Shown: positions 1 through 64,000 of the stretch, piece by piece
How positions within the stretch are numbered: the first letter of the stretch is position 1
Layout: the number at the start of each line of letters is the position of its first letter
DNA from: Escherichia phage RB3
Length of the DNA stretch: 64,000 nt
Reading direction: 5' to 3' (one strand)
Sequence record: KM606994
Notes under the pieces: generated by a model
Database searches by the model: none
What the model was told of the DNA's origin: nothing
Seen by the model: only the letters and a program-made list of their open reading frames with translations
Program-made: the position numbers and the translations under genes

Positions 1-363
1 AAATTCTGCTTGGAAATCTTTACTGCTGGCAGATTCATTAAGACGTGTACCGTTAACGGTGATTTCGAAAACGTTCGGTTTTTGTCCTCTTTTGATATAG
101 TACTTTTTCTCATCATATTCCATCCACAGTTCAACTAAAAGTTCTTTCTTATTTGTGCTGTTTATTAATTGACCTTTCTTTACATCACGAAATGGCTTGC
201 CAAAAAGCCCAAATGTGATGGCTTCTAACATAGTAGACTTACCACCGCCATTTCGTCCAGTAATAAGAGTTTTTTGAACCTTATCTAATTGAATGTCAAT
301 AGGATTTCCACCTACTGACATTATATTTTGATACCTAACTCGGTTTAGTTTAAAATTCTTCAC
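1..363 (-). CDS. 46: Recombination endonuclease subunit gp46 (Rad50/SbcC-like ATPase), N-terminal part only; gene runs off the window start
   Basis: Minus-strand translation reads VKNFKLNRVRYQNIMSVGGNPIDIQLDKVQKTLITGRNGGGKSTMLEAITFGLFGK with Walker A GRNGGGKST; GTG at 363 overlaps the upstream stop (GTGA), alternative ATG at 321. Confidence 0.85.
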   Translation of the reverse strand, partial: MKNFKLNRVRYQNIMSVGGNPIDIQLDKVQKTLITGRNGGGKSTMLEAITFGLFGKPFRDVKKGQLINSTNKKELLVELWMEYDEKKYYIKRGQKPNVFEITVNGTRLNESASSKDFQAEF

Positions 364-623
364 AAAAGATTCCTTTTAATGTATCTTTTAGACCATTCTA
401 TCATATCATCATAATCTAAAAAGTATTCATCAAATTCAGCCATGCAAACAACGCCTTGTGCTGCTTTTGATGTGATATAAATTATTCCAACATATCTAGA
501 ATCTTCTTCGGTGTAATCAATATTTGCTATGAATTCATCATTAATGTCAAATGTCGAAAACTTCACAGTATGCATCCTTAATACAAGATACAGCCATATC
601 TTGTAATGATTTAGGTGTGTCAT
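360..623 (-). CDS. Hypothetical small protein (46.1 position)
   Basis: 87-aa ORF, stop overlaps gp46 start; start uncertain because it overlaps the next ORF. Confidence 0.4.
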   Translation of the reverse strand: MTHLNHYKIWLYLVLRMHTVKFSTFDINDEFIANIDYTEEDSRYVGIIYITSKAAQGVVCMAEFDEYFLDYDDMIEWSKRYIKRNLL

Positions 624-810
624 TATCTAAAATGTTGAAGTTAAAAGATACAGCCCAGTCAGTGTAGACCGTGACCTTTTTAATACAATTATCTTCAACC
701 TCTAGCGGTTCAAACCAATATTCAATAATTTCTTTATGCCCAATATCATCTTTTACTTCGCATTCAAAATGCTGACCCATCATAACATTTTTAAATTCAT
801 CAAAAGTCAT
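547..810 (-). CDS. Hypothetical small protein (46.2 position)
   Basis: 87-aa ORF whose start overlaps the gene 47 stop by 4 nt. Confidence 0.4.
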   Translation of the reverse strand: MTFDEFKNVMMGQHFECEVKDDIGHKEIIEYWFEPLEVEDNCIKKVTVYTDWAVSFNFNILDNDTPKSLQDMAVSCIKDAYCEVFDI

Positions 811-1826
811 TGTGTTGCCTCTACATATAACTGATTTGCATATTGAATAAGTGCTTCACGGTCAGAATCAGTGATGTCTGGAATTGCATTAATATACTCT
901 TCCATTAATGTCTGAAGCGATTGGACTTCAACTTCTTCACTGTCATCTGACTCGACAGAGTTATCAATCTTTGACACAACTCGTAATGAATGCACAACTT
1001 TTTCTAGTTCAGATTCGAACTTCGTCAGATTTTTGTCTACTTCAGTTACTATAACACGTACTGATAGATTTGTAAAATCTTTATAGTCAATTTTTCCTTT
1101 AAATGGATAATGAATTCTACGATGCCAGGTAGTATTGTTTGGAATAAATTCCATTCGTTCTGTTTCTGTATCAAACATCCAGAACCCACGAGGGTCATTC
1201 TCGTCACCTGCAGTTAGTGTCCATGGTGTCCCAATATATCTGACGTTTGCAGCCTCAGAGATAGTATGGAAGTGACCAGACCACACTTCTTTATAAGTCT
1301 TAAGGAAATCAGGTTCAAGACCGTGAGATTTCATTCCTTTATAAAAATAAAATCCATTCAGTTCCCAGTGACCAACACAAAAAGAAGCAGATGAAGTTTT
1401 GATATGCTCAAGAATTTCACCAGTATTTTCTTCGCACATCCAAGGAATTAAATCAATCAAACATCCGTCAAAATCTACTGTAGTAGGCTTATCATATACT
1501 TTAACATTAGGATATTTAGCCAAAAGCTCAGTAGAAGCATTTGGATGCATTACATTTTTGTAGTGGAGATCGTGATTTCCTACAATAGTATGTAATGTGA
1601 TTCCAGCACCATCAAGCATTTGAACTATTTCACGGGCAAACTCCATAGTTTTATGCGTGATTGCTTTTCGCACATCAAAAATATCACCGTATTGAATCCA
1701 GGTAGTAATTCCATTTTTCTTAGAATATTCTATTGCTTGTTTAATTCCATCAATTTGAATACCGCGAATCCACTCATCATCAGCTTTAACGCCTAAATGC
1801 CAATCACCTAAATTTAAAATTTTCAT
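807..1826 (-). CDS. 47: Recombination endonuclease subunit gp47 (Mre11/SbcD-like phosphoesterase)
   Basis: 339 aa; calcineurin-like phosphoesterase motifs GDWHLG, GDIFD, GNHD, GHWE, GHFH. Confidence 0.9.
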   Translation of the reverse strand: MKILNLGDWHLGVKADDEWIRGIQIDGIKQAIEYSKKNGITTWIQYGDIFDVRKAITHKTMEFAREIVQMLDGAGITLHTIVGNHDLHYKNVMHPNASTELLAKYPNVKVYDKPTTVDFDGCLIDLIPWMCEENTGEILEHIKTSSASFCVGHWELNGFYFYKGMKSHGLEPDFLKTYKEVWSGHFHTISEAANVRYIGTPWTLTAGDENDPRGFWMFDTETERMEFIPNNTTWHRRIHYPFKGKIDYKDFTNLSVRVIVTEVDKNLTKFESELEKVVHSLRVVSKIDNSVESDDSEEVEVQSLQTLMEEYINAIPDITDSDREALIQYANQLYVEATQ

Positions 1827-1987
1827 ATATCAAGAACCGTCATTGAAATGCAAAATAAAATTATTGAAATAAACCCATCTGGTGTGCTAAAGAACCCAAT
1901 CCAACACGCTCTAGTGAATAGATAAAATGCAAGAAAAAGTATCACATATCCAAGAAATATCATTATATCAAACTCCGTATAAAGCTA

Positions 1988-2004
1988 AAGGGCCGAAGCC
2001 CTTT
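1988..2004 (-). promoter_or_regulatory. Intercistronic C(UUCG)G hairpin between a-gt and 47
   Basis: Plus strand aaagggccgaagcccttt; transcribed strand reads GGGC-UUCG-GCCC. Confidence 0.6.
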
Positions 2005-3205
2005 ATTTTGTAATAATGTCAAACTGTTCTTTAAAGCAGAAGCTTGAATCTTGATGCTGATACAAAAATTCATATGCTTTTTCTCGCTCACGGTCATAAA
2101 GAGCTCGGTCAGATGACAGTTCTTTAATACGCTCGAATGTTGATTCCATGTCATTTTCATCAAACCAAATGATACCGCTATCATGCGAGGTCAAAGGAGT
2201 ATTATCAACACGGAATTTTAAATTATCACCCGTTGATTTCCAGAAAACAGGAATTGTACCGCAAGCACCTAATTCAAGATGAGTATATTCGAGTGAGCGT
2301 TGTAGATATTTTTTATCCAACTTACTCAACTGATAACCAAAACCGGATTTACTCATACGTTCAAGCATTTCGCTATTTACATAACGGTCAAGAATTTGCG
2401 TTGGCAAATTAGGAGCAATTTTAATTTGGTCTACTTGATGAAGACGATAATACTCGTATGGAATTCCTTTTTCTTTAATGGGAATGAACGCTGGAGAACG
2501 TTCCAGACCTTCCATAATAGTACTTAGTCCTGCAGGTTTAAGATGTTTTTCATGAAAATCAAACATCTGATAAAAACCTTTCCACGTAGTCGTACGACCA
2601 ATCCAACGGTTAATATTCATGTTAATTTCAGAAACATCTTTCCAGTAGGTTGACCGAACCTTCGCAATATCCATAGGAGGCTGAAAGTTATATACGGTCG
2701 GTGCTTCTTCAATATCATCAAACAGAGAAACTGTTTCAGGATACCATTCTTTCATCAGAACTTTATTAAAATCGCCATTATCAGAATGACTAAAAATAAC
2801 ATCAGCTCGACGAACAGTTTCTTCTAATCCCAAATTTCGACGCAAAGAAAGAGAAGAATGGTCATGTTGATAAACTACAACACGAACCGAAGGTTTAATG
2901 TTATCAATAATTTTTTTATAGTTATTAATTGTGTCTTCTTCGACTGAAGTAGCAGGAACTGAATTGATAATTAGAATATCACAATCATTTACCAGCTTAA
3001 GTGTTTTATCGTATTCTTTTGCCAATAAAACCGGAATTGAAAATGATTTATAATCATGCGCGCAGTTACGAGTAAATGATTTATCTTTAGCATAAACCAA
3101 AGTTACTTCATGACCATTTTTAATAAACCAATCACGCTGCTCAAGAGAAAATTTAGTTACACCGCAACCTTCAAGACCTCGAGCCATAAAAATACATACT
3201 TTCAT
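2003..3205 (-). CDS. a-gt: DNA alpha-glucosyltransferase
   Basis: 400 aa; near full-length match to my memory of T4 alpha-glucosyltransferase (MKVCIFMARGLEGCGVTKFSLEQRDWFIKNGHEVTLVYAKDK...). Confidence 0.9.
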   Translation of the reverse strand: MKVCIFMARGLEGCGVTKFSLEQRDWFIKNGHEVTLVYAKDKSFTRNCAHDYKSFSIPVLLAKEYDKTLKLVNDCDILIINSVPATSVEEDTINNYKKIIDNIKPSVRVVVYQHDHSSLSLRRNLGLEETVRRADVIFSHSDNGDFNKVLMKEWYPETVSLFDDIEEAPTVYNFQPPMDIAKVRSTYWKDVSEINMNINRWIGRTTTWKGFYQMFDFHEKHLKPAGLSTIMEGLERSPAFIPIKEKGIPYEYYRLHQVDQIKIAPNLPTQILDRYVNSEMLERMSKSGFGYQLSKLDKKYLQRSLEYTHLELGACGTIPVFWKSTGDNLKFRVDNTPLTSHDSGIIWFDENDMESTFERIKELSSDRALYDREREKAYEFLYQHQDSSFCFKEQFDIITK

Positions 3206-3255
3206 TTAATATCCTCATTGTTTTGGTTTATTTTACCAAAAATTTATAAAGCAAT

Positions 3256-3275
3256 ATAGGAGCCGAAGCTCCTAT
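3256..3275 (-). promoter_or_regulatory. Intercistronic UUCG hairpin upstream of a-gt
   Basis: Plus strand ataggagccgaagctcctat, an 8-bp stem with a cgaa/UUCG loop. Confidence 0.55.
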
Positions 3276-3448
3276 CCGCATAATACGCCATACAAAGGCT
3301 CGTTAGAGCTTCTAAATTTTATACGCTTATATGTTATAGTTCCTTCTGCTTTAGCTTTATCATGAGACTCTTTAAAGCGTCTCATCATTTCTACTTTAGA
3401 GGAACGAATTTTATTATAATCTATTTCAGAAGTCTGGGTGTTCATCTT

Positions 3449-3655
3449 TCACAGTTGCCACCATTTTTTGACTTGGTAAGAATCAACCCACACTTTCATA
3501 TTAGGGTCTGCTCTTACAATGGGAGGATTAACTTCTTTAATTGAACTATCGTGGTATTCTTTTTCAGAAATTTTCACACAAAGATGACCATTCAAAGATT
3601 CAGTAAATCCTGCATTAATTTTAAGACGCTTGAATTTTACGTGTGTAAGCATCAA
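3449..3655 (-). CDS. Hypothetical small protein
   Basis: 68-aa ORF in the a-gt/55 intergenic block; overlaps the next ORF by 35 nt. Confidence 0.3.
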   Translation of the reverse strand: MMLTHVKFKRLKINAGFTESLNGHLCVKISEKEYHDSSIKEVNPPIVRADPNMKVWVDSYQVKKWWQL

Positions 3656-3938
3656 TCATATCCTCAATCTGCGATCTAGTAGTCTTCCAAAGAATACTGA
3701 TGAGTTCATCGTTATATGGCTGTTTTAGAATATCCCGACTTTTCTTGATAGCATATTCGTATTGAGCAAAATTATTATTTTCAGCTGCAATCTGAGCGTG
3801 CTTATAAAGACGATTCAGTTCGCGTTTGTTTTTAGACAATAACTTATTTGCTTTTCTTTCTGCTTCAAGACGGTTCTTTTCTTCAATAGAAGAAATAAGC
3901 TTTTCCACTTCATCATTAATTTCGGGTTTATCAGTCAT
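3621..3938 (-). CDS. Hypothetical protein, predicted helical
   Basis: 105-aa ORF, charged and helical (EEKNRLEAERKANKLL). Confidence 0.5.
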   Translation of the reverse strand: MTDKPEINDEVEKLISSIEEKNRLEAERKANKLLSKNKRELNRLYKHAQIAAENNNFAQYEYAIKKSRDILKQPYNDELISILWKTTRSQIEDMIDAYTRKIQAS

Positions 3939-3939
3939 A

Positions 3940-4158
3940 TTATTTCTCTAATATAAAATAAAAATCATCATCTGTTAAATGATACCGATAGTTTAATTCT
4001 ACACCATTAGATTTAAAAGCGGTATCATACGGATTTTCTGGGTCAATATCAATGTCAAGAGCTAAAACTTCCCTGAGATACATTTTAAGTAAATAGGGAA
4101 TAGCTTCAACTTCAGGTATTTCTTCCAAGAATCCGGAGAGGTTAATCGTTAGCCTCAT
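3940..4158 (-). CDS. Hypothetical acidic small protein
   Basis: 72-aa ORF tightly packed downstream of gene 55. Confidence 0.45.
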
Positions 4159-4705
4159 ATAAAAAATCCAAACTAGGAGAATCGTCTACAACACTTTTCT
4201 TTTCAGCCCCCGGTGTTCTATAGGTTGATTCTTCGTAATGCGTCATTTTATCGTAGATGTCTTGAATAAAAGTTTCATCTACTAACGCAACCATATCGTC
4301 GTCACGGCTGTCATAGACATTGTGAACGAAGTAACTATATTTCTTTGCAACTTCCTTACGTTCTTTTTTAATACGTTGGACGAATGCATTAAAACAAGCT
4401 TGAGTTATATACGCATGTGGGTTTTTATATTTCGTTTCATCAAAATTATGAAGCCCCTTAATAGAAGCTTCTATACCATCTGCAATCATTTCTTGTTTCC
4501 AAGACTGGGTGTATCCTGAAAAGTTGAAACGTTTAGATAAGCCTTCTGCAATAAGCATAATGGCTAATCCGATAGTATCATTCTGACGAACTACTTTATT
4601 TGGGTCTTTATTATTTGCTAATTCTGTTTTCCAATCAATAATAGCTTGTAAAAGCTCTTTATTGTTTACGTAATTATATTTAGGCTTAGTTTCTGACATT
4701 TTCAC
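4142..4705 (-). CDS. 55: Late-transcription sigma factor gp55
   Basis: 187 aa; position and sequence ([25 protein letters not shown]...) match my memory of T4 gp55. Confidence 0.85.
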
Positions 4706-4779
4706 CTCTTAGCTCAATTCATAGATCTATTATATCATAATATTTGAAGATCTATCTTAAAGCATAGAGGATGAATCAG

Positions 4780-5049
4780 TTATCTAAGTAAACAGTATGC
4801 TTGGAACACTTTCTCCATCATCTTTTTAAATTCATGAATATCTATATAATGACTAGTTAAATCAGCATGATATAAAAAGTCTAAAAACTTTTCATGTGTG
4901 CTAACATATTCACTTTCATTTAATTCAGAAACATGACTTTCCCAATATCCAACACCAGTCTTATTTGGGAAAAATGAAATTTTCATGTATTGGTCAACAT
5001 AGAAAATGCCATAATTTTCAATAGTAATAGAAATATTAATAAATTTCAT
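4780..5049 (-). CDS. Hypothetical protein
   Basis: 89-aa ORF; start overlaps the upstream stop. Confidence 0.45.
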   Translation of the reverse strand: MKFINISITIENYGIFYVDQYMKISFFPNKTGVGYWESHVSELNESEYVSTHEKFLDFLYHADLTSHYIDIHEFKKMMEKVFQAYCLLR

Positions 5050-5261
5050 ACATTCATCAACTTAGCCGCTTCAAGAGCTGCATCTAGTGAATCAAATTGA
5101 TCGACATATTCAATCAGTTCGCCGTAATTAGCATATAACCACCATTGGCTAAATTCATACTCAAGGATGAATCCGTTTCCTTCAATTTGAGTTAAACCAA
5201 TGCCATTTGTATTTACTTCATACCCAGCAAGACGTAAATCGTTAATAAGAGCTTCGTTCAT
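5046..5261 (-). CDS. Hypothetical protein
   Basis: 71-aa ORF, tightly packed. Confidence 0.45.
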   Translation of the reverse strand: MNEALINDLRLAGYEVNTNGIGLTQIEGNGFILEYEFSQWWLYANYGELIEYVDQFDSLDAALEAAKLMNV

Positions 5262-5263
5262 AA

Positions 5264-5590
5264 TTATACCTTAGTAATTTTCAGGTCTGCAAATTTTTTC
5301 TTGCGTTGATTTTTCATACGACGAATAGTTTTATCGGAAATTTCATGCTTTTGATAAGCTTTAGATTCTACACCAAAAGCTTTAACATCAAATTCTGACA
5401 AGATATATTGAACCAACAATTCACGGACAGTATTGCGTCCAATCTTCTGATCATTCTGTTTCATCGTCTGATGAAGCTCTTTTTCCCATTTATCCAAAAT
5501 TTGAGGAGTTACAATATCGCCTTTTTCTAGCAAAGAAACTACTTTATCATATGCGTAAGAATTAATGACGTTTTTAATTTGAATAGTCAT
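5264..5590 (-). CDS. Hypothetical protein
   Basis: 108-aa ORF with a basic C-terminus. Confidence 0.5.
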   Translation of the reverse strand: MTIQIKNVINSYAYDKVVSLLEKGDIVTPQILDKWEKELHQTMKQNDQKIGRNTVRELLVQYILSEFDVKAFGVESKAYQKHEISDKTIRRMKNQRKKKFADLKITKV

Positions 5591-5628
5591 ACATTATCCT
5601 CAATTACGTTAAAATTTTATTATCCAAA

Positions 5629-5644
5629 AAGGGCCGAAGCCCTT
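5629..5644 (-). promoter_or_regulatory. Intercistronic C(UUCG)G hairpin
   Basis: Plus strand aagggccgaagccctt. Confidence 0.55.
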
Positions 5645-5843
5645 AGCTAAACTTTTTGGCACCCTTCCAGCCTTCATACATCATTGCGGCTGATATTAAT
5701 ATTGCTCCTGAGCAACTTGAATATTTGTGATTCCAAAACCAGTTTAGAAAAACTTCATCATCAATACCTTGGGCTATCATATTTTCAAAGAACTGACGAC
5801 GAGCTTCGGCAATTCGCTGCGATAATTTAGATTCAGGATTCAT
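5643..5843 (-). CDS. Hypothetical protein
   Basis: 66-aa ORF. Confidence 0.4.
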   Translation of the reverse strand: MNPESKLSQRIAEARRQFFENMIAQGIDDEVFLNWFWNHKYSSCSGAILISAAMMYEGWKGAKKFS

Positions 5844-6059
5844 TTAAATTTCCCAATTGCCATTTTCATCAATAAATTTAATCCAGTCATTTACTGACCA
5901 CTTGGTCGTATCACCTTTTGGAGTAACATTTAAAGTGTATAGCCCTTGCTTAAAAAGCATTCGTTTGATATTCATATTTTCCTCAGCTGTAACGATAACA
6001 CTCGTTTGATTTACGTTTAGCAACTCGTTGAGAAGTATTATAATCAAAATCATCGTCAA
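5844..6059 (-). CDS. Hypothetical protein
   Basis: 71-aa ORF; real start may be the internal Met at ~5975. Confidence 0.35.
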   Translation of the reverse strand: MTMILIIILLNELLNVNQTSVIVTAEENMNIKRMLFKQGLYTLNVTPKGDTTKWSVNDWIKFIDENGNWEI

Positions 6060-6321
6060 TGTAAACTGATTTTTTCAACTTTCTTACTTCACCGCGTAAT
6101 TGACGATTTAGCTCATCTTTAACTTCTGAATCAATACCTTTCATTCTACGCCATTTATCTGAGCGAAAAATGTTTTCAACCATATCTTTATGACTTACAC
6201 CATCAGGAGCTTTACGCTTTCCGAAATAGTCATAATCACGCACTTTTAAATCTTTACGACGATACGTTTTACCCATGGAGTTTAATTTCCTTAGCAACTG
6301 AACTAAATACAGCACGGTCAC
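5983..6321 (-). CDS. Hypothetical basic protein
   Basis: 112-aa ORF, lysine/arginine rich; likely start at the internal Met (~6276). Confidence 0.45.
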   Translation of the reverse strand: MTVLYLVQLLRKLNSMGKTYRRKDLKVRDYDYFGKRKAPDGVSHKDMVENIFRSDKWRRMKGIDSEVKDELNRQLRGEVRKLKKSVYIDDDFDYNTSQRVAKRKSNECYRYS

Positions 6322-6451
6322 AAATCATCTGTTTATGTAACTTGAGTATAAGATAATAAACTTCAAAACCGTTTACATAAGTAACACGAACAACATTACC
6401 ATTAATAAAATAATACTGTCCCTTTTTAATTTCTTTATCAATCATAACCAT
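6269..6451 (-). CDS. Hypothetical protein
   Basis: 60-aa ORF directly downstream of the early promoter at 6481-6520. Confidence 0.45.
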   Translation of the reverse strand: MVMIDKEIKKGQYYFINGNVVRVTYVNGFEVYYLILKLHKQMICDRAVFSSVAKEIKLHG

Positions 6452-6480
6452 ATCAATTCCTCAAAGGCAATTCATATGTT

Positions 6481-6520
6481 AATAATACCACGGTTTGAAC
6501 TTGTTGTAAACAACTTTGTG
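6481..6520 (-). promoter_or_regulatory. T4-type early promoter
   Basis: Minus strand reads GTTTACA-spacer-TGGTATTAT. Confidence 0.6.
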
Positions 6521-6592
6521 AAAAATATTTTAGGGAATGATAAGAAAGGAACGATAGCTTAGAATGGTAATATACAGAATGTGAGAAAGAAA

Positions 6593-6606
6593 GGCCCAGA
6601 GGGCCC
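6593..6606 (-). promoter_or_regulatory. GC hairpin downstream of the glutaredoxin gene
   Basis: Plus strand ggcccagagggccc. Confidence 0.45.
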
Positions 6607-6609
6607 GTC

Positions 6610-6918
6610 TTAGTCTTCTATGATATCTCTATCATATCCAAGTGAAATGAGAGTTTCTTTGAAGTGTTTAATGTTCTTTTGTCTAGAATCATTAATGAAA
6701 ATGACTGGATAACGAATGTTAAGAGATGTGAATCCAGCGCGTTTAGCAAGAGATACAATCAGTGGACGATCATACTCAATCTTACCATTATTTGTAAGAA
6801 CTTTATAGAAAGTAAAAGGAGCATTGAGCTCCTTTAGAAGTTTTGTAACTGATTGACATCCAGGACAACGACCTACTTCATCTGGAATTCCATAGACTTC
6901 AATCTTATTTTGTTTCAC
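6610..6918 (-). CDS. nrdH: Glutaredoxin-like redoxin (NrdH-like)
   Basis: 102 aa with a CPGC redox motif near the N-terminus; sits in the nrd cluster. Confidence 0.6.
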   Translation of the reverse strand: MKQNKIEVYGIPDEVGRCPGCQSVTKLLKELNAPFTFYKVLTNNGKIEYDRPLIVSLAKRAGFTSLNIRYPVIFINDSRQKNIKHFKETLISLGYDRDIIED

Positions 6919-6920
6919 AA

Positions 6921-7133
6921 CTATTCCTTACTAAGAGCAGCATTCAGCTTGTTAGTAATTTTATCCAAACGTTCATTGAACTCGCTAGAAGATAGTCCTT
7001 TTTCTGGAGAAATCAAACTAATCACGAAAAATATAGCAATAAAAGGAATAAGGAAAATAGCTCCAACTGCCATAAACAAAAAGAATGTTACAGTTGTAAG
7101 AAAATCAGCTAAACCTTTACGAAATTTATACAT
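6921..7133 (-). CDS. Small hydrophobic membrane protein
   Basis: 70 aa with one long hydrophobic segment (VTFFLFMAVGAIFLIPFIAIFFVISLI). Confidence 0.5.
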   Translation of the reverse strand: MYKFRKGLADFLTTVTFFLFMAVGAIFLIPFIAIFFVISLISPEKGLSSSEFNERLDKITNKLNAALSKE

Positions 7134-7248
7134 ATTTTACCCTTAATTAATTAACCAAGCATTTATAAGCACTAAACTATATTGGGAATAAAATTCTGGA
7201 CCAAAATGAAAAATCATATCATTTATAGTATCCATAATGTAATTCAAT

Positions 7249-7719
7249 TTAATCATGTTTCCACACCCCATCGGTATTTGACCAAAGTCGCTGATTATCT
7301 GATCCTCGCCACAGCTTTTTAGTCGGAAGATTTTTCTCATACTTCCCATCAATAATAACATCAACATATTTAAGCATTTCTAGTTGTTTAATATCTTCAA
7401 ACTTATATCCTGTCCACAACCAAATGCTTTTATTGGGATAAAGATTTTTTACTGTTTGAACAATGCAATGAATAACATCTCGATTGTCAGGATAGAGAGG
7501 GTCTCCTCCGGTTATAGTCAATCCTTCTATATAATCATTATTCAAACATTCAATTAATTGTTCTAGTGTTTCACCAGTGAATGGAATACCATTTCTAGCA
7601 TTCCATGTTGATTTATTATAACACCCTTCGCATTTATGCAAACAACCTGTAACGAAAAGAACGACCCTGCATCCAGGGCCATTCACGAAGCAGCACGGGT
7701 ATATTCTGTCATAATTCAT
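7249..7719 (-). CDS. nrdG: Anaerobic ribonucleotide reductase activating protein (radical SAM)
   Basis: Cysteine cluster CxxxCxxC (GCLHKCEGC); start taken as the ATG at 7719, which forms an ATGA overlap with the upstream stop. Confidence 0.8.
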   Translation of the reverse strand: MNYDRIYPCCFVNGPGCRVVLFVTGCLHKCEGCYNKSTWNARNGIPFTGETLEQLIECLNNDYIEGLTITGGDPLYPDNRDVIHCIVQTVKNLYPNKSIWLWTGYKFEDIKQLEMLKYVDVIIDGKYEKNLPTKKLWRGSDNQRLWSNTDGVWKHD

Positions 7720-8546
7720 AATAATATCCAATTTTTCCAAGCTTCATCAGTAGAATTACAGCGTTTTAGTATAAGATGTCTAGAAACTTTTATGGCATTT
7801 GAGCACTTTTTAATTGAATCATATTTAATACCGTCAACTGAAACGGTTTTGCTAGTTGGAGAAATTTTTCCATACATTGGATTTTTTGAACCAACTTGAA
7901 GTCCTTTTAAAGCTTTTGAAAGCTTTTGTCTAGATTCCAATGACATGGGAGAATTCTTTTTACCTTCAATAATTCGCTTGCGATGAAGTTCGCGTTCTTC
8001 TTCACTCAAAGAATTGTAATATTTTTTAACACCGTTTGATATAGATAATTTATCTTTCTCAGACCGCTCTCCAGCTAATTTACTTCTAACATCTTTTCGC
8101 TTCATAGCTATGCTTACGGCTTTATTTAAATTTGCTTGATGCTCTGGCGTACGTTTATATTTCTTTAAAGCACGTGAAATAGCTATTTTAGTTTCTTCTG
8201 TTCTCTTTTTACCTTTATTTGCTAAACTATTTTTGCGGCGATGTTCAAGTGTCTGTTCATAGGCAGTTCCACCTTTTCCACCAGGTTTAATATTATATGT
8301 ATTTTCTTTTAGACAATACTCTTCGGTTACGAGTTCAGCTTCTTTATCATACATTTGTTTTTCATTATCAAAAACATGTAAAATTTCTTTATTAAAATTT
8401 TTTCTACCATATTTTAATAAAGCGGCACGAATCAATGTTCCTGACCCCATATAACCGTCATTTATGTTATCGGTGCTATGCGCACCGATATATTCCTTTG
8501 AATTAATTATATTTGTTATTTTATAAATTATATAATACCTATGCAT
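7716..8546 (-). CDS. GIY-YIG homing endonuclease, free-standing (seg-like)
   Basis: 276 aa; N-terminal YYIIYKITN...KEYIGAHS GIY-YIG module and basic C-terminal repeats; overlaps nrdD end by 8 nt and nrdG start by 4 nt. Confidence 0.8.
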   Translation of the reverse strand: MHRYYIIYKITNIINSKEYIGAHSTDNINDGYMGSGTLIRAALLKYGRKNFNKEILHVFDNEKQMYDKEAELVTEEYCLKENTYNIKPGGKGGTAYEQTLEHRRKNSLANKGKKRTEETKIAISRALKKYKRTPEHQANLNKAVSIAMKRKDVRSKLAGERSEKDKLSISNGVKKYYNSLSEEERELHRKRIIEGKKNSPMSLESRQKLSKALKGLQVGSKNPMYGKISPTSKTVSVDGIKYDSIKKCSNAIKVSRHLILKRCNSTDEAWKNWILL

Positions 8547-10356
8547 GTTTTACTCGTTTTACCATTTCTTTCATTTTACCTAAATTCCATGGGACAACGC
8601 TAGGAGTTCCAAGATATCCGCATGTTCTTCTTATTGTGTTCATCTTTTTGGGATCAGTTTCTCCACAAATAGAACAAACAAATCCGTTTTCAGTAGGAGT
8701 CATTTCATGGGTACTTCCGCATGTAAAACATTTATCTACTGGCATATTAACACCAAAATAATCTAAATGTTGTGCAGCATAATCCCATACGGCCTCAAGA
8801 CCCTTTAAGTTATTTTTCATATCAGGAAGTTCAACATAAGAAATGTGACCACCTGTCGCAATGAAATGATATGGCGCTTCACGAGAAATCTTTTCAAACG
8901 GAGTAATATTTTCTTCTACTGAAACATGGAAACTGTTAGTGTACCAACCTTTATCGGTAACATCTTTTACGCTTCCATATTTTTCTGTATCGAGTTTACA
9001 GAAGCGATAACAAAGGTTTTCAGCAGGAGTCGAATATAAACTAAAAGCAAATCCAGTTCTTTCAGTCCACTGTTTAAGATGAGCATTCATTTTAGTTAAA
9101 ATTTCCTGTCCAATATCACGACCGACAAGAATATTCAATTCATGAATACCAATGTATCCTAGGGACACTGAACTTCTACCGTTTTTAAATAACTCAATTA
9201 TGTCGTCATCAGGTTTAAGACGAACCCCGAATGCACCTTCTTGGTAAAGAATAGGAGCAACAGTAGCTTTAACTCCTTTTAAGGAACTAATTCTACACAT
9301 CAAGGCTTCAAAACACAGGTCCATTCGCTCATCAAACAATTCAGTAAATTTCTGTTCATTGAACTGTGTTCCAATATAAGAATCTAACGCGATGCGAGGA
9401 AGATTCAGTGTTACAACACCAAGATTATTACGTCCATCAAGAATTTCATTACCAGTCGAATCTTTCCATACGCTCAAGAAACTACGGCAACCCATTGGAG
9501 AAACAGGAACAGATGAACCAGTGATAGCTTTATTGTTCTTAGCTGAAATAATATCAGGATACATCCTTTTGCTTGCACACTCTAGAGCAAGCTGCTTAAT
9601 ATCATAGTTCGGATCGTCTTTGTAAAGATTAACGCCTTCTTCGACGAACATAACAAGCTTAGGAAAAATAGGAGTTATCCCATCACGACCGAGACCTTTA
9701 ATACGATTTTTCAGAATTGCTTTCTGAATCATTCGTTCAGTCCAGTCAGTTCCCGTACCAAATGTAATTGTTACAAAAGGAGTTTGTCCGTTTGAACTAA
9801 AGAGAGTATTTACTTCATATTCATAAGCTTGGAATGCATCGTATACGTCTTTTTCTGTTTTAGATTGAGCATAATTCAACGCATCGGCGATTTGCCATTT
9901 TTCTGCATCCTCAATATGTTTTGCATAGGTGCGTTTAACATAAGGAGAAAGTACTTTATCTACATTAGCAAAAGTCGTTCCGCCATATTGGTGAGAAGCA
10001 ACCTGTGCAGTAATTTGTGCCATAATTGCAGTAGCAACACCGATTGATTTAGGAGTTTCAATCTGCGCATTACCAAGCTTAAATCCGTTCTCAAGCATTC
10101 CTTTTAAATCTACTAAACAGCAATTAGTAAATGGAAGAGCAGGGGAATAATCAATATCATGGAAATGGATAATTCCGCTTTCATGCGCTTTCATAATAAA
10201 AGACGGGACCATATTTTTGGCAATGTGTTTAGACACAATACCAGCCATAAGGTCCCGTTGAGTTGGAAAAACACGAGAATCTTTATTAGCATTCTCGTTT
10301 AAAAGGTCTTTATTAGTTTTATGAATCAATCCTTCAATTTCTTTTTCAATTGTCAT
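8539..10356 (-). CDS. nrdD: Anaerobic ribonucleoside-triphosphate reductase
   Basis: 605 aa in one continuous ORF; C-terminal glycyl-radical motif RRTCGYLG and a Zn-ribbon cysteine set. Confidence 0.9.
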   Translation of the reverse strand: MTIEKEIEGLIHKTNKDLLNENANKDSRVFPTQRDLMAGIVSKHIAKNMVPSFIMKAHESGIIHFHDIDYSPALPFTNCCLVDLKGMLENGFKLGNAQIETPKSIGVATAIMAQITAQVASHQYGGTTFANVDKVLSPYVKRTYAKHIEDAEKWQIADALNYAQSKTEKDVYDAFQAYEYEVNTLFSSNGQTPFVTITFGTGTDWTERMIQKAILKNRIKGLGRDGITPIFPKLVMFVEEGVNLYKDDPNYDIKQLALECASKRMYPDIISAKNNKAITGSSVPVSPMGCRSFLSVWKDSTGNEILDGRNNLGVVTLNLPRIALDSYIGTQFNEQKFTELFDERMDLCFEALMCRISSLKGVKATVAPILYQEGAFGVRLKPDDDIIELFKNGRSSVSLGYIGIHELNILVGRDIGQEILTKMNAHLKQWTERTGFAFSLYSTPAENLCYRFCKLDTEKYGSVKDVTDKGWYTNSFHVSVEENITPFEKISREAPYHFIATGGHISYVELPDMKNNLKGLEAVWDYAAQHLDYFGVNMPVDKCFTCGSTHEMTPTENGFVCSICGETDPKKMNTIRRTCGYLGTPSVVPWNLGKMKEMVKRVKHA

Positions 10357-10826
10357 TTTAAACTCTTTCTAAGCTGCTTCTTAAATGAAGCTATTAACTG
10401 TGTTTTGGTGTCAGATTCATTATATTCAAATCCTCTTTGAAGCATCTCGGCCATCATTTCCTCTTTTCCTAAACGAGAAAATTCCTTTGATTTATCTCCA
10501 ACAAAGTTAGGGTGAATATTATTTTGGGTGTAATCGGATTTTAAATAAGTAAGTAAATTTTCTAACCATTCAAGATAATCAACACCTTGTCCCTTTAAGC
10601 CAGAACGATTAAATTTATGCTTCATTTGACCTTCTGCGGCATTGCAGAGATTACAAAGCAATCCACGCACCTTTCCTGCTTTTGGTCCATTTAATTCATG
10701 GTCATGGTCGAGGTGATTAGCTTGAACATCAGGATTTAGTTCTCGTTGGCAAATTAAGCATTTACCGTTTTGTGCATTATAAAATTTTTGTTTTTCTTCT
10801 TTGTATAATTTGCCAGTCAATAACAT
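10353..10826 (-). CDS. 49: Endonuclease VII (Holliday junction resolvase)
   Basis: 157 aa; sequence (MLLTGKLYKEEKQKFY...CLICQREL...HLDHDHE) matches my memory of T4 gp49. Confidence 0.9.
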   Translation of the reverse strand: MLLTGKLYKEEKQKFYNAQNGKCLICQRELNPDVQANHLDHDHELNGPKAGKVRGLLCNLCNAAEGQMKHKFNRSGLKGQGVDYLEWLENLLTYLKSDYTQNNIHPNFVGDKSKEFSRLGKEEMMAEMLQRGFEYNESDTKTQLIASFKKQLRKSLK

Positions 10827-10867
10827 AATAAACCCTTACCTTAAATAGATAAGGGTATTTATTATTT

Positions 10868-11371
10868 TCAAGTATTGTAAAACATTTGATTCAATCGCTT
10901 ATATTGCCGAATCTTTTGGTCAGAAAAAGAAATTTGGGTTTCAAGCCATTCAATATATTCTGCCGCAGCTTGCATCAAATTTCCTTCATAGCCATCGTTA
11001 TTTTCTTGTGCAGCTAATTTAGCTAATGCGTATGAAATACGTTCACCTTGAAAATCAGCTTTAGGCTTCTGAACAACTTGATTAGTTCTCTCTACAACTT
11101 CTTCAATTTCGCCATTTTCTACTGATTCAGTATTCCACAAGCACCAATACGTAATTGGCTTATCGTAGATGTTAATAATCTTTCCATCAGAAAGTTCAAT
11201 TTCAATAATTCCAGTGTCAGGCTCTATATCATCTTCACATTCTTTTGCGAGTTCACGAACTTTAAAGACAGTACCTGCACTAAGTTCCGGCCAGTAATTA
11301 CACAGCCCTGTATCAGCACGATTAATTCTAAACCACTTATCTACTGTAATCATGTCCCATCTCCATATCAA
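10868..11371 (-). CDS. Hypothetical protein at the pin position (possible protease-inhibitor homologue)
   Basis: 167-aa ORF between 49 and nrdC; assignment by synteny only. Confidence 0.4.
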   Translation of the reverse strand: MIWRWDMITVDKWFRINRADTGLCNYWPELSAGTVFKVRELAKECEDDIEPDTGIIEIELSDGKIINIYDKPITYWCLWNTESVENGEIEEVVERTNQVVQKPKADFQGERISYALAKLAAQENNDGYEGNLMQAAAEYIEWLETQISFSDQKIRQYKRLNQMFYNT

Positions 11372-11476
11372 TTAAGTCATTTATCGTTGGTTCATTATAT
11401 ACTGTTTCTTCATCAGTGTAAACCGGTTCTTCCGGCTCTGGCTCTACAGTTTCCCATCTAGCCGCCCACCAAGGTT

Positions 11477-11797
11477 TTATAGCGTAATCCATTCTCGTAC
11501 TGTCTGAGTTACTACACGTTCATGGGGCTCGACTAGTTCAACAGTCGGAACTGCATAATACCAGTCAGAATGATAAGAACCTGACCGAGATTCATTTACA
11601 GCCACATGTACATTATGTTTTGGACTAAAGTAAACACACTGACGATATTGACATTTACCATCTTGCACCCAGTCTTCTATTTCGACAGGTTTAAGATAAT
11701 CGGAAAAATCGAAATCATAGTTTTCCGAAAATGCATCATGGTCTTCAATGATTTCGCTCAGAACTGCATCAACATCTAATTTATTTTCAATAGTCAT
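11477..11797 (-). CDS. Hypothetical acidic protein
   Basis: 106-aa ORF. Confidence 0.5.
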   Translation of the reverse strand: MTIENKLDVDAVLSEIIEDHDAFSENYDFDFSDYLKPVEIEDWVQDGKCQYRQCVYFSPKHNVHVAVNESRSGSYHSDWYYAVPTVELVEPHERVVTQTVREWITL

Positions 11798-11981
11798 TTT
11801 TTCACCAATTAATTTCGCAATTTATTAAGTTCTTCATCATCAATCCAGGATTCTAGTCCTGATGGCAGGGCACATTCAATTTCCCAAAGAAGTTCTTCAA
11901 TTTTCTGAAGACGATCTAGTTCTTCGGCTGGAATAGTAACCATTGACGGAGCTCGTGATACATTAATATCGTAAATCATAT

Positions 11982-12197
11982 TTACCCCAATTTAACCATA
12001 CAATCGCCGTATTTCCACTTAGAAATAGACTTTTCACCATTAGAATAATAAACTTCGAGTTTAGCACGATTATTTTTAATTTGAATAACCTTGGCTGTCA
12101 TCAAAGTTCCATACCCATAATAAACTGCAACTTCATCACCTACATATACCGCGCTTCCGCGGTAATCATGAATATAGTCAGTTCCTTCGAGCATCAT
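11982..12197 (-). CDS. Hypothetical protein
   Basis: 71-aa ORF; start overlaps the nrdC stop. Confidence 0.45.
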   Translation of the reverse strand: MMLEGTDYIHDYRGSAVYVGDEVAVYYGYGTLMTAKVIQIKNNRAKLEVYYSNGEKSISKWKYGDCMVKLG

Positions 12198-12457
12198 TTA
12201 AAATATTCTCGCAGTTGGTCAAATCCACCAATATGACTTCCATCAGGAGCAAATACCTGGGGCATTGTCAAGCCGATTTGAGTATCACGACCTAGTTTAG
12301 TCAGAAGCTCAGCGATTTTCTCATCATCAAAAACACCTTTTTCCGGCATAATGTTGATAAATTCAAACGGCTGTTTCTTCACGGTCAAAAGACGTTTTGC
12401 ATTATCGCAATACACACATTTATGAATGTTGCTATCATAACCATATACTTTAAACAT
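12194..12457 (-). CDS. nrdC: Thioredoxin/glutaredoxin
   Basis: 87 aa with a CVYC redox motif; matches my memory of T4 NrdC. Confidence 0.85.
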   Translation of the reverse strand: MFKVYGYDSNIHKCVYCDNAKRLLTVKKQPFEFINIMPEKGVFDDEKIAELLTKLGRDTQIGLTMPQVFAPDGSHIGGFDQLREYFK

Positions 12458-12458
12458 A

Positions 12459-12701
12459 TTATTCCTTAATTCCTAGTACTTGTTTAAAAGTCTCGTCGTA
12501 ATCAAGACTTTGGCCCGTTTGTTCTTTATGTTTGTATATAATATCACTTACTTCTGATAGCATATTTTTATATGAACGAGTTAAAGCAGATTTAAGCACG
12601 CTGTATCTATCAGGAAATTTACCATGTTCATTATAATAAGCTATTGCTAATTCACGGACTGCCTTTTCAGCAGTCTCCATATATTCTTTACGCTTTGTCA
12701 T
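12459..12701 (-). CDS. Hypothetical protein
   Basis: ORF trimmed to the internal Met ([13 protein letters not shown]...); the longer N-terminal reading overlaps the next gene. Confidence 0.45.
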
Positions 12702-13002
12702 TTTCTTCTCGGTCAAATCGGTGTTTACAATGGCGACATTTATAACGAAGATTATTAGTCTGCCAATGGACCAATTGCACCTGTTCAGTTCCACATTCAG
12801 GGCAATTAGGAACGTTTTTAGAAGCACGTTCGCGGCGTTCAACCATGACCATTACAGAATCCCAATTAATAGGGCTGCTGTAATCATCACAACCATGAAT
12901 CTTTCCACGCATTTCTAGATCGTCTTCTTCACCAGCCATAATAATTTTAATTAGACTAGAATTACTTGAAGCTGCAATGTCTTCTAATAGACGCTTTTTC
13001 AT
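12688..13002 (-). CDS. Zn-ribbon protein
   Basis: 104 aa with CPECG...CRHC cysteine pairs. Confidence 0.5.
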
Positions 13003-13928
13003 TTCAATACCTCAATAGCATTACGTAAACCATTTGCTTTTGCATTAAGAGCTTTTAACAATTTGGTGTGTTCTGCAATTTGGGCTTCAACTTCAGTCAA
13101 ACGGGCATTGAGATATTCACGTTCTTCACTCAGATTATCAACCTTTTCTACTTTAGGCTCTTTTACAACTGTCTTATATGTATTAGGGTTCTTCAGTTTA
13201 ATTAGAATGCGTGAACTGTATAACATTGAACCATTATCTTCGGTTTCGTCATACATTTCCACTACGTCCATAATTTTTAACATCATGCGGAGTTTATAAG
13301 ACAACGAACGAATAGTTTTGTTGTGCTTATTAATTTCTTTAGCTGTCATGGTGCCAAGATTACGTGAGTAATAATAAGGAACCTGGATATTAATTAATAC
13401 TGATGAACCACCTGGCTTGTGTGTTACTTCATCAGCAATAACCCAGTCCTTAACATGAACTGTATTTGTACGGTCATCGCCTGCAGTAAACAGCTTGCGA
13501 GCATGCTTAAAAAGCATATTCACTTGGTCATTGAATTGACAAGCAAATTTATCAGCAAATTTAGTTTCAGGAATGGTAGATAACCAATCAGCCAAATGGG
13601 TCTTTTTAACATCGTTAACAATAGTAAATTGAACCAAATCGGTTATAGATGTCGCAGATTTAATGAAGCTCGGCTTCATAAAGTTTTTAATGTTATCACG
13701 AGCTACAGTAGAAGATAACATACGAGAACGTTTAAACCATTCAAGCAAATTGCCTAACGAATGAGAATAAGCGTTTTGAGTATCTTTACAGATATGATTT
13801 TCCTGACCAACATATTGAAGGAAATCACGAAGAATATTATTGATTACTGCTCTGTGCCCGATCTGATAATTACGGTGTTTAGTAATAAGACTATCAAAAT
13901 AATCAATATAATGTTTACGAGTTTTCAT
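12999..13928 (-). CDS. Paralog family member A: globular domain plus C-terminal coiled coil
   Basis: 309 aa; shares the motif L..K(I/Y)MDVV with the next three genes; C-terminal heptad-like tail. Confidence 0.6.
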   Translation of the reverse strand: MKTRKHYIDYFDSLITKHRNYQIGHRAVINNILRDFLQYVGQENHICKDTQNAYSHSLGNLLEWFKRSRMLSSTVARDNIKNFMKPSFIKSATSITDLVQFTIVNDVKKTHLADWLSTIPETKFADKFACQFNDQVNMLFKHARKLFTAGDDRTNTVHVKDWVIADEVTHKPGGSSVLINIQVPYYYSRNLGTMTAKEINKHNKTIRSLSYKLRMMLKIMDVVEMYDETEDNGSMLYSSRILIKLKNPNTYKTVVKEPKVEKVDNLSEEREYLNARLTEVEAQIAEHTKLLKALNAKANGLRNAIEVLK

Positions 13929-13980
13929 GTTCTTCTCACTTGGTTAATGATTTATGCTCCGAGCCATCCTTGGCTTTAAA

Positions 13981-14982
13981 TTACTTAATTAACTGTAAAG
14001 CTTGTTCCAAACGATCAAGACGATTAACAGATTCTTCCCAAATCTTTTTAGCCTGCTCATATTCTTTCTGCGCTTTATTAGAAATTTCTAGAACTTCCTT
14101 ATAAGCTTTTTCTAGTGCAATAACTTCTGGACGAATTTCTATCGGTTCAGGTGAATCGTCAAGACATTCCATTAGTTCCTCAAGGGTAGTTTCTTCTTTA
14201 GGAGTATTCACAATTTCATCACATTTTTGTTGGTAAATTTCTTTATCAGTAGGTGAATAAGCACATTTCACTTCACGAAGGCTAATTACGAGTTTATATC
14301 CTTCCCAACCACCCATATTTTTGAAAGGATATGTATGAATACTTTTTACAGTTTCCATACAATCCAAAGCCGTCTCTAATTGACGAGTTATAGTGCTAGC
14401 AATTGAGAAAAATTTATTAATATTCTTTTGGTTAGCTTCTGGTGTAAAAAATTCGTAATTCACAAAAATAGCTACTTTATTTTTATCAAGCTCATATTCT
14501 TTTACGATAATCATATCAGAAGCCAAAGGATGAATTTGACGATAATCGCCATAACATAATTTAGAAGCTGATTTTAGAATTTGTCCTTTAAAAAGTCTGA
14601 AATTACTAATCCAACGACGAGTAAAAATATTCTTAGGGTCTTCTTTGATATTAAGATGATAAGAATTAACATCACCGAACCAATTGTATCCTATTACACC
14701 TTTAGTTCGTTTAATTTCTTTCCCAAAATTACCAAGAATATCCCGATTAACCAAATATGAAAGAAGACGAGACCCTTTAAAGATTATCTTAATATCATCT
14801 TTATCTACACGGCTAGAAATTTCACGAACTTCATGAATAAATTTACTGGAAGAAACAATACTTGCATCAATACTGCTGAGCCATTGATTGATAATAGAAA
14901 GAACAGCGTTCTGACTAGACATGGGTTTAACTTTATCATCAATAACGCTATTGAATGATTTGATATATTCGTTACGAGTCAT
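13981..14982 (-). CDS. Paralog family member B
   Basis: Start at internal Met (MTRNEY) because the first ATG lies inside the promoter; segment RWISNFRLFKGQILKSASKL resembles member C; coiled-coil tail. Confidence 0.6.
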   Translation of the reverse strand: MTRNEYIKSFNSVIDDKVKPMSSQNAVLSIINQWLSSIDASIVSSSKFIHEVREISSRVDKDDIKIIFKGSRLLSYLVNRDILGNFGKEIKRTKGVIGYNWFGDVNSYHLNIKEDPKNIFTRRWISNFRLFKGQILKSASKLCYGDYRQIHPLASDMIIVKEYELDKNKVAIFVNYEFFTPEANQKNINKFFSIASTITRQLETALDCMETVKSIHTYPFKNMGGWEGYKLVISLREVKCAYSPTDKEIYQQKCDEIVNTPKEETTLEELMECLDDSPEPIEIRPEVIALEKAYKEVLEISNKAQKEYEQAKKIWEESVNRLDRLEQALQLIK

Positions 14983-15010
14983 AATAATCTCCTCAGTAGA
15001 AAGTAAGAAC

Positions 15011-15040
15011 ATTATACCACATCCTTGTGGTAAAGTAAAC
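15011..15040 (-). promoter_or_regulatory. T4-type early promoter
   Basis: Minus strand reads GTTTAC-spacer-TGGTATAAT. Confidence 0.6.
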
Positions 15041-16062
15041 TAGTTCAGTGCATTTAGTGCATTGCTCAGTTTAGAACGTTGCTTCGTGAGATTTTTGACT
15101 TTTTCTTGTGCTTTTTCTAGCATCTTTTCAGCTTCTAACACTTCATTAGTTGCTTTAACGAGTTCATCATCTACTGCCTTGATAGACTTCTCAATCGCAT
15201 CCGCGTGCCATTTTTCAACAGGTTTAAGACTCGGATTTTCAACAGGAAGAAAATTCACTTTATTGAATTTCCATGCATCTTTATTACCTGAGCTATACAT
15301 CCAAAATTTAGGATCGTTTGATAAGTAATTGGATAAATTTAAGTTATCTTGCACTTCCTGCTTTTTCTCTTGCGGGACTTCGTCCTTTCTCAAAAAATCG
15401 TATTTAAATGAAACGATCATATCAAGTTCATATGTTGTTGTATGTTCCCAATTTCGCTCAAAACGAGGTAAAATCTTAGATTGAACAGCAGCAACAACAT
15501 CCATATACTTAAATGCTTCTGTCAACTGCGATTTAAGGCATTCACAAATTGAAAGAGAATTTTTTGTATTAGGTTTAAAGCTAATTCGCGCAGTTCTATT
15601 ATTTTCTTTTAATGGTCTTACTTCCATCTGAAGAGTATAACCATCAAATTTCAGGTTCTTTAAGTTAATATCAGAGCCTTTTAATCGACTAGCAGTAGAC
15701 AAAATTTGCTTTAATTGTTTACGGAATAGAGCAATAAATCTCCATTCAATACGATAATGATTTGGATTGAAAAATCCAGATGATAAATCGACCTTACTTT
15801 GACCAACGCCTTGAACAATCAAAGGATTTTTATAATCAATAGTTTTACAGAAATCGGTGAGCTGTTCACGAGCAGTCATTTGTGTAATATACCCTGCTTT
15901 ACTAAAATTACGCACCCATTCACTGCTATTCGTATACTTAAAGTGATGAATAACACGATTAACTTTATCAGGGTCTAAATTATTTTCACACAAAAATGTC
16001 ATAACATCACGAGTATAGCTGGCATTACGAACCATATCTTCAATTTGAGAACGAGTTTTCAT
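15040..16062 (-). CDS. Paralog family member C
   Basis: 340 aa; RFIALFRKQLKQILSTASRL and KYMDVVAAV motifs; C-terminal coiled coil. Confidence 0.6.
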   Translation of the reverse strand: MKTRSQIEDMVRNASYTRDVMTFLCENNLDPDKVNRVIHHFKYTNSSEWVRNFSKAGYITQMTAREQLTDFCKTIDYKNPLIVQGVGQSKVDLSSGFFNPNHYRIEWRFIALFRKQLKQILSTASRLKGSDINLKNLKFDGYTLQMEVRPLKENNRTARISFKPNTKNSLSICECLKSQLTEAFKYMDVVAAVQSKILPRFERNWEHTTTYELDMIVSFKYDFLRKDEVPQEKKQEVQDNLNLSNYLSNDPKFWMYSSGNKDAWKFNKVNFLPVENPSLKPVEKWHADAIEKSIKAVDDELVKATNEVLEAEKMLEKAQEKVKNLTKQRSKLSNALNALN

Positions 16063-16070
16063 GGTGTTCC

Positions 16071-16979
16071 TTAAGATTTAAGTAAATCAACAATTTTAAT
16101 TAACTTTTCACGCTCAGATTTAGCTTTACTACTCAGTCCAGATAGTCTGAAAATTTCATCATCATATTGCTGAATAGAAATATTCAGCTCTTCAATCTGC
16201 TTATTAAAATAATCAATTTGTTCAGAATGTTTTTCGTTACTACGAACTGGTACAGGTTTTGTAGGTAATTTAGATGAACTGGATTCATCCGGGCGATAAA
16301 TTAAAATACAACTTGAACCAATTGGACATTTTGCACCAGATGAATATTCTAATGTTCCGGCTTCTTTTAAAACTTCAAAAGCTAAACAGAGATGATGCCC
16401 CATATTAACATAATCAGTAGAGCGAGCTCTGACGTAATAATCATCTCCACGAGTACTAAATTTAAAGCATTTAAGGTCTTCTGTATTATTGGTCTTAAAA
16501 ATCATTTGTTTATCTAGACCTTTAGCTAATCGAGCGCCTAATGCTAATAATCGTCGTTGATTTTCCCACAAATCCGCAATCATTTGATCGAATGATAATT
16601 TCGGCATTAGTCGACCATAAAGGTCATATCCTTTATTATAATTGCGAAGGATTTCACTCGCATTAATACGAGACAACGCTCCAATTTTATTAAGGGCTTT
16701 CATGATGCGATTAGATAAACCCATTCCAGACCCGTTTGTTCGTTGTAAATGTTTATCTAATCCAAACCCAATATCAACTTTAAATTTATCTAAAATTTCA
16801 GCATGAACATCTCTGTCAATAACATTCAAATCCAAAGTTGGGTTAAATCTATGAAAAAATTTATCTGGCTCTCCACGACGAAGTACAGTCCATTCATTCA
16901 ATTTTTTATTAACTAAAGATTTAATTACTGCATTGACATTATTAATTACTACTGACATATTTTCCTCACTCAATTTCAA
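16071..16979 (-). CDS. Paralog family member D (more divergent)
   Basis: 302 aa; weaker LCLAFEVLKEAG motif and a C-terminal coiled coil; start overlaps the upstream membrane-protein gene. Confidence 0.55.
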   Translation of the reverse strand: MKLSEENMSVVINNVNAVIKSLVNKKLNEWTVLRRGEPDKFFHRFNPTLDLNVIDRDVHAEILDKFKVDIGFGLDKHLQRTNGSGMGLSNRIMKALNKIGALSRINASEILRNYNKGYDLYGRLMPKLSFDQMIADLWENQRRLLALGARLAKGLDKQMIFKTNNTEDLKCFKFSTRGDDYYVRARSTDYVNMGHHLCLAFEVLKEAGTLEYSSGAKCPIGSSCILIYRPDESSSSKLPTKPVPVRSNEKHSEQIDYFNKQIEELNISIQQYDDEIFRLSGLSSKAKSEREKLIKIVDLLKS

Positions 16980-17373
16980 TTTTACTAAATACGCAGAATA
17001 TGATGGAAAAGACTATATAAGCACCGCATACAGATTGAACTAATACCATTCCAAAGAACCAAACAATATTATCAAACAATGTCTGTTTTACGTCGAAAGG
17101 ACGTAAACTTACAATAATATTATCACCTTTTTCTATTGAAGAATACATCTCTGGTGAAATATATTCGCTAAATCTATAACCGTCATTTAGTTCATATACG
17201 GCAATAAACGATAAACTAGACCCCTTTCCTTGAGTTCCTGTAAGGGTATTAACTACAGTAACATCATAATCTTTATAATGCATATAATCATTAATAGCAT
17301 AATAACCATATGCAACTACTACACATAAACAGCATATCAATAAATTCAATCTTTTAATTATCAACTGTTTCAT
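16966..17373 (-). CDS. Small membrane protein with two hydrophobic segments
   Basis: 135 aa; hydrophobic N- and C-terminal helices; translationally coupled to member D. Confidence 0.55.
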   Translation of the reverse strand: MKQLIIKRLNLLICCLCVVVAYGYYAINDYMHYKDYDVTVVNTLTGTQGKGSSLSFIAVYELNDGYRFSEYISPEMYSSIEKGDNIIVSLRPFDVKQTLFDNIVWFFGMVLVQSVCGAYIVFSIIFCVFSKIEIE

Positions 17374-17401
17374 AATAATCTCAATTAAAAGGGCTTAGAA
17401 C

Positions 17402-17440
17402 CATTATACCATCCTTGGTATAAAGCGGTTATGCGAGTAC
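17402..17440 (-). promoter_or_regulatory. Early promoter with a strong extended -10
   Basis: Minus strand TGGTATAAT with a weak -35. Confidence 0.4.
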
Positions 17441-17956
17441 CGTCTTTAACCGTTCTTCAAACTTCCGAAGAGTATTCTGGCGTTCAGCTCTTTGCTTTTT
17501 ATAAGTTTCAATACGCTCTGAAATGAGAGTGCATCGTTCATTTACTGATTCTTTCATAAAATCAGGAATTTCACGAGAAGCTTTAATCTCATCAAATTTA
17601 TCAATAACAGCTTGCTCTTCAGCAATTAAGTTATCATACATCAAAATATCTTTCTTGATGAACTCAATATCTTCTTGAGTTACACGAGATAACTTAGATG
17701 CTTTATCCTTTTTGTACTGTTCGTTAGTATCACGAGACCAATGTAATGTACGATTTTTATTCGTATTCTTGTAAATTTCTACGATACCAATCTCATCAAT
17801 AATAACGATCCAATTCCAACGGGATTTGTAAATTTGTCCTCCATCAACCGTGATTTCACCACCGATTGAGACATCATTAAAGAACTTGCTTTGAGCTTCA
17901 GATTTAAATTTACCATCGTTGTAATTTACCAGGTTGAAAATATCTTTAGCGTTCAT
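17429..17956 (-). CDS. Hypothetical protein with C-terminal coiled coil
   Basis: 175-aa ORF with its own promoter; C-terminal heptad-like tail. Confidence 0.55.
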   Translation of the reverse strand: MNAKDIFNLVNYNDGKFKSEAQSKFFNDVSIGGEITVDGGQIYKSRWNWIVIIDEIGIVEIYKNTNKNRTLHWSRDTNEQYKKDKASKLSRVTQEDIEFIKKDILMYDNLIAEEQAVIDKFDEIKASREIPDFMKESVNERCTLISERIETYKKQRAERQNTLRKFEERLKTVLA

Positions 17957-17969
17957 TTTGTGTTCCTCC

Positions 17970-18014
17970 GTAGTTGATAGTTGTATAGTACCACAGAGGA
18001 ACAGTCTTGTAAAC
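17970..18014 (-). promoter_or_regulatory. Early promoter cassette
   Basis: Minus strand GTTTACA-16 nt-TGGTACTATAC followed by the conserved box AACTATCAACTAC. Confidence 0.6.
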
Positions 18015-18016
18015 CA

Positions 18017-18331
18017 CTAAAAGAAACTTCTTTCACAATTTTTTCCACTGAACCATGCGCTCACTGCTTTCTTAGTCTCAGGAGCAGTGTTATCCATAAA
18101 CCATTCAAAGGCAGCCTTTTTATGATTCTGGAGGGCTTCTCGGGCTTTAATCTGCTCACGGTCTATTAACACTAACATATGAGCCTTTCTTGTCACCAGG
18201 GGCTTCTTATGATTTTTTGAATATTCCCAATCATTTGTCCATCGCATCGTTGTTGCGAACTGGAATACAGCTTCTTTAATCTTAGTTTCGTAAATTTCAC
18301 GAGCCTTTGAGTATAACATCATTACCTCCAT
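18017..18331 (-). CDS. Hypothetical protein
   Basis: 104-aa ORF. Confidence 0.5.
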   Translation of the reverse strand: MEVMMLYSKAREIYETKIKEAVFQFATTMRWTNDWEYSKNHKKPLVTRKAHMLVLIDREQIKAREALQNHKKAAFEWFMDNTAPETKKAVSAWFSGKNCERSFF

Positions 18332-18401
18332 TTACCAGTTTAATTCTAGTCATCTTTTTGATGACAGTCCATATAATCTATTTCTGAACTGCCTTTTTGT
18401 C

Positions 18402-19128
18402 TTAGGATTCTTCTAAATGTCTTTTCTGAAAAGTTGATACCATACTACGATACGGTTCATTTGGATACCCGTGTTTTATAGCTTCCTTTGTAAATTTTCT
18501 CCATCCATATTTAGTTTTTTTCCAAAGCTCGAATAATTCATCTTCATATTGCCATATAGTTAAATGAGAACGCTTTGCAGCTTTAATTCCATTAATATGC
18601 TTTTCTTTTACTACAGGATTGCTTAGTTTCTTTTTAATAATATTACTAACTTTTCTAACAAAAACTGGGTCCTTATATCGTTGCGAAGTTTTTATTGAAG
18701 TGTTTAATTTAGCTTCCGGCGTGGATGTAACCTCTTTCATCTTTTTCTTCATATGCTGTATATGATTAGGATTTTTCCATAAATTTATAGAATGCTTTTT
18801 GCATTTTATCCTAGTTTCATCTGCAACCTTTCCTCCTTCACCCCCCCCCCCCGTATGACAGGTTAACACAGTTTTTTCCATATTTCAATTTACCTGCCAT
18901 GATATATAATATTTCAGCTTGTACCATTTTATCATAATTATCAAAAACTTCTAAAACCGTTTTTGATAATATGTGGTCATTTGACACTTTTACACGTTCT
19001 ATATAATTTCCACTACCAACATACGAATCATTGATGTTATTAGTTATATGTCGACCATAATAGTATTTCTTAATACCTGTCTTTAAATTTAATATTTCAG
19101 TTTTATAGATAGTAAAATATTTTTTCAT
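18402..19128 (-). pseudogene. GIY-YIG homing endonuclease gene interrupted by a frameshift at a 12-nt homopolymer
   Basis: N-terminal ORF (18838-19128) has the GIY-YIG module YFTIYKT...KKYYYGRH and ends GGGG-stop; C-terminal ORF (18402-18881) has basic repeats; C12 run at 18841-18852 joins them. Confidence 0.65.
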
Positions 19129-20105
19129 TTTAATAATACCGTTTCAGCAATTTCTTCCCAATGGTTTTTGTCGGTCATAATAAAGTCAGCAAGATAAAGT
19201 GCAGTACGCAGTGAAACATTGCGTAAACGATTAACATTGACTTTCATCCATGATAATGCTTTATAAGTTTCTTCATCAGAAAGACCGCGCTTTTGCATCA
19301 TGTCAGTTGAAAGAATAACATCTTCAACCCTGACCATAATTTCTTCATTAGTGTGAACACCCAAATCCAAATAAACTGAGCGGGACACTAATGCTTGTAA
19401 GTGTGGGGCAAGTTTAGTACCACGGTCTAATTCGCGGTCAATGTCAACGTTTGTGATAAAAACAATCGTTCCTTTAAATTCAAACTCACGCTCAATGCCT
19501 TTTTCTTCTAAGTAAGAAGATGCAGTGCTCCAGCAGACTTTACGGGTCTCTCCAGTGTCCAGAGCAGCTTTTAGAAGATTAAGAATGTCCATATCAGAGA
19601 AAACATCCACATCATCAATCAAAAGGACAGAATTCTCTTCACGATTATTCCAAAGTTGTTCATAAAGACCGATACCGGAGATTTTACCGTTAATGCTTTT
19701 ATATTCAATGTATCCAATATCATTTGCTTTATTTAAAGCTTTATCTAAAGAATACGTTTTACCAATGCCTGCTGCTCCTGAGATAATTAATGAACGAATG
19801 TTTCCGTTAATAATACCATTCGTCATCATTCCCATAACATTAAATCTTTTATTAATGCGGGTTTTCATATCTTCATATGATTCTTTAACTTCTTCAACTT
19901 TTACGCCATCATATGAAATGTCTGATTTGTAAACCCAAACACCGCGACGCTTACCGTCAATTTCAACAAAAACTTTACCATCTCCTTGTGCATCTACCGG
20001 AGCATTATCTGGGAACCATTCGCCTAAGAGCTCAAAAGTTCCAGAGATTTCTTTACCAAAGTAGATACCCTTATTGATAGTTACAGTTTTCATTTTATTC
20101 TCCAA
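19125..20105 (-). CDS. AAA+/P-loop ATPase-like protein
   Basis: 326 aa; Walker A ISGAAGIGKT, Walker B VLLIDDVD, sensor-like FITN. Confidence 0.6.
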   Translation of the reverse strand: MENKMKTVTINKGIYFGKEISGTFELLGEWFPDNAPVDAQGDGKVFVEIDGKRRGVWVYKSDISYDGVKVEEVKESYEDMKTRINKRFNVMGMMTNGIINGNIRSLIISGAAGIGKTYSLDKALNKANDIGYIEYKSINGKISGIGLYEQLWNNREENSVLLIDDVDVFSDMDILNLLKAALDTGETRKVCWSTASSYLEEKGIEREFEFKGTIVFITNVDIDRELDRGTKLAPHLQALVSRSVYLDLGVHTNEEIMVRVEDVILSTDMMQKRGLSDEETYKALSWMKVNVNRLRNVSLRTALYLADFIMTDKNHWEEIAETVLLK

Positions 20106-20116
20106 ATCTGTATCAG

Positions 20117-20160
20117 TAGTTGATAGTTGTATAGTACCATAAAGCTTTATGCTTGTAAAC
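20117..20160 (-). promoter_or_regulatory. Early promoter cassette
   Basis: Same conserved sequence as 17970-18014 (tagttgatagttgtatagtacca ... gtaaac on plus strand). Confidence 0.6.
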
Positions 20161-20190
20161 CATTTTGTGAAAAATTTTTGAAATAAAAAA

Positions 20191-20208
20191 GGGAGCCCGA
20201 AGGCTCCC
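20191..20208 (-). terminator. UUCG hairpin plus U-run (intrinsic terminator / stability hairpin)
   Basis: Plus strand aaaaaagggagcccgaaggctccc; minus strand reads hairpin then UUUUUU. Confidence 0.6.
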
Positions 20209-20210
20209 TA

Positions 20211-21257
20211 TCATTTATAATAACTTCGATGGTTTTCGAGATACACCTTCTCAAGGAAGTCATCCCAGAAACCCATGTCCACTTTTTGCTGCATACCGTT
20301 CTTAGAAGCTTCAGTAGATGCTGCTTCTACTTGATCGACCACATCTTCCAAAAACTCTTGAACTGTTTTAAATGGATGCTTACCCAACTTCACGTCGAGA
20401 ATAAATGGAGCATCTTGGAGTGGATAAACCAAGTCACCAGTTTTGTAAATTTCCAATAGTTGGAGTCCACCACGACAAGCATGACTCAGAGCTTTCCAGT
20501 CAATGCCTTCATTGGCTTCGGCCTTACGAGCGCGTTCACCATATTCAGCATCTAATTTGTTCAGTGACTGCTTAAGCTCAATAAGAGAAAGAGTTGTCTG
20601 ATATTTACGACCCAACACAGTGTAGAACGTTTGTGGGCCTGTTTTCTCATGATTATGGAACACCCATTCACAGAATTCGTTTTCTGGAAGACGATGCTTA
20701 ATATCTTCAACTTTAGTGCGACGCTGCTTAATGGAACCGTCTTCTTGGTAATCAACCCATTGCTCAGGGATTTGATTAACTACTTTCAATACATCGCGTA
20801 ATGCAGCCAAACGAGAACCCTTGACACCGTATTTAGAAGCTTGCTTGCGAACATATCCTAAATAGGATTTCATGTTAGTCGTATAAAAACGAGAACGGTT
20901 GTCTTGAATAAACTTCCACACATCAGGCAAATCAGATTTAACTACTAGTTCAGGTGGAGTATGAAGCATATCTAATGCTACAGTTTCACCATCTGCTGCT
21001 AATTTAAAGAAATACTTAAGACTATACAATTCGTGGTCAATATCATCTTTAGTGTTTTTAGATGATGTATTGTTAGTGTTTTTACTCATATGCTCTTTAA
21101 CATTTCCGATAAGAATATCGCGAGCAGGAGGAACAAAGATTTCTTTAAAATCTACATCAGATTCTGGAGTAGAAGTTCCATAAAGATGACTACCAAAATA
21201 AGACTTAACTACAGTTTTCATTATTAGACCTTTCATAATCTTCATTAAATTGTACAA
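20211..21257 (-). CDS. Nucleotidyltransferase-fold protein (pol-beta superfamily-like)
   Basis: 348 aa; N-terminal GS-x-YG-x5-SDVDF signature; start may be the internal Met near 21221. Confidence 0.5.
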   Translation of the reverse strand: MYNLMKIMKGLIMKTVVKSYFGSHLYGTSTPESDVDFKEIFVPPARDILIGNVKEHMSKNTNNTSSKNTKDDIDHELYSLKYFFKLAADGETVALDMLHTPPELVVKSDLPDVWKFIQDNRSRFYTTNMKSYLGYVRKQASKYGVKGSRLAALRDVLKVVNQIPEQWVDYQEDGSIKQRRTKVEDIKHRLPENEFCEWVFHNHEKTGPQTFYTVLGRKYQTTLSLIELKQSLNKLDAEYGERARKAEANEGIDWKALSHACRGGLQLLEIYKTGDLVYPLQDAPFILDVKLGKHPFKTVQEFLEDVVDQVEAASTEASKNGMQQKVDMGFWDDFLEKVYLENHRSYYK

Positions 21258-21984
21258 TCAATCGATGATAATTAGATTTTGGATATCCTAATTTACTTAT
21301 ATAAGTTCCGAATGACCCACGTTTAGGTCTATTTAATTTAATCCATAACTTATAAAGTAAGTCATAGTCTTGCCAATGTTTACCAGTTCTTTGTCTAATT
21401 TTAGATGAATTTGATTGTTTCTTTTTAGTTTCAAAATTATTCAAAGATTTTTTGACTGCAGCAGAGTGTTTTTCTTTAACTCCCGGTCGTTTAAAAGCAG
21501 CTTTCACCCCTTTAGATATTTTTTCTTTAACTTCCGGTTTGTTTTGTGCTTCTAACTGGGATTCTGAAATTTTAGCCCTTATTTCAGGAAGACTTAATGT
21601 TATCGAACGTTTTTCTCTGTATTCATTAGACTTCCACATTTCTTTCATTGTATTAGAATGTATTTTTGAAAATTTTTCTCTAACTAACTGATATCCTCTT
21701 GAAGTTAATTTGAGATTTCTTCCTAAAGAATCTTCTCCAAAATTATAAAATGACCACCATGCATAAATTAATCCAGGCGAATTATAATGAATTTTAGCTA
21801 AAAGCCAATGGGCTATAAAATGCTCTCTAGCTGTTAATAAAACTAGATTATCAGAATCATCATTACCACCAATACAAGATGGAATAATATGATGCTTTTC
21901 CGTATAAAAATTTAATTTAGATTTATCTAATTTTCTGAGTTTTCCTTTCTTAATTAAATTATTATATACTTTAGTATAATTCAT
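21205..21984 (-). CDS. mobD: HNH homing endonuclease (mob-like)
   Basis: 259 aa; HNH motif EKHHIIPSCIGGNDDSDNLVLLTAREHFIAHW and a basic C-terminus; symbol by synteny. Confidence 0.65.
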   Translation of the reverse strand: MNYTKVYNNLIKKGKLRKLDKSKLNFYTEKHHIIPSCIGGNDDSDNLVLLTAREHFIAHWLLAKIHYNSPGLIYAWWSFYNFGEDSLGRNLKLTSRGYQLVREKFSKIHSNTMKEMWKSNEYREKRSITLSLPEIRAKISESQLEAQNKPEVKEKISKGVKAAFKRPGVKEKHSAAVKKSLNNFETKKKQSNSSKIRQRTGKHWQDYDLLYKLWIKLNRPKRGSFGTYISKLGYPKSNYHRLIVQFNEDYERSNNENCS

Positions 21985-22058
21985 TGGTTCTTCGTCTCAT
22001 TTAATTTTGCTTTGCATTTATAACACATGTCTGTTCCACTTGAAATAAACATATTTCC

Positions 22059-22613
22059 TCACTTTGAAATCATAGTTGGAATAACAGAATCAAGATAAGT
22101 CTTTAACGCAATAGCTTCGTCTTTGTTTAATGTAATGATATGTGATCGAAAATCGTCAATTTGACGAATAGATACTACATCTCCCTCTTCATAGCATTTT
22201 GACACATTTAAAATAGTTTCATCATTCTGATTACAGGGGTTAGTAATAATAGCATTGCAATTTTTGAGCCATTTTAAACTATGTTTTCTTTCATTAGAAT
22301 AATAAAAATATTTAATCTTAGCTATAAAACTATCCCAATGGATAACTGATAAACACATTGACTCACTTTTAATATTAAATCCTGGGCATGAAGAATAAAA
22401 ATGAATTTTGTGCTCATCATTGATGCTTACTATTTTATCAGTATAAGGATATTCAATTTGGGTTAAATGAATAATTTCACTAGGTGTAAAATACAGCATA
22501 TCGTCTTCTTGCGTCAAACGATACATATTATTTACTTTTTCTATAGCCAATTCACCAAAAAGTGGACTAACTTCTAATACTAATCGTTTCATATTAATCC
22601 TTTTTAATGGCAT
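22059..22613 (-). CDS. Hypothetical protein
   Basis: 184-aa ORF. Confidence 0.5.
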   Translation of the reverse strand: MPLKRINMKRLVLEVSPLFGELAIEKVNNMYRLTQEDDMLYFTPSEIIHLTQIEYPYTDKIVSINDEHKIHFYSSCPGFNIKSESMCLSVIHWDSFIAKIKYFYYSNERKHSLKWLKNCNAIITNPCNQNDETILNVSKCYEEGDVVSIRQIDDFRSHIITLNKDEAIALKTYLDSVIPTMISK

Positions 22614-22872
22614 GAATTTGTTCTAAAATTTTAGAGTATTCCTTTATATCAGATTTACGTACAATCGATACACTATAAGGCATACTATCGGTGTCTTTTA
22701 TAAAGCGTTCCAAATGACACTCTAACAAAATTTCTGGATTATAAATCGTGTACATCAAATTACCTGTTGCTCCACGATATTGACAGATTTCTACTGATTG
22801 AGCATCATTCCACAATTTTGTTAAGACTAAATCACCTACTTCTAATTTAGGAAAGCCCATGTTATTCACCAA
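22594..22872 (-). CDS. Hypothetical protein
   Basis: 92-aa ORF. Confidence 0.45.
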   Translation of the reverse strand: MVNNMGFPKLEVGDLVLTKLWNDAQSVEICQYRGATGNLMYTIYNPEILLECHLERFIKDTDSMPYSVSIVRKSDIKEYSKILEQIHAIKKD

Positions 22873-23047
22873 TTAAAGTTTCAATATAAGAATCAAGATT
22901 TACTTTAGCTTCTTCCATAAGAGTTTTGTATTTAATCTTGTTAGCATGTCCGGAGAAAGCTGATTCATCAATAACTGTTGCTGTATGAACAGCTTTGCTA
23001 TATGTTTCAATTAATTCTCTTAATTTAAAAGCCTGCTCACTTGTCAT
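22862..23047 (-). CDS. Hypothetical small protein
   Basis: 61-aa ORF. Confidence 0.4.
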   Translation of the reverse strand: MTSEQAFKLRELIETYSKAVHTATVIDESAFSGHANKIKYKTLMEEAKVNLDSYIETLIGE

Positions 23048-23177
23048 TACATACTCCTCTGAATCATATCAATAATGTTATTCACCAAATTATAAGTAAA
23101 CATTGGGTAATTATATTGAATCATCACATACACAACAAACAAAACTTTCATTCTCTTCTCCTTGGCAGTTGACAAGA

Positions 23178-23209
23178 TTACTATACCATAACCTTGCCAA
23201 CTTGTAAAC
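23178..23209 (-). promoter_or_regulatory. T4-type early promoter
   Basis: Minus strand GTTTACA-spacer-TGGTATAGT. Confidence 0.55.
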
Positions 23210-23374
23210 CATTAAATGACGTTTTCGATAAAATTCTGAAGCTTTGTATGAGCATCAACCATGATTTTCATTTCTTCTTTGGCGAAAGCTATACCTCTTT
23301 CCCGAGAAGAACATTCATAGTCAGAAACTGCATTAGCGTATTCTTCAATTAGCTTCATTAAAAACATCTGCTTT

Positions 23375-23569
23375 TCAGTTTTCATTATTCCACCTAATCA
23401 TTTCAAGATATTGAACTAACTTAGCTTTAGATTTATCCAAATCCTTTTTAGCTGCTTCTATACCGTCGTATGAATATCCTTCACAATGCTCAACTGCTAA
23501 TTGATATGAATCTATTTCAATATCATGCGCTAATTTAATGATTTTTTCAAACTGTTCGCGTGTTAGCAT
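23375..23569 (-). CDS. Hypothetical small protein
   Basis: 64-aa ORF. Confidence 0.4.
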   Translation of the reverse strand: MLTREQFEKIIKLAHDIEIDSYQLAVEHCEGYSYDGIEAAKKDLDKSKAKLVQYLEMIRWNNEN

Positions 23570-23571
23570 AC

Positions 23572-23799
23572 TTACACTCTCGTATTATGATCGATAATTT
23601 CATCAAGAAACATATCTAACGCTTCTACAGCATTATTAAATTTAGCTTCAAATTCTTCAATACCTGATAAACCTGATAAGGCAAAGTTAATGCGTTCCTC
23701 ATCTGCTTTACGAATTAAAGCTACCAATTCCTTAATTTTGTCCGCTTGTTCGATACTAATCATTATTCCACCACATATGAAAGAGAGAATATTGCACAC
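23572..23799 (-). CDS. Hypothetical small protein
   Basis: 75-aa ORF. Confidence 0.4.
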
Positions 23800-23996
23800 G
23801 CCATGTGAGTTGCAACTTCATCACACATATTATAACGTTTCTTAAGAAGTTCTACAAGTTCTTCACTAGTAACTTCATCCATGTCGACGAAAAAATCACC
23901 ATTAATGATGACGTAGATATTTCCTTCTTGATTGAGTGCTTCAATTTTCATGATGTTCTCCTCTTTATCCGATAGTTGTATAGTACCACAGCTCAA
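23763..23996 (-). CDS. Hypothetical small protein
   Basis: 77-aa ORF downstream of the promoter cassette. Confidence 0.45.
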
Positions 23997-24009
23997 ACGG
24001 AAAGTAAAC
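23971..24009 (-). promoter_or_regulatory. Early promoter cassette
   Basis: Plus strand gatagttgtatagtacca ... gtaaac. Confidence 0.6.
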
Positions 24010-24025
24010 CGGTAAAATGAAAAAA

Positions 24026-24041
24026 GTCTCCCGAAGGAGAC
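24026..24041 (-). terminator. UUCG hairpin plus U-run
   Basis: Plus strand aaaaagtctcccgaaggagac; minus strand reads GUCUCC-UUCG-GGAGAC then UUUUU. Confidence 0.6.
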
Positions 24042-24046
24042 TAATG

Positions 24047-24433
24047 CTATTCGAGGGAAAGAAGATATTTACTTTGGTAAAACATTCCAGTAATATCATC
24101 TATCGTGCTTTGGATGGCTGGAGGCATTTCTTTATAAATGCTGTTAGATTGGTCTAGTATGCGATCAATCATTTTAATTGTGTCGGTAGGAAGTTTACTG
24201 GCATCTGGAATTGAAGGCGTGTATTTTCTACCAGAATACCCCAAATATTGCTCACCAAATTTATCAATCAAATCTGGCAACTCGGAGAAAATAAAATCGT
24301 ATGCTTTGTGTCTAGCATAACTTTTAGTTTCAAAATGTGCAGAATGAAAATAAGCTTGTGCAGCCATTAATAAACCTAAGTATTCATCTGCCTTTGAAGG
24401 TTTTCCACTTTGTGAAAAGTCGCTGAATTTCAT
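24047..24433 (-). CDS. Hypothetical protein (rI.-1 position)
   Basis: 128-aa ORF overlapping the rI stop. Confidence 0.5.
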
Positions 24434-24723
24434 TCAGTCTCCAATTTAATGTTCATAATTCTAGCGTATGATTGTGCCATCTCCGCGCCTCGTTCTATAC
24501 ATTCAAAATCAGAAGAGCACGGGTCATTTTTATAGGTCGTTCTCATAAAACTATAGAATTGTTCAGACGATTCTACGCTTTTATTTTCAAAAAGCATATA
24601 AACGTGCCTAATACCAGATTCCATAAATTTATCAAAATGAGGATCGACATTCGCTTCAATTGGTGGAGATAAAGCAAATGACAATCCTAGCATGGCAAAT
24701 AGTGCCGTTGCTTTTAAGGCCAT
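24430..24723 (-). CDS. rI: Lysis inhibition regulator rI
   Basis: 97 aa with an N-terminal signal-anchor; sequence (MALKATALFAMLGLSF...) matches my memory of T4 RI. Confidence 0.85.
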   Translation of the reverse strand: MALKATALFAMLGLSFALSPPIEANVDPHFDKFMESGIRHVYMLFENKSVESSEQFYSFMRTTYKNDPCSSDFECIERGAEMAQSYARIMNIKLETE

Positions 24724-24735
24724 AAAGGCCTCCTA

Positions 24736-24948
24736 TCATTTTTGTCCTGTATTTACTTTATGCCGATGCACGGCCTTAACTTTATCAAGGTATTTTTCAA
24801 AATTTCGCAATCTAGTATAGTCTGCCGGAGATTGGTTGAGTGATACTTCTCGACGCAAAGCTGAAATGATATTTCCAACTTCCCTACGAATTTCATCTAA
24901 TTGAAGCACAGTAAGATTGCGAAGTTGCTTTTCAGTTAATTGTAGCAT
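24736..24948 (-). CDS. Hypothetical small protein
   Basis: 70-aa ORF. Confidence 0.45.
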
Positions 24949-24990
24949 ATATACCCCTTTAGTTAGATAAACCTATTTATAACTTTTGCA

Positions 24991-25572
24991 CTAACCGAGC
25001 TTTTTAGTTAATTCATTCCAATGTTTTCTACACAAAGAAACATAAATTTCATCACCAATACAGATTTGATTACCTTCTTTAACTGGTGTTCCATCTTCCA
25101 TTAATCGAGCTGTCATAATCGCTTTTTTACCGCAATGACAAACTGCCTTTAGTTCAATAAGTTTATCTGCAATCGCTAAAAGTTCTTTAGAACCTTCAAA
25201 TAATTTTCCAGCGAAATCAGTCCTTAATCCATAAGCCATAACAGGAACATTATATGTATCAACAATTCGACTTAATTGATGCACCTGTTCAGTTTTTAAA
25301 AATTGGGCTTCATCTACAAATACGCAATGAATATCTTTTTGTGCTTCAGCCCATTTATAGAACTCGAAAATATCCATATCATCTGTAATAATATTCGCTT
25401 CCTGTTTAATTCCAATGCGAGAAACAACTTCACAGACAGAATCGCGAGTATCAATAGCGGGTTTAAGAACTAATACACTCATTCCACGTTCTTTATAATT
25501 ATGTGCGGCAGTCAAAAGAGAAGCAGATTTTCCAGCATTCATTGCTGCATAAGTAAAAATTAAACTCGCCAT
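24991..25572 (-). CDS. tk: Thymidine kinase
   Basis: 193 aa; P-loop AAMNAGKS and C-terminal Zn-ribbon cysteines; T4 Tk-like. Confidence 0.9.
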   Translation of the reverse strand: MASLIFTYAAMNAGKSASLLTAAHNYKERGMSVLVLKPAIDTRDSVCEVVSRIGIKQEANIITDDMDIFEFYKWAEAQKDIHCVFVDEAQFLKTEQVHQLSRIVDTYNVPVMAYGLRTDFAGKLFEGSKELLAIADKLIELKAVCHCGKKAIMTARLMEDGTPVKEGNQICIGDEIYVSLCRKHWNELTKKLG

Positions 25573-25581
25573 ATCACCTTC

Positions 25582-25767
25582 TTAAAGCGTATTCACATAA
25601 GCTATTAATTCATTTTCTTTCTTATCAAACCGATCAGCAAATTCTTCCTGCTGTTCGGGAGATAACGGGCCGTATTCATCATAAAAGGTGTTTGCTTCTG
25701 TATGCTCATCTAGAAGTTCATGGATAAGCTCAAATAATTTATCTTTTTGTTCTTTACTCAGACTCAT
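25582..25767 (-). CDS. Hypothetical acidic small protein
   Basis: 61-aa ORF. Confidence 0.45.
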   Translation of the reverse strand: MSLSKEQKDKLFELIHELLDEHTEANTFYDEYGPLSPEQQEEFADRFDKKENELIAYVNTL

Positions 25768-25933
25768 ATATTAATTTCCAGGAGTTTTAAAATAATTCGC
25801 TTTTGCTTAAATATTTCCATAGTTAAATGACCAGTATCTTTTTGACCGATTCCAATGGCAAAACCTTTATTAACAGCGAGTTCAATTAAATTATCAAGCT
25901 CACGTAACACTTCGTATTGTAACTCAAAACTAT

Positions 25934-26146
25934 TCATTTTGGTTTACCTTCTTTAACGAAATCTGGATAAGGATAAAATCCCGAATAAAATCCTTCACCT
26001 TTATGATTGATACATCCTTTATTAGAACAATAGCACCAATAATCGAAATCACAAGCCATTTCATCGTTGCATAAAGCAAAAACAACCGGCCACTTACACT
26101 TTTCACAATGGGCATTTTTAAGAATACTAGTTTGGCTCATAACCAT
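25934..26146 (-). CDS. Cysteine-rich small protein (putative Zn-binding)
   Basis: 70 aa with about 10 Cys, including CEKC and CYC. Confidence 0.45.
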   Translation of the reverse strand: MVMSQTSILKNAHCEKCKWPVVFALCNDEMACDFDYWCYCSNKGCINHKGEGFYSGFYPYPDFVKEGKPK

Positions 26147-26349
26147 GTCACCTTTAAGCAGTATTCTTCTACATGCTGTTTACGACCTTTCTTATCAATA
26201 AAGGTATATTCAACGAATGTTCCAATGTAGTCTTTATCTACATCATGTAGGCTATTAATTGGGCATTTAGTACGGCAAATGCGTTCCCATTGACGAATAA
26301 TTTCTGCTTTGTTTTTAGGATCAAACGGATGCGGGTAATGCACTTTCAT
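26137..26349 (-). CDS. Hypothetical small protein
   Basis: 70-aa ORF. Confidence 0.45.
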   Translation of the reverse strand: MKVHYPHPFDPKNKAEIIRQWERICRTKCPINSLHDVDKDYIGTFVEYTFIDKKGRKQHVEEYCLKVTWL

Positions 26350-26800
26350 AATCCACCACTATTAAATCAATATCAGGAGTAAACATGTCGATTAATTTAG
26401 AAACCTTATCCCAATCACCGCCAGCAATACCACAACCTATGCGTGGAATGTAAATTACTGGTTTAAACAAAAGGGTTTCTGCCTGTAGATTTAATTCTAT
26501 CATGCAGTTTACTAAAGCACCATAATCAAGATTAGGACCTGGTTCGTATTGCGTATACAAGTTATAACATATGCCAAAACCATTAGGTTTATGTTTAAAA
26601 ACAATAGACATATCACCGAGTTTTTCACGCGAACCATATTCAGTAGTAGTTTTATCTATTTCTAAAATTTTAGGATAGGCCCTTGCTAATTGACCCGCTA
26701 CACCTGAACCCATAGTATGAAAACAGTTACACCCGTGCGCAATAATATTACCTTCAAGAAAGAGGGCGACAATATCGCCCTTGATATATTTTACAATCAT
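26321..26800 (-). CDS. Macro-domain protein (ADP-ribose binding/hydrolase fold)
   Basis: 159 aa; KGDI...IIAHGCNCFHTMGSGVAGQLA and IPRIGCGIAGGDW resemble macrodomain motifs. Confidence 0.6.
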   Translation of the reverse strand: MIVKYIKGDIVALFLEGNIIAHGCNCFHTMGSGVAGQLARAYPKILEIDKTTTEYGSREKLGDMSIVFKHKPNGFGICYNLYTQYEPGPNLDYGALVNCMIELNLQAETLLFKPVIYIPRIGCGIAGGDWDKVSKLIDMFTPDIDLIVVDYESALPASV

Positions 26801-27144
26801 CTAGTACTCAATCCTCGATTATAAGAATCTACCAAACGGTCAACCATTGAATGACAAGCGGCTTTATCTTTCTCCTCCGCAACTGAACATTCTAAGGTAT
26901 TCCACTTTTTAGCATATCGTTTTAATAATGTATCGTTTTTGTATCTGCTTGATTTATCTCTTTCTCCGTCTTTATATGCATATATTAATTTCTGCGCAAA
27001 TTCAGCTTGGCATGCTTTATTTTTCCCACAATAATCTGCCGCAGTGCGATTTACATATTCTCTAATTTCAGTATATGATGTATCTGCTGACGCAGAAGCA
27101 GAAAATGAAATTAATCCTATACATAAAACCAAAATTTTAGTCAT
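26797..27144 (-). CDS. Small secreted/periplasmic protein
   Basis: 115 aa with an N-terminal signal peptide (MTKILVLCIGLISFSASASA). Confidence 0.5.
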   Translation of the reverse strand: MTKILVLCIGLISFSASASADTSYTEIREYVNRTAADYCGKNKACQAEFAQKLIYAYKDGERDKSSRYKNDTLLKRYAKKWNTLECSVAEEKDKAACHSMVDRLVDSYNRGLSTR

Positions 27145-27682
27145 TTACTATTTCCAAAAGTTTATTATTTTTAAGATAATTAGCCTTTTCTAGGACTTCA
27201 GAAGCATATTTAGAACCAGCTTTAACATTCCATCCCGAATTATAAGAGGATATTGCTTTTCTTATATCTCCCTTGTGTATATTTAACCAATAAGAAAGTT
27301 CAATGTACGCCCAGGAAGCTGAATTGGATCGTTTATTCAACATTCTTTTTATTTCAGCATCGGTCATATTATAACCAAGTTCCTTAACTCTCGCTCGCAT
27401 AGTAGGCAAATAATTTTGGAACATTCCGTAGGCGTGATGCTTTGGTTTAGATTTTAAATTAACTCCGCCAGAGCTTTCTTGCCATAAAATAGCAGCCATT
27501 ATATGACCTAATCCGCTCTTGTGGATATTTTTGTGTGTTTTATATTTTCCATCCTTAGAAAATTGTTCCCCGAATTGATACGCGTAACGCATGTTATCGA
27601 GTTGGACATTACTGAAAGTATGCTCGGAGCTATGTGCCATCATTGAAATGGCCAATAGACCAGCGAGTAGTGCTTTTCTCAT
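27137..27682 (-). CDS. Lytic transglycosylase-like protein (SLT domain) with signal peptide
   Basis: 181 aa; signal peptide plus SLT-like ILWQESSGG and AYGMFQ motifs. Confidence 0.6.
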   Translation of the reverse strand: MRKALLAGLLAISMMAHSSEHTFSNVQLDNMRYAYQFGEQFSKDGKYKTHKNIHKSGLGHIMAAILWQESSGGVNLKSKPKHHAYGMFQNYLPTMRARVKELGYNMTDAEIKRMLNKRSNSASWAYIELSYWLNIHKGDIRKAISSYNSGWNVKAGSKYASEVLEKANYLKNNKLLEIVND

Positions 27683-27689
27683 GCTTACC

Positions 27690-28151
27690 TCATTGAGTTT
27701 TAATTACTGCTTTAGAAGCCTTTCCTGGTAAACGACGACTGTTAATAATTGCCATCCTGCATTGAAGCGACGGGTCTTTGAACTTCGCATTAGGTTTACA
27801 AACTGTAAATCCAAGCCAAAGATTTCCATCTGTGATTTCTAAACGTCCAGGACGATATTCAACCCCATCAATAAAATCCTCGTCAATGTCAGGACGCGGA
27901 GGCATACTCAGGGATTCATTAACTTCTAAAACATGGTCTTTTATTTTATGGAATAATTCAAAAACATATGTCTCATCAATCTCCCGTTGAATTGCGCGAT
28001 CAAGAAGATGTTGAGAATATTTTAGATGAAACGATGAGACTCCTGCTGCTTTTGATGCCTCACGAATCTCATTGTTAATTTGACGAAACTCCGACTCAAA
28101 GTGACGACGAAGCTTATTTCGACGGATAAAAACTTCTGTATTGATAGTCAT
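27690..28151 (-). CDS. regB: Endoribonuclease RegB
   Basis: 153 aa; sequence (MTINTEVFIRRNKLRRHFESEFRQINNEIREASKAAG...) matches my memory of T4 RegB. Confidence 0.85.
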   Translation of the reverse strand: MTINTEVFIRRNKLRRHFESEFRQINNEIREASKAAGVSSFHLKYSQHLLDRAIQREIDETYVFELFHKIKDHVLEVNESLSMPPRPDIDEDFIDGVEYRPGRLEITDGNLWLGFTVCKPNAKFKDPSLQCRMAIINSRRLPGKASKAVIKTQ

Positions 28152-28178
28152 GTTATTCTCCTCTTAACTGATAGAAAA

Positions 28179-28208
28179 ATTATACCACAGTCAAGAGGAA
28201 AAGTAAAC
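28179..28208 (-). promoter_or_regulatory. T4-type early promoter upstream of regB
   Basis: Minus strand GTTTAC-spacer-TGGTATAAT. Confidence 0.65.
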
Positions 28209-28210
28209 AG

Positions 28211-28489
28211 TTATTCTTTAAATCTGATCAATTTATTCATAGACTTTGAAACTTCTGCACGAACCTCATGTAGATTTTTGAGCTGTTCAAGACGCTGCGC
28301 ATAGTAAGCAATTTCATCTTCTTCGAGACAGTCCTGTGAATCTTCTTTAAGATAACGCGCATAGTCCTGGAAAGCATTACGAATTACTTCTTGGAAGTCA
28401 TCAAGACTTTGAATTTTCTTAGGAGCAGCAGATACACGACGAGGGGCAGTATAATACTCATAACCAAACCCTGCGCTTAATTGAGCCAT
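28211..28489 (-). CDS. Hypothetical small acidic protein
   Basis: Start at the internal Met ([13 protein letters not shown]...), coupled to the upstream stop. Confidence 0.45.
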
Positions 28490-28791
28490 TAGTATTTTTC
28501 CTCTGGTTGGAACACAGCACGGCAAGCCCACATACTGGCTTCTTTGAGTTTCGTTTTAGCAATAGTTAACTGATCGAGGCTTTCAGCATAATTCTTCGCG
28601 AGTTCATCATCTTCACAGCTATCGAATGCTTCCCAGAATTCATCGTATAAAGCATCAAAGATAAGTCCTAAACGAACTTCAGCGTCTTTGATAGCATTCA
28701 CTTTACCGATTTTCTCTTCAGTATGCGGCTTATAACCTTTAATGTCTTCAATCATATTTGACTTCCTCACCAGTACATAAATCATATTCAA
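28489..28791 (-). CDS. Hypothetical small acidic protein
   Basis: 100-aa ORF; start uncertain (three in-frame Met). Confidence 0.45.
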
Positions 28792-28969
28792 CTAAACGAA
28801 TAGGTTCATGAATGCCATATCCTTGAACAGAAATTTCTGTTGTAGGATAAATTCCATCAATATCACCCATATTCCAGGCTTCATTAAATTGCTGTTCGCC
28901 TGAATTACTAAACCACTCGGCGAAAGCATTTAGCACATCTTTAGAACCTTCAATAATTATCTTTGCCAT
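28748..28969 (-). CDS. Hypothetical small acidic protein
   Basis: 73-aa ORF coupled to the upstream gene. Confidence 0.45.
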   Translation of the reverse strand: MAKIIIEGSKDVLNAFAEWFSNSGEQQFNEAWNMGDIDGIYPTTEISVQGYGIHEPIRLVEYDLCTGEEVKYD

Positions 28970-29331
28970 TACAGACTCTCAGTAAAGGTACGAGCGATAA
29001 CGTCGCGCTGCTGTTCCGGAGTCAGAGAGTTAAAGCGAACTGCATAACCTGATACACGGATGGTCAGCTGCGGATATTTTTCCGGATGCTTAACTGCATC
29101 TTCCAGAGTTTCGCGACGCAGAACGTTAACGTTCAGGTGTTGACCACCTTCAATTTTAACTGTAGGTTGTGTTTCAATTTCAATTTCACGGGCATGCAAA
29201 CCGTAGAAAATTTCTGGGTCTACAAAAGAGTCCTCTTTAAAAGTTTTAGAGACAATAATTCGTGCTTGAATACCATCTTCAAAATAAATAGTACCTTTGT
29301 GTGTGCCTTCAAGAATTTGATATGCTTTCAT
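28969..29331 (-). CDS. Autonomous glycyl-radical cofactor (GrcA/YfiD-like)
   Basis: 120 aa; C-terminal ...[33 protein letters not shown] contains the RVSGY glycyl-radical motif. Confidence 0.8.
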
Positions 29332-29338
29332 ATAAACC

Positions 29339-29719
29339 TCAATTAGAAAATAAATTTATCCAAGATTGTTCTTTAATTAAAAACGGCTCAGAATCATATG
29401 CCATTAAACTCTGTGTGATTAGTCCTTTAAAAGGACCATCAATAAATTCCATGGTAAAATATGGAATTTTATTCATTAGCCGTGCATTAGGAGCAGTACA
29501 CAAAACTCTGCATCCTTTGAATACGCCTTTTTGTAATTTGTATTGCTTGGGATAAAATTCGCTCAAAATGTTATTATTTGCTAAAATTTCAAAATGATTC
29601 ACCAATTTATTTTTAATAGTTTTTGGCGAAAAATAAAGATATTCGAAAAGCTGAGTGTCTGTCATCATTGCATTCCGATTACGAAAAACTGTGGACGAGT
29701 AATACCACCAATACAACAT
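29339..29719 (-). CDS. Hypothetical protein, possibly the C-terminal half of a split P-loop gene
   Basis: 126-aa ORF overlapping the P-loop ORF by 55 nt in another frame. Confidence 0.35.
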
Positions 29720-30207
29720 TTAATATTACAGCAGCAGTGTACAGTGTCAATATGGACACTATAAATCTTATCCATATCAGGAGATTTGACAGGCTCATCA
29801 ATTATATACAAAATTCGCGAAAGCGATAAACCTCTGAACTTGCTTCCTTTATTACCTATAAAACTGCGCACAGAATCAGTAAATAAACGAAAACGTATAT
29901 CATCATTAGAATAACGCGAAAATTCCTTTTTAATGTTATTTGCAGAAATTTTAGCGTAAGCTGAAGTATTAGAAAGAACAATAACTGTTCCGCCATCATA
30001 CAGCCAATTAGCGGCAAAGTTAGTCACAGCAATTGATTTACCGGATTGACGTCCACCATCTATACGAAGTGTGCAGTACTCTTTAAATAAATGTAATGAA
30101 TAAGGTACATGAAATCCACTATTACAAATTTCTTCTACTCTAGCATCAGAATGGTGTGTAAAAGCATTCATCAGGGATAGATAAGGACCAGTTAAAAATG
30201 TTCTCAT
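29665..30207 (-). CDS. P-loop NTPase-like protein (possibly truncated or frameshifted)
   Basis: 180 aa; Walker A GGRQSGKS, Walker B-like LYIIDEP; the last ~20 residues are low-complexity and Cys-rich. Confidence 0.5.
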   Translation of the reverse strand: MRTFLTGPYLSLMNAFTHHSDARVEEICNSGFHVPYSLHLFKEYCTLRIDGGRQSGKSIAVTNFAANWLYDGGTVIVLSNTSAYAKISANNIKKEFSRYSNDDIRFRLFTDSVRSFIGNKGSKFRGLSLSRILYIIDEPVKSPDMDKIYSVHIDTVHCCCNIKCCIGGITRPQFFVIGMQ

Positions 30208-30349
30208 TTTATTCTCTCTAGGTTTGGGCCATTCCGGTGGCGCATGAATTGTCCATTTCTGTATTTACCCATTACCGCACTTGGGCTCGACCTTATTACA
30301 GGTTGGCGGGAATCCCTCATAGAATCATGAGGTCCAGGTTGTTCCCATA

Positions 30350-30823
30350 TTATTTGAACGATTTAACGTACTGAATAGAACCTTTACTATTCACGAAAGC
30401 GATTTTACCATTTTTATTATACATGGTAGCAGTACGCTGATAGCCATAAGTTTGCTTACCAGATTGATAACCAACTAATGCAAAATTATCTTCACCCATT
30501 TTATTCTGTTTAGCGCGAATGCGTTCATGACCATGCGCCATAAGAACCTTAGCATCACCAGTTGCAATGGATCGACGAGTTTTTTCATCTTCAACTGTAT
30601 TAACAAAGTCGTCAAATGAATCAAATTTAGCATGAGATTTATTATACAGTTTTCCATCTACTGCATAATTATATCCCTGTACATCCATCTCAACTTCTGT
30701 ACCATCATCCAGTACAGCAGTGATTTTCTGTCCTTTTTTAAATTTCAAAAGATCAGTAAAAGATTCAGCAATAATTTGAGAATTAATAGCTGCTTCAGTA
30801 ATAAATTCTTGATATGTTTTCAT
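30350..30823 (-). CDS. Internal protein (IPIII-like) with capsid-targeting N-terminus
   Basis: 157 aa; N-terminal MKTYQEFITE, the T4 internal-protein targeting/cleavage signature. Confidence 0.6.
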   Translation of the reverse strand: MKTYQEFITEAAINSQIIAESFTDLLKFKKGQKITAVLDDGTEVEMDVQGYNYAVDGKLYNKSHAKFDSFDDFVNTVEDEKTRRSIATGDAKVLMAHGHERIRAKQNKMGEDNFALVGYQSGKQTYGYQRTATMYNKNGKIAFVNSKGSIQYVKSFK

Positions 30824-30917
30824 GTGTATCCTTTAAATGTAAATATTTTAATTAATAATTTATCTCTTCAAGTAACTGTGAATATACTATCACAATTCTA
30901 GGAGAAAGTAAATAACT

Positions 30918-31886
<969 letters not shown>

Positions 31887-31905
<19 letters not shown>

Positions 31906-32375
31906 TCAGTGATAAAGTTATTTAAATTTTGAGTATATTTCTTTTCATCAAAAATCTTTTGTTGTCTGCGTAGCCGCCATGGCATTTCAATGAACGTGTA
32001 CCATATCCCAGATAATATTGCTGCTGTAAAAATATTAACAAGTATGGTTAAAAGAATCCAATCTCCTATTCTGTCTATTGGATTTTTTATAAAAAAGTAA
32101 AATACGAATGATGTCACAGGAAGACTAATAATATACCACAGAATCATAATTTTATCTGTGAACCAATCAGCGTTCGTTAACTTAGCGCGACCATTATGAA
32201 TACACACGAATTTATCATCTGTTATAATAGATGGCTTAGCTGCTTGATATCCCATTCTAAACTCCCTAATCAACAAATTTTTCATATCTTCGGAACAACC
32301 ATTCCAGTCAACTCTATCAACTGAAATGCCATCATCCCCATCATCTAAATCATACCAGCGAGTTTTTAAAATCAT
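31887..32375 (-). CDS. Membrane protein, paralog 1 of a three-gene family
   Basis: 162 aa; two hydrophobic helices; C-terminal tail ...FITECRKLK. Confidence 0.55.
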
Positions 32376-32734
32376 TTAATTTTCCTACAATCACTCACAA
32401 ACTCTTCCATTGATTCTTTTTCAATATAAGACATGTAGCTATTATATTCTTTTAATTGTATTTTGTAATCTTTTTTTCTTTGCCAATTTATTTTAAAATT
32501 ATCATAATGAAAATATAACATGGTACCAAAGAATGAAAATAATGAAATAATTTTAGTATAGTGAAGTTCACTCCAAACTTCTATTATATTTACTGTGCCG
32601 TCAATGTTTAAAATAAGACAGTCAATTAACAATCCAAAAAGACTACCCGCAAGAGCTGCAGCCAACGCCACAGCAAAAATTAAAAATGACTCAGGAAGCG
32701 AATATTTGACTTTATTTAGTTTTGGCTTTTGCAT
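32372..32734 (-). CDS. Membrane protein, paralog 2
   Basis: 120 aa; hydrophobic helices; C-terminal tail ...FVSDCRKIK. Confidence 0.55.
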   Translation of the reverse strand: MQKPKLNKVKYSLPESFLIFAVALAAALAGSLFGLLIDCLILNIDGTVNIIEVWSELHYTKIISLFSFFGTMLYFHYDNFKINWQRKKDYKIQLKEYNSYMSYIEKESMEEFVSDCRKIK

Positions 32735-33108
32735 CGTGATTCCTTAACAAATTTCATAATTTCATCAAATTCATACGCAGCAAGTTTAAGCTGATGTTCC
32801 TTTTTAATCTTTTTACACTGTGCTTTCCAATCACGTACGCGTTTACGATAATGCCTTCCTTGATACCAGTATCCTACCCAATTTACAGGTACTAATAAAA
32901 ATGGAACTATCATTGGAAGAATTAGTGTTGACGCAAATATTATATTAGATTCAATATTAGTCATAACATCTATAACTATTCCAACCCCCAGTAGAATTAC
33001 AAATGATACAGCTATTACAGGACCTATTAATACATCAGTAGAAATTATCTGACGCTTTAATTCATACTTTAAGGGTTTACTTGGAAGATACATTGATGGC
33101 TTTGACAT
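32716..33108 (-). CDS. Membrane protein, paralog 3
   Basis: 130 aa; hydrophobic helices; C-terminal tail ...FVKESRCKSQN. Confidence 0.55.
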   Translation of the reverse strand: MSKPSMYLPSKPLKYELKRQIISTDVLIGPVIAVSFVILLGVGIVIDVMTNIESNIIFASTLILPMIVPFLLVPVNWVGYWYQGRHYRKRVRDWKAQCKKIKKEHQLKLAAYEFDEIMKFVKESRCKSQN

Positions 33109-33685
33109 ATTCTCTGCATTCCTTCACAAATTTTTCTAGTAATAAATCGCTTTCAAAATTGGGATTTTCTACGAATTTATCAAAAAGATCATCAACAATA
33201 GTTAAGATATTCTTTTTACTAAGAATACGTTTATTTTCATGCTTCGTTTCAGAATCAACTATAAGAGTAAAGAAATATTTCTTTCCCTGAAATTTTACCG
33301 TAGTATCAATATAGAATAAATTTGACTTTTGTAAGTTACGTTTAAACCATGCGTCACTTAAACTATAAACGCCAAGATAATCATAATCGTCGTTTAAATA
33401 ACAAACTGTCCATTCAGGAGAAATGAAATCAGTAAATTCAACATCAAAATCACACGTCAATGAATGAATTGATTCAATACTGTTAATAAGTATTCCAGGA
33501 CGTATTAAAGACTTTTTACCTCTGGAAAATCTTCCAGAAAGACTTTCATCAGTTTCATATGAAGAACCCCAATAATAATTACGTCCTTCTGCCATACGTT
33601 TAAGAGCATGTAGTAATTGGTCTGGAACATCAACCTGTCTTTGGAACTCTTCAAACATTGAATTGAAATCACTTTGCATTTTCAT
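33077..33685 (-). CDS. Hypothetical protein
   Basis: 202-aa ORF. Confidence 0.5.
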   Translation of the reverse strand: MKMQSDFNSMFEEFQRQVDVPDQLLHALKRMAEGRNYYWGSSYETDESLSGRFSRGKKSLIRPGILINSIESIHSLTCDFDVEFTDFISPEWTVCYLNDDYDYLGVYSLSDAWFKRNLQKSNLFYIDTTVKFQGKKYFFTLIVDSETKHENKRILSKKNILTIVDDLFDKFVENPNFESDLLLEKFVKECREYVKAINVSSK

Positions 33686-33716
33686 TCCTATTTACTCCAA
33701 GTAATAGGGGCCGAAG

Positions 33717-33730
33717 CCCCTTATCATTAT
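33717..33730 (-). promoter_or_regulatory. Intercistronic C(UUCG)G hairpin
   Basis: Plus strand ggggccgaagcccc. Confidence 0.55.
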
Positions 33731-34320
33731 TTCAGAGAATTAATGTATTCCTGAACATCGGCAGAAGTAGTTTCAACCCCAGAAATATTACCATTAAAGG
33801 TTTCAACTCGAGCAAGAGTATCTTCAATATCAACCTTAGTCAGCGCTGCAATTTCAACTACATCATCGGCAGTACTAATTCCAAGTGCATTCGCTGCTCG
33901 AGTTTCACGGATATATTCCAATTTAACTGCAAGTTCTTGGCGAGCATCATCCAATTCAACTACTTTCTTGGCGATTTCAATTCGCATTTCAGCATACCCA
34001 TCAGCTTTAGTAGTTAACTGTTCAGCTGTTCGACGATATAGCAAGCCGAGTTTAGCATGCATTGTTACATCTTGACCTTCGGAAAGAAGCTTGCGAATTT
34101 CACGCTCTTTTGATTCGGCTTGCCGATTCTTTTCAACAATAAGTTCACGAATACGTTTTTCTTCATTAATAGATTTAATAGAAGCAGTTTTTAGATCTTT
34201 AATTTTATCAAGCAGTTTTGCTGCTGCGGCAGTATACTGTTCTTCAACAGATAGATTTTTAGCCATAGCAGAACCAAGTTTAGTGCGAATAAACTCAACA
34301 ATTTTCTTCAGTGTGTTCAT
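33727..34320 (-). CDS. PspA/IM30-like coiled-coil protein
   Basis: 197 aa, predicted almost entirely helical; overall pattern resembles the phage-shock protein A family (from memory, no search). Confidence 0.4.
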
Positions 34321-34609
34321 AGTATTTCCTTAGGTTAATTAAGATTTAAAATCCATGAGAGTATTATACTCCGGATAGTTTGTAAACTATTTCAACATCG
34401 CCTTTTGCTGCTTTATAACCTTCAGCCCAAGATACAACCGAGTTTTTATCTGAAGATTCAAATTCTGGCATTGGGCTTTCGCCAATGTTCACACAGTATG
34501 TTTCTTCATTTTCGTCAAACCAAATAATTAAAGTAGTCATTTATTTCTCCGTTTTCTGTATTTGTTTTGATAAGTCTATAATAACACCGTCCTTGGCGTT
34601 TGTACACAA

Positions 34610-34885
34610 TTATTTCATATTATTGAAATATTCTTCTGCGATTTCATCGTTATCATGGTAAACTTTAGAAGACAGTTTAACATAACCTTCAGCAGTGAAC
34701 ATGTTAATCACAACCTTTACAGTATACCACTGACCATCTTCATTACCCATTACTGCGTAAGTTTCAAACATCGGATGGTCAGGACCGATAACTTTAATAT
34801 CATTCACTGTACGACCAAAATCTTCTGAAACACATTTCATAAAGAAGTTGAACAGTTCGCCGTAATTATCCATTTTATTCTCCAA
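34610..34885 (-). CDS. Hypothetical protein
   Basis: 91-aa ORF downstream of the promoter cassette. Confidence 0.5.
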   Translation of the reverse strand: MENKMDNYGELFNFFMKCVSEDFGRTVNDIKVIGPDHPMFETYAVMGNEDGQWYTVKVVINMFTAEGYVKLSSKVYHDNDEIAEEYFNNMK

Positions 34886-34900
34886 GTTGTTTTCTGTATC

Positions 34901-34946
34901 AGTAGTTGATAGTTGTATAGTACCATGGAAGAACAGGGATGTAAAC
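34901..34946 (-). promoter_or_regulatory. Early promoter cassette
   Basis: Plus strand agtagttgatagttgtatagtacca ... gtaaac. Confidence 0.6.
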
Positions 34947-35084
34947 AGTTTTGTGAAAAAATTTTTAAAAAGTTTTAGGGAATTCTAGGGCGGGGAGGGG
35001 CAATTAAAAGATAGGATAATATATTATAAAGGATATAAACTAAATGATGCCTAGAGAGACAAGGAAAGGCCTAGATACCAAAAA

Positions 35085-35106
35085 GCCCCAACCTTTCGGT
35101 CGGGGC
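35085..35106 (-). terminator. Intrinsic terminator downstream of the tRNA/small-RNA cluster
   Basis: Minus strand GCCCCGACC-GAAA-GGUUGGGGC followed by UUUU. Confidence 0.55.
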
Positions 35107-35109
35107 TAA

Positions 35110-35420
35110 GCCTTGCGGCAACCTTGTCGGGGTTCCACCTGCTAAGGCAAGTGTTTGTACGAAACGCCGGGATTCGAACCCGGTTATTAAGCAGTTGACG
35201 CTACTCAATATTTTTAAAAGGCCATATCTCGACCATATCCGAACGTTCCGTCAAAAACGCTACTCGGCTTACGGCAAAGATATTTCCTCGAATCGATAAT
35301 TTGGTGCGCCGTTTCTGCTGTGATATAAGGGGGCATTAACAAAACATAAAGATTTATTAATGCCAGTCCTTAAACAGGGAACATCAGTCCGACGACTTGC
35401 CGGTAGCGACCCGGCTTCTT
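35110..35420 (-). ncRNA. Candidate stable small RNA(s) downstream of tRNA-Arg (band C/D-like)
   Basis: No ORF; tRNA-like T-arm CCGGGTTCGAATCCCGG at ~35165-35181, a CCA-ended hairpin near 35300-35340; boundaries not determined. Confidence 0.3.
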
Positions 35421-35423
35421 GTC

Positions 35424-35499
35424 TGGTCGAGGCAGTAGGGATCGAACCTACGACCCAGGACTTAGAAGGTCCTTGCTCTTCCTTCTGAGCTATGCCTCG
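35424..35499 (-). tRNA. tRNA-Arg (anticodon UCU)
   Basis: Hand-folded cloverleaf; anticodon loop CUUCUAA; CCA encoded. Confidence 0.8.
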
Positions 35500-35503
35500 T
35501 ATT

Positions 35504-35578
35504 TGGCGGACGTGATAGGATTCGAACCTATAACCAATCGCTTAACAGGCGATCGCTCTGCCATTGAGCTACACATCC
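35504..35578 (-). tRNA. tRNA-Asn (anticodon GUU)
   Basis: Hand-folded cloverleaf; anticodon loop CUGUUAA; CCA encoded. Confidence 0.7.
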
Positions 35579-35582
35579 AAAT

Positions 35583-35669
35583 TGGTGGGGAGTGATGGAG
35601 TCGAACCACCCGAGTCGCAATGACAATGGATTTACAGTCCACACCGCTACCTCTACGGGATAACTCCCC
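35583..35669 (-). tRNA. tRNA-Tyr (anticodon GUA), long variable arm
   Basis: 87 nt; anticodon loop CUGUAAA; T-arm GGTGG-TTCGACT-CCATC; CCA encoded. Confidence 0.65.
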
Positions 35670-35678
35670 TAATTAATT

Positions 35679-35753
35679 TGGTGGCCCTGGGTGGAATTGA
35701 ACCACCATCTGGCGATTATGAGTCGCTTGCTTGAACCTTCCAGCTACAGGGCC
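35679..35753 (-). tRNA. tRNA with CAU anticodon (Met or Ile2)
   Basis: Anticodon loop CUCAUAA; acceptor GGCCCTG/CAGGGCC; CCA encoded. Confidence 0.65.
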
Positions 35754-35754
35754 T

Positions 35755-35830
35755 TGGCGCTGATTGACGGAATCGAACCGCCGACATCCTCATTACAAGT
35801 GAGGTGCTCTACCTACTGAGCTAAATCAGC
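35755..35830 (-). tRNA. tRNA-Thr (anticodon UGU)
   Basis: Anticodon loop CUUGUAA; CCA encoded. Confidence 0.8.
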
Positions 35831-35835
35831 AAAAC

Positions 35836-35925
35836 TGGCGGAGGCGATAGGATTTGAACCTATGAGTCGCCGGAGCGACTGCCGGTTTTCAAGACCGGTG
35901 CATTAAACCACTCTGCCACGCCTCC
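35836..35925 (-). tRNA. tRNA-Ser (anticodon UGA), long variable arm
   Basis: 90 nt; anticodon loop CUUGAAA; CCA encoded. Confidence 0.8.
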
Positions 35926-35927
35926 AG

Positions 35928-36001
35928 TCTCCATACAAGGATTTGAACCTTGGACCTCCTGATCCCAAATCAGGCGCTCTACCAAACTGAGCTACACGGA
36001 G
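35928..36001 (-). tRNA. tRNA-Pro (anticodon UGG)
   Basis: Anticodon loop UUUGGGA; CCA not encoded. Confidence 0.75.
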
Positions 36002-36011
36002 TAAATTAAAT

Positions 36012-36085
<74 letters not shown>

Positions 36086-36090
36086 AAATT

Positions 36091-36177
36091 TGGTGCGAGA
36101 AGTGGGACTCGAACCCACAAGGAAATCATTCCGCAGCATTTTAAGTGCTGTGCCTTTACCAATTTGACCATTCTCGC
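36091..36177 (-). tRNA. tRNA-Leu (anticodon UAA), long variable arm
   Basis: 87 nt; anticodon loop CUUAAAA; CCA encoded. Confidence 0.8.
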
Positions 36178-36179
36178 GC

Positions 36180-36251
36180 TGGGAATAAAGGACTCGAACC
36201 TTTGCATCCTGGAATCAAAATCCAGTGCCTTACCAACTTGGCTAATTCCCA
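36180..36251 (-). tRNA. tRNA-Gln (anticodon UUG)
   Basis: Anticodon loop UUUUGAU; CCA not encoded. Confidence 0.75.
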
Positions 36252-36348
36252 ATTATTAACAAAGGCTCTCTAACAAGAACCCTTGATGATAGAGGGTATT
36301 AATCAGTGCGGTATGAGTTAATAATAACAAATAATTCTTAAAGCATAT

Positions 36349-36636
36349 TTACCATTTATGATAATACGTATTTACGATACATTCAAGACCCAAAGGATTC
36401 TTGAAAATATCATATTCAAGAGGACCTTTTTCTGTTTCAATAAAGAAATCAAAATTTACTATATTAAATTTACGGTCTTCCTTCACTAATTTAACCTGAG
36501 AAGATGAACGGTCAATGTAAACCTTTTCAACTTCAAAACATGTTAAAATGCCATAATCATCAATCAAGTCTTTAGCTGCTTCTTGATCATATTTATATCC
36601 ATTTTCAATGGATGATACTTTAGCATAAAGAATCAT
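36349..36636 (-). CDS. Hypothetical protein
   Basis: 95-aa ORF. Confidence 0.5.
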   Translation of the reverse strand: MILYAKVSSIENGYKYDQEAAKDLIDDYGILTCFEVEKVYIDRSSSQVKLVKEDRKFNIVNFDFFIETEKGPLEYDIFKNPLGLECIVNTYYHKW

Positions 36637-36638
36637 TA

Positions 36639-37049
36639 TCAGCCTCTATCAACGATAGTATGAGTATGGGCATTTACGATTTGCCACCAATCAAAGCGAT
36701 TGGAACCATAATCCGGTTTATTTTCATTTTCTTTAATGATATCACGTAGTTTATCTTCTGTTTCAGCATACGCAATTAAATCATCATATCCACCACAAGG
36801 ATAATAATTATCACCTGCAAATAAAAGAAAATTTACCTTAGATGGATTTACGTAATAATGATCTTTAGGGTATTTAGTTCCTCTCCAATCAGTTACTTCA
36901 ACATAACGATAAGAAAATCCATTTTTGCTTTCAATCCAACTCCACGCTTCAAAAGGAGTATTAAAAACTTTATCAGGTATTAAATTACCTTCAAAATGAG
37001 AAGGATTTGCATAATCCCCAGCATAAACATAATATTCGTTAATACTCAT
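36639..37049 (-). CDS. Hypothetical protein
   Basis: 136-aa ORF, rich in Tyr/Trp/Asp. Confidence 0.5.
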   Translation of the reverse strand: MSINEYYVYAGDYANPSHFEGNLIPDKVFNTPFEAWSWIESKNGFSYRYVEVTDWRGTKYPKDHYYVNPSKVNFLLFAGDNYYPCGGYDDLIAYAETEDKLRDIIKENENKPDYGSNRFDWWQIVNAHTHTIVDRG

Positions 37050-37235
37050 TTATTCACCTTTAGAAATTTTATCCATAACAATAGCGATTAAACCAATTAA
37101 AAATGCTACTACAAGTGAAAACACATTTTCTGCTGTAGTCAATAATCCGCATATAAATCCAACAAACATTGAAAAACTAAAAGCAGAAGCAGAAATTGCA
37201 ATAGCAACATTTCGAATTAATTCACAGCGTTTCAT
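37050..37235 (-). CDS. Small hydrophobic membrane protein
   Basis: ORF trimmed to the internal Met (MKRCELIRN...) because the upstream part overlaps the promoter; one or two TM helices. Confidence 0.45.
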   Translation of the reverse strand: MKRCELIRNVAIAISASAFSFSMFVGFICGLLTTAENVFSLVVAFLIGLIAIVMDKISKGE

Positions 37236-37248
37236 TTTATTCTCCTCG

Positions 37249-37293
37249 GTAGTTGATAGGGTAATAGTATCACTACTAAAACCCCATGTAAAC
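37249..37293 (-). promoter_or_regulatory. Early promoter cassette (variant)
   Basis: Plus strand gtagttgatagggtaatagtatcactactaaaaccccatgtaaac. Confidence 0.55.
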
Positions 37294-37311
37294 AACTTTG
37301 TGAATTATTTA

Positions 37312-37599
37312 TTACAAAAGATTTTTAGCAATAATCTTGAGATGTGCCGCAGAAATGTGTTTAGCTTTAAACAACGCAGTTTCTTCAGCAGGAGAGATAA
37401 CGATTGTAGCACCATCCTTTTTAGCAGACCACCCATCACCTAGGTAAACAGTACCTTTGATTTCTTCACCATCAACCAGACTAATCATCGGTTTACCTTC
37501 TCGTCCTTTATTTGCTTTAATAACTTCAGAAGTAAGAGTAGCTTCAGTAATAGTAGAAACCGGGGTAGTCGTAGAAGTAAATTCTTTGAAAGTTTTCAT
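37312..37599 (-). CDS. Internal-protein-like protein with capsid-targeting N-terminus (ipI-locus cassette)
   Basis: 95 aa; N-terminal MKTFKEF...ITE; own promoter. Confidence 0.6.
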   Translation of the reverse strand: MKTFKEFTSTTTPVSTITEATLTSEVIKANKGREGKPMISLVDGEEIKGTVYLGDGWSAKKDGATIVISPAEETALFKAKHISAAHLKIIAKNLL

Positions 37600-37625
37600 T
37601 TTATTTTCCTAATTAATTTTGATGA

Positions 37626-37659
37626 GATAATAGTATCATAACTAAAACCCCATGTAAAC
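37626..37659 (-). promoter_or_regulatory. Early promoter inside the repeated cassette
   Basis: Plus strand taatagtatca ... ccccatgtaaacaactttgtgaaattatttt. Confidence 0.55.
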
Positions 37660-37671
37660 AACTTTGTGAAA

Positions 37672-37929
37672 TTATTTTAAATCTTCTAATCGTTTCTTCA
37701 TCTTAGAACCATTTTTAGCGATTTCACCTGCATCGGAGCATAATGCTAAAAGTGCTTTAACTTTCGTTTGGTCTCCTTTAAAAGACGAAGGATCGACTGC
37801 AGCAGCAAGTTCTTTAATACGGGAGAAAAGACGCTCAGCTTCAGCTAAAGCCATTCCAAGCTTTACTTCCATACCGTGAGAAGATTCAGTGATAGTAGTT
37901 TTTGTAGCAAACTCTTTGAAAGTTTTCAT
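37672..37929 (-). CDS. Internal-protein-like protein with capsid-targeting N-terminus (ipI-locus cassette)
   Basis: 85 aa; N-terminal MKTFKEFATKTTITE; own promoter. Confidence 0.6.
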   Translation of the reverse strand: MKTFKEFATKTTITESSHGMEVKLGMALAEAERLFSRIKELAAAVDPSSFKGDQTKVKALLALCSDAGEIAKNGSKMKKRLEDLK

Positions 37930-37949
37930 TTTTATTTTCCTAATTAATT

Positions 37950-37990
37950 TTGATGAGGTAATAGTATCACTACCTCATCAGTATGTAAAC
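37950..37990 (-). promoter_or_regulatory. Early promoter with stem-loop (PeSL-like)
   Basis: Inverted repeat tgatgaggta...tacctcatca encloses the -10; gtaaac -35 on plus strand at 37985-37990. Confidence 0.55.
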
Positions 37991-38002
37991 AACTTTGTGA
38001 AA

Positions 38003-38687
<685 letters not shown>

Positions 38688-38688
<1 letters not shown>

Positions 38689-39413
38689 TATAGTACCTTT
38701 AGTGTATTTTTAATTTTAGAAAAAAGTTCTTCAAGAGAACCATCGTTTGTAATTACTAAATCGCCATCACGAATTGGCAATCCAGCTTCTGTAATATGTG
38801 TATCATTGGATTTTTGACCAGGACGAACTACATGAATTACTGTAGCACCCATCGCCCTAGCCGCATCCATTTCATGATCTTGACGGGTATCAGGAACGAT
38901 ATAATAATCATAACCTGAGTTAAATTTATCAAGATAATCTAAAGCAAATAATTTTACCCAGTACATGCGGTCGAAGTTATTAACAATCAAATCCGTACCT
39001 AGGGCTTGCATCAGACGACGGACTGACCATTGATCTTCAATATTATTTATAACGTCAATAATCTTGTTAAATGCTATGGAATCAACTGATTCTTGTCCTT
39101 CGTCATCAAAAACAAACACACCCTTAATTGGGCTTTTACCATTAAGATAGCAAAATGCTTGTTCCATAATCGTGATTACTTCTAATTTAGTCAGATTTAA
39201 ATTAGTCTCACGATCATAGTCAATTCCTTCAAACTCTTTACGAGTTAAGCAAGGATAGTCAGTGTTTGTTGCAAATACTCCCCATGCATAAGCCAATGCA
39301 TCCTTAATAGGACCAGCAAGTTGATATTTAACTGCAGAATAATTATTCATGATAAAATCTGCAGTAGTATCCTTTCCACTACGTTTTACACCGCTTAAAA
39401 AGATTAGTTTCAT
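38688..39413 (-). CDS. 1: Deoxynucleoside monophosphate kinase gp1
   Basis: 241 aa; P-loop GVKRSGKDT. Confidence 0.9.
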
Positions 39414-39462
39414 GTGTTTCTCCTCAAATTTAGTTAAGATTATAACACATGAAACTGAAGCA

Positions 39463-39993
39463 TTAAACTTCTGCTATAATTTTTCCATCTTTTTCTACTT
39501 GAAAATAGGTGTAAGGAATCGTTGCAGTACATACTAAAGCCGGGTCTGAATCTTCTGTGTAGCTAAATTCTACTTCAGATAGGTCAGAAACCCAAGGCTT
39601 ATAAAAATTTATTGACATCACGATTTCAGTTTTACTATTATCTAAAATGTAAAGCGTAATGTATTCAGGGCCTGTTTTTTGGGCAGTATTTTCACCTGTA
39701 AGATAGTTACTAGTTCCTAACATCCATTCATACATTCCTATCCACGACTTAAGTTCTTCATCAACTATAAATCTCACAATGAGTGGATCATACTCAAATG
39801 TAACACCTGGACGTTGTGCTCGACCCAGGCCAAATGGCCCAGTCACGGTATCAGTAACAGGTATTCTAATTCCTGGAATAGGAACTGACTGAGCATTTAA
39901 AGTAAAAGCAGATGTAGTATTACTGTGTGGTATTGATACTACAAAGTTAGTTGTATTTGCTTGGTTAAAAATTTGTTGCAGAGCTTGCGACAT
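39463..39993 (-). CDS. 3: Tail completion / sheath stabiliser protein gp3
   Basis: Start taken at the internal Met (MSQALQQIFNQ...), giving 176 aa. Confidence 0.8.
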   Translation of the reverse strand: MSQALQQIFNQANTTNFVVSIPHSNTTSAFTLNAQSVPIPGIRIPVTDTVTGPFGLGRAQRPGVTFEYDPLIVRFIVDEELKSWIGMYEWMLGTSNYLTGENTAQKTGPEYITLYILDNSKTEIVMSINFYKPWVSDLSEVEFSYTEDSDPALVCTATIPYTYFQVEKDGKIIAEV

Positions 39994-40099
39994 ATATTCC
40001 TCATAATGCTTTATAATTGTTGATGGTATAATGGGTCTAAGTCCCTTCCATTCAATTCCATTTAGAACAAACAACAGAAAAGAATGGAAGATAATAGAA

Positions 40100-40924
40100 T
40101 TAGATATTTGACCAGACTTTGTTTGCAGAGAAACGTTTTCCTTTTGAAACGAACTGCTGAAGTGGCATCAACACAACGTTCGCCCAGTCTTTCGGGGCGA
40201 TTTCAACAAGGCTACCCATAATATTACCAGGTATATATGCCTTAATCATTTGGTCTGCACCCCTAAATCCTTTCACTTGACTCCAATCAATTTTTAATTT
40301 CGTTTTATTAGTAATAGTAGGTGTATTTGCATATTGCTTTAAAAGCTCTTCTAGAAATTGCTGACGAGCTTTAGGTGGAATATAGTGCAAGTTCAATCCG
40401 TACATTAAGTTATGCTTACCTAAACCAAGATAAATTATCAAAGGAAATTTATCCCAGTAAGGAAGAGTTTCCTTGTGTTTAGCATCATAAGCAAAAGCAT
40501 ATATTCGTCCCGGCTGCGGGCGAACAACTTTATGTCCTTTTACTTGCTTAATAGTTTCAGCAAACCACTTTCTGGTTTTATTATTAATTGCTGCACCTTC
40601 ATTACGAATTTTATCGCGCAATGTTTGTCTGAATGAATTTATCATAAGCAGTTGTCTTTCTTGCTTATTGAGTTTATTCATTGGTTTTGATTCAAGCTTT
40701 TGAATCTTTTCAGCTGTTTTAATTCCTGAAGCATATTTTGACATTGCCGAAGTAAACGTAGAATATTTAATTCCTCTTTCTTCAGCAAATTGCTTTCCTG
40801 TCATTCCTTTTGCTTTGGCCTTTTTGTATTCAAGACCTATCTGAATCCATTTCTTTTCGTTTAATGATTGCTTAACCTTTGGAACTTGGGGAGTGCTTTC
40901 ATTAATTATTTGAAAAATAGCCAT
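40100..40924 (-). CDS. 2: DNA end protector protein gp2
   Basis: 274 aa; position and size as T4 gp2. Confidence 0.8.
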
Positions 40925-41376
40925 TATGCCCCCTTAAAGCCAAGAGCTCGTAATCCATCTTCTGTTAGAATTCTAAATTTTATTCCACGCTTTTCAGCTA
41001 AAGATTGTGCTGCTTTCCATTTATCGGTGTTCACAGACCAGGTATAAATTTCATTCATAAATCTTTTCTTCGCTGCGGTTGTTAGATGTGCTGGTTTAAC
41101 TGGTGGTTGTGTTTCTTTTTTAGGCTTTATTTCAATAAAAAATTCTTGCCCAGAAGAATCTTTCATCCAAATATCCATGAAGTATCTACGTTTTTTCCCT
41201 TCGGCATTACAAAAATAAGGAATTACTGCTGTTTCACTACCCCATGCAATAATTTCTGGATTTTTATCTAACCATTCAAAAAAGAATTTTTCCCAATTTG
41301 ATCTATACGTAATTTTTTTAGGGTCACCTCTATACTTTGATATATTTTTAGGAACCCATTTTCCAGAATATGCCAT
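40924..41376 (-). CDS. 4: Head completion protein gp4
   Basis: 150 aa; position and size as T4 gp4. Confidence 0.8.
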
Positions 41377-41387
41377 TGGATTCTCCT

Positions 41388-41410
41388 TATAAATAGATAA
41401 TATATTTATA
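41388..41410. promoter_or_regulatory. Divergent late promoters: TATAAATA for gene 53 (plus) and gene 4 (minus)
   Basis: Plus-strand tataaata at 41388-41395; minus-strand TATAAATA at 41403-41410. Confidence 0.6.
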
Positions 41411-41423
41411 AACAGGAGGGCCC

Positions 41424-42014
41424 ATGCTCTTTACATTTTTTGATCCGATTGAATATGCGGCCAAAACGGTGAATAAAAACGCGCCGACTATTCCTATGAC
41501 AGATATTTTTAGAAACTATAAAGACTATTTTAAACGCGCTCTTGCGGGATACCGCTTACGTACTTATTATATCAAAGGTTCACCCCGCCCGGAAGAATTA
41601 GCAAATGCTATATATGGAAATCCACAGTTGTATTGGGTTTTATTGATGTGTAATGATAATTATGATCCATATTATGGATGGATTACTTCACAGGAAGCTG
41701 CTTATCAAGCATCTATACAAAAATACAAAAATGTAGGTGGAGACCAAATAGTATATCATGTGAATGAGAATGGTGAAAAATTTTATAATTTAATATCATA
41801 CGATGATAATCCATATGTTTGGTATGATAAAGGCGATAAAGCTAGAAAATATCCTCAATATGAAGGAGCACTTGCTGCGGTCGATACGTATGAAGCGGCT
41901 GTTCTTGAAAATGAAAAACTTCGTCAAATAAAAATAATAGCAAAATCAGACATTAATTCATTTATGAACGACCTTATACGTATAATGGAGAAATCTTATG
42001 GAAATGATAAGTAA
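41424..42014 (+). CDS. 53: Baseplate wedge protein gp53
   Basis: 196 aa; first plus-strand late gene. Confidence 0.85.
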   Translation: MLFTFFDPIEYAAKTVNKNAPTIPMTDIFRNYKDYFKRALAGYRLRTYYIKGSPRPEELANAIYGNPQLYWVLLMCNDNYDPYYGWITSQEAAYQASIQKYKNVGGDQIVYHVNENGEKFYNLISYDDNPYVWYDKGDKARKYPQYEGALAAVDTYEAAVLENEKLRQIKIIAKSDINSFMNDLIRIMEKSYGNDK

Positions 42015-43725
42015 TAACCTTAATTGGTTTGTCGGTGTTGTTGAAGATAGAATGGACCCATTAAAATTAGGTCGTGTTCGTGTTCGTGTGGTTGGTCTGC
42101 ATCCACCTCAAAGAGCACAAGGTGATGTAATGGGTATTCCAACTGAAAAATTACCATGGATGTCAGTTATTCAACCTATAACTTCTGCAGCAATGTCTGG
42201 AATTGGAGGCTCCGTTACTGGTCCGGTAGAAGGAACTAGAGTTTATGGTCATTTTTTAGACAAATGGAAAACTAACGGAATTGTCCTTGGCACGTATGGT
42301 GGGATAGTTCGCGAAAAACCTAATAGACTTGAAGGATTTTCTGACCCAACTGGACAGTATCCTAGACGTCTAGGAAATGATACTAACGTATTAAACCAAG
42401 GCGGAGAAGTAGGATATGATTCGTCTTCTAATATTATCCAAGATAGCAATCTAGACACTGCGATAAATCCCGATGATAGACCGCTATCAGAGATTCCAAC
42501 TGATGATAATCCAAATATGTCAATGGCTGAAATGCTTCGCCGTGATGAAGGATTAAGACTAAAAGTTTATTGGGATACCGAAGGATATCCGACAATTGGT
42601 ATTGGTCATCTTATCATGAAGCAGCCAGTTCGTGATATGGCTCAAATTAATAAAGTTTTATCAAAACAAGTTGGTCGTGAAATTACAGGAAATCCAGGTT
42701 CTATTACAATGGAAGAGGCGACGACTTTATTTGAGCGTGATTTGGCTGATATGCAACGTGACATTAAATCACATTCTAAAGTTGGCCCAGTCTGGCAAGC
42801 TGTCAACCGTTCTCGTCAAATGGCATTAGAAAATATGGCATTTCAGATGGGTGTTGGTGGTGTAGCTAAATTTAACACAATGTTAACTGCTATGTTAGCA
42901 GGAGATTGGGAAAAAGCATATAAAGCTGGTCGTGATTCATTGTGGTATCAACAAACAAAAGGCCGTGCATCCCGTGTTACCATGATTATTCTTACGGGGA
43001 ATTTGGAATCATATGGTGTTGAAGTGAAAACCCCAGCTAGGTCTCTATCAGCAATGGCTGCTACTGTAGCTAAATCTTCTGACCCTGCTGACCCTCCTAT
43101 TCCAAATGACTCGAGAATTTTATTCAAAGAACCAGTTTCTTCATATAAAGGCGAATATCCTTATGTACATACAATGGAAACTGAAAGTGGACATATTCAG
43201 GAATTTGATGATACCCCTGGGCAAGAGCGATACAGATTAGTTCATCCAACTGGAACTTATGAAGAAGTATCACCGTCAGGAAGAAGAACAAGAAAAACTG
43301 TTGATAATTTGTATGATATAACCAACGCTGATGGTAATTTTTTGGTAGCCGGTGATAAAAAGACTAACGTCGGTGGATCAGAAATTTATTACAACATGGA
43401 TAATCGTCTTCACCAGATAGATGGAAGCAGTACAATATTTGTACGTGGCGACGAAACGAAAACTGTTGAAGGTAATGGAACTATCCTAGTTAAAGGTAAT
43501 GTTACTATTGTAGTTGAAGGTAATGCTGACATTACAGTTAAAGGAGATGCTACCACTTTAGTTGAAGGAAATCAAACTAATACAGTAAATGGAAATCTTT
43601 CTTGGAAAGTTGCTGGGACAGTTGATTGGGACGTTGGTGGTGATTGGACAGAAAAAATGGCATCTATGAGTTCTATTTCATCTGGTCAATACACAATTGA
43701 TGGATCGAGGATTGACATTGGCTAA
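41998..43725 (+). CDS. 5: Baseplate hub and tail lysozyme gp5
   Basis: 575 aa; internal lysozyme domain (MLRRDEGLRLKVYWDTEGYPTIGIGHL) and C-terminal beta-helix repeats (VEGNGTILVKGNVTIVVEGNADITVKGD). Confidence 0.95.
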   Translation: MEMISNNLNWFVGVVEDRMDPLKLGRVRVRVVGLHPPQRAQGDVMGIPTEKLPWMSVIQPITSAAMSGIGGSVTGPVEGTRVYGHFLDKWKTNGIVLGTYGGIVREKPNRLEGFSDPTGQYPRRLGNDTNVLNQGGEVGYDSSSNIIQDSNLDTAINPDDRPLSEIPTDDNPNMSMAEMLRRDEGLRLKVYWDTEGYPTIGIGHLIMKQPVRDMAQINKVLSKQVGREITGNPGSITMEEATTLFERDLADMQRDIKSHSKVGPVWQAVNRSRQMALENMAFQMGVGGVAKFNTMLTAMLAGDWEKAYKAGRDSLWYQQTKGRASRVTMIILTGNLESYGVEVKTPARSLSAMAATVAKSSDPADPPIPNDSRILFKEPVSSYKGEYPYVHTMETESGHIQEFDDTPGQERYRLVHPTGTYEEVSPSGRRTRKTVDNLYDITNADGNFLVAGDKKTNVGGSEIYYNMDNRLHQIDGSSTIFVRGDETKTVEGNGTILVKGNVTIVVEGNADITVKGDATTLVEGNQTNTVNGNLSWKVAGTVDWDVGGDWTEKMASMSSISSGQYTIDGSRIDIG

Positions 43726-44254
43726 TATACTTCCAATGAGCGCTGATTTAGGAGAATCCATGGAAGGTTCTTCTATCGACGTCACCTTTACCGCTCAATT
43801 AGAAACGGGTGAAACGTTAGTATCTATAAATATAACTAGTTACGAAGAAACTCCTGGGGTTTTAGTAGAAAAAAATCGCTTATATGGAACATATGAATCT
43901 GTGTTTGGATTTGGAGATGACGCGTTGAAATATCGTTTAGGCGATGAATTTAAAACTGCTGCTTCATGGGAAGAACTTCCTACTGATTCTGATACTCAGT
44001 TGTATTTGTGGAAAGCTCCTCAAAATCTCCAGAAGACATTCACTTACGAAGTAACATTAATATATGACTATCAAGAACAAAGTGAATCTGGGGGTTCTGG
44101 CAGTAATTCTAGGTCATCTTCTGATACTACTGAACCGACAGATCCTCCTGCTCCAGTAAGAAAAACTCTCGTTAAAAATTATACTAAAACTATAGTTGGA
44201 AATTGGAGTCGTTGGGCTAATAAATTGAGAAGCTATGTGTATGAGAGGCCATAA
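43697..44254 (+). CDS. Hypothetical protein at the gp5.1 position
   Basis: 185-aa ORF overlapping the gene 5 end. Confidence 0.6.
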   Translation: MMDRGLTLANILPMSADLGESMEGSSIDVTFTAQLETGETLVSINITSYEETPGVLVEKNRLYGTYESVFGFGDDALKYRLGDEFKTAASWEELPTDSDTQLYLWKAPQNLQKTFTYEVTLIYDYQEQSESGGSGSNSRSSSDTTEPTDPPAPVRKTLVKNYTKTIVGNWSRWANKLRSYVYERP

Positions 44255-44548
44255 ATGTCAGGATTAAGTTATGATAAGTGTGTTACTGCTGGCCATGAAG
44301 CGTGGCCTCCAACAGTTGTGAATGCTACACAAAGTAAAGTATTCACTGGAGGAATTGCTGTTCTAGTAGAAGGCGATCCAATTACAGAACATACAGAAAT
44401 TAAAAAGCCATATGAAACACATGGCGGAGTGACACAACCCAGAACTTCTAAGGTATATGTCACTGGAAAGAAAGCTGTTCAAATGGCTGATCCAATATCA
44501 TGCGGTGATACTGTGGCTCAGGCATCATCTAAAGTATTCATTAAATAG
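44255..44548 (+). CDS. 5.4: PAAR-repeat spike tip protein gp5.4
   Basis: 97 aa; position between 5 and 6. Confidence 0.75.
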
Positions 44549-44556
44549 GATTTAAA

Positions 44557-46539
44557 ATGGCAAATACCCCTGTAAATTATCAATTAACAAGAACAGCAAA
44601 TGCTATTCCCGAGATATTCGTCGGGGGTACGTTTGCTGAAATAAAACAAAACCTCATTGAATGGCTTAATGGCCAAAATGAATTTTTGGATTATGATTTT
44701 GAAGGCTCAAGATTAAACGTTCTGTGTGACCTTTTGGCTTATAATACGCTGTACATTCAACAGTTTGGTAATGCTGCTGTGTATGAAAGCTTTATGCGTA
44801 CTGCTAACTTACGAAGTTCAGTTGTTCAAGCTGCACAAGATAATGGATATTTACCTACTTCAAAATCAGCTGCGCAGACTGAAATTATGCTAACTTGCAC
44901 AGATGCATTGAATAGAAATTACATTACTATTCCTCGCGGTACTCGCTTTTTAGCATATGCAAAGGATACTTCTGTTAATCCTTATAACTTTGTATCTACC
45001 GAAGATGTTATTGCTATTCGTGATAAAAATAACCAATATTTTCCACGATTAAAATTGGCCCAAGGACGTATAGTAAGAACTGAAATCATTTATGATAAAT
45101 TAACACCTATTATCATTTATGATAAAAATATTGATAGAAACCAGGTTAAATTATATGTTGATGGAGCGGAATGGATTAACTGGACGAGAAAGTCAATGGT
45201 TCATGCTGGTTCAACATCAACGATTTATTATATGCGTGAAACTATTGATGGAAACACTGAATTCTATTTTGGTGAAGGTGAAATTTCTGTTAATGCTTCT
45301 GAAGGAGCTTTGACCGCTAATTATATCGGAGGTCTTAAACCTACCCAGAACTCTACGATTGTTATTGAGTACATCAGTACTAACGGTGCAGATGCGAATG
45401 GCGCAGTCGGATTTTCATATGCAGATACATTAACAAATATAACTGTCATCAATATTAATGAAAATCCAAACGATGACCCAGATTTTGTTGGGGCAGATGG
45501 AGGCGGTGATCCAGAAGATATTGAGCGTATTCGCGAATTGGGTACTATTAAACGCGAAACCCAGCAACGCTGCGTAACTGCGACTGACTATGATACATTC
45601 GTTTCAGAGAGATTCGGTTCTATTATTCAGGCAGTTCAAACTTTCACTGATTCTACTAAACCTGGGTATGCATTTATTGCTGCTAAACCTAAATCAGGTC
45701 TGTATTTAACTACTGTACAACGTGAAGATATTAAAAATTATCTCAAAGACTATAATTTAGCTCCTATTACGCCATCAATTATTTCTCCTAATTATCTTTT
45801 TATTAAGACTAATTTAAAAGTCACATATGCTTTAAATAAACTGCAAGAATCCGAGCAGTGGCTTGAAGGTCAAATAATTGATAAAATTGATCGCTATTAT
45901 ACCGAAGATGTAGAAATTTTTAACTCGTCTTTCGCTAAATCTAAGATGTTAACTTATGTAGATGATGCAGATCATTCTATCATTGGCTCATCAGCGACAA
46001 TTCAAATTGTTCGCGAAGTACAAAACTTCTATAAAACGCCTGAAGCAGGTATTAAATACAATAATCAAATAAAAGACCGTTCTATGGAATCTAATACGTT
46101 TTCATTTAATTCTGGACGAAAGGTTGTAAATCCTGATACTGGTTTAGAAGAAGATGTATTATATGACGTTCGCATAGTATCAACAGACCGAAATTCTAAA
46201 GGAATTGGTAAAGTTATTATTGGTCCATTTGCTTCTGGCGATGTTACAGAAAATAAAAACATTCGTCCATATACAGGCAACGATTTTAATAAATTAGCAA
46301 ATTCTAGTGGACGCGACAAATACTATGTTATCGGTGAAATAAATTATCCAGCTGATATGATTTATTGGAATATCGCTAAAATTAATTTAACATCCGATAA
46401 ATTTGAGGTTCAGACTATTGAACTATATTCTGACCCAACCGATGATGTTATCTTTACCCGTGATGGTTCACTGATTGTATTTGAAAATGATTTACGTCCG
46501 CAATACTTAACTATCGATTTGGAGCCTATATCACAATGA
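44557..46539 (+). CDS. 6: Baseplate wedge protein gp6
   Basis: 660 aa. Confidence 0.9.
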   Translation: MANTPVNYQLTRTANAIPEIFVGGTFAEIKQNLIEWLNGQNEFLDYDFEGSRLNVLCDLLAYNTLYIQQFGNAAVYESFMRTANLRSSVVQAAQDNGYLPTSKSAAQTEIMLTCTDALNRNYITIPRGTRFLAYAKDTSVNPYNFVSTEDVIAIRDKNNQYFPRLKLAQGRIVRTEIIYDKLTPIIIYDKNIDRNQVKLYVDGAEWINWTRKSMVHAGSTSTIYYMRETIDGNTEFYFGEGEISVNASEGALTANYIGGLKPTQNSTIVIEYISTNGADANGAVGFSYADTLTNITVININENPNDDPDFVGADGGGDPEDIERIRELGTIKRETQQRCVTATDYDTFVSERFGSIIQAVQTFTDSTKPGYAFIAAKPKSGLYLTTVQREDIKNYLKDYNLAPITPSIISPNYLFIKTNLKVTYALNKLQESEQWLEGQIIDKIDRYYTEDVEIFNSSFAKSKMLTYVDDADHSIIGSSATIQIVREVQNFYKTPEAGIKYNNQIKDRSMESNTFSFNSGRKVVNPDTGLEEDVLYDVRIVSTDRNSKGIGKVIIGPFASGDVTENKNIRPYTGNDFNKLANSSGRDKYYVIGEINYPADMIYWNIAKINLTSDKFEVQTIELYSDPTDDVIFTRDGSLIVFENDLRPQYLTIDLEPISQ

Positions 46540-49500
46540 CAGTAAAAGCACCTTCAGCCACTAGTCTCAGAATTTCCAAGTTATCCGCAAATCAGGTGCA
46601 AGTACGCTGGGATGACGTTGGTGCTAATTTCTACTATTTTGTAGAAATCGCTGAGACAAAAACAGACTCGGGGGAAAATCTCCCGAGCGATCAATATCGT
46701 TGGATTAATTTAGGATATACAGCAAATAATAGTTTCTTTTTTGATGATGCTGATCCACTAACATCATACATCATTAGAGTAGCTACGGCGGCGCAAGATT
46801 TTGAGCAGTCTGATTGGGTTTATACAGAAGAGTTTGAAACTTTTGCTACGAATGCTTACACATTTCAAAACCTGATTGAAATGCAATTAGCCAATAAATT
46901 CATTCAGGAAAAATTTACTCTTAACAATTCTAATTATGTCAATTTTAATAATGACACTATAATAGCTGCATTGATGAATGAATCGTTCCAATTCAGCCCA
47001 TCATATGTTGATGTTTCATCAATAAGTAATTTTATTATTGGTGAAAATGAGTATCATGAAATACAAGGTTCTATTCAGCAAGTATGTAAGGATATTAACC
47101 GTGTTTATTTGATGGAATCAGAAGGGATTCTATATCTTTTTGAGCGTTATCAACCCGTAGTTAAAGTATCTAATGATAAAGGACAAACCTGGAAAGCTGT
47201 GAAGCTCTTCAATGACCGTGTAGGATATCCTTTATCTAAGACAGTATATTACCAATCTGCGAGCACAACATACGTTCTAGGATACGACAAGATTTTCTAT
47301 GGCCGCAAATTTACTGATGTTAGATGGTCAGCTGATGATGTCAGATTTAGTTCGCAGGATATAACATTCGCTAAACTTGGTGATCAACTTCATTTGGGAT
47401 TTGATGTTGAAATCTTTGGTACTTATGCTACATTACCTGCAAATGTGTATCGTATAGCTGAAGCTATTACTTGCACCGATGATTACATTTACGTTGTCGC
47501 CAGAGACAAAGTTAGATACATAAAAACGAGTAATGCACCTATAGATTCTGATCCATTATCTCCAACATATTCGGAAAGACTTTTTGAACCTGATACAATG
47601 ACTATAACCGGAAATCCTAAAGCAGTATGCTATAAAATGGATTCTATCGGTGATAAAGTTTTTGCTCTTATTATTGGTGAAGTTGAAACATTAAATGCTA
47701 ATCCTAGAACATCAAAAATAATTGATTCTGCTGATAAAGGAATATATGTTTTAAATCATGACATGAAAACATGGAAAAGAGTTTTTGGCAACACTGAAGA
47801 AGAAAGAAGACGTATTCAACCTGGATATGCGAATATGTCAACTGATGGTAAATTAGTTTCTCTGTCTTCGAGTAATTTTAAATTTTTAAGTGATAACGTT
47901 GTTAATGACCCTGAAACTGCAGCGAAATATCAGTTAATCGGTGCTGTTAAATATGAATTTCCTCGTGAATGGCTAGCCGATAAGCATTATCATATGATGG
48001 CATTTATAGCAGATGAAAAATCTGATTGGGAAACTTTTACGCTTCAACCGATGAAATATTATGCAGAACCATTCTTTAACTGGTCTAAAAAATCTAACAC
48101 ACGTTGTTGGATAAACAACTCTGACAGAGCTGTAGTAGTTTATGCTGATTTAAAATACACTAAAGTTATAGAAAATATTCCGGAAACATCGCCAGATAGA
48201 TTAGTTCATGAATACTGGGATGATGGTGATTGTACGATAGTAATGCCAAATGTTAAATTCACAGGATTTAAAAAATATGCGTCTGGGATGCTTTTTTATA
48301 AATCTTCTGGTGAAATAATTTCTTACTATGATTTTAACTATCGAGTGAGAGACACGGTTGAAATAATTTGGAAGCCAACTGGAATATTTTTAAAAGCATT
48401 TTTACAAAACCAAGAGCGTGAAACTCCTTGGTCACCAGAAGAAGAGCATGGATTAGCTGACCCTGATTTAAGACCATTGATTGGCACAATGATGCCTGAT
48501 TCTTATTTACTACAAGATTCGAATTTTGAGGCATTTTGCGAAGCATATATTCAGTATCTTTCTGATGGATATGGAACTCAGTATAACAATTTACGAAATT
48601 TAATTCGTAATCAGTATCCACGAGAAGAGCATGCATGGGAATATTTGTGGTCAGAGATATATAAAAGAAACATTTATTTGAACGCGGATAAGCGAGATGC
48701 TGTAGCAAGATTTTTTGAATCACGTAGTTATGATTTTTATTCTACTAAAGGAATTGAAGCATCATACAAATTTCTTTTTAAAGTTCTTTATAATGAAGAA
48801 GTTGAAATTGAAATTGAATCTGGAGCTGGTACTGAATATGATATAATCGTTCAATCTGATTCTTTGACTGAAGATTTAGTAGGACAAACGATTTATACGG
48901 CAACAGGAAGATGTAATGTTACTTATATAGAAAGAAGCTATTCTAATGGTAAATTGCAATGGACCGTAACTATTCATAATCTTTTGGGACGATTAATTGC
49001 TGGTCAAGAAGTTAAAGCAGAAAGACTCCCTAGTTTTGAAGGCGAAATTATTCGTGGAGTTAAAGGAAAGGATTTGCTTCAAAACAATATAGACTATATT
49101 AATAGAAGTAGATCATACTATGTAATGAAAATTAAATCCAATTTACCTTCTTCCCGCTGGAAATCTGACGTTATTCGTTTTGTTCATCCAGTAGGATTTG
49201 GATTTATAGCAATTACCCTTTTAACGATGTTTATTAATGTTGGTTTAACTCTTAAACATACAGAGACTATAATTAATAAATACAAAAACTATAAATGGGA
49301 TTCTGGATTGCCTACTGAATATGCTGATAGAGTAGCTAAATTAACTCCAACCGGTGAAATTGAGTATGATTCAGTAACAGGCGAAGCAATTTATGAGCCT
49401 GGCCCAATGGCTGGTGTAGAATATCCTCTTCCTGATGACTATAATGCTGAAAATAATAATTCAATATTTCAAGGTCAATTGCCGTCTGAACGACGTAAAT

Positions 49501-49634
49501 TAATGAGTCCCCTATTTGATGCTTCTGGAACAACATTTGCGCAATTTAGAGATTTAGTTAATAAACGTCTAAAAGATAATATAGGAAATCCAAGAGACCC
49601 TGAAAATCCAACACAGGTTAAAATAGATGAATGA
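46536..49634 (+). CDS. 7: Baseplate wedge protein gp7
   Basis: 1032 aa. Confidence 0.9.
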   Translation: MTVKAPSATSLRISKLSANQVQVRWDDVGANFYYFVEIAETKTDSGENLPSDQYRWINLGYTANNSFFFDDADPLTSYIIRVATAAQDFEQSDWVYTEEFETFATNAYTFQNLIEMQLANKFIQEKFTLNNSNYVNFNNDTIIAALMNESFQFSPSYVDVSSISNFIIGENEYHEIQGSIQQVCKDINRVYLMESEGILYLFERYQPVVKVSNDKGQTWKAVKLFNDRVGYPLSKTVYYQSASTTYVLGYDKIFYGRKFTDVRWSADDVRFSSQDITFAKLGDQLHLGFDVEIFGTYATLPANVYRIAEAITCTDDYIYVVARDKVRYIKTSNAPIDSDPLSPTYSERLFEPDTMTITGNPKAVCYKMDSIGDKVFALIIGEVETLNANPRTSKIIDSADKGIYVLNHDMKTWKRVFGNTEEERRRIQPGYANMSTDGKLVSLSSSNFKFLSDNVVNDPETAAKYQLIGAVKYEFPREWLADKHYHMMAFIADEKSDWETFTLQPMKYYAEPFFNWSKKSNTRCWINNSDRAVVVYADLKYTKVIENIPETSPDRLVHEYWDDGDCTIVMPNVKFTGFKKYASGMLFYKSSGEIISYYDFNYRVRDTVEIIWKPTGIFLKAFLQNQERETPWSPEEEHGLADPDLRPLIGTMMPDSYLLQDSNFEAFCEAYIQYLSDGYGTQYNNLRNLIRNQYPREEHAWEYLWSEIYKRNIYLNADKRDAVARFFESRSYDFYSTKGIEASYKFLFKVLYNEEVEIEIESGAGTEYDIIVQSDSLTEDLVGQTIYTATGRCNVTYIERSYSNGKLQWTVTIHNLLGRLIAGQEVKAERLPSFEGEIIRGVKGKDLLQNNIDYINRSRSYYVMKIKSNLPSSRWKSDVIRFVHPVGFGFIAITLLTMFINVGLTLKHTETIINKYKNYKWDSGLPTEYADRVAKLTPTGEIEYDSVTGEAIYEPGPMAGVEYPLPDDYNAENNNSIFQGQLPSERRKLMSPLFDASGTTFAQFRDLVNKRLKDNIGNPRDPENPTQVKIDE

Positions 49635-50631
49635 TTCAAGTGTTATCTATCGTGCGATAGTTACTTCAAAATTTAGAACAGAAAAAATGTTGAATTTTTA
49701 TAATTCAATTGGAAGTGGTCCGGATAAAAACACTATCTTTATCACATTTGGAAGATCAGAACCGTGGTCATCAAATGAAAATGAGGTGGGCTTTGCCCCA
49801 CCTTATCCAACCGATTCTGTATTAGGCGTAACTGACATGTGGACGCATATGATGGGAACCGTAAAGGTTCTTCCATCAATGCTTGATGCAGTTATTCCTC
49901 GTCGAGATTGGGGAGATACTAGATATCCGGATCCGTATACATTTAGAATTAACGATATTATAGTGTGTAACTCAGCTCCTTACAACGCTACTGAATCAGG
50001 CGCAGGCTGGTTAGTATATCGTTGTTTAGATGTTCCTGATACTGGAATGTGTTCAATCGCATCTTTAACTGATAAGGATGAATGCCTTAAATTAGGCGGA
50101 AAATGGACACCTTCTGTTAGGTCAATGACTCCTCCTGAAGGTCGAGGAGATGCTGAAGGAACAATTGAACCTGGGGACGGGTATGTATGGGAATATCTTT
50201 TTGAGATTCCGCCTGATGTATCTATAAATAGATGCACGAATGAATATATCGTGGTTCCTTGGCCTGAGGAATTAAAAGAAGACCCGACTAGATGGGGATA
50301 TGAAGATAATCTCACTTGGCAACAAGATGATTTTGGATTAATTTACCGGGTTAAGGCAAATACTATCCGTTTTAAAGCATATTTAGATTCAGTTTATTTT
50401 CCTGATGCTGCATTGCCAGGAAATAAAGGATTTAGACAAATATCAATAATCACGAATCCTCTTGAAGCTAAAGCTCATCCAAATGACCCAAACGTTAAAG
50501 CTGAAAAGGATTATTATGACCCAGAAGATTTAATGAGGCATTCGGGCGAAATGATTTATATGGAAAATAGGCCACCTATTATTATGGCAATGGATCAAAC
50601 AGAAGAAATCAATATTCTGTTTACATTTTAA
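49627..50631 (+). CDS. 8: Baseplate wedge protein gp8
   Basis: 334 aa. Confidence 0.9.
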   Translation: MNDSSVIYRAIVTSKFRTEKMLNFYNSIGSGPDKNTIFITFGRSEPWSSNENEVGFAPPYPTDSVLGVTDMWTHMMGTVKVLPSMLDAVIPRRDWGDTRYPDPYTFRINDIIVCNSAPYNATESGAGWLVYRCLDVPDTGMCSIASLTDKDECLKLGGKWTPSVRSMTPPEGRGDAEGTIEPGDGYVWEYLFEIPPDVSINRCTNEYIVVPWPEELKEDPTRWGYEDNLTWQQDDFGLIYRVKANTIRFKAYLDSVYFPDAALPGNKGFRQISIITNPLEAKAHPNDPNVKAEKDYYDPEDLMRHSGEMIYMENRPPIIMAMDQTEEINILFTF

Positions 50632-50636
50632 ATTAA

Positions 50637-50660
50637 GGGAGCCCATGGGCTCCCTTTTTT
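50637..50660 (+). terminator. Intrinsic terminator after gene 8
   Basis: Palindrome gggagcccatgggctccc followed by tttttt. Confidence 0.7.
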
Positions 50661-50663
50661 CTT

Positions 50664-50671
50664 TATAAATA
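50664..50671 (+). promoter_or_regulatory. Late promoter TATAAATA upstream of gene 9
   Basis: Exact tataaata 25 nt upstream of the gene 9 ATG. Confidence 0.65.
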
Positions 50672-50695
50672 TTATAAACTCATAAGGAAACCGCT

Positions 50696-51562
50696 ATGTT
50701 CATTCAAGAACCAAAGAAATTGATTGATACCGGCGAAATTGGTAACGCTTCTACTGGTGATATCTTATTCGACGGTGGTAATAAAATTAATAGTGATTTT
50801 AACGCAATTTATAATGCGTTTGGCGATCAGCGTAAAATGGCAGTAGCAAATGGCACTGGAGCAGATGGTCAAATTATCCATGCTACTGGGTATTATCAAA
50901 AACACTCTATTACAGAGTACGCAACTCCAGTGAAAGTTGGCACTAGACATGATATTGATACCTCTACTGTAGGTGTTAAAGTTATCATTGAAAGAGGCGA
51001 ACTTGGCGACTGTGTTGAATTTATTAACTCTAATGGATCAATATCAGTTACTAATCCTTTAACTATTCAAGCTATTGATTCAATTAAAGGCGTTTCAGGT
51101 AATTTAGTAGTAACTAGTCCATATAGTAAAGTTACTTTACGTTGTATTTCATCTGATAATTCTACGTCGGTTTGGAATTATTCTATTGAAAGTATGTTTG
51201 GCCAAAAGGAATCACCGGCCGAAGGTACATGGAATATTTCTACGTCTGGATCAGTTGACATTCCGCTATTTCATCGTACTGAATATAACATGGCTAAATT
51301 GTTAGTTACATGCCAATCAGTAGATGGAAGAAAAATTAAAACAGCAGAAATAAATATTCTTGTAGATACTGTTAATTCAGAGGTCATTTCTTCTGAATAT
51401 GCTGTCATGCGGGTTGGGAATGAAACCGAAGAAGACGAAATCGCTAATATTGCATTTAGTATTAAAACAAATTATGTAACGGCGACTATAAGTTCTTCAA
51501 CTGTCGGTATGAGAGCAGCAGTTAAAGTTATCGCTACGCAGAAAATCGGGGTGGCTCAATAA
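50696..51562 (+). CDS. 9: Baseplate protein gp9 (long tail fibre socket)
   Basis: 288 aa. Confidence 0.9.
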   Translation: MFIQEPKKLIDTGEIGNASTGDILFDGGNKINSDFNAIYNAFGDQRKMAVANGTGADGQIIHATGYYQKHSITEYATPVKVGTRHDIDTSTVGVKVIIERGELGDCVEFINSNGSISVTNPLTIQAIDSIKGVSGNLVVTSPYSKVTLRCISSDNSTSVWNYSIESMFGQKESPAEGTWNISTSGSVDIPLFHRTEYNMAKLLVTCQSVDGRKIKTAEINILVDTVNSEVISSEYAVMRVGNETEEDEIANIAFSIKTNYVTATISSSTVGMRAAVKVIATQKIGVAQ

Positions 51563-53367
51563 TGAAACAAAATATTAATATCGGTAATGTTGTTGATGAT
51601 GGTACCGGTGACTACCTGCGTAAAGGTGGTATAAAAATAAATGAAAACTTTGATGAGCTTTATTACGAGCTTGGTGATGGAGATGTTCCATATTCAGCCG
51701 GTGCCTGGAAAACTTATAATGCTTCATCTGGTCAAACATTAAAAGCTAAGTGGGGAAAATCATACGCTATTAATACCTCTTCTGGAAGAGTAACTTTACA
51801 ACTTCCTAAAGGAACTGTTAATGATTATAATAAAGTAATTAGAGCTAGGGATGTATTTGCAACATGGAACATTAATCCAGTTACTTTAGTAGCCGCTTCT
51901 GGTGATACTATCAAAGGATCATCGTCATCGGTTGAAATTAACGTTCAATTTAGTGATTTAGAGCTAGTTTATTGCGCTCCGGGCCGTTGGGAATATGTCA
52001 AAAATAAACAAATTGACAAAATTATTAGTTCAGACATTAGCAATGTAGCTCGTAAAGAATTTTTAGTCGAAGTTCAAGGACAAACAGACTTTTTAGATAT
52101 TTTCCGTGGAACTAGCTATAATGTTAATAACATCCGAGTAAAACATCGTGGTAACGAATTATATTACGGCGATGTATTTAGTGAAAACAGTGACTTTGGC
52201 TCTCCAGGGGAAAATGAAGGAGAACTAATTCCTCTCGATGGATTTAATATTAGGCTAAGACAGCCATGTAATATTGGTGACACTGTTCAAATTGAAACAT
52301 TTATGGATGGTGTATCACAATGGAGAAGTTCATATACAAGACGCCAAATAAAAGTACTAGATTCAAAACTAACATCAAAGACTTCATTAGAAGGAAGTAT
52401 TTACGTTACTGATTTATCGACGATGAAATCAATTCCATTTTCCGCTTTTGGATTAATTCCTGGTGAACCTATTAATCCTAACTCTCTTGAGGTTCGTTTT
52501 AATGGAATTTTACAGCAACAAGCTGGAACAGCTGGATATCCTCTGTTTTTGTGTGAAGGCGCTAGTTCAGATACGCAAGAAGGATGTATATCTCTTGGTG
52601 GTGAATGGAAAGAATCAAACACAGATTATTCTATAGAATATGAAGATGGAAAACCTACCAGTCTTTTATTTGATAGAAAATTTGAATCAGGCGATATAAT
52701 CGTTATAACGTGGTTCAATAATGATTTAGGAACTCTTTTAGAAAAAGATGACATTATTGAATTAACGGATGACCGTTATGTTAGCAAAGGATCATCTACC
52801 GAAGTTACTGGTGATGTAGCCTTAACGGATTTTGATAAAATCGGTTGGCCAAATGTTGAAAAAGTTGATTCTTATACTAGAACGTATAATTCAATATCAT
52901 CTATTTTCGATAGCATTTATCCTGTAGGTTCAATTTATGAAAATGCTATAAATCCAAATAATCCGGCGACTTATATGGGATTTGGTTCATGGAAATTATT
53001 TGGTAAAGGACAGGTTTTAGTAGGATGGAATGATGATGTTACGGATCCAAACTTTGCTTTAAACAATAATGATTTAGATTCTAGCGGAAATCCTTCACAT
53101 ACTGCCGGTGGAACAGTTGGAACAACAACAGTGACACTTGAGAATGCAAATCTTCCTGCGACTAAAACTGATGAAAGGGTTTTAATTGAAGATGAAAATG
53201 GATCAGTTATTATTGGAGGTTGTCAATATGACCCAGACGAAACTGGTCCTATATATACAAAATATCGTGAAGACTACGCAACAACAAACTCTTCACATAC
53301 TCCTCCTGCTAATATTAGTAATATTCAACCGTCTATTACTGTATACCGTTGGATAAGGATTGCATAA
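51562..53367 (+). CDS. 10: Baseplate wedge protein gp10
   Basis: 601 aa. Confidence 0.9.
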
Positions 53368-54026
53368 TGAGTTTACTTAATAATAAAGCGGGAGTTATTT
53401 CCCGCTTAGCAGATTTTCTTGGTTTTAGAACTAAGAAAAATGATATTTCGGTTATGAATAATCAGCCAGTAGGCGCTGTAACAATTTCACAAATAGCAAA
53501 AGGTTTTTATGACCCAAATGTAGAATCTGCTATCAATGATGTTAGAAATATGGCAGAGCAACAGGTTGGAGCTGTATTAGTTAATATAAGCGGCGTATCT
53601 CCTACTGGCGTGCAACAAACCGACTATTGGTCATTTGAAGGAACTGTTACTGATACTTCAGACAAACCAGGTGACCCAGTTATTGTTAACATGTTTGGTA
53701 TTCCAGTTAAAGCTACTAATGGAATGACTTCAATTGAATTTACTAGTGCTGTTAGAACAGCTCTACAGGAAATGGTTGTAAAATTTATTGCAATTGATTC
53801 ATTTGAAGACCATCCTACTATAGGAAATAAAATACAAGTTAAGTATTTAGATAACCAAGAACATATCTTAGAGCAATACTCTGATAAAGGAATTACTTTC
53901 AAACAAGAAATAATTTCTCCTTCTAAACCTGGGTACGGAACTTGGCAATTATTAGGTGCGCAAACTGTCACGCTAGATAGTCACACACAACCTACAGTAT
54001 TTTATTATTTTGAGAGAATAGCATGA
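53367..54026 (+). CDS. 11: Baseplate wedge protein gp11 (short tail fibre attachment)
   Basis: Start at ATG 53367 ([20 protein letters not shown]...), overlapping the gene 10 stop (TAATG); 219 aa. Confidence 0.9.
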
Positions 54027-55579
54027 GTAACAATACATATCAGCACGTATCAAATGAATCAAAATATGTTAAATTCGATCCAGTAGGATCGAATTTTCCT
54101 GACACTGTTACGACAGTGCAGTCTGCATTATCAAAAATAAGTAATATCGGCGTAAATGGTATTCCTGATGCAACTATGGAAGTTAAAGGAATAGCAATGA
54201 TTGCATCAGAGCAAGAGGTTTTAGATGGAACAAATAATTCTAAAATCGTTACACCAGCTACATTAGCAACAAGATTATTGTATCCAAATGCTACTGAAAC
54301 TAAATATGGTTTAACGCGCTATTCAACAAATGAAGAAACATTAGAAGGCTCAGATAATAATTCATCAATAACGCCGCAAAAACTGAAATACCACACTGAC
54401 GATGTGTTCCAAAATAGATATTCGTCTGAGTCATCAAACGGGGTTATTAAAATATCATCTACACCTGCAGCTTTAGCTGGAGTTGATGATACTACGGCAA
54501 TGACTCCATTAAAAACACAAAAACTTGCAATAAAATTAATTTCACAAATAGCTCCTTCAGAAGACACTGCAACAGAATCTGTGAGAGGAGTAGTTCAATT
54601 ATCTACTGTTGCACAAACTCGTCAAGGAACTCTCCGCGAAGGATATGCAATTTCTCCGTATACCTTTATGAATTCTGTTGCAACACAAGAATATAAGGGT
54701 GTTATACGTTTAGGAACACAATCGGAAATTAACAGTAATTTGGGAGATGTTGCAGTAACAGGTGAAACACTAAATGGTCGAGGAGCTACTGGTTCTATGC
54801 GCGGAGTAGTTAAATTAACGACGCAAGCCGGTATTGCCCCTGAAGGTGATAGTTCTGGAGCATTAGCATGGAACGCAGATGTAATTAATACTCGTGGTGG
54901 ACAAACTATTAATGGTTCTTTAAATTTAGATCATCTCACAGCAAATGGAATTTGGTCGCGCGGTGGAATGTGGAAAAATGGCGATCAGCCAGTTGCGACA
55001 GAACGTTATGCATCAGAAAGAGTTCCGGTTGGGACTATTATGATGTTTGCGGGAGATTCGGCACCTCCGGGTTGGATTATGTGCCACGGTGGAACAGTGT
55101 CAGGTGACCAATTTCCTGATTATAGAAACGTAGTTGGAACAAGATTTGGTGGGGATTGGAATAATCCAGGGATTCCTGATATGCGAGGTCTTTTCGTCAG
55201 AGGAGCCGGCACAGGCGGTCATATTTTAAATCAACGTGGACAAGATGGCTATGGAAAGGATAGACTGGGCGTAGGATGTGACGGAATGCATGTTGGTGGT
55301 GTTCAGGCACAACAAATGTCATACCATAAACATGCTGGTGCCTGGGGGGAAAATGGAAATAACAGAGGTTATGCACCGTTTGGCGCATCTAATGGCAATG
55401 GATATTTGGGCAATGGTAGAAGCGCCGACTGGGACAACCATTTGTTCTTTACTAATGACGGATTTGAAATGGGTGGTCCTCGTGACTCGTTCGGCACGTT
55501 AAATCGCGAAGGATTAATTGGTTATGAAACTAGACCATGGAATATATCATTAAACTATATTATTAAAATTCATTACTAA
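54023..55579 (+). CDS. 12: Short tail fibre protein gp12
   Basis: 518 aa. Confidence 0.9.
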
Positions 55580-55588
55580 GGATTACAA

Positions 55589-57046
55589 ATGATTGAATTA
55601 AAAGAGTTACCTTTTGTTGATAGCGTTCCTGGCGAAGGTCAGGAACGTATTTCATGGATTAAAAATGGTGAAGAAATATTAGGAGCTAGTACTAAGTATG
55701 GAAACGATGGGTCAATGAATAGACCAATTGTTTCCGTGTTTAAAAACGTCGAGGTTCTTGATGAAAATGTGGGAATTCTTAAAACTGCCATTGAAACATC
55801 ACAGAAAGATATTAAAACAATTCAAGGAGTTTTAGATGTATCAGGAGATATAGAAGCACTATCGCAGATCAGTGTTAATAAAAATGACATATCAAATTTA
55901 AAGACACTTACTAATGAACACACTGATATATTAACTGGAACTAATAATACAGTTGACAAAATTATTGCTGATATAGGTCCATTTAATGATGAAGAAAATT
56001 CTGTTTATAGAACAATTAGAAATGATTTATTGTGGATTAAACAAGAACTAGGGCAATATTCTGGCCAAGACATTAACGGTCTTCCTGTTGTTGGTAATGC
56101 TAGCACAGGAATGAAACATAGAATAATAACAAATAGTACATTATTATCTTCACAAGGCATTCGTTTAAGTGAATTAGAAAATAAATTTACTGAATCTGAC
56201 GTAGGATCATTGACGGTTGAAGTTGGTAAATTACGCGATGAACTTGGTAATAAACCAGTAGATTTTGGGCCAAATATTTATAATAGATTAAGCATTATAG
56301 ATGATAAACAGTCTTTAATAAATTCTGATATAGCAGAAATTAAATCTTCTATTGGATATCCAGAAAATGTTTCTATAATAACAGAAATTAATAATAACAA
56401 AAGTAGCATTGAAGCTATTAATAATGAATTAAATCAGAGTGAAGGTGTTAAACAACGCTTAACATCTATTGAAACTTCTATTGGTTCAGATGATATTCCT
56501 TCTAGTATTAAAGGAAAAATTAAAAATCACACAACTTCTATTGAGTCTTTAAACGGAATTGTTGGTGAAAACACTTCGTCTGGATTAAGAGCGAATGTTT
56601 CGTGGTTAAATCAAATTGTTGGAACTGACTCTAGCGGAGGACAGCCATCTCCTTCTGGGTCTCTATTAAATAAAGTTTCAGTGATTGAAGGAGAAGTTTC
56701 AGTTTTAAACAATAATGTTCAAAATATACAGGTCGAAATAGGAAATAATAAAACAGGAATTAAAGTCCAAGTTATTGAACTCACTTCACTTATAAATGGA
56801 AATAATCCTGACGGATCAACTGTTGAAGAACGAGGATTAACTAATTCTGTAAAAACGAATGAAACCAACATTGCGGCAGTCACACATGAAGTAAATACAG
56901 CTAAAGACAATATATCCTCTTTACAGAGCAGCGTTCAAGCTCTACAAGAAGCAGGTTATATTCCTGAAGCTCCAAAAGATGGCCAAGCTTACGTTCGTAA
57001 AGACGGCGAATGGGTACTACTTTCTACCTTTTTATCACCAGCATAA
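55589..57046 (+). CDS. wac: Fibritin (whisker)
   Basis: 485 aa coiled-coil ending in the foldon [27 protein letters not shown]. Confidence 0.95.
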
Positions 57047-57049
57047 CAT

Positions 57050-57065
57050 GGGGCCGCAAGGCCCC
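57050..57065 (+). promoter_or_regulatory. GCAA-tetraloop hairpin after wac
   Basis: ggggcc-gcaa-ggcccc. Confidence 0.5.
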
Positions 57066-57077
57066 AAAGGATTTTAA

Positions 57078-58779
<1,702 letters not shown>

Positions 58780-58820
58780 TAAATATTATAAACTAATTAA
58801 AGCCCAGATTAGGAGAAATC

Positions 58821-61961
<3,141 letters not shown>

Positions 61962-61989
61962 TATTAAAGCATATTAAAGAGGATTAAAA

Positions 61990-63969
61990 ATGACTTTATT
62001 ATCTCCGGGCATTGAGCTCAAAGAAACTACGGTTCAAAGCACCGTGGTTAATAACTCTACTGGTACAGCAGCTTTGGCCGGTAAATTCCAGTGGGGTCCT
62101 GCTTTTCAGATTAAACAGGTTACAAATGAAGTAGATTTAGTTAATACTTTTGGTCAACCAACCGCTGAAACTGCTGACTATTTTATGTCTGCGATGAATT
62201 TCTTGCAGTACGGAAATGACTTACGAGTAGTTCGTGCTGTTGATAGAGATACCGCTAAAAACTCATCGCCAATTGCTGGTAATATTGAATACACAATTTC
62301 TACCCCAGGTAGTAACTATGCGGTTGGAGATAAAATCACGGTCAAATATGTTTCAGATGATATTGAAACTGAAGGTAAAATTACCGAAGTAGACGCAGAT
62401 GGAAAAATTAAGAAAATTAATATTCCTACTGCAAAAATTATCGCTAAAGCGAAAGAAGTCGGTGAATATCCAGCACTAGGTTCTAACTGGACTGCGGAAA
62501 TTTCTTCGTCTTCCTCTGGTTTAGCTGCAGTAATAACTCTTGGAAAAATTATTACTGATTCTGGTATTTTATTAGCTGAAATTGAAAATGCTGAAGCTGC
62601 TATGACAGCGGTTGACTTTCAAGCAAGTCTCGAAAAATACGGAATTCCAGGAGTAGTAGCTCTTTATCCAGGCGAATTAGGCGATAAAATTGAAATTGAA
62701 ATCGTATCTAAAGCTGACTATGCAAAAGGAGCTTCTGCATTACTCCCAATTTATCCGGGCGGTGGTACTCGTGCATCTACTGCTAAAGCAGTGTTTGGAT
62801 ATGGACCACAAACTGATTCACAGTACGCTATTATAGTTCGTCGTAATGATGCTATTGTTCAAAGCGTTGTTCTTTCAACTAAGCGTGGTGAAAAAGATAT
62901 TTACGATAGTAACATCTATATCGATGACTTTTTCGCAAAAGGTGGTTCAGAATATATTTTTGCAACTGCACAAAACTGGCCAGAAGGATTCTCTGGAATT
63001 TTAACTCTGTCTGGTGGATTATCATCAAATGCTGAAGTAACAGCAGGAGATTTGATGGAAGCTTGGGACTTCTTTGCTGACCGTGAATCTGTTGATGTTC
63101 AACTGTTTATTGCAGGTTCTTGTGCTGGTGAATCTTTAGAAACAGCATCTACTGTCCAAAAACACGTCGTTTCAATCGGGGATGCTCGTCAAGATTGCTT
63201 AGTATTGTGCTCTCCTCCGCGTGAAACTGTAGTTGGAATTCCTGTAACTCGCGCTGTTGACAACTTAGTCAACTGGAGAACCGCAACAGGTTCATACACT
63301 GATAATAACTTTAATATCAGTTCAACCTATGCAGCAATTGATGGTAACTATAAGTATCAGTATGACAAATATAATGATGTGAATCGTTGGGTTCCATTAG
63401 CAGCTGATATTGCTGGTTTATGCGCAAGAACTGATAACGTATCTCAGACTTGGATGTCTCCAGCTGGTTATAATCGTGGTCAGATTCTTAACGTTATTAA
63501 ACTGGCTATTGAAACTCGCCAGGCTCAGCGCGACCGTTTATACCAAGAAGCTATCAACCCAGTAACTGGTACAGGTGGTGATGGTTACGTATTGTATGGT
63601 GATAAAACAGCTACTTCTGTTCCTTCTCCATTTGATCGTATTAACGTTCGTCGTCTGTTTAATATGTTGAAAACGAATATCGGACGTAGTTCAAAATATC
63701 GTTTGTTCGAATTAAACAACGCGTTTACTCGTTCATCATTCCGCACAGAAACTGCCCAATACTTACAGGGAATTAAAGCTCTCGGTGGAATTTATGAATA
63801 TCGTGTAGTTTGCGATACAACAAATAACACTCCGTCAGTAATTGATAGAAATGAGTTTGTTGCAACATTCTACATCCAACCGGCGCGCAGTATAAATTAT
63901 ATTACTTTGAATTTCGTCGCAACTGCTACTGGTGCAGATTTCGATGAGTTAACTGGTCTTGCAGGTTAA
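61990..63969 (+). CDS. 18: Tail sheath protein gp18
   Basis: 659 aa. Confidence 0.95.
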   Translation: MTLLSPGIELKETTVQSTVVNNSTGTAALAGKFQWGPAFQIKQVTNEVDLVNTFGQPTAETADYFMSAMNFLQYGNDLRVVRAVDRDTAKNSSPIAGNIEYTISTPGSNYAVGDKITVKYVSDDIETEGKITEVDADGKIKKINIPTAKIIAKAKEVGEYPALGSNWTAEISSSSSGLAAVITLGKIITDSGILLAEIENAEAAMTAVDFQASLEKYGIPGVVALYPGELGDKIEIEIVSKADYAKGASALLPIYPGGGTRASTAKAVFGYGPQTDSQYAIIVRRNDAIVQSVVLSTKRGEKDIYDSNIYIDDFFAKGGSEYIFATAQNWPEGFSGILTLSGGLSSNAEVTAGDLMEAWDFFADRESVDVQLFIAGSCAGESLETASTVQKHVVSIGDARQDCLVLCSPPRETVVGIPVTRAVDNLVNWRTATGSYTDNNFNISSTYAAIDGNYKYQYDKYNDVNRWVPLAADIAGLCARTDNVSQTWMSPAGYNRGQILNVIKLAIETRQAQRDRLYQEAINPVTGTGGDGYVLYGDKTATSVPSPFDRINVRRLFNMLKTNIGRSSKYRLFELNNAFTRSSFRTETAQYLQGIKALGGIYEYRVVCDTTNNTPSVIDRNEFVATFYIQPARSINYITLNFVATATGADFDELTGLAG

Positions 63970-63976
63970 TTGATAT

Positions 63977-63990
63977 GGGGCTTCGGCCCC
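63977..63990 (+). promoter_or_regulatory. C(UUCG)G hairpin after gene 18
   Basis: ggggc-ttcg-gcccc immediately after the gene 18 stop. Confidence 0.6.
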
Positions 63991-64000
63991 TATTCTCGAG

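What the first reader, a model, noticed from the sequence alone, without database searches (positions are those of the whole stretch)
7716..8546. Intact free-standing GIY-YIG homing endonuclease wedged between nrdD and nrdG
A 276-aa GIY-YIG ORF overlaps the 3' end of nrdD by 8 nt and the nrdG start by an ATGA junction, the typical footprint of an intronless homing endonuclease inserted between conserved genes. As I recall T4, its nrdD carries a group I intron with a degenerate homing endonuclease, whereas here nrdD is a single uninterrupted ORF. With the frameshifted GIY-YIG gene and the HNH gene, this makes three homing-endonuclease-type genes in the window.
Basis: partly seen in the sequence, partly recalled or inferred. 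Interest (0 to 1): 0.5.

Follow-up and report, generated by a model that had tools for sequence, protein, structure and literature searches.

The report
Known phage homing endonuclease gene segH

Summary
A 276-aa ORF at 7716..8546 (-) overlaps the nrdD stop by 8 nt and the nrdG start by ATGA.

The window is phage RB5/6/7/9/10, species Tequatrovirus RB3. The ORF is 276/276 identical to SegH of phage RB3 (GenBank AY262138.2). That is the free-standing GIY-YIG homing endonuclease named by Sandegren, Nord and Sjöberg (NAR 2005), which replaces T4's mobC at this locus.

The predicted fold and domains match I-TevI:
- an N-terminal GIY-YIG catalytic domain;
- a NUMOD3 repeat;
- a C-terminal helix-turn-helix.

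The locus is polymorphic. About 85% of related phages have nothing there, about 10% carry segH, and a few carry mobC.

My own addition concerns fixed differences between segH-bearing and segH-free genomes. All 34 lie in the last 68 nt of nrdD and in nt 12-30 of nrdG. This recoded junction travels with the gene and probably marks the target site.

T4's nrdD intron encodes the active I-TevII. The degenerate enzyme is I-TevIII, in nrdB.

Verdict: real, correctly interpreted, already known, low interest.

The parts
7716..8546 (-). segH coding sequence (276 aa plus TGA), a free-standing GIY-YIG homing endonuclease
   Evidence: ORF. 276/276 identity to SegH ABI48949.1 of phage RB3. The RB3 record matches window 10043..7325 with 1 mismatch in 2719 nt.
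8262..8546 (-). N-terminal GIY-YIG catalytic domain (about aa 1-95), with invariant Y8, Y19, G21, E69, N85
   Evidence: Invariant columns in a 33-sequence alignment. Profile hit to the I-TevI catalytic domain 1MK0/1LN0, E 0.027-0.047. AF2 pLDDT above 92 for this domain, with a beta-beta-alpha-beta-alpha order. Foldseek top hits 1MK0/1LN0, probability 0.99-1.00, TM 0.59-0.61.
7863..7949 (-). NUMOD3 DNA-binding repeat (aa 200-228)
   Evidence: Pfam PF07460, E 3.1e-8, 33.8 bits against a 20.4-bit cut-off.
7728..7871 (-). C-terminal I-TevI-type helix-turn-helix DNA-binding module (aa 226-273)
   Evidence: Pfam PF20987 I-TevI_DNA-bd, E 3e-4, which is below the gathering score. Foldseek hit to the I-TevI DNA-binding domain 1I3J, probability 1.00.
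8539..10356 (-). nrdD, anaerobic ribonucleotide reductase large subunit, intronless, 605 aa. Its last 8 nt overlap the segH start.
   Evidence: No group I intron found by Rfam.
7249..7719 (-). nrdG, the activase (156 aa from the ATG at 7719). Its ATG overlaps the segH TGA.
   Evidence: Same start as annotated in T6, PP01 and RB3.
8539..8606 (-). Recoded nrdD tail linked to segH. It holds 27 fixed nucleotide differences from segH-free genomes. The NrdD tail reads GTPSVVPWNLGKMKEMVKRVKHA* instead of GNPNERGFNLGKNKEIMHRVKHQ*.
7690..7708 (-). Recoded nrdG 5' segment linked to segH. It holds 7 fixed differences at nt +12..+30, and NrdG PCDF becomes PCCF.

Best explanation
The ORF is segH, a free-standing (intronless) GIY-YIG homing endonuclease gene of T-even phages.

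Shown here: it is identical to SegH of phage RB3. It occupies the nrdD/nrdG junction as a promoterless cassette in the same orientation as its neighbours. It overlaps both neighbours, so it is most likely co-transcribed with nrdD and translated by coupling.

Shown here: the protein is modular like I-TevI. It has an N-terminal GIY-YIG nuclease domain, a helical linker with a NUMOD3 repeat, and a C-terminal helix-turn-helix.

Inferred from what is established for Seg enzymes and from the 2005 paper's title: in a mixed infection with a segH-free relative, SegH makes a double-strand break in that relative's DNA near the nrdD/nrdG junction. Repair then uses the segH-bearing genome as template. This copies segH and its flanking markers into the recipient (intronless homing, also called marker exclusion).

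Inferred from my comparison: the target lies in the roughly 95 bp spanning the last 68 nt of nrdD and the first 30 nt of nrdG of empty-site phages. The segH-bearing genome escapes self-cleavage because exactly this stretch is recoded, and the recoded stretch travels with the gene.
For: Identity.
- 276/276 aa identical to SegH ABI48949.1 (AY262138.2, 'Bacteriophage RB3 ... SegH (segH) gene'), with the same 8-nt and ATGA overlaps.
- The whole 2719-nt record matches the window with 1 mismatch.
- T6 and PP01 records annotate the orthologue as segH.

Literature.
- bioRxiv 10.1101/2022.08.31.505936 states that T4 MobC lies between nrdD and nrdG and is replaced by the GIY-YIG gene segH in related genomes.

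T4 locus. mobC sits at the same site.

Fold and domains.
- NUMOD3 passes the Pfam cut-off.
- PHROG 314 'homing endonuclease', E 2e-60.
- Foldseek's top four PDB hits are the I-TevI catalytic and DNA-binding domains.
- Y8, Y19, G21, E69 and N85 are invariant.

Polymorphism.
- 685 phage records carry the flanks.
- 71 records carry SegH at 90% aa identity or more.
- In an evenly spaced sample of 41 full-coverage rows, 35 are empty, 5 carry segH and 1 carries a mobC-type gene.

Signs of recent spread and constraint.
- segH differs by 0-9 nt in 831 among 7 phages, while their nrdD flanks differ by 3-8%.
- pN/pS is 0.18.

Target inference.
- All 34 fixed differences between segH-bearing and segH-free genomes lie in nrdD -68..-1 and nrdG +12..+30. 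The scan covered the full 1818-nt nrdD and 725 nt downstream of the nrdG start.
- An independent replicate exists. Slopekvirus genomes with a 47-48% SegH homologue directly after nrdD also have a rewritten NrdD tail, and their SegH-free relatives do not.

Expression. No sigma-70-like, T4 late (TATAAATA) or MotA-box promoter precedes segH.
Against: - The primary paper could not be read in the held library. Cleavage activity, the mapped cleavage site and homing frequencies are taken from its title and from my memory, not checked.
- The I-TevI catalytic Arg (R27) has no alignable counterpart. The helix carrying it is absent from this Seg subfamily. The same is true of T4 SegE, which is listed as active (PMC2988022 Table 1), so this reads as a subfamily trait and not as decay.
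- The Pfam GIY-YIG-type hit (SegE_GIY-YIG) and the I-TevI_DNA-bd hit fall below their gathering scores. The profile hit to 1MK0 is marginal (E 0.027).
- The review states that cleavage sites of free-standing endonucleases are often hundreds to thousands of bp from the gene. The target could therefore lie outside the 2.5 kb I compared.
- The recoded junction could also be hitch-hiking donor sequence and not an immunity determinant.
Confidence: 0.93

Rival explanations
1. It is an orthologue of T4 segD, as the GenBank records of RB5/6/7/9/10 and ACG-C40 label it.
For: Of the T4 endonucleases compared here (SegD, SegE, I-TevII, MobC), SegD gives the longest match: 31.6% identity over 263 aa, E 1e-34.
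Against: T4 segD lies between genes 23 and 24 and is transcribed against its neighbours (PMC2988022). This ORF lies between nrdD and nrdG in the same orientation as both. Identity to SegD is only 32%, against 100% to the deposited SegH. The 'segD' records also use a later start (735 nt, 244 aa). That start removes residues 1-32, which include the invariant Y8 and Y19-I-G21.
Confidence: 0.02
2. It is a decaying, non-functional remnant of a homing endonuclease gene, kept only because deleting it would damage nrdD or nrdG expression.
For: There is no alignable counterpart of I-TevI R27. The Pfam GIY-YIG-type hit is below its cut-off. The gene overlaps both neighbours, so a clean deletion is constrained. 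A second GIY-YIG gene in the same window is indeed frameshifted.
Against: The ORF is full length and intact in all 7 phages compared, with pN/pS of 0.18. All other catalytic-motif residues are invariant. The nuclease domain is modelled at pLDDT above 92. The sequence is identical to a protein that the literature calls a homing endonuclease. Near-identical copies sit in phages whose flanks differ by 3-8%, which argues for recent active spread.
Confidence: 0.04
3. The gene is retained mainly for a host-beneficial role, not for homing as such. Candidate roles are excluding competing phages' nrd alleles, or acting as a DNA-binding repressor as I-TevI does.
For: I-TevI doubles as a transcriptional autorepressor, and Seg enzymes cause marker exclusion (PMC2988022). 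A 2026 paper shows T6 SegB aiding immune evasion (PMC13096335). SegH has an I-TevI-like DNA-binding domain.
Against: Nothing in the sequence points to such a role. No operator-like copy of the junction sequence was looked for, and no promoter precedes segH that it could repress. Presence in only about 10% of related phages argues against a strongly beneficial function.
Confidence: 0.1

Closest known systems
SegH of phages RB3 and T6 (Sandegren, Nord and Sjöberg, Nucleic Acids Res 2005; GenBank AY262138.2 and AY262137.2)
   Same: The protein is identical to RB3 SegH (276/276) and 98.2% identical to T6 SegH. The locus, the orientation, the 8-nt overlap with nrdD and the ATGA overlap with nrdG are all the same.
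   Different: Nothing of substance differs. The window comes from RB5/6/7/9/10, which belong to the same species as RB3. Those records mislabel the gene 'segD' and give it a truncated start.
I-TevI (T4 td intron GIY-YIG homing endonuclease; PDB 1MK0, 1LN0, 1I3J)
   Same: The architecture is modular in the same way: an N-terminal GIY-YIG nuclease domain, an extended linker and a C-terminal helix-turn-helix DNA-binding domain. These are the top structural matches for both halves of the protein. The GIY/YIG tyrosines, the Glu and the Asn are conserved.
   Different: SegH is free-standing, not intron-encoded. Sequence identity is only about 23-26% over the catalytic domain. The helix that carries I-TevI R27 is missing and is replaced by a conserved H-x-T-x-N-x-x-D-x-Y-M-G-S-G segment. 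SegH has a long helical linker with a NUMOD3 repeat where I-TevI has a zinc finger.
T4 SegE and SegD (free-standing GIY-YIG Seg endonucleases; Pfam PF19835 SegE_GIY-YIG)
   Same: They belong to the same Seg-type subfamily of the catalytic domain. Identity is 45% to SegE over aa 4-109 and 32% to SegD over 263 aa. The 'YMGSG' segment and the lack of an R27-type helix are shared.
   Different: The loci and presumably the targets differ: segE lies at inh/uvsW and segD at 23/24. The C-terminal DNA-binding regions also differ.
T4 MobC (HNH free-standing endonuclease at the nrdD/nrdG site)
   Same: It occupies the same intergenic site as a promoterless cassette in the same orientation (PMC2988022).
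   Different: The protein family is unrelated: HNH, with no significant similarity to SegH. mobC genomes keep the 'empty-type' nrdD tail. mobC begins with a copy of the first seven nrdG codons. Activity is not determined for MobC (PMC2988022 Table 1).

Membership tests
SegH (orthologue of the 2005 RB3/T6 gene) | Sequence identity to the reference SegH protein (ABI48949.1) | tested here: met
   276/276 identical (H41). The DNA shows 1 mismatch in 2719 nt.
SegH (orthologue of the 2005 RB3/T6 gene) | Located between nrdD and nrdG, at the site held by mobC in T4 | tested here: met
SegH (orthologue of the 2005 RB3/T6 gene) | Site-specific cleavage near its locus and homing in mixed infection | not testable with these tools
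   This is experimental. Only the paper's title and secondary citations were available.
GIY-YIG nuclease superfamily (I-TevI-like) | GIY and YIG tyrosine motifs on a beta-hairpin | tested here: met
   I-I-Y8 and Y19-I-G21 are present. Y8, Y19 and G21 are invariant in 33 homologues and align to I-TevI GIY/YVG. Strands 4-12 and 18-25 appear in the model.
GIY-YIG nuclease superfamily (I-TevI-like) | Catalytic Glu (I-TevI E75) and Asn (I-TevI N90) | tested here: met
   E69 and N85 are invariant. N85 aligns to I-TevI N90 in both the HMM and MAFFT alignments, and it is the only invariant catalytic column across SegH, SegE, SegD, I-TevII and I-TevI. The E69-to-E75 match rests on the MAFFT alignment A2.
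GIY-YIG nuclease superfamily (I-TevI-like) | Conserved catalytic Arg (I-TevI R27) on the first helix | tested here: inconclusive
   The I-TevI segment FEKRWKRHF falls in a gap of the SegH-family profile. SegH R40 is not conserved: it is Q in KM16 SegH and in T4 SegE, and K/H in the Slopekvirus homologues. The same gap is seen in T4 SegE, which is listed as active.
GIY-YIG nuclease superfamily (I-TevI-like) | Alpha/beta GIY-YIG fold | tested here: met
   The AF2 N-terminal domain has pLDDT above 92. Foldseek gives 1MK0/1LN0 at probability 0.99-1.00 and TM(target) 0.59-0.61. This rests on a predicted structure, not a solved one.
I-TevI-type modular DNA-binding region | NUMOD-type repeats plus a C-terminal helix-turn-helix | tested here: met
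   NUMOD3 passes the Pfam cut-off. I-TevI_DNA-bd scores 21.1 bits against a 27-bit cut-off. Foldseek gives 1I3J at probability 1.00 but TM 0.41.
Free-standing (intronless) homing endonuclease gene | Presence/absence polymorphism between otherwise collinear relatives | tested here: met
   The site is empty in T2 and in most relatives, holds segH in about 10% and mobC in a few.
Free-standing (intronless) homing endonuclease gene | Not embedded in an intron or intein | tested here: met
   It lies between two complete ORFs. There is no group I intron in the window.
T4 SegD orthologue (the label in the RB5 record) | Located between genes 23 and 24, in the opposite orientation, with high identity to T4 SegD | tested here: not met
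   Locus and orientation both differ. Identity is only 31.6%.

The most novel reading that the evidence does not exclude
segH does not move alone. It travels as a cassette with a recoded junction of about 95 bp (the last 68 nt of nrdD, which rewrite 12 of the 22 C-terminal NrdD residues after the glycyl-radical motif, plus nt 12-30 of nrdG). That junction is both the enzyme's target in naive genomes and its immunity determinant. The same solution, a SegH-family gene plus a rewritten NrdD tail, arose or spread independently in Slopekvirus. If so, the NrdD tail would be a recurrent landing pad for this endonuclease clade. Part of this may already be in the 2005 paper, which I could not read.
Probability: 0.5. 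Interest if true: 0.25.

Novelty: already known. Interest (0 to 1): 0.1.

Why it matters
It matters little as a discovery. SegH was named and characterised in 2005, and this copy is identical to the RB3 protein.

The practical value is in annotation. Several GenBank records (RB5/6/7/9/10, ACG-C40, SHFML-26, F2) give the gene a truncated start, two of the record sets examined (the RB5 group and ACG-C40) also label it 'segD', and all but F2 also shorten nrdG.

The comparison also gives a sharply bounded candidate for SegH's recognition and immunity region. All fixed differences fall within about 95 bp, and this could be tested directly.

Tried and rejected
- I tried to read the primary paper by PMC id, DOI and PubMed id. 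It is not held. Other papers that contain 'SegH' only cite it in their reference lists. The one exception is a bioRxiv preprint with a single descriptive sentence.
- Single-sequence phmmer against the PDB gave only noise. A 33-sequence profile was needed to reach I-TevI, and then only marginally.
- I looked for a dedicated promoter: sigma-70-like, the T4 late TATAAATA box, or a MotA box. None was found in front of segH.
- I considered whether the target could lie elsewhere in nrdD or nrdG. There are no fixed differences between segH-bearing and segH-free genomes anywhere else in the full nrdD or in the 725 nt from the nrdG start.
- I considered the 'segD' label and rejected it on locus, orientation and identity.
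- I considered decay and rejected it on ORF integrity, pN/pS and motif conservation.
- NCBIfam gave only a sub-threshold hit to 'group I intron endonuclease' (TIGR01453, 50.2 bits against a 56.05-bit cut-off).

Full report
**Observation**

The ORF listing gives an ATG-started 276-aa ORF at 7716..8546 on the minus strand. nrdD is one uninterrupted 605-aa ORF at 8539..10356 (-), so the two overlap by 8 nt. Bases 7716..7719 read tcat on the plus strand, which is ATGA on the minus strand. The segH TGA therefore overlaps the nrdG ATG at 7719.

Pfam confirms both neighbours:
- NrdD: NRDD 7e-172 over the full model, plus Gly_radical.
- NrdG: Fer4_12 2e-48.

Rfam finds no group I intron anywhere in the window.

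**Identity of the window and of the ORF**

Megablast of 7000..10400 against the phage collection gives 100% identity to phages RB5, RB6, RB7, RB9 and RB10. These belong to species Tequatrovirus RB3.

tblastn of the ORF gives 276/276 identity to GenBank AY262138.2, 'Bacteriophage RB3 NrdD ... SegH (segH) gene, complete cds; and NrdG'. That record annotates the same 8-nt and ATGA overlaps. It matches window 10043..7325 with one mismatch in 2719 nt. T6 (MH550421 and AY262137.2) and PP01 annotate the orthologue as segH.

[quoted passage not shown] It is cited in PMC2988022 and elsewhere. A bioRxiv preprint summarises the point: T4 MobC lies between nrdD and nrdG, and in some related genomes it is replaced by the GIY-YIG gene segH.

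The primary paper is not in the held library. From memory only, it reports in vitro cleavage close to the locus and homing in mixed infections. I could not verify the details.

**What T4 has**

In T4 the site holds the HNH gene mobC. T4's nrdD is split by a group I intron that encodes I-TevII. Table 1 of PMC2988022 lists I-TevII as GIY-YIG and active. The defective enzyme is I-TevIII, in the nrdB intron.

**The protein**

Family searches:
- Pfam: NUMOD3 (3e-8, above cut-off). I-TevI_DNA-bd and SegE_GIY-YIG both fall below their cut-offs.
- PHROG 314 'homing endonuclease', 2e-60.
- NCBIfam: a sub-threshold hit to 'group I intron endonuclease'.

Among 602 homologues I aligned 33. Y8, Y19, G21, E69 and N85 are invariant.

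The profile's only PDB hits are the I-TevI catalytic domain, 1MK0 and 1LN0, at E 0.027-0.047. The GIY/YIG hairpin aligns, and N85 aligns to N90. E69 aligns to E75 in the MAFFT alignment.

An AlphaFold2 model has mean pLDDT 83.9, and above 92 for residues 1-90. It shows a beta-beta-alpha-beta-alpha N-terminal domain, a helical middle and a small C-terminal alpha/beta module. Foldseek's top four PDB matches are the I-TevI catalytic domain (probability 0.99-1.00) and the I-TevI DNA-binding domain 1I3J (probability 1.00).

The one missing element is the helix carrying I-TevI R27. In SegH, in the SegH homologues and in T4 SegE and SegD, that segment is replaced by a shorter, conserved H-x-T-x-N-x-x-D-x-Y-M-G-S-G stretch. 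SegE is listed as active (PMC2988022 Table 1). I therefore read this as a trait of the Seg-type subfamily, not as decay.

Of the T4 endonucleases I compared, the closest matches to SegH are SegE (45% over the nuclease domain) and SegD (32% over 263 aa). The SegD similarity probably explains the 'segD' label in the RB5-type records.

**Polymorphism of the site**

A query made of the nrdD 3' 1000 nt joined to nrdG matches 685 phage records at 80% coverage or more. I took an evenly spaced sample of 41 full-coverage rows:

| Site content | Rows | Span of the match |
|---|---|---|
| Empty | 35 | 1470-1475 nt |
| segH | 5 | 2298 nt (one partial T6 record shorter) |
| mobC-type | 1 | 2097 nt |

SegH at 90% aa identity or more occurs in 71 records, which is about 10%. 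T2 is empty. Nine Tequatrovirus-like IMG/VR contigs are all empty, with the nrdD TGA overlapping the nrdG ATG. Some phages carry both the nrdD intron and segH, for example EC128 and F2.

**The junction that travels with segH (my analysis)**

I compared 7 segH-bearing genomes with 12 segH-free genomes (10 empty, 2 with mobC). The NrdD tail and the NrdG N-terminus sort perfectly with segH:

| | segH-free | segH-bearing |
|---|---|---|
| NrdD tail | GNPNERGFNLGKNKEIMHRVKHQ* | GTPSVVPWNLGKMKEMVKRVKHA* |
| NrdG N-terminus | PCDF | PCCF |

At the nucleotide level there are 34 fixed differences. All lie in nrdD -68..-1 or in nrdG +12..+30. In that stretch, between-group divergence is 0.37-0.48 and within-group divergence is 0.00-0.04. 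Everywhere else, between-group divergence equals within-group divergence. Extending the scan to the full 1818-nt nrdD and to 725 nt from the nrdG start adds no further fixed difference.

segH itself differs by only 0-9 nt in 831 among the 7 phages, with pN/pS of 0.18. Their nrdD flanks differ by 3-8%. This is the pattern expected of a recently spreading, constrained element embedded in freely recombining flanks.

An independent case supports the link to the NrdD tail. A 47-48% SegH homologue sits directly after nrdD in Slopekvirus genomes (Klebsiella phage KLB3 and IMG/VR locus L031). Those genomes have a rewritten NrdD tail, GAAERPMNKGKQNEIIHRVKHN*. Three relatives without a SegH match have GAPAVRGFNEGKNKEMMHRTKHQN*.

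My inference, not a demonstration, is that the recognition or cleavage site lies in this roughly 95-bp junction of naive genomes, just downstream of the codons for the glycyl-radical motif RRTCGYLG. On this reading, recoding protects the carrier. There is a caveat: the review notes that free-standing endonucleases often cut hundreds of bp or more from their gene. The recoded stretch could also be hitch-hiking donor DNA.

**Expression**

No sigma-70-like, late (TATAAATA) or MotA-type promoter precedes segH. The gene shares the orientation of its neighbours and overlaps both. [quoted passage not shown]

**Other endonuclease genes in the window**

- segH.
- A GIY-YIG-like gene split into two overlapping ORFs in different frames, at 18838..19128 and 18402..18881 (-).
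- HNH mobD at 21205..21984 (-).

**Verdict**

It is an already known gene, identical to the published RB3 SegH. Interest is low. The only added value is annotation corrections and a tightly bounded, testable candidate for the SegH target and immunity region.

Noticed in passing
window 18402..19128 (-): A GIY-YIG-like gene between nrdC.9 and nrdC.10 is split into two overlapping ORFs in different frames: 18838..19128 (96 aa, N-terminal Seg-type motif) and 18402..18881 (159 aa). The RB5 GenBank record annotates a single 720-nt CDS here (RB5_095, 'putative site-specific intron-like DNA endonuclease'). That does not fit the ORF structure I see.
   Followed up: partly
window 21205..21984 (-): An intact 259-aa HNH gene is annotated mobD in RB5. 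It is 40% identical to T4 MobC over the N-terminal 95 aa or so.
   Followed up: partly
window 7249..8546 (-), and GenBank records KM606995-KM606999, JN986846, KX130862, NC_054913: Annotation errors in public records. Where I checked the coordinates (KM606995, JN986846, KX130862, NC_054913), segH is given a late start (735 nt, 244 aa) that removes the GIY-YIG hairpin. In the first three of these, nrdG is also shortened to 393 nt. The gene is labelled 'segD' in all five RB records and in JN986846. T6, PP01, KIT06 and RB3 records use the full 831-nt and 471-nt genes.
   Followed up: yes
L004 (T4 NC_000866) 2907..3539, compared with window 7699..7719: T4 mobC begins MNYDRIY, the same seven residues as NrdG. 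Its ATG occupies the position of the nrdG ATG in empty-site phages (CAATGAATTATGA). The nrdG start is repeated at the mobC 3' end. mobC therefore looks as if it was inserted after nrdG codon 7 with duplication of the nrdG 5' end.
   Followed up: partly
window 8538..8546, compared with the empty-site nrdD tail (e.g. L005 3474..3482): The first nine bases of segH (ATGCATAGG, encoding M-H-R) are identical to the nine bases that encode M-H-R in the NrdD tail of empty-site phages, 12 nt upstream of the equivalent position. This may be a trace of how the insertion junction was built. It is unexplained.
   Followed up: no
L042 (Klebsiella phage KLB3, Slopekvirus) 2959..3810; L031 450..1301: A 283-aa SegH homologue (47-48% identity) sits about 54 nt downstream of nrdD in another genus. 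Small ORFs separate it from nrdG. It is accompanied by a rewritten NrdD C-terminal tail. Slopekvirus-like relatives L027, L028 and L032 have no SegH match and carry the other tail.
   Followed up: partly
window 35427..36251 (-): Ten tightly packed tRNA genes lie here, with gaps of 1-14 nt. There is therefore no endonuclease gene (segB in T4) inside this cluster.
   Followed up: no
H24, H33, H34, H37, H39, H40; L039 (phage F2): Some Tequatrovirus genomes carry both an interrupted nrdD with an extra homing-endonuclease gene (probably the I-TevII intron) and segH. The two elements are therefore not mutually exclusive.
   Followed up: no

What the first reader, a model, noticed from the sequence alone, without database searches (positions are those of the whole stretch)
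12999..17956. Tandem family of four paralogous ~300-340 aa proteins with coiled-coil tails, plus a coupled membrane protein
Four consecutive minus-strand genes (12999-13928, 13981-14982, 15040-16062, 16071-16979) encode similar-sized proteins that each end in a ~40-50 residue heptad-like helix. Members B and C share the segment R(W/F)I..FR...QIL.(S/T)AS(K/R)L, and A, B, C (D more weakly) share a motif around L....(K/D)(I/Y/C)M(D/E)(V/T)V, so they look like diverged tandem duplicates. A 135-aa two-helix membrane protein (16966-17373) is translationally coupled to member D, and a 175-aa protein with the same kind of coiled-coil tail follows (17429-17956). Tandem diversifying paralogs with an oligomerisation tail next to a membrane component in an early-transcribed accessory block is the architecture expected of a host-takeover or anti-defence module. 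I cannot tell from memory whether T4 nrdC.x proteins correspond to these.
Basis: seen in the sequence. Interest (0 to 1): 0.7.

Follow-up and report, generated by a model that had tools for sequence, protein, structure and literature searches.

The report
T4 nrdC.3–nrdC.6 paralogue array, RB6
These are the phage-T4-type early accessory genes nrdC.3 to nrdC.8: three, probably four, of them are diverged tandem copies of one protein type (fast-evolving head, floppy linker, helical tail), and one copy, nrdC.5, is already published as a blocker of the bacterial immune protein Dsr1, so its uncharacterised siblings are candidate immune blockers.

Summary
The window is phage RB6, a close relative of T4. 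The six genes are one-to-one orthologues of T4 nrdC.3, .4, .5, .6, .7 and .8.

**Observation: mostly correct.**
- nrdC.3 and nrdC.4 are clear paralogues.
- nrdC.6 shows no significant sequence similarity. Its AlphaFold model has the same order of secondary-structure elements as nrdC.5, the two models share structural neighbours, and one Yersinia-phage protein matches both families. It is a probable remote member.
- nrdC.8 shares only a helical tail.
- The membrane protein nrdC.7 is absent or relocated in sister genera, so it is not a conserved partner.

**Interpretation: partly supported.** Srikant et al. 2022 showed that T4 nrdC.5 neutralises the sirtuin defence Dsr1. The neighbouring gene 49.2 inhibits the OLD defence.

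**Further findings.**
- Copy number varies from three to four between phages.
- nrdC.3 exists as deeply diverged alleles.
- Within each orthologue family the tail is the most conserved part and the head the least.
- No known fold or solved structure matches.

The targets of nrdC.3, .4 and .6 and the mechanism remain inferred.

The parts
12999..13928 (-). Gene A = nrdC.3, 309 aa. Paralogue of nrdC.4. The RB6-type allele is only 60.7% identical to T4 nrdC.3.
   Evidence: ORF. PHROG 1435. T4 and ime09 synteny. Identity and dS = 1.03 against T4. Discrete allele classes across phages.
13002..13154 (-). Helical heptad tail of A (aa 259–309).
   Evidence: Heptad score above the 95th percentile of shuffles. 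Not modelled.
13981..14982 (-). Gene B = nrdC.4, 333 aa. The conserved start is at 14982.
   Evidence: ORF. PHROG 1435. Precomputed Pfam PF26897 for its homologues. 91% identical to T4. Absent from phage G10400.
13984..14136 (-). Tail of B (aa 283–333). Charged and helix-like, with 3-4 spacing and an atypical core (S, A, Y, W).
   Evidence: Sequence read directly. The crude heptad score did not pass. It is the most conserved region across genera, 61–65% identity.
15040..16062 (-). Gene C = nrdC.5, 340 aa, DUF7235. Orthologue of the published anti-Dsr1 factor of T4.
   Evidence: Pfam PF23882, 439.5 bits. 95% identical to T4 nrdC.5. Published function. Model with pLDDT 76.
15379..16062 (-). Head of C (aa 1–228): five N-terminal helices, then an αα-ββ-α-ββ core.
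   Evidence: AlphaFold model. This is the region aligned to the A/B family by hhalign, C residues 50–200.
15220..15378 (-). Low-confidence, probably disordered linker of C (aa 229–281).
   Evidence: pLDDT below 50 for residues 229–278.
15043..15219 (-). Tail of C (aa 282–340): one continuous helix with heptad periodicity.
   Evidence: Model helix 282–339. Heptad score. Most conserved region across genera.
16071..16958 (-). Gene D = nrdC.6, 295 aa from the conserved ATG. Probable remote member of the same fold family.
   Evidence: Start. PHROG 2257. Precomputed Pfam PF26899. Model with pLDDT 77.5 and the same element order as C. Structural neighbours shared with C.
16074..16235 (-). Tail of D (aa 242–295): helix, break at a conserved glycine, helix. 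Many surface residues are invariant.
   Evidence: Model. Invariant columns, including QQ.DDEI.RL.GL. 60–69% identity across genera against 17–59% in the head.
16966..17373 (-). Gene E = nrdC.7, 135 aa, two hydrophobic segments. A neighbour, not a conserved part of the family.
   Evidence: Hydropathy. Absent from or relocated in other genera.
17429..17956 (-). Gene F = nrdC.8, 175 aa, helical tail. Present upstream of nrdC.6 in every E. coli-infecting T-even genus examined. No detectable homology to A–D.
   Evidence: PHROG 2274. hhalign probabilities below 6%. dN/dS 0.03–0.07.
15011..15039 (-). Promoter-like site in the C–B spacer (TTTACT, 17 nt, TATAAT, with TG), containing a CAAGGATG hairpin.
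   Evidence: Scan. Spacer sequence. The equivalent site is annotated as a predicted early promoter in phage fPS-65.
17374..17428 (-). F–E spacer: GCTTTA box, CAAGGATG hairpin and TATAAT. It is a duplicate of the cassette in front of B.
   Evidence: Spacer sequences. Motif count. fPS-65 annotates a predicted middle promoter upstream of nrdC.7.
13929..13980 (-). B–A spacer carrying the third copy of the CAAGGATG hairpin.
17985..18013 (-). Promoter-like site upstream of F (TTTACA, 17 nt, TACTAT, with TG).

Best explanation
The block is the T-even nrdC.3–nrdC.8 accessory cluster.

**What it is.** nrdC.3, nrdC.4 and nrdC.5, and probably nrdC.6, descend from one ancestral gene by tandem duplication. 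They keep one architecture: a globular head of about 230 aa (N-terminal helical bundle plus an αα-ββ-α-ββ core), a low-confidence linker, and a C-terminal helical tail of 50–58 aa.

**How it most likely works.** They are early or middle expressed, dispensable antagonists of host immunity. nrdC.5 is known to neutralise the NAD-depleting sirtuin defence Dsr1.

**Inferred steps.**
- The head binds the host immune protein before the late-made trigger appears. For Dsr1 that would be at or near its TPR sensor, which a preprint reports to recognise major capsid proteins.
- The paralogue-specific tail oligomerises the protein or docks it to a conserved partner.
- The other paralogues do the same job against other defence proteins or variants.

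**Shown versus inferred.** Shown here: identity of the genes, paralogy of A, B and C, the architecture, copy-number and allele variation, and the conservation pattern. Taken from the literature: the anti-Dsr1 activity of nrdC.5. Inferred: direct binding, the role of the tail, and any anti-defence role of nrdC.3, nrdC.4 and nrdC.6.
For: **Identity.**
- The finding's interval (12999–17956) is 100% identical to phage RB6.
- T4 synteny and numbering. C is 95% identical to T4 nrdC.5.

**Paralogy.**
- PHROG 1435 holds both A and B.
- A/B family against C family: hhalign 93.9%, and 94.9% for heads only.

**D as a probable member.**
- Its model has the same order of elements as C.
- Both models hit the same uncharacterised proteins of other T4-like phages. 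A0A2Z4QAR2: E 6.8e-8 for C and 4.8e-4 for D. A0A345AUV5: E 3.3e-6 for C and 5.9e-6 for D. TM-scores for D reach 0.44–0.50, too high for the tail alone.
- Yersinia phage gp94 matches both the A/B family (E 3e-4) and the D family (E 2.7e-4) over the same residues.
- PHROG cross-hits agree.

**Function.**
- Plasmid-borne nrdC.5 rescues a T4 deletion clone on Dsr1-carrying cells, and nrdC.5 is described as an early, nonessential gene (PMC9391042).
- The Dsr1 sensor is reported to recognise major capsid proteins (PMC12803255).
- The neighbouring gene 49.2 inhibits OLD (PMC13096335).

**Accessory behaviour.**
- There are three copies in Mosigvirus, Dhakavirus and Gaprivervirus, and four in most Tequatrovirus.
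- G10400 lacks nrdC.4.
- nrdC.3 has deeply diverged alleles.
- The nrdC.5 family has only 12 cluster representatives among 1.84 billion proteins.
- Heads diverge faster than tails within each orthologue family.
Against: - Only nrdC.5 has any functional data, and its mechanism is unpublished in the papers I could search.
- D has no significant sequence link to the others (2–6%), and I could not superpose the two models directly.
- Gene-wide dN/dS is below 0.4 for all genes, so there is no signal of positive selection at that resolution.
- The oligomeric state of the tails is untested.
- Tails are not similar between paralogues, so a common tail function is an assumption.
Confidence: 0.55

Rival explanations
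1. The paralogues serve host takeover rather than immunity, for example by acting on the host nucleoid, transcription or metabolism. On this view the anti-Dsr1 effect of nrdC.5 is indirect.
For: - The published rescue experiment does not show binding.
- The N-terminal bundle of A has weak, sub-threshold resemblance to the SAM-like N-terminal domain of tyrosine recombinases in two libraries (Pfam E 0.072; NCBIfam E 0.0015).
Against: - The genes are dispensable on the laboratory host.
- They are variable in copy number.
- They sit beside other anti-defence genes. This pattern fits counter-defence better than core takeover.
Confidence: 0.2
2. Only nrdC.3, nrdC.4 and nrdC.5 are a family. nrdC.6, like nrdC.8, is an unrelated protein that shares just the general plan of a head plus a helical tail.
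For: - hhalign of the D family against the A/B and C families gives 2–6% probability.
- The tail of D is a helix-turn-helix hairpin, not a single helix.
- Pfam and PHROGs keep it as a separate family.
Against: - The order of secondary-structure elements is the same as in C.
- The two models share Foldseek neighbours at probability 1.00, with TM-scores up to 0.5.
- The bridging protein gp94 hits both families over the same residues, while unrelated ORFs of the same loci score E above 0.06.
- The weak C–D hhalign alignment ends at a shared motif, ...(A/S)RL.KG.D.
Confidence: 0.25
3. The six proteins form one membrane-anchored complex. The tails hetero-oligomerise and nrdC.7 anchors them.
For: E, D and C are packed 7–8 nt apart, with Shine-Dalgarno sequences overlapping the preceding stop codons. 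Five of the six proteins have helical tails.
Against: - nrdC.7 is absent from the cluster in JS98, WG01, VR26 and RZ, and lies next to nrdC in JS09.
- Tails are not similar between paralogues.
- nrdC.5 alone, expressed from a plasmid, is sufficient against Dsr1.
Confidence: 0.07

Closest known systems
T4 NrdC.5 (DUF7235, Pfam PF23882), the anti-Dsr1 factor of Srikant et al. 2022
   Same: Gene C is its orthologue: 95% identity, the same position between nrdC.6 and nrdC.4, and a full-length Pfam match.
   Different: Activity was shown for the T4 protein, not the RB6 one. A, B and D do not reach the DUF7235 model in the Pfam scan; A and B are linked to it only by profile-profile comparison.
DSAD1, the phage inhibitor of the sirtuin defence DSR2
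   Same: Possible functional analogy. It is a phage protein that stops a SIR2-type NADase defence, reportedly by occupying the sensor region (abstracts listed).
Other T4 accessory counter-defence genes (tifA, dmd, adfA, ipIII, gene 49.2)
   Same: Early, dispensable genes clustered with other counter-defence genes, lost or amplified by recombination, and variable between relatives.
   Different: As described in the papers read, those are single small genes. Here one ancestral gene has expanded to three or four tandem copies of 300–340 aa with a modular head–linker–tail plan.
Uncharacterised 300–370 aa proteins of T4-like phages of Klebsiella, Erwinia, Acinetobacter, Pectobacterium, Yersinia and Aeromonas
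   Same: They are the best structural matches of both models. Those examined have the same head-plus-helical-tail plan and lie in the same genome region.
   Different: Sequence similarity is marginal or absent. Positions in the region differ, for example upstream of nrdC.10 in fHe-Yen9-01. None has a known function.

Membership tests
NrdC.5 / DUF7235 (PF23882) | Full-length match to the Pfam model above its gathering score | tested here: met
   C scores 439.5 bits against a cut-off of 30, covering 1–340. A, B and D gave no match to this model.
NrdC.5 / DUF7235 (PF23882) | Orthology to T4 nrdC.5 by identity and gene order | tested here: met
   95% amino-acid identity, flanked by nrdC.6 and nrdC.4 as in T4.
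NrdC.5 / DUF7235 (PF23882) | Neutralises Dsr1-mediated defence | not testable with these tools
   Shown for the T4 protein only, in PMC9391042.
nrdC.3/nrdC.4 family (PHROG 1435; precomputed Pfam PF26897) | Full-length match of both A and B to one family profile | tested here: met
   A E 2e-115 and B E 3.2e-165 to phrog_1435. A against JS98 nrdC.4: 24% over 301 aa.
Proposed head–linker–tail superfamily (nrdC.3/4/5/6) | Significant profile-profile similarity of the head domains | tested here: met
   A/B family against C family: 94.9%, E 4.5e-8, heads only.
Proposed head–linker–tail superfamily (nrdC.3/4/5/6) | The same test for nrdC.6 (D) | tested here: inconclusive
   Sequence profiles give 2–6%. 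The models have the same element order and share Foldseek neighbours. There is a bridging sequence. No direct superposition was possible.
Coiled-coil tail | A long C-terminal helix with heptad periodicity above chance | tested here: met
   C helix 282–339 and D helices 242–271 and 277–294 in the models. The heptad score beats 95% of shuffles for A, C, D and F but not B. Oligomeric state was not tested.
DSAD1-type inhibitors of defence sirtuins | Sequence or fold similarity to DSAD1 | tested here: not met
Tail-terminator / tail-completion fold, or RNA polymerase alpha N-terminal domain / RPB11 fold | A confident structural match of the head core | tested here: inconclusive

The most novel reading that the evidence does not exclude
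nrdC.3, nrdC.4, nrdC.5 and nrdC.6, together with a web of at least ten weakly linked PHROG families in T4-like phages of other hosts, form one fast-evolving superfamily of modular immune antagonists across the Straboviridae.

On this reading, an exchangeable head recognises a particular host immune sensor. A lineage-specific, strongly conserved helical tail provides oligomerisation or docking. T-even phages carry three or four tandem copies aimed at different defence systems, with Dsr1 the only target known so far.
Probability: 0.3. Interest if true: 0.7.

Novelty: new member of a known kind. Interest (0 to 1): 0.5.

Why it matters
If the siblings of nrdC.5 are also immune antagonists, this cluster offers three ready candidates (nrdC.3, nrdC.4, nrdC.6), plus many distant relatives in therapeutic T4-like phages of Klebsiella, Acinetobacter and Yersinia. 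These could be used to find new counter-defence activities and, through them, their bacterial targets.

The natural variation seen here includes loss of nrdC.4 in one phage, two deeply diverged nrdC.3 alleles, and three versus four copies between genera. This could help explain host-range differences among otherwise near-identical phages.

The head/tail conservation contrast gives a concrete design for experiments: head swaps and tail deletions.

The genes themselves and the nrdC.5 function are already known. The gain is a family-level link and a set of hypotheses, not a new kind of system.

Tried and rejected
- **Pairwise BLASTP of the six proteins.** Only A–B was significant.
- **tblastn of B, C and D against 50,697 phage records.** It almost never finds the paralogues in the same genome. 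Simple searches therefore miss the family, and profiles were needed.
- **Word-indexed protein search with C.** It returned only relatives above 81% identity.
- **Full HMMER scan of 1.84 billion representatives with C.** It gave 12 hits, all phage-like, so no bacterial or wider relatives were found.
- **Tail-only profile comparisons.** No convincing similarity between paralogue tails; the best was B–C at 39%. I rejected common ancestry of the tails as unproven.
- **F as a short family member.** Rejected on sequence.
- **Pfam and NCBIfam scans.** Nothing above cut-off except DUF7235.
- **PDB sequence searches.** Nothing.
- **Positive selection.** Pairwise dN/dS values are all below 0.4.
- **Widening the Yersinia gp94 bridge into a profile.** Only six near-identical records exist.
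- **The metagenome protein P0062.** It carries the nrdC.5 tail on an unrelated head and looked like evidence for head swapping. It rests on one 803-bp contig, and the junction may be an insertion or an assembly chimera, so I did not use it as evidence.

Full report
**1. What the region is**

The interval 12999–17956 is 100% identical to Enterobacteria phage RB6. It matches several hundred T4-like phages at 90–99%. In the T4 reference record the same order of genes is annotated nrdC.3, nrdC.4, nrdC.5, nrdC.6, nrdC.7 and nrdC.8, lying between nrdC and nrdC.10.

Amino-acid identity between RB6 and T4:

| Gene | Identity |
|---|---|
| nrdC.3 | 60.7% |
| nrdC.4 | 91% |
| nrdC.5 | 95% |
| nrdC.6 | 92% |
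| nrdC.7 | 89.5% |
| nrdC.8 | 97.7% |

The four proteins are therefore one-to-one orthologues of T4 genes. All are annotated as hypothetical.

**2. Checking the observation**

The ORFs are as described, with two points on start codons.
- nrdC.6 most likely starts at the ATG at 16958. All seven aligned homologues begin MS... at that point.
- nrdC.4 starts at 14982, where the first three residues are invariant.

Spacing on the coding (minus) strand:
- nrdC.7, nrdC.6 and nrdC.5 are 7–8 nt apart, with ribosome-binding sites overlapping the preceding stop codons.
- nrdC.8, nrdC.7, nrdC.4 and nrdC.3 are each preceded by a spacer of 52–60 nt.
- nrdC.3 overlaps the start of nrdC.2 by ATGA.

Promoter-like sites sit in the spacers in front of nrdC.8 and nrdC.4. 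The spacer in front of nrdC.7 carries a GCTTTA box and TATAAT. An independent phage record annotates a predicted early promoter before nrdC.4 and a predicted middle promoter before nrdC.7.

**3. Are the four proteins paralogues?**

Pairwise BLASTP finds only A–B. Profiles are clearer.

*A and B.*
- Both match PHROG 1435 full length.
- A aligns with JS98 nrdC.4 over 301 residues.

*A/B and C.* I built family alignments from six other phages and from protein-database hits.
- The A/B family aligns to the C family with hhalign probability 93.9%, E 1.5e-7.
- With tails cut off, the figures are 94.9% and E 4.5e-8, so the result does not depend on coiled-coil composition.

*D.* It does not reach significance by sequence (2–6%). 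Three other observations connect it.
- AlphaFold models of C (pLDDT 76.3) and D (pLDDT 77.5) show the same order of elements: five N-terminal helices, two helices, two strands, one long helix, two strands, a low-confidence linker, then the C-terminal helical tail.
- Foldseek against viral models returns the same uncharacterised proteins of other T4-like phages for both. These are Klebsiella phage Mineola A0A2Z4QAR2 and Acinetobacter phage fHyAci03 A0A345AUV5. TM-scores for D reach 0.44–0.50, which a 50-residue helix alone could not give.
- A 292-aa Yersinia phage protein (fHe-Yen9-01 gp94) matches the A/B profile (E 3e-4) and the D profile (E 2.7e-4) over the same 128 residues. Unrelated ORFs from the same loci score E above 0.06. 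PHROG cross-hits agree.

I rate D a probable remote member. nrdC.8 has a helical tail but no detectable relationship to the others.

**4. The tails**

- C ends in one 58-residue helix.
- D ends in two helices separated by a conserved glycine.
- A crude heptad score beats 95% of shuffles for the tails of A, C, D and F, but not B.
- Within each orthologue family compared across genera, the tail is the best conserved region: C 31–61%, D 60–69%, B 61–65% identity. Parts of the head fall to 10–30%.
- In D many surface positions of the tail are invariant.
- Tails of different paralogues are not similar to each other.

This pattern suggests a paralogue-specific, constrained function for the tail and faster change in the head. 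It does not say what that function is.

**5. The membrane protein**

nrdC.7 has two hydrophobic segments. It is absent from the cluster in Dhakavirus (JS98, WG01) and Gaprivervirus (VR26, RZ). In Mosigvirus JS09 it lies between nrdC and nrdC.2. It is a neighbour, not a conserved partner.

**6. Variation**

- Dhakavirus and Gaprivervirus carry nrdC.4-, nrdC.5- and nrdC.6-type genes.
- Mosigvirus carries nrdC.3-, nrdC.5- and nrdC.6-type genes.
- Most Tequatrovirus carry all four.
- Tequatrovirus G10400 lacks nrdC.4.
- nrdC.3 falls into discrete classes relative to RB6: at least 90% identity, 74–78% (Mosigvirus), and about 60% (T4 and T6).
- Between RB6 and T4, dS for nrdC.3 is 1.03, against about 0.15 for its neighbours. 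This indicates an old allelic divergence or an exchange, not rapid change in place.
- Gene-wide dN/dS is 0.09–0.30 for the four paralogues. This is higher than for nrdC, nrdC.8 or nrdC.9 (0–0.07) but well below 1.
- The nrdC.5 family is very narrow: 12 cluster representatives among 1.84 billion proteins.

**7. What is known about function**

- Srikant et al. (eLife 2022, PMC9391042) found that a T4 clone with compensatory deletions could no longer infect ECOR17. [quoted passage not shown] The mechanism was not addressed.
- A 2026 preprint reports that the TPR sensor of Dsr1 recognises phage major capsid proteins (PMC12803255).
- Two genes upstream of nrdC, gene 49.2 (present in this window at 11477–11797) is a published inhibitor of the OLD defence (PMC13096335).
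- I found no paper assigning a function to nrdC.3, nrdC.4, nrdC.6 or nrdC.7. For nrdC.8 the only mention is a change in transcript level.

**8. Fold**

- Sequence searches of B, C, D and F found no solved structure.
- C has no sequence match to any PDB chain. DSAD1, the phage inhibitor of DSR2, has published cryo-EM structures, so it should be among the chains searched.

**9. Most likely mechanism**

- Shown here: a tandem family with a head–linker–tail plan, accessory behaviour, and a location among counter-defence genes.
- From the literature: nrdC.5 defeats Dsr1.
- Inferred: NrdC.5 is made early or mid infection and binds Dsr1 before the capsid protein appears. This would keep the sirtuin NADase off. 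The tail would supply oligomerisation or docking. The siblings would do the same for other defence proteins.
- An indirect mode of action for nrdC.5, or non-immune roles for the siblings, cannot be excluded.

**10. Verdict**

The genes and the nrdC.5 function are known. The family-level link between three separately curated families and the structural reach into other T4-like genera are modest additions. They turn nrdC.3, nrdC.4 and nrdC.6 into testable counter-defence candidates.

Noticed in passing
L007:6470-6700 (T4 NC_000866, 3' end of nrdC.6); window 16071-16235: In the T4 reference record nrdC.6 is annotated as 275 aa. A frameshift relative to RB6 replaces the last part of the tail, and the intact tail sequence continues in another frame. 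A newer T4 record (OZ209057.1) matches the full 302-aa RB6 query in one piece. The reference therefore probably carries a sequencing error or a strain-specific mutation.
   Followed up: partly
window 13965-13972, 15020-15027, 17410-17417 (minus strand): Three of the four CAAGGATG occurrences in the 64-kb window lie in the spacers in front of nrdC.3, nrdC.4 and nrdC.7. Each forms the loop and 3' arm of a short hairpin. The nrdC.4 and nrdC.7 spacers also share GGTATAATG...GAGATTATTATG, so they look like duplicated promoter and leader cassettes.
   Followed up: partly
window 12999-13928: nrdC.3 exists as deeply diverged alleles within Tequatrovirus. The RB6 type differs from the T4/T6 type at about 60% identity and dS about 1. 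The RB6 type is closer to the Mosigvirus gene (about 76%), which suggests exchange between genera.
   Followed up: partly
L011:1-803 (metagenome contig, protein P0062): A 173-aa ORF joins an unrelated head, whose reading frame extends upstream and contains a KIGDT...RL motif, in frame to the last 55 residues of nrdC.5 (95% identical). It is followed by the start of nrdC.4. It could be a natural head replacement, an insertion into nrdC.5, or an assembly chimera.
   Followed up: partly
protein P0056: A 299-aa protein is a fusion of the middle of nrdC.5 with the C-terminal two thirds of nrdC.3. This implies a deletion that removed nrdC.4 and parts of both neighbours in some phage.
   Followed up: no
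window 11477-11797 and 10868-11371: Gene 49.2 is published in 2026 as an inhibitor of the OLD defence. The pin gene (Lon protease inhibitor) lies just beyond nrdC. The wider region therefore holds several counter-defence genes.
   Followed up: partly
window 18402-19128 (minus strand): Two overlapping ORFs of 96 and 159 aa lie between nrdC.9 and nrdC.10, where T4 has only a 95-nt spacer. Other phage records label the matching feature as a putative or homing endonuclease. Here it looks split into two frames. Pfam gave no match.
   Followed up: partly
window 12688-13002: nrdC.2 is a small protein with CPxC...CxxC zinc-ribbon motifs. In every genus examined it starts at or within a few bases of the stop codon of the last paralogue, whichever paralogue that is.
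   Followed up: no
window 13671-13841 (aa 30-86 of nrdC.3): Two libraries independently give weak, sub-threshold matches of this helical segment to the N-terminal SAM-like domain of tyrosine recombinases (Pfam E 0.072, NCBIfam E 0.0015).
   Followed up: no
L008:13154-14128 (Klebsiella phage PKO111): An unannotated 324-aa ORF fills a 1-kb gap in the record's annotation. It matches the nrdC.3/4 family at hhalign 93.8% and has the same helical tail.
   Followed up: partly

What the first reader, a model, noticed from the sequence alone, without database searches (positions are those of the whole stretch)
17970..37293. Repeated early-promoter cassette with a conserved downstream box, sometimes paired with UUCG hairpins
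The near-identical ~23-nt sequence tagttgatagttgtatagtacca (plus strand; on the transcribed strand TGGTACTATAC-AACTATCAACTA) recurs at 17970, 20117, 23971 and 34901, with a variant at 37249, each about 16 nt from a GTTTAC -35. The identity extends beyond what -35/-10 function requires. At 20191 and 24026 a UUCG hairpin with a U-run sits immediately upstream, forming terminator-promoter units. Such repeats can act as portable recombination substrates that move ORFs between genomes.
Basis: seen in the sequence. Interest (0 to 1): 0.4.

Follow-up and report, generated by a model that had tools for sequence, protein, structure and literature searches.

The report
T4-type early promoter cassettes (PeSL)
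The repeated 23-base box is the core and transcription-start region of a family of phage T4-type early promoters, some placed right after a terminator hairpin; such promoter/terminator cassettes are already described, and are known to act as crossover points where small genes are gained and lost.

Summary
The window is a T4-like coliphage (Tequatrovirus RB10; 3 substitutions in 64 kb). The box occurs exactly three times, once with only its first 18 nt conserved, and once as a variant. Each copy lies 15 nt after GTTTAC, upstream of nrdC.8, nrdC.10, mobD.5, e.8 and tRNA.4. UUCG terminators precede two copies.

The box breaks down into known elements:
- TGG, the extended -10
- TACTAT, the -10
- ACAACT, the discriminator
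- ATCAACTAC, the predicted +1 to +9

About 8 of roughly 35 early promoters genome-wide share it. A T4 paralog with the identical box is annotated as a promoter in GenBank X75802. The conserved GGAGAATAAAATG block is the published RegB/S1 cleavage site. The cassettes are mosaic, and alleles are shared between non-orthologous loci, which indicates ectopic recombination.

The recombination reading holds at the nrdC.10 copy. There, 155 phage genomes carry a two-ORF module whose left junction lies inside the box. It also holds at other early promoters (a T6 deletion, the IP loci). It does not hold at the other three box copies.

All of this is published (T4 early promoters; PeSL cassettes, Arbiol 2010, Comeau 2014).

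One side observation may be new. In about 40% of early promoters the -35/-10 spacer pairs with the gene's own 5'UTR/Shine-Dalgarno. At regB this pairing covaries across seven genera.

The parts
17954..18014 (-). Early promoter cassette of nrdC.8. -35 GTTTAC 18014-18009; TGG 17993-17991; -10 TACTAT 17990-17985; discriminator ACAACT 17984-17979; predicted +1 A 17978; ATCAACTAC 17978-17970; SD GGAGG 17969-17965; ATG 17956-17954.
   Evidence: The +1 position is inferred from the -10 spacing and was not measured.
17961..18003 (-). Predicted hairpin spanning the nrdC.8 promoter. The 5' arm UGUUCCUCUGUGGU (18003-17990) pairs with ACUACGGAGGAACA (17974-17961). The -10 lies in the loop and the SD in the 3' arm.
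   Evidence: dG -22.5, z -6.4, 0/200 shuffles as stable. Orthologues in other clades keep an SD-pairing or -10-flanking stem with different sequence.
20091..20183 (-). Early promoter cassette of nrdC.10. A/T-rich UP region 20161-20183; -35 20160-20155; TGG 20139-20137; -10 20136-20131; predicted +1 A 20124; box to 20116; GGAGAATAAAA (SD and RegB/S1 consensus) 20103-20093; ATG 20093-20091.
20180..20209 (-). Intrinsic-terminator-like hairpin after nrdC.11: AGGGAGCC-UUCG-GGCUCCCU plus a U-run.
   Evidence: Conserved in T4, T6, RB14 and Lv5cm. Annotated 'terminator' in other records.
23949..24009 (-). Early promoter cassette of mobD.5. -35 24009-24004; TGG 23988-23986; -10 23985-23980; ACAACT 23979-23974; predicted +1 A 23973; the box diverges after ATC; ATG 23951-23949.
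   Evidence: RT stop at the T4 mobD.5 promoter in PMC1702504.
24015..24042 (-). Intrinsic-terminator-like hairpin after rI.-1: AGUCUCC-UUCG-GGAGACU plus a U-run.
   Evidence: Conserved in four other phages. Annotated 'terminator' or 'promoter' in Lutter, G9062 and fPS-90.
34871..34975 (-). Early promoter cassette of e.8. UP region AAAAATTTTTTCACAAAACT; -35 34946-34941; TGG 34925-34923; -10 34922-34917; predicted +1 A 34910; box to 34902; long leader; GGAGAATAAAA; ATG 34873-34871.
37233..37293 (-). Variant cassette of tRNA.4. -35 37293-37288; TGA; -10 TACTAT 37269-37264; TACCCT; ATCAACTAC 37257-37249; GAGGAGAATAAAATG; ATG 37235-37233.
28149..28208 (-). regB early promoter, same class but without the box (-35 28208-28203, -10 TATAAT 28184-28179). 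An embedded hairpin pairs 28202-28185 with 28174-28156 and covers the SD.
   Evidence: dG -22.4, z -5.3. Compensatory stems in 7 genera. Left end of the T6 deletion.
30821..30913 (-). Ip4 early promoter (ATTTAC 30913-30908, TAGTAT 30889-30884). It is the right end of the T6 deletion and the boundary of the Ip4 versus ipIII/ipII/denV replacement.
37597..38020 (-). Two near-identical internal-protein promoter cassettes (Ip5: -10 at 37966; ipI: -10 at 37635) that bound the Ip5 gene. T4 lacks Ip5, with the junction inside the repeat.
23149..23209 (-). mobD.2 early promoter (-10 TATAGT 23185-23180) with a tight hairpin flanking the -10.
   Evidence: z -3.8

Best explanation
The repeats are paralogous copies of one sub-type of the T4-type early promoter, read by host sigma-70 RNA polymerase immediately after infection. 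The 23-nt 'box' is not a separate element. It consists of:
- the extended -10 (TGG)
- the -10 hexamer (TACTAT)
- the discriminator (ACAACT)
- the first nine transcribed bases (ATCAACTAC; +1 = A is inferred)

Upstream lie the GTTTAC -35 and, in most copies, an A/T-rich UP region (AAAAATTTTTTCACAAAAnn). Downstream lies a GGAG Shine-Dalgarno, which in three copies is the full RegB/S1 cleavage consensus GGAGAAUAAAA.

Two copies follow a UUCG-tetraloop intrinsic terminator. That makes them the terminator+promoter units published as PeSLs.

Two forces keep the identity high. (i) Each block is functionally constrained: a weaker ct-ATCAAcTA start-site consensus and a G-poor leader are shared by early promoters outside the sub-family and in other genera. 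(ii) Copies recombine or gene-convert ectopically using the phage's own recombination system, which produces mosaic cassettes.

A by-product is that the cassettes serve as crossover points for gain, loss and exchange of small early ORFs.

Shown here: sequence anatomy, family membership, mosaicism, and natural indel junctions at cassettes. Inferred: the transcription start, terminator activity, and the recombination mechanism.
For: Identity of the phage and gene context.

Promoter anatomy and genome-wide family: 8 of about 35 sites carry TGGTACTATACAACTATC, including imm.1, frd.3 and motA.

General consensus: with the sub-family removed, the remaining 28 promoters still give '..c.t atcaa.ta'. 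An unbiased IMG/VR sample anchored only on GTTTAC-N15-TGN-TACTAT gives -1 T 65%, +1 A 85% and at most 12% G at each of +1..+9.

Prior annotation and experiment:
- GenBank X75802 marks -35 and TACTAT as -10 on a T4 paralog with the exact 24-mer.
- PMC1702504 reports the mobD.5 promoter RT stop and GGAGAAUAAAA as the RegB/S1 site.
- PMC2988021 states that T4 early promoters are UP/-35/TGn/-10 promoters with additional consensus regions.

Terminators; six such units occur genome-wide.

Mosaicism and conversion:
- nrdC.8 and ndd.5 share the spacer and leader but differ in -10 and discriminator.
- Both alleles (TACTAT-ACAACT and TATTAT-TACCCT) occur at both loci in different phages.
- The nrdC.10 leader is e.8-like in RB10 and Lv5cm but RB10_269-like in T4, T6 and RB14.

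Recombination:
- EC101/PM107 insertion with its junction after ATCAA of the box and a second cassette on the right.
- The module is in 155 records and crosses genera.
- T6 deletion joined at two -35 hexamers, and the Ip5 indel in a cassette repeat.
- 11 of 37 synteny breakpoints fall in cassettes that cover 6.2% of the region (binomial 1e-5).

Published model: PMC2839356 and PMC4122927.
Against: - No transcription data were available for this phage. The +1 and promoter activity are inferred from orthology and spacing.
- Exact shared tracts between copies are only 18-36 nt, short for efficient T4 homologous recombination.
- None of the 37 breakpoints in the four-genome comparison falls in the four box cassettes.
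- The native junctions at nrdC.8, mobD.5 and e.8 are intact in 497/652, 498/500 and 512/534 records.
- Predicted deletions between box copies occur in 0 records.
- The T6 and Shinka deletions use only about 9-12 nt of microhomology, and Shinka has only one end in a cassette. Part of the association may therefore reflect illegitimate recombination plus selection for intergenic breakpoints.
- The box is not invariant: -1 T>C at mobD.5 in T4, RB14 and Lv5cm.
Confidence: 0.85

Rival explanations
1. The downstream part of the box (ATCAACTAC) acts mainly at the RNA level. It would be the conserved, G-poor, unstructured 5' end of immediate-early mRNAs (ribosome/S1 loading or stability). In some cassettes it would also be the partner of the spacer/extended -10 in a hairpin that forms only in read-through transcripts and masks the Shine-Dalgarno.
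For: - The leader is G-poor and A/C-rich across genera.
- ATCAACTAC is kept at the nrdC.8 promoter in three clades, while the spacer, -10 allele, discriminator and SD context change.
- ACUAC pairs with GUGGU in the nrdC.8 hairpin.
- Promoter-embedded hairpins are strongly enriched: 14/34 have z<-3 against 1.3% of random windows.
Against: - Three of the four box copies (20136, 23985, 34922) show no significant hairpin (z +0.8, -0.8, -1.0).
- The box diverges after ATC at mobD.5 and frd.3.
- No translation or stability data exist.
- This reading is compatible with the best explanation rather than exclusive of it.
Confidence: 0.25
2. The box is an operator: a binding site for a phage-encoded or host protein overlapping the start site, for example the factor responsible for the still unexplained shut-off of early promoters 2-3 min after infection or for Alt/ModA-dependent modulation.
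For: - Identity extends across the start site.
- The mechanism of early promoter shut-off is described as not completely understood (PMC3014915).
- Alt stimulation differs between promoters with identical -35/TGn/-10 (PMC2988021).
Against: - Only about 8 of 35 early promoters carry the box, whereas shut-off is general.
- The sequence has no dyad symmetry.
- The discriminator is freely exchanged (ACAACT or TACCCT) at the same locus.
- No candidate binding protein was identified here.
Confidence: 0.04
3. The copies are simply recent segmental duplications or linker sequences whose primary role is recombination (modular shuffling). Under this view the sequence downstream of the -10 has no regulatory function.
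For: - The PeSL literature.
- Insertion junction inside the box at nrdC.10.
- Enrichment of breakpoints in cassettes.
Against: - A recent duplication would preserve the spacer, yet the spacers are unrelated while the flanking blocks are identical.
- The same start-site consensus appears in promoters outside the sub-family and in other genera.
- Three of the four copies are structurally stable across about 500 genomes.
Confidence: 0.1

Closest known systems
Bacteriophage T4 early promoters (Pe); consensus of Liebig & Rueger 1989 and Wilkens & Rueger as summarised in Hinton 2010, PMC2988021
   Same: A/T-rich UP region, GTTTAC -35, TGn extended -10, TAnnnT -10 with the same spacing, location upstream of early-strand genes, and extra consensus beyond the hexamers. 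A T4 paralog with the identical 24-mer is annotated as a promoter (X75802).
   Different: Nothing essential. The finding concerns one sub-type (TACTAT-ACAACT-ATCAACTAC), carried by about a quarter of the promoters, in the T4 relative RB10.
PeSL (promoter-early stem-loop) cassettes of T4-like phages (Arbiol et al. 2010 PMC2839356; Comeau et al. 2014 PMC4122927, which covers the T4/PST pair with consensus TTTACW-N17-TAYWAT)
   Same: Composite stem-loop/terminator + early promoter + SD + ATG unit of about 100 bp, lying between small ORFs of hyperplastic regions and associated with indels and ORF replacement between close relatives.
   Different: Only 2 of the 5 copies have an adjacent upstream terminator. 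Three of the four box copies show no polymorphism. Mini-circle intermediates could not be tested.
RegB/S1 cleavage site GGAGAAUAAAA (Durand et al. 2006, PMC1702504)
   Same: The conserved block just before the ATG in cassettes 20136, 34922 and 37269 is exactly this 11-mer. nrdC.8 (GGAGGAACACA) is reported as moderately cut and mobD.5 as resistant, matching their sequences here.
   Different: It explains the 3' conserved block of the cassette, not the 23-nt box itself.
Promoter-inside-hairpin translational masking of T4 genes e, soc, 49 and I-TevI (reviewed in PMC3014915)
   Same: The 5' arm of an SD-sequestering hairpin lies upstream of a promoter, so only transcripts from that promoter are translatable. 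The nrdC.8 and regB cassettes have this geometry.
   Different: The documented cases use late promoters. Here the promoter is an early one and the 5' arm is the -35/-10 spacer itself. I found no description of this in the held literature.
Anti-SD 'insulation' encoded within bacterial sigma-54 promoters (bioRxiv 10.1101/086108)
   Same: A pyrimidine-rich promoter sequence pairs with the downstream SD and silences translation from read-through transcripts.
   Different: Different sigma factor, different organism, and no phylogenetic relation. It is an analogy only.

Membership tests
T4-type early promoter (Pe) | GTTTAC at -36..-31 with a 17-nt spacer (TTTACN hexamer) to a TAnnnT -10 | tested here: met
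   All five copies. The same geometry holds in about 35 sites genome-wide.
T4-type early promoter (Pe) | TGn extended -10 | tested here: met
   TGG in four copies, TGA in the 37269 variant.
T4-type early promoter (Pe) | A/T-rich UP element at -40..-60 | tested here: met
   AAAAATTTTTTCACAAAAnn at 20136, 34922 and 37269. At 23985 the position is taken by the terminator U-run. It is weaker at 17990, where it overlaps the end of nrdC.9.
T4-type early promoter (Pe) | Initiation by unmodified host RNA polymerase immediately after infection, independent of phage protein synthesis | not testable with these tools
   Indirect only: the X75802 promoter annotation of an identical paralog, the RT stop at the T4 mobD.5 promoter 3 min after infection, and regB being described as a typical early promoter.
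PeSL cassette | Early promoter combined with an adjacent stem-loop able to terminate or attenuate upstream transcription | tested here: met
   UUCG hairpin plus U-run 15 and 29 nt upstream of the -35 at 23985 and 20136. The e.8 copy has a GAAA hairpin about 140 nt upstream. The nrdC.8 and tRNA.4 copies have no upstream terminator but do have hairpins spanning the -10. Termination activity was not measured.
PeSL cassette | Ends with the SD and start codon of a small ORF in a hyperplastic region | tested here: met
   ATG lies 28-46 nt after the -10. The genes are nrdC.8, nrdC.10, mobD.5, e.8 and tRNA.4 in the nrdC-tk and e-tRNA-ipI regions.
PeSL cassette | Coincides with insertion, deletion or replacement junctions between related genomes | tested here: inconclusive
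   Met at the nrdC.10 copy and at non-box cassettes. Not met at the nrdC.8, mobD.5 and e.8 copies. There is one deletion with a single end in the mobD.5 -10, and no box-to-box deletion in any record.
PeSL cassette | Formation of excised mini-circles by recombination between flanking cassettes | not testable with these tools
   Requires PCR or sequencing of infected-cell or virion DNA.
Rho-independent terminator | G+C-rich stem, stable tetraloop and a U-run immediately 3' | tested here: met
   8-bp stem (6 GC) and 7-bp stem (4 GC), both with a UUCG loop and 5-6 U. The terminator-like count in the region was 21 against 9.9 expected.
Rfam RNA families | Match to any curated RNA family at the cassettes | tested here: not met
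   Only the 10 tRNAs were reported in 14500-38500 at gathering threshold.

The most novel reading that the evidence does not exclude
The 'variable' -35/-10 spacers of T4-type early promoters may not be neutral. In roughly 40% of these promoters the spacer would be the 5' arm of a hairpin. The loop of that hairpin is the extended -10. Its 3' arm is the gene's own start-site region, 5'UTR and often Shine-Dalgarno; at nrdC.8 this includes the ACUAC end of the box.

The 5' arm lies upstream of the transcription start. Only read-through transcripts from upstream promoters can therefore fold. Such transcripts would be translationally masked, and their GGAG would be hidden from RegB. Each such gene, regB among them, would then be expressed only from its own immediate-early promoter.

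At regB, five different, fully compensated inner stems occur in seven genera. I found no description of this for early promoters in the literature I could read.
Probability: 0.3. Interest if true: 0.5.

Novelty: already known. Interest (0 to 1): 0.2.

Why it matters
As a finding it mainly confirms textbook T4 biology in a T4 relative: very strong early promoters, terminator-promoter punctuation, RegB-targeted ribosome-binding sites, and promoter cassettes as hot spots of modular gene exchange.

It gives a clean, nucleotide-level natural example of the PeSL model in Tequatrovirus. A two-ORF module sits in the nrdC.11/nrdC.10 slot, has one junction inside the start-site box, and is shared with Karamvirus phages.

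The side observation would extend the known 'promoter inside a hairpin' control from a few late-expressed genes to the early class, and it would explain why the spacers differ between otherwise identical cassettes.

Tried and rejected
- **Predicted deletions between adjacent box copies.** Synthetic junction queries P20136->P17990 and P23985->P20136 found 0 records covering at least 80%. The P23985->P17990 and P34922->P23985 junctions were built but not searched.
- **Pairs-spanning-the--10 as a hairpin measure.** It does not discriminate: 51/79 chance matches also reach 6 or more pairs. I dropped it in favour of z-scores.
- **Terminator or embedded hairpin as alternatives.** I asked whether cassettes with an upstream terminator lack the embedded hairpin. 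The trend is not significant (Fisher p 0.36, Mann-Whitney p 0.09).
- **MAFFT alignment of regB promoters for a formal pair count.** The alignment did not keep the CUCC/GGAG anchors in register, so no count of structure pairs test was run. Covariation is reported from the per-sequence folds only.
- **Rfam.** Nothing but tRNAs.
- **Literature.** Miller et al. 2003 (PMC150520) and Uzan 1988 (PMC282613) are not held. Searches for prior descriptions of dyad symmetry or anti-SD in T4 early promoters found nothing relevant.
- **Shinka deletion.** It looked like a box-mediated event, but only one end lies in a cassette.

Full report
**What the window is.** Bases 17000-25000 are 100% identical to Enterobacteria phage RB10 (KM606999.1, Tequatrovirus). 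Over the whole 64 kb the window differs from RB10 positions 32000-95999 by three substitutions. The finding spans the early-strand (minus) region from nrdC.8 to ipI.

**Observation.**
- The 23-mer is exact at 17971, 20117 and 34903. A copy at 23966 shares its first 18 transcribed-strand bases. None were expected by chance.
- All four read GTTTAC-N15-TGGTACTATACAACTATC.
- A variant, TACTAT-TACCCT-ATCAACTAC, lies at 37249-37269.
- The copies lie 28-46 nt upstream of the start codons of nrdC.8, nrdC.10, mobD.5, e.8 and tRNA.4.
- The -35/-10 spacers of the copies are unrelated, while the sequence from TGG onward is identical.
- UUCG-tetraloop hairpins with U-runs lie at 20190-20209 and 24025-24042, 29 and 15 nt upstream of the -35.

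**Anatomy of the box.** Read against the T4 early-promoter architecture (UP / GTTTAC / TGn / TAnnnT; PMC2988021), the box breaks down as follows:

| Segment | Role |
|---|---|
| TGG | extended -10 |
| TACTAT | -10 |
| ACAACT | discriminator |
| ATCAACTAC | positions +1 to +9 (+1 = A is inferred from spacing) |

- GenBank X75802 (T4 ndd region) annotates a promoter on a T4 paralog carrying the identical 24-mer, with AGTTTAC as -35 and TACTAT as -10.
- A reverse-transcriptase stop at the T4 mobD.5 promoter is reported in PMC1702504.
- The conserved GGAGAATAAAATG before the start codons of nrdC.10, e.8 and tRNA.4 is the published 11-nt RegB/S1 target GGAGAAUAAAA. In that paper nrdC.8 is 'moderately cleaved' and mobD.5 resistant, which fits their sequences here.

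**Family.**
- In the reassembled RB10 genome, about 35 sites on the early strand fit GTTTAC-N18-TAnnnT followed by an SD and ATG.
- Eight carry TGGTACTATACAACTATC: imm.1, nrdC.8, nrdC.10, mobD.5, e.8, frd.3, motA, and a TAATAT variant before RB10_269. Three more carry the TACCCT-ATCAACTA variant.
- With the sub-family removed, the remaining 28 promoters still give a weak '..c.t ATCAA.TA' consensus.
- An IMG/VR sample selected only on GTTTAC-N15-TGN-TACTAT shows -1 T 65%, +1 A 85%, and a G-poor, A/C-rich leader.
- The start-site part of the box is therefore one frequent version of a class-wide feature. PMC2988021 notes such 'additional regions of consensus'.
- Six RB10 early promoters have a terminator immediately upstream, four of them with UUCG loops.

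**Why the copies are so alike.**
- The cassettes are mosaics. nrdC.8 and ndd.5 share -35, spacer and leader but differ in -10 and discriminator.
- In other phages the two alleles (TACTAT-ACAACT and TATTAT-TACCCT) are found at either locus.
- The nrdC.10 leader is e.8-like in RB10 and Lv5cm but RB10_269-like in T4, T6 and RB14.
- e.8 and imm.1 share 36 nt, and e.8 and nrdC.10 share 34 nt.
- This points to ectopic recombination or gene conversion acting on functionally constrained blocks. It does not look like one recent duplication, which would have preserved the spacers.

**Recombination test.**
- Four genomes (T4, T6, RB14, Lv5cm) were compared with window 12-42 kb. Of 37 synteny breakpoints, 11 fall in twelve early-promoter cassettes that cover 6.2% of the sequence (binomial 1e-5). 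The null is naive, because surviving breakpoints favour intergenic DNA in any case.
- Clear cases:
  - T6 lacks vs.3-Ip4, with the junction exactly at the -35 hexamers of the regB and Ip4 promoters (about 9 nt of shared GTTTACTTT).
  - T4 lacks Ip5, with the junction inside the roughly 124-bp repeat of the Ip5 and ipI cassettes.
  - ipI/Ip6 and Ip4/ipIII replacements are bounded by cassettes.
  - RB14 has an extra ORF at the hairpin 35084-35107.
- None of the 37 breakpoints is in the four box cassettes.
- In the wider phage collection the native junctions are intact in 497/652 records (nrdC.8), 498/500 (mobD.5) and 512/534 (e.8). No record carries the two predicted box-to-box deletions that I searched.
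- The nrdC.10 copy is different. EC101, PM107, HY03 and others carry two extra ORFs (50 and 87 aa) between nrdC.11 and nrdC.10.
  - Homology with RB10 runs through the terminator, UP, -35, spacer and the box as far as ATCAA, then breaks.
  - The module ends with a second early-promoter cassette. Homology resumes at TTGGAGAATAAAATG.
  - phiD1 has a different ORF in the same slot.
  - The two-ORF module is present in 155 records. These include Karamvirus Enterobacter phages at about 90% nucleotide identity, while the adjacent nrdC.11 is about 68% identical.
- This is the behaviour described for PeSL cassettes (PMC2839356, PMC4122927).
- One deletion (phage Shinka) starts inside the mobD.5 TGGTACTA but ends within nrdC.10, with about 12 nt of microhomology. 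It is not cassette-to-cassette.

**Side observation: hairpins embedded in the promoters.**
- Folding the stretch from the spacer to the start codon shows strong hairpins with the -10 in the loop:

| Promoter | dG (kcal/mol) | z |
|---|---|---|
| nrdC.8 | -22.5 | -6.4 |
| regB | -22.4 | -5.3 |
| mobD.2 | not quoted | -3.8 |
| Ip5 | not quoted | -4.7 |

- Genome-wide, 14 of 34 promoters have z<-3 and the mean is -2.3. Random early-strand windows give 1.3% with z<-3 and a mean of -0.24.
- In the unbiased IMG/VR sample, 17/34 promoter-like sites have z<-2, against 11/79 other matches.
- In about 8-9 of the 14 strong cases the 3' arm contains the Shine-Dalgarno (my reading of the structures).
- At regB, seven genera keep the outer UCUCC/GGAGA pairing: Tequatrovirus, two further clades from IMG/VR, Gelderlandvirus, Kanagawavirus, Karamvirus and Jiaodavirus.
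- Five different, fully complementary inner stems occur:
  - UUGACUG / CAGUUAA
  - UAGUUG / CAACUA
  - UGUAAGU / ACUUACA
  - UCUUUAUG / CAUAAAGA
  - UUUUAGU / ACUAAAA
- nrdC.8 orthologues show the same behaviour.
- The 5' arm lies upstream of the start site, so only read-through transcripts can fold.
- The documented T4 examples of this logic (e, soc, 49, I-TevI) use late promoters (PMC3014915). The regB section of that review does not mention a hairpin.
- Three of the four box copies have no significant hairpin, so this does not explain the box.
- I could not reach the older T4 literature, so I do not claim novelty.

**Verdict.** It describes T4 early promoters and PeSL-type terminator/promoter cassettes, both already published, including for the T4/PST pair. 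Interest is low for the finding itself. The embedded anti-SD hairpins are the only part that may add something.

Noticed in passing
window 28156-28202 (regB), 17961-18003 (nrdC.8), 23150-23205 (mobD.2), 37935-37980 (Ip5); RB10 genome-wide: In about 40% of early promoters the -35/-10 spacer is complementary to the discriminator, 5'UTR and often the SD, giving a hairpin with the -10 in the loop. 14/34 have z<-3, against 1.3% of random windows. At regB the stem covaries across seven genera.
   Followed up: partly
window 28209 / 30900 versus T6 locus L018 about 31537-31562: Phage T6 lacks the 2.7-kb vs.3-Ip4 block. The junction fuses the upstream half of the Ip4/ipIII promoter to the regB promoter exactly at the -35 hexamer (shared GTTTACTTT).
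   Followed up: yes
L257 905-1330 (EC101), L259 (PM107), L262 1301-1718 (Karamvirus KMB20); slot = window about 20100-20124: A two-ORF module (50 aa + 87 aa, one annotated DUF4031) occupies the nrdC.11/nrdC.10 slot in 155 phage records. It is about 90% identical between Tequatrovirus and Karamvirus, while the flanking nrdC.11 is about 68% identical, which suggests recent inter-genus transfer.
   Followed up: partly
window 35084-35107 (minus strand): A 10-bp GAAA-loop hairpin with a U-run lies downstream of rnaC. RB14 carries an extra 564-bp ORF (RB14ncORF136c) inserted here, with a 27-bp overlap of the hairpin at the junction.
   Followed up: partly
window 18406-19145: RB10 has a shortened seg-like homing-endonuclease ORF (339 bp, RB10_095) plus RB10_096 between nrdC.10 and nrdC.9. 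T6, RB14 and Lv5cm have a 720-bp version and T4 has none. The indel is not bounded by promoter cassettes and looks like homing-endonuclease gain and decay.
   Followed up: no
L260 (phage Shinka MZ502379), maps to window 23978 / 19423: A natural 4.55-kb deletion removes mobD.5 through most of nrdC.10. One end lies inside the mobD.5 promoter TGGTACTA and the other inside the nrdC.10 coding sequence, with about 12 nt of microhomology.
   Followed up: yes
window 33706-33721 (minus strand): A UUCG-tetraloop hairpin AGGGGC-UUCG-GCCCCU lies in the e.6/e.5 intergenic space without a following U-run. It may be an mRNA-stabilising or processing hairpin rather than a terminator.
   Followed up: no
window 1993, 19385, 53662: These are the only three positions at which the window differs from the RB10 record KM606999.1 (same-offset comparison).
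   Followed up: no

Follow-up and report, generated by a model that had tools for sequence, protein, structure and literature searches.

A twelve-G homopolymer splits a predicted Seg-type GIY-YIG homing endonuclease gene of phage RB10, probably as a recent null allele

The closest described counterparts of the gene examined here are the SegA–G homing endonucleases of phage T4, which it resembles in its N-terminal GIY-YIG domain with the motif G-K/R-H-x-T...D-x-Y-x-GSG...E...N-x3-GG-x-GG, its basic helical C-terminal region, and its insertion between conserved genes at a site that is polymorphic among phages. It is, however, orthologous to none of the T4 seg genes and absent from T4. The td intron endonuclease I-TevI (catalytic domain 1LN0) shares 18% sequence identity with it, but I-TevI is intron-encoded, whereas the RB10 gene is free-standing, has a different C-terminal region, and encodes an activity that is only predicted here. 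The gene also recalls the degeneration cycle of homing endonucleases (invasion, fixation, decay, and loss), being present in a minority of related genomes and carrying several apparently independent inactivating frameshifts (G157lw, AR1, FL12, and RB3/RB10), although the RB10 lesion is a 7-nt homopolymer expansion and the usual lesion is ±1. Our literature search found no paper on this particular gene.

Homopolymers whose length sets the reading frame have been described in T-even phages. In T2, T4, and T6, ±1 frameshifts occur at ∼3e-4 per read in runs of at least 6 nt, and for an A9 run, reversion is ∼1000-fold faster than for a SNP (Gomez, Barrick, and Waters 2025, preprint, PMC12633550). 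The tract reported here is likewise coding and its length likewise determines the frame, but it is longer than the 6–9-nt contingency homopolymers studied there. At 12 nt within an ORF, it exceeds the ≥6 threshold used for T-even phages and is comparable to the polyG tracts of Campylobacter Fletchervirus phages (7–11 G cited). Unlike phage contingency loci, it comes with neither conservation nor a link to a selectable phenotype.

The window, by which we mean the whole 64-kb stretch of DNA that was analyzed, corresponds approximately to positions 32000–95999 of the record of Enterobacteria phage RB10 (KM606999.1, species Tequatrovirus RB3), and its region 18300–19250 is 100% identical to positions 50299–51249 of that record. 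The features discussed below are collected in Table 1. According to the initial annotation, the G12 tract sits exactly at the junction of two ORFs that read it as GGGG-stop and as TGGGGEGG, and the ORF listing confirms this: the 96-aa ORF ends in ...NLSYGGGG-stop, and a 159-aa ORF (18402–18881, −), in the +1 frame relative to it, overlaps the tract and reads it in the second way. The length of 159 aa is counted from an upstream ATG at 18881, to which the C-terminal ORF can be extended; in the RB10 record, the annotated product starts at an internal ATG and has only 112 aa. When tract length was varied in silico, 5, 8, 11, and 14 G yielded a single ORF of 239, 240, 241, and 242 aa, respectively, and every other length tried yielded truncated products. 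Fusion of the halves at 11 or 14 G into a protein of ∼240 aa had been anticipated and is reproduced; the ancestral length, however, is G5.

Table 1. Coordinates of the split endonuclease gene and its neighbors in the window
Feature	Position	Strand	Remarks
nrdC.9, downstream neighbor, DUF7203	18017..18319	−	start ∼80 nt downstream of the endonuclease stop codon
Entire frameshifted homing endonuclease gene	18402..19128	−	free-standing insert between nrdC.10 and nrdC.9
C-terminal part, +1 frame	18402..18840	−	residues 95–239 of the intact protein; basic, all-helical, putative DNA-binding region
N-terminal ORF, 96 aa + stop	18838..19128	−	complete GIY-YIG catalytic domain (Y8, Y23, G25, E72, N89)
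G12 homopolymer (C12 on + strand)	18841..18852	−	+7 insertion relative to G5; frame shifted +1
nrdC.10, upstream neighbor, P-loop NTPase-like	19125..20105	−	final codons unlike those of T4 at the boundary of the insert

A run of this length is as exceptional as it had first appeared. At 35% GC, the chance expectation for runs of ≥12 C or G is ∼1e-4 per 64 kb, elsewhere in the window G/C runs reach 6 nt and A/T runs 7 nt at most, and the same limit of 6 applies to G/C runs in the complete genome of the related phage RB68 (168 kb). A search of the window found no long C or G run nearby as a possible template for the insertion. Only one further G/C run in the window exceeds 5, a G6 at 55344–55349 (+) that the coordinate offset places in gene 12, for the short tail fibre; with a G6 at the corresponding position in RB7 and one in RB68 gene 12 as well, it counts as stable. 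Within the endonuclease gene, shortly downstream of the tract (18780–18800, −), TATAAATT agrees with the T4 late promoter consensus, TATAAATA, at 7/8 positions; this candidate promoter may be a chance occurrence in AT-rich DNA.

Both ORFs match the same profile, phrog_314 (homing endonuclease), at adjoining positions (175–268 and 264–423), and the fused protein matches it with an E-value of 5.5e-31. The halves are also joined as one 239-aa ORF in related G5 records, with separate 1-nt frameshifts in G157lw, AR1, and FL12. As contiguous parts of one PHROG profile and of one ORF in relatives, they thus represent a single GIY-YIG gene, as the initial annotation had proposed. Pfam and NCBIfam returned no usable match for either half or for the fused protein, even at E = 10, and the protein was not recognized in a PDB sequence search. 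An exhaustive HMMER search retrieved 1438 relatives, compared with only two from a word-indexed protein search.

We aligned the protein with 42 relatives, and among these 43 sequences, 18 have domain matches to PF19835 (SegE_GIY-YIG), 13 to PF01541 (GIY-YIG), and 16 to NUMOD3. Nine residues (Y8, G25, D34, Y36, G38, G40, E72, N89, and G93) are invariant in the alignment and four more (Y23, H27, G94, and G96) are nearly so. As for the conserved Arg of the GIY-YIG active site, K/R26-H27 directly follows the YxG motif in this family, a spacing unlike that of I-TevI. The GIY-YIG motif residues given in Table 1 all fall inside the RB10 96-aa ORF, and the N-terminal half has a GIY-YIG fold with a three-stranded sheet and helices, in agreement with its first assignment. 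The AlphaFold model, for which a near-identical alignment (A3) headed by a 99%-identical sequence (P0001) was used, has a mean pLDDT of 95, a β-β-α-β-α topology in the N-terminal domain, and an all-helical C-terminal region. Its confidence is lowest in the loop-like residues 91–100 (pLDDT 70). In the intact gene, the catalytic domain ends with the N-x3-GG-x-GG motif, whose conserved Gly93-Gly94 is specified by the G5 run. By sequence and model, the gene is predicted to be a Seg-type GIY-YIG homing endonuclease gene, and the frameshift separates a complete catalytic domain from the linker and the putative DNA-binding region.

Comparison of the fused protein with the seg family, suggested at the outset, gave a BLASTP match to T4 SegE (E-value 2e-9, 34% identity) that is confined to the catalytic domain (residues 11–117); the C-terminal part is unrelated. 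The protein is also similar to a SegD-like gene in the window (BLASTP E-value 2e-13, 31% identity; hhalign probability 99.2%). We rejected orthology with SegE, as the similarity is not full-length and the locus is nrdC.10/nrdC.9 rather than the inh/uvsW location of SegE. Judged by its sequence, the gene is a Seg-family paralogue and not SegE, and the label “segE”, which the RB68 and AR1 records carry on the basis of similarity, is misleading.

The endonuclease ATG overlaps the nrdC.10 stop codon (ATGA). The initial annotation had also raised the identity of the T4 gene in this slot. There is none: nrdC.9 and nrdC.10 are adjacent in T4, separated by a 94-nt spacer, and homology between T4 and RB10 breaks inside the last nrdC.10 codons and resumes at the stop codon of the endonuclease gene. 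Among 501 matching Tequatrovirus records, only 65 carry the gene, including T6, RB14, RB32, RB33, RB51, and RB68. By sequence comparison, this presence/absence pattern and the location are those of a homing endonuclease gene of the free-standing type.

The nrd region (∼7700–22000, −) harbors three genes for mobile endonucleases in ∼14 kb, namely a SegD-like gene and the G12-tract gene, both GIY-YIG, and the HNH gene mobD (record positions 53204–53983, ∼21205–21984 in the window). The SegD-like gene (7716–8546, −) lies downstream of nrdD, with its ATG overlapping the nrdD stop, and is an intact 276-aa ORF (MHRYYIIYKITN...EYIGAHST...). In RB5 and RB7, and by coordinate offset in RB10, it is annotated from an internal Met as 244 aa, which loses the GIY and YIG motifs. 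An N-terminal disruption of this neighboring segD was considered and rejected, the ORF being intact and only the annotated start wrong.

A 120-nt query centered on the tract matched 65 records, 60 of them listed. Among the 60 listed matches, all but RB10 span 113 nt rather than 120, with 112 nt in G157lw, which retains G5 and has a 1-nt deletion nearby. The five remaining matches of the 65 likewise have <99% identity, so RB10 is the only G12 record among the 65. G5 is found in the other 64, and RB10 therefore carries G5 + 7. RB5, for example, reads TAC GGG GGT GAA GGA GGA (Y-G-G-E-G-G) at the tract, with G5 and a single 239-aa ORF, and the one copy of the locus in IMG/VR also has G5. Predicted products of intermediate alleles (G4, G6–G11, and G13–G15) were absent among ∼15 billion public proteins. 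Two tract states have thus been seen, G5 in 64 records and G12 in RB10 and RB3.

Other length differences at the locus do not represent tract variation. The 943–945 nt differences among records trace to intergenic indels in SYGD1, FL08, and N2, and those of G157lw and AR1 to indels at other homopolymers inside the gene. The additional frameshifts (−1 in A6 at gene position 256 in G157lw, −1 in T5 at 458 in AR1, and +1 A at 416 in FL12) each fall at an A or T homopolymer and reflect either repeated decay or miscalls in the records.

Over the 64-kb window, RB10 and RB5 are separated by the 7 nt and one SNP (17392), and RB10 and RB7 by the 7 nt and two SNPs (14772 and 53662). Position 17392 (intergenic, nrdC.7/nrdC.8) is G in RB10 and RB7 and A in RB5; position 14772 (nrdC.4) is A in RB10 and G in RB7; and position 53662 (gp11) is A in RB10 and C in RB7. 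At this level of sequence divergence, the RB3-group isolates are effectively one phage. The sister phages RB5, RB6, RB7, and RB9, which lie one or two SNPs from RB10 over the 64 kb, have G5 and an intact gene. RB3, in turn, is annotated with exactly the same 96-aa ORF (AIT72832.1) and exactly the same tract-spanning 159-aa ORF (AIT72831.1). Because two identical ORFs overlap across the tract in different frames, they fix its length, and the RB3 tract would be G12 too. Database sources of the 96-aa ORF are limited to NCBI, UniRef, and NCBI nr, and it was found in no Logan or ENA read-run assembly.

We consider the most probable explanation to be a real and recent frameshift null allele of a free-standing Seg-type GIY-YIG gene, although this is favored by a modest margin over even chance and the loss of function would follow from domain architecture. 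The better supported part of it, that the allele is physically real, is likely. Real variation is favored over sequencing error because RB3, a separately sequenced stock, has identical ORFs and the RB68 control contains no long G/C run. Of the three readings offered initially (pseudogene, slippage-prone switch, and homopolymer sequencing error), a simple one-off error is disfavored by the identical allele in RB3, and a pseudogene is preferred to a switch while remaining unproven.

The stronger of the two rival explanations holds that RB10 and RB3 truly have a tract that keeps the frame (G5 or another such length), that the extra G residues were introduced during assembly or gap filling, and that the gene is intact. 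The genomes were sequenced on a MiSeq (2 × 250) to ∼2800× coverage, assembled de novo with Velvet, and completed in Geneious by filling gaps through iterative read mapping, a procedure that leaves room for such an error. Illumina coverage and length calls degrade in long G runs. Both G12 records come from one study, and the tract length depends on them as two consensus assemblies that a single laboratory made with a single pipeline. Tract lengths other than G5 and G12 are found nowhere, the RB10 genome exceeds that of RB5 by exactly 7 nt (record lengths: RB5/RB6, 168 394; RB7/RB9, 168 395; RB10, 168 401; RB3, 168 402), and a gain of 7 from G5 is an odd size, atypical of biological slippage, which counts against a real allele. 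Against an artefact, exactly the same G12 recurs in two separately prepared stocks and G5 in four with identical flanks from the same run and pipeline, coverage is high, the sequence is correct on both sides of the tract, so that molecules must span it, and RB68, a control genome from the same pipeline, lacks a long G/C run. On balance, we regard an artefact as unlikely, at about one chance in several.

Record lengths coincide across two phage groups (RB5/RB6 and RB51 at 168 394 bp, RB7/RB9 and Ac3 at 168 395 bp, and RB10 and RB68 at 168 401 bp). A second poly-G artefact of the same pipeline was considered as the source of the 7 nt by which RB68 exceeds RB51 and was rejected, the G/C runs of RB68 being ≤6.

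Under the favored null-allele reading, the G5 run encoding Gly93-Gly94 would have grown by 7 nt to G12 in the RB3/RB10 lineage. Translation would then stop right after the catalytic domain, giving a 96-aa product, and the linker and putative DNA-binding region (residues 95–239), for which no start signal is evident, would be left in the +1 frame. Since an isolated GIY-YIG catalytic domain would lack target binding, the allele is most likely null and homing probably abolished, which would place the gene in the degeneration phase of the invasion–decay cycle. Stepwise neutral drift to G12 is improbable, as few other mutations separate the sister phages. The locus is a new example of a well-known process, and its unusual element is the length of the homopolymer.

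Extrapolating from the shorter runs of the preprint (PMC12633550), G12 should be very unstable in replication. Such hypermutability by polymerase slippage would be incidental to the null allele: stocks would be expected to contain G11 (in frame, with two extra Gly) and G13 as by-products rather than as an evolved device. The second rival explanation is a functional switch, in which the tract would be either a contingency locus or a site of prfB-like +1 ribosomal frameshifting and would yield regulated or low-level 241-aa full-length endonuclease with two extra Gly. Its appeal lies in the restoration of one ORF by G11 or G14, in the homopolymer frameshift and A9 reversion rates reported for T2, T4, and T6 (PMC12633550), and in the location of the insertion in the loop-like, lowest-confidence part of the model (pLDDT 70), which may tolerate extra Gly. 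Read straight from the sequence, ...YGGGG-EGGK... would also result from a +1 shift at GGG-UGA. In the site, GGGGGG-GGG-GGG-UGA-A, an SD-like run of G lies upstream of a P-site GGG and an A-site UGA, and the frame is restored by +1, as in the prfB type, but re-pairing on GGU is imperfect and the site is not conserved, and the resemblance is formal only.

Several observations nevertheless speak against a functional switch. The tract occurs only in two near-identical laboratory stocks, with G5 in 64 other records, and the in-frame expanded allele is absent from the record. Among isolates, G5 and G12 were the only lengths seen, without ON/OFF variation; neither conservation of the tract, which is restricted to the RB3/RB10 stocks, nor a switching-linked phenotype was found; and we found no sign of selection for switching. 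Conservation of G93, G94, and G96 suggests that two additional Gly may impair the enzyme. A functional switch is accordingly improbable in our assessment, and an extreme T-even ON/OFF locus, which would imply a sizeable G11/G14 fraction in lysates with active 241/242-aa enzyme or a +1 shift at GGG-UGA, is equally doubtful. If the ON/OFF reading were true, homing would be stochastic and not constitutive.

For annotation, RB10_095 and RB10_096, and their RB3 equivalents, are better described as a single Seg-type endonuclease gene in two parts. If the tract is real, no homopolymer in this phage group would be longer than this G12 in glucosyl-hmC DNA, and it would be a convenient natural reporter of slippage rates of the T4-type replisome. 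RB5, RB6, RB7, and RB9 are effectively isogenic controls with an intact gene for measuring nrdC.9–nrdC.10 marker exclusion against T4, and the null allele that we favor would provide a clean, datable case of homing endonuclease decay.

What the first reader, a model, noticed from the sequence alone, without database searches (positions are those of the whole stretch)
26321..26800. Macro-domain protein in the tk-regB interval
A 159-aa early protein carries motifs typical of ADP-ribose-binding/hydrolysing macrodomains (KGDI...IIAHGCNCFHTMGSGVAGQLA and IPRIGCGIAGGDW). T-even phages encode ADP-ribosyltransferases (Alt, ModA, ModB), and hosts use ADP-ribosylating defences such as DarT, so a macrodomain could tune the phage's own modifications or erase defensive DNA or protein ADP-ribosylation.
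Basis: partly seen in the sequence, partly recalled or inferred. Interest (0 to 1): 0.5.

Follow-up and report, generated by a model that had tools for sequence, protein, structure and literature searches.

The report
Phage Tk.4 macrodomain, anti-DarT2 factor

Summary
The ORF is real: window 26321..26800, minus strand, 159 aa, with both quoted motifs. The window is 100% identical to phages RB5/RB6/RB7/RB9/RB10, where this gene is annotated tk.4.

It is a macrodomain:
- Pfam Macro scores 34.4 bits against a cut-off of 22.
- The AlphaFold2 model has pLDDT 94.6.

It therefore belongs to the TARG1/ALC1-like class, whose tested members reverse thymine-linked DNA ADP-ribosylation made by DarT.

A 2025 preprint found T4 tk.4 as the only transposon hit against DarTG2. 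A clean knockout sensitised T4, and the gene was named adfM.

Three points go beyond that paper:
- The window allele is only 58% identical to the T2/T4/T6 allele. It sits as a divergent cassette between flanks that are 92-99% identical.
- The family has an invariant Gln84 where DarG, TARG1 and PhiKZ AdfM have the catalytic Lys. This matches SCO6735, where that Gln is essential.
- The closest bacterial relatives are not next to DarT.

No enzyme activity has been shown for any Tk.4 protein. Low-to-moderate interest.

The parts
26321..26800 (-). tk.4 (adfM-type) coding sequence, 159 aa plus stop; single macrodomain
   Evidence: ORF list and re-translation. Annotated tk.4 in RB5. Pfam Macro. AF2 model pLDDT 94.6.
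26797..26800 (-). ATGA overlap: the tk.4 start codon overlaps the vs stop codon, suggesting translational coupling. A GAGG lies 13 nt upstream.
   Evidence: Sequence read directly. The same arrangement is seen in T4 coordinates.
26696..26800 (-). Codons 1-35: the conserved 5' segment, 89.5% nucleotide identity to T4
   Evidence: Pairwise DNA alignment and per-segment identities.
26324..26695 (-). Codons 36-159: divergent allele cassette, 57.5% nucleotide identity to T4. It lies between vs (98.9% identical) and tk.3 (91.5% identical).
   Evidence: This allele body is found in about 339 phage records, including JS98 at 88%. T2, T4 and T6 carry the other allele.
26723..26737 (-). H22-G-C-N25-C26 motif. 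Asn25 is the counterpart of DarG N22, PhiKZ AdfM N23 and SCO6735 N27. His22 is the counterpart of Poa1p H23.
   Evidence: Invariant in 76 family members. hhalign against DarG-type sequences. Alignment with Poa1p. Translation check.
26693..26713 (-). M30-G-S-G-V-A-G36: Gly-rich loop after the second strand (the GxG motif of macrodomains)
   Evidence: G33 and A35 are invariant; M30 and G31 are nearly invariant. Aligned to the DarG 'VMGKGIA' segment.
26549..26563 (-). N80-L-Y-T-Q84. Gln84 occupies the position of the catalytic Lys of DarG (K80), TARG1 (K84) and PhiKZ AdfM (K78), as Gln85 does in SCO6735.
   Evidence: N80, Y82 and Q84 are invariant. Aligned columns are shown. Of 80 bacterial relatives, 79 keep N-x-Y-[TS]-Q, and this motif was not used to find them.
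26411..26446 (-). P119-R-I-G-C-G-I-A-G-G-D-W130: diphosphate-binding loop. Ala126 sits where TARG1 has the catalytic Asp125.
   Evidence: P119, G122, G124 and W130 are invariant. Alignment to TARG1 'PRIGCGLDRLQW'.
26321..26349 (-). 29-nt overlap between the 3' end of tk.4 (the extra C-terminal residues ...LPASV) and the start of tk.3
   Evidence: ORF coordinates. In T4 the overlap is only 4 nt.

Best explanation
This is the RB5-lineage allele of T-even gene tk.4, named adfM in T4. It is a free-standing macrodomain of the TARG1/ALC1-like class, about 150 residues long. It appears to be made as part of the regB-vs.1-vs-tk.4 gene string and is translationally coupled to vs through an ATGA overlap.

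Most likely mechanism: the bacterial toxin DarT2 attaches ADP-ribose to thymines in single-stranded phage DNA. The protein binds that ADP-ribose in its cleft and hydrolyses the ribose-thymine N-glycosidic bond. This releases free ADP-ribose and restores a replicable template, which neutralises DarTG2 defence.

Catalysis probably does not use the Lys of DarG and TARG1. As in SCO6735, an invariant Gln (Gln84), held in place by an invariant Asn (Asn25), would position the distal ribose for attack by water.

Shown here: the ORF, the fold, the class, the residue equivalences, and orthology with T4 tk.4 by synteny.
Shown by others: T4 tk.4 is needed to resist DarTG2, and SCO6735, DarG, TARG1 and PhiKZ AdfM cleave thymine-linked ADP-ribose on DNA.
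Inferred: this allele does the same, and it does so enzymatically.
For: Fold and class:
- Pfam Macro scores above its cut-off.
- A family profile hits BT1257 at 6e-20, TARG1 at 4e-17, SCO6735 at 5e-16, Poa1p at 2.5e-15, Mtb DarG at 2e-12 and Taq DarG at 3e-11. MacroD-type and viral macrodomains score only about 2e-3.
- The AF2 model has pLDDT 94.6 and pTM 0.89.
- The top Foldseek hits are TARG1, BT1257, Poa1p and DarG.
- hhalign against DarG-type sequences gives probability 98.8% and E=1e-16.

Orthology: the gene occupies the same slot between vs and tk.3 as T4 tk.4, with 58% amino-acid identity over the full length.

Genetics in T4: tk.4 was the single hit against DarTG2, and a clean knockout was sensitised (10.1101/2025.11.20.689424).

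Class-wide activity:
- SCO6735, DarG and TARG1 all reverse DarT thymidine ADP-ribosylation.
- SCO6735 has Gln85 at the Lys position. Its Q85A mutant is dead and its N27S mutant nearly dead (PMC9411070).
- PhiKZ AdfM removes DarT2 ADP-ribose from DNA in vitro (PMC13309987).

Conservation: H22, N25, Q84, G122, G124 and W130 are invariant in 76 homologues. The Q motif is kept in 79 of 80 bacterial relatives.
Against: - No biochemical assay exists for any Tk.4 protein. The T4 evidence is genetic and comes from one preprint.
- The window allele differs from the tested T2/T4/T6 allele at 42% of residues. The differences include the diphosphate loop: GCGIAGGDW here against GAGIGKGNW in T4.
- The catalytic Lys of DarG is absent.
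- The protein scores only 28 bits on the DarG models, against 133-138 bits for PhiKZ AdfM.
- It lacks the longer Lys-bearing 'mobile loop' that was proposed to help SCO6735 bind DNA. There is a gap at that point in the alignment, and the loop here is acidic (YEPGPNLDY).
- Its closest bacterial relatives are not paired with DarT.

The natural substrate could therefore be broader than, or different from, DarT2 products.
Confidence: 0.7

Rival explanations
1. It processes small soluble ADP-ribose derivatives rather than DNA adducts. Candidates are ADP-ribose-1''-phosphate (as yeast Poa1p does, which is the source of the old 'A1pp phosphatase' annotation), O-acetyl-ADP-ribose, or ADP-ribose-derived immune signals.
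For: - T4 Tk.4 is annotated 'phosphatase; contains A1pp phosphatase motif', and PHROG 335 is labelled 'phosphatase'.
- His22 aligns with Poa1p His23, a residue its crystallographers chose to mutate.
- Iyer and Aravind argued that phage macrodomains mainly target low-molecular-weight ADP-ribose derivatives (PMC9503650).
- A few bacterial relatives sit beside NAD-salvage genes (NAPRTase, NAMPT) or NADAR genes.
Against: - The only phenotype reported for the T4 orthologue is specific sensitivity to DarTG2, a DNA-modifying system.
- T4 has no known source of ADP-ribose-1''-phosphate; this rests on established knowledge of its Pnk/Rnl1 RNA-repair pathway, not on a test here.
- Other TARG1-class enzymes handle both small and macromolecular substrates, so this activity could coexist with DNA de-ADP-ribosylation rather than replace it.
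Confidence: 0.12
2. It reverses ADP-ribosylation of RNA. Targets could be uracil-linked ADP-ribose or adducts made by mRNA-modifying defence toxins. It would then protect phage transcripts rather than, or as well as, phage DNA.
For: TARG1 and SCO6735, both close structural relatives, efficiently hydrolyse uracil-linked ADP-ribose on RNA (PMC13036486). The gene sits among RNA-directed early functions (regB, vs).
Against: No RNA-directed phenotype is known. CmdTAC, an mRNA ADP-ribosyltransferase, is reported to defend robustly against T-even phages even though they carry tk.4 (abstract of PMC11618068). Tk.4 therefore does not neutralise that system.
Confidence: 0.08
3. It blocks DarT2 by binding it, or merely binds ADP-ribose, without catalysis.
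For: Catalytically dead SCO6735 Q85A still inhibits DarT by direct interaction, more strongly than DarG K80A or TARG1 K84A (PMC9411070). The window protein lacks the canonical catalytic Lys.
Against: The residues needed for SCO6735 catalysis (Asn and Gln) are invariant across phage and bacterial members. A pure binder would not be expected to conserve them. There is also no second DarT-binding domain like the one in DarG; the protein is 159 aa and single-domain.
Confidence: 0.05
4. It tunes or erases the phage's own ADP-ribosylation of host proteins or RNA by Alt, ModA and ModB.
For: T-even phages encode these transferases (established knowledge). Arginine-specific macrodomains exist: MavL (PMC10951314, title seen).
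Against: - Nothing MavL-like appears among the sequence or fold matches.
- TARG1-class enzymes are known for acidic-residue and nucleobase linkages, not arginine (established knowledge; PMC9411070).
- The T4 screen found tk.4 conditionally important only when DarTG2 was present.
- Relatives occur in many phages and bacteria that lack Alt/Mod homologues.
Confidence: 0.05

Closest known systems
T4 Tk.4 = AdfM (NP_049723; bioRxiv 10.1101/2025.11.20.689424)
   Same: It occupies the same genomic slot (vs | tk.4 | tk.3) and has the same length class and fold. All invariant residues are shared (H22, N25, Q84, G122, G124, W130). It is the orthologue.
   Different: It is only 58% identical in amino acids, and 57.5% in nucleotides over codons 36-159, despite 92-99% identical flanks. 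Its diphosphate loop is GCGIAGGDW against GAGIGKGNW in T4. It has 4 extra C-terminal residues that overlap tk.3. This allele has not been tested against DarTG2.
SCO6735 (S. coelicolor, PDB 5E3B) and BT1257 (PDB 2FG1/2AFC): Gln-type TARG1/ALC1-like macrodomains
   Different: Identity is about 26-29%. The Tk.4 family lacks their 5-6-residue longer 'mobile loop' with its DNA-binding lysines (gap). The loop here is short and acidic, with the same length as in TARG1 and DarG.
DarG antitoxin macrodomain (Taq 5M31/5M3E, Mtb 5M3I) and PhiKZ gp104 AdfM
   Different: The catalytic Lys80 is replaced by Gln84. There is no C-terminal DarT-binding domain. DarG HMM scores are 28 bits, against 133-138 bits for PhiKZ gp104. 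Pairwise BLAST to PhiKZ gp104 aligns only 31 residues at E=0.001. The two proteins that now share the name AdfM therefore belong to different macrodomain subfamilies.
Human TARG1 (C6orf130, PDB 4J5S)
   Same: It is the top Foldseek hit (E 5e-10, TM 0.73-0.82). The profile E-value is 4e-17, with a gap-free alignment through the catalytic loop. TARG1 also reverses thymine- and uracil-linked ADP-ribosylation (PMC8501950 title; PMC13036486).
   Different: Both residues of the TARG1 catalytic dyad are absent: K84 corresponds to Gln84 and D125 to Ala126.
Yeast Poa1p (ADP-ribose-1''-phosphate phosphatase, PDB 6LFQ-6LFU)
   Different: Only two stretches align in the single-sequence search: residues 3-79, and 116-148 at E 6.2, which is not significant. 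No phosphatase substrate is known in T4 infection.

Membership tests
Macrodomain superfamily (Pfam PF01661) | Sequence profile match above the curated threshold across the whole domain | tested here: met
   34.4 bits against a gathering score of 22. Residues 22-136 match profile positions 2-117 of 118.
Macrodomain superfamily (Pfam PF01661) | Three-layer alpha/beta/alpha fold with a central mixed sheet, matching solved macrodomains | tested here: met
TARG1/ALC1-like macrodomain class | Closer to TARG1, DarG, SCO6735, BT1257 and Poa1p than to MacroD-type or PARG-type macrodomains | tested here: met
T-even Tk.4 / AdfM (T4-type anti-DarTG2 factor) | Orthologous position between vs and tk.3, with full-length homology to T4 Tk.4 | tested here: met
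   Synteny. 58% identity over 155 residues, E=5e-70.
T-even Tk.4 / AdfM (T4-type anti-DarTG2 factor) | Required for phage growth on a DarTG2-expressing host | not testable with these tools
   Shown only for the T4 allele (10.1101/2025.11.20.689424). T2, T4 and T6 share that allele, and the window carries the other one.
DarG antitoxin macrodomain (DarTG2) | Catalytic Lys (Taq K80) after the 'PT' of the fifth strand | tested here: not met
   Gln84 aligns to that Lys (hhalign) and is invariant in the family.
DarG antitoxin macrodomain (DarTG2) | Active-site Asn (Taq N22) | tested here: met
   Asn25 aligns to it and is invariant.
DarG antitoxin macrodomain (DarTG2) | Second, DarT-binding domain and a score above the DarG family threshold | tested here: not met
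   The protein is 159 aa and single-domain. NCBIfam antitoxin_DarG gives 28 bits against a cut-off of 250. PADLOC DarG gives 27.9 bits against 132.9 for PhiKZ gp104, and the match covers only positions 3-144 of the 329-position profile.
DarG antitoxin macrodomain (DarTG2) | Encoded next to a DarT toxin (in the cellular relatives) | tested here: not met
   No DarT appears among the families listed for the immediate neighbours of the 80 closest bacterial relatives, in either Pfam or PADLOC. Only the first 25 families per scan were shown, so a single weak hit cannot be excluded.
SCO6735/BT1257 subclass (Gln-type) | Gln in place of the catalytic Lys, plus the Asn that positions it | tested here: met
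   Q84 aligns with the BT1257 Gln and with TARG1 K84. The equivalence Q85 = K80 = K84 is stated in PMC9411070. SCO6735 itself was not aligned residue by residue here.
SCO6735/BT1257 subclass (Gln-type) | 'Mobile loop' five residues longer than in DarG and TARG1, carrying Lys89 and Lys94 | tested here: not met
   BT1257 has a 6-residue insertion relative to the Tk.4 family profile just after the Gln. The alignments to TARG1 and DarG have no gap there. The loop is Y-E-P-G-P-N-L-D-Y, with no Lys.
TARG1 | Lys84/Asp125 catalytic dyad | tested here: not met
   Gln84 and Ala126 occupy these columns.
Poa1p-type ADP-ribose-1''-phosphate phosphatase | Active-site His23 and Ser30 equivalents | tested here: inconclusive
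   His22 aligns with His23 and Thr29 with Ser30. That these residues matter is inferred only from the titles of the mutant structures. The central part of Poa1p did not align in the single-sequence search.
Any of the above | Hydrolase activity on a defined substrate | not testable with these tools
   No biochemical data exist for any Tk.4 protein in the papers searched.

The most novel reading that the evidence does not exclude
The T-even Tk.4 proteins are not captured DarG antitoxins. They form an independent, phage-rich branch of the TARG1-like class that has Gln at the catalytic position and a short loop. The two deeply diverged alleles (58% identity) are exchanged as a cassette between otherwise near-identical genomes. 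On this reading the alleles differ in what they counter, for example different DarT2 variants or DNA-thymine versus RNA-uracil adducts, and the exchange reflects an arms race at this locus.
Probability: 0.2. Interest if true: 0.55.

Novelty: already known. Interest (0 to 1): 0.25.

Why it matters
DarTG systems stop phages by ADP-ribosylating their DNA. T-even phages are now known to carry one eraser for each DarT type: the NADAR protein AdfN for guanine adducts and the macrodomain Tk.4/AdfM for thymine adducts. That explains their resistance.

For annotation, this gene should no longer be called 'hypothetical' or 'phosphatase' in RB5-like genomes.

Two questions remain open:
- Mechanism. This family has Gln rather than the DarG Lys, so it is a natural test of the water-mediated mechanism proposed for SCO6735.
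- Evolution. Two alleles at 58% identity circulate within one genus, and only one of them has been tested.

The name AdfM is also now used for two different macrodomain subfamilies (T4 Tk.4 and PhiKZ gp104), which could mislead homology-based annotation.

Tried and rejected
- DarG membership. The DarG HMMs do hit, but at 28 bits against 133-138 for a true DarG-like phage protein, and the catalytic Lys is missing. I rejected membership but kept 'works like DarG'.
- 'Orphan antitoxin' origin. I fetched the 80 closest bacterial relatives and scanned 141 immediate neighbour ORFs against Pfam and PADLOC. No DarT was listed and the neighbours are heterogeneous. ORF calling was a simple greedy scheme and only the top 25 families per scan are shown, so the negative is good but not absolute.
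- Internal terminator. The scan flagged a hairpin at 26763-26781 inside codons 7-13. Folding gave z = -0.93 against shuffles, so I rejected it as a significant structure.
- Promoter evidence for early expression. The scan found no more sigma-70-like sites than shuffled sequence. The 10/12 match with an extended -10 upstream of regB (28207..28179) is only a lead.
- Structure prediction. I repeated it without that row.
- SCO6735 and Poa1p alignment. I could not obtain the full SCO6735 or Poa1p sequences, so equivalence to SCO6735 Val25, Lys89 and Gly128 rests on the BT1257 alignment and on the paper's statements.
- TARG1-type covalent Lys/Asp mechanism. Rejected, because both residues are absent.

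Full report
**1. The observation**

The window holds an ORF at 26321..26800 on the minus strand. It has an ATG start and encodes 159 aa.

The 4.2-kb stretch I searched around the ORF (24400-28600) is 100% identical to phages RB5, RB6, RB7, RB9 and RB10 (Tequatrovirus). It is flanked by vs upstream and tk.3 downstream, within the tk-to-regB interval.

The start codon overlaps the vs stop codon as ATGA, and the 3' end overlaps the tk.3 start by 29 nt.

The ORF is clearly a real gene:
- 802 homologues, the best at E=1.3e-99.
- tblastn matches in 2,767 phage records.
- PHROG 335 at E=2.5e-71.

**2. What it is**

Pfam assigns a full-length Macro domain: 34.4 bits against a cut-off of 22.

I aligned 76 homologues at 38-80% identity. 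The invariant residues are H22, G23, N25, C26, G33, A35, N80, Y82, Q84, P119, G122, G124 and W130.

With that alignment AlphaFold2 gave a confident model, pLDDT 94.6 and pTM 0.89. Three searches place it in one class:
- Foldseek against the PDB puts TARG1, BT1257, Poa1p and the DarG macrodomains on top.
- A profile search of PDB sequences gives BT1257 6e-20, TARG1 4e-17, SCO6735 5e-16, Poa1p 2.5e-15 and DarG 2e-12 and 3e-11, against about 2e-3 for coronavirus and alphavirus macrodomains.

The protein therefore belongs to the TARG1/ALC1-like class. Within that class it is roughly equidistant from the characterised members.

**3. What is already known about it**

A literature search found a November 2025 preprint (10.1101/2025.11.20.689424). 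In it a T4 transposon library was grown on a DarTG2 host. The single significant hit was tk.4. A clean tk.4 deletion made T4 sensitive to DarTG2. The authors named the gene adfM and proposed, without testing, that it removes ADP-ribose from DNA.

A 2026 Cell Reports paper (PMC13309987) independently gave the name AdfM to PhiKZ gp104. It showed in vitro removal of DarT2 ADP-ribose from DNA, with N23 and K78 as active-site residues.

Earlier work showed that SCO6735, DarG and TARG1 all reverse DarT thymidine ADP-ribosylation (PMC9411070). TARG1 and SCO6735 also cleave uracil-linked ADP-ribose on RNA (PMC13036486).

No other paper in the library links tk.4 to DarT.

**4. Where this protein differs from those precedents**

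(a) It is not the allele that was tested.
- T4 Tk.4 is 58% identical to it, and T2 and T6 carry the T4-type allele.
- At the DNA level, vs is 98.9% identical to T4. Codons 1-35 of tk.4 are 89.5% identical, codons 36-159 only 57.5%, and tk.3 is 91.5%.
- The body of the gene is therefore a swapped cassette.
- The window-type cassette occurs in about 339 phage records, including JS98 at 88%.
- The window allele has the family-consensus diphosphate loop GCGIAGGDW. The T4 type has GAGIGKGNW.

(b) It is not a DarG-type macrodomain.
- PhiKZ gp104 hits Mtb DarG at 9e-25 and the DarG HMMs at 133-138 bits. The window protein scores 28 bits.
- The two 'AdfM' proteins align over only 31 residues by BLAST.
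- Profile-profile alignment (probability 98.8%) puts Asn25 on DarG Asn22 but Gln84 on the catalytic Lys80.
- Against TARG1, Gln84 falls on Lys84 and Ala126 on Asp125.

(c) The Gln is the signature of SCO6735 and BT1257.
- In SCO6735 the Q85A mutant is dead and N27S nearly dead, and a water-mediated mechanism was proposed.
- The Tk.4 family nevertheless lacks their longer, lysine-bearing mobile loop. There is a 6-residue gap, while the alignments to TARG1 and DarG have none.
- It is thus a Gln-type, short-loop branch.

(d) The 80 closest bacterial relatives are 34-43% identical and come from many phyla.
- Of these, 79 keep N-x-Y-[TS]-Q.
- None has a DarT gene listed among its immediate neighbours.
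- This branch does not look like a recently orphaned antitoxin.

**5. Mechanism**

Best-supported reading, confidence about 0.7: the protein binds ADP-ribose attached by DarT2 to thymine in single-stranded phage DNA and hydrolyses the N-glycosidic bond. Asn25 and Gln84 position the distal ribose.

The fold, the class, the residue equivalences and the orthology are shown here. The DarTG2 phenotype and the class-wide activity are shown by others. Activity of this allele is inferred.

Rival readings:
- Processing of small ADP-ribose derivatives, in the manner of Poa1p (0.12).
- Reversal of RNA ADP-ribosylation (0.08).
- Non-catalytic inhibition of DarT (0.05).
- Reversal of the phage's own Alt/Mod modifications (0.05).

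It fits neither the enzyme class nor the T4 screen.

**6. Verdict**

The macrodomain nature of Tk.4 has been in the T4 annotation for years ('A1pp phosphatase motif'). The anti-DarT role was published in 2025, so this is already known.

What remains open is modest: an untested divergent allele, a Gln-for-Lys active site, a name shared with an unrelated subfamily, and no biochemistry for any Tk.4 protein. Interest 0.25.

Noticed in passing
window 26324-26695 (and flanks 26137-27144): The body of tk.4 is a divergent cassette. It is 57.5% identical in nucleotides to T4, while vs is 98.9% and tk.3 91.5% identical. T2, T4 and T6 share one allele (155 aa). RB5-like phages and about 339 other records carry this one (159 aa).
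   Followed up: yes
window 25582-26146: Downstream of tk.3, three small minus-strand ORFs (61, 57 and 70 aa) stand where T4 has tk.1 and tk.2. The DNA is only about 50% alignable to T4 and has indels. The 70-aa ORF at 25934..26146 is Cys-rich (CEKC...C...C...CYC...C), like a small zinc-binding protein.
   Followed up: partly
window 26763-26781 (-): An 8-bp GC-rich hairpin followed by a T-rich stretch lies inside tk.4 codons 7-13 and was flagged as terminator-like. At least one related phage record annotates a 'terminator' in this region. Folding gave z = -0.93 against shuffles, so it is not significant by that test.
   Followed up: yes
window 28179-28207 (-): A sigma-70-like site (TTTACT, 17-nt spacer, TATAAT with an extended -10 TG; 10 of 12 matches) lies just upstream of regB. 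It could drive the regB-vs.1-vs-tk.4 string. Overall the region has no more such sites than shuffled sequence.
   Followed up: partly
L084:7135-7599 (phage T6 tk.4): T6 Tk.4 reads HTMKAGVAG where every other sequence in the eight-sequence comparison has HTMG[SA]G. A Lys therefore sits at the nearly invariant Gly31 of the ADP-ribose-binding loop. This could be a natural variant or a weakened allele.
   Followed up: no
L003-L082 (bacterial relatives): Bacterial members of this macrodomain branch are widespread (Ruegeria, Hyphomicrobiaceae, Verrucomicrobia, Desulfobacterales, Planctomycetota and others) and mostly stand alone. A few sit beside NAD-salvage genes (NAPRTase, NAMPT), NADAR genes, or AbiLi/AriA-like defence ATPases. 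In Ruegeria and Hyphomicrobiaceae a 1,050-1,285-aa ORF is a recurrent upstream neighbour; I did not identify it.
   Followed up: partly
literature (PMC13309987 and 10.1101/2025.11.20.689424): The name AdfM has been given independently to two proteins. PhiKZ gp104 is a true DarG-like macrodomain with the catalytic Lys. T4 Tk.4 is the Gln type and only distantly related. Homology-based transfer of the name between them is unsafe.
   Followed up: yes
window 26797-27144 (vs): The same T4 transposon study reports the neighbouring gene vs as the most strongly depleted gene in minimal glucose medium. The window's vs is 98.9% identical to T4's and is translationally coupled to tk.4.
   Followed up: no
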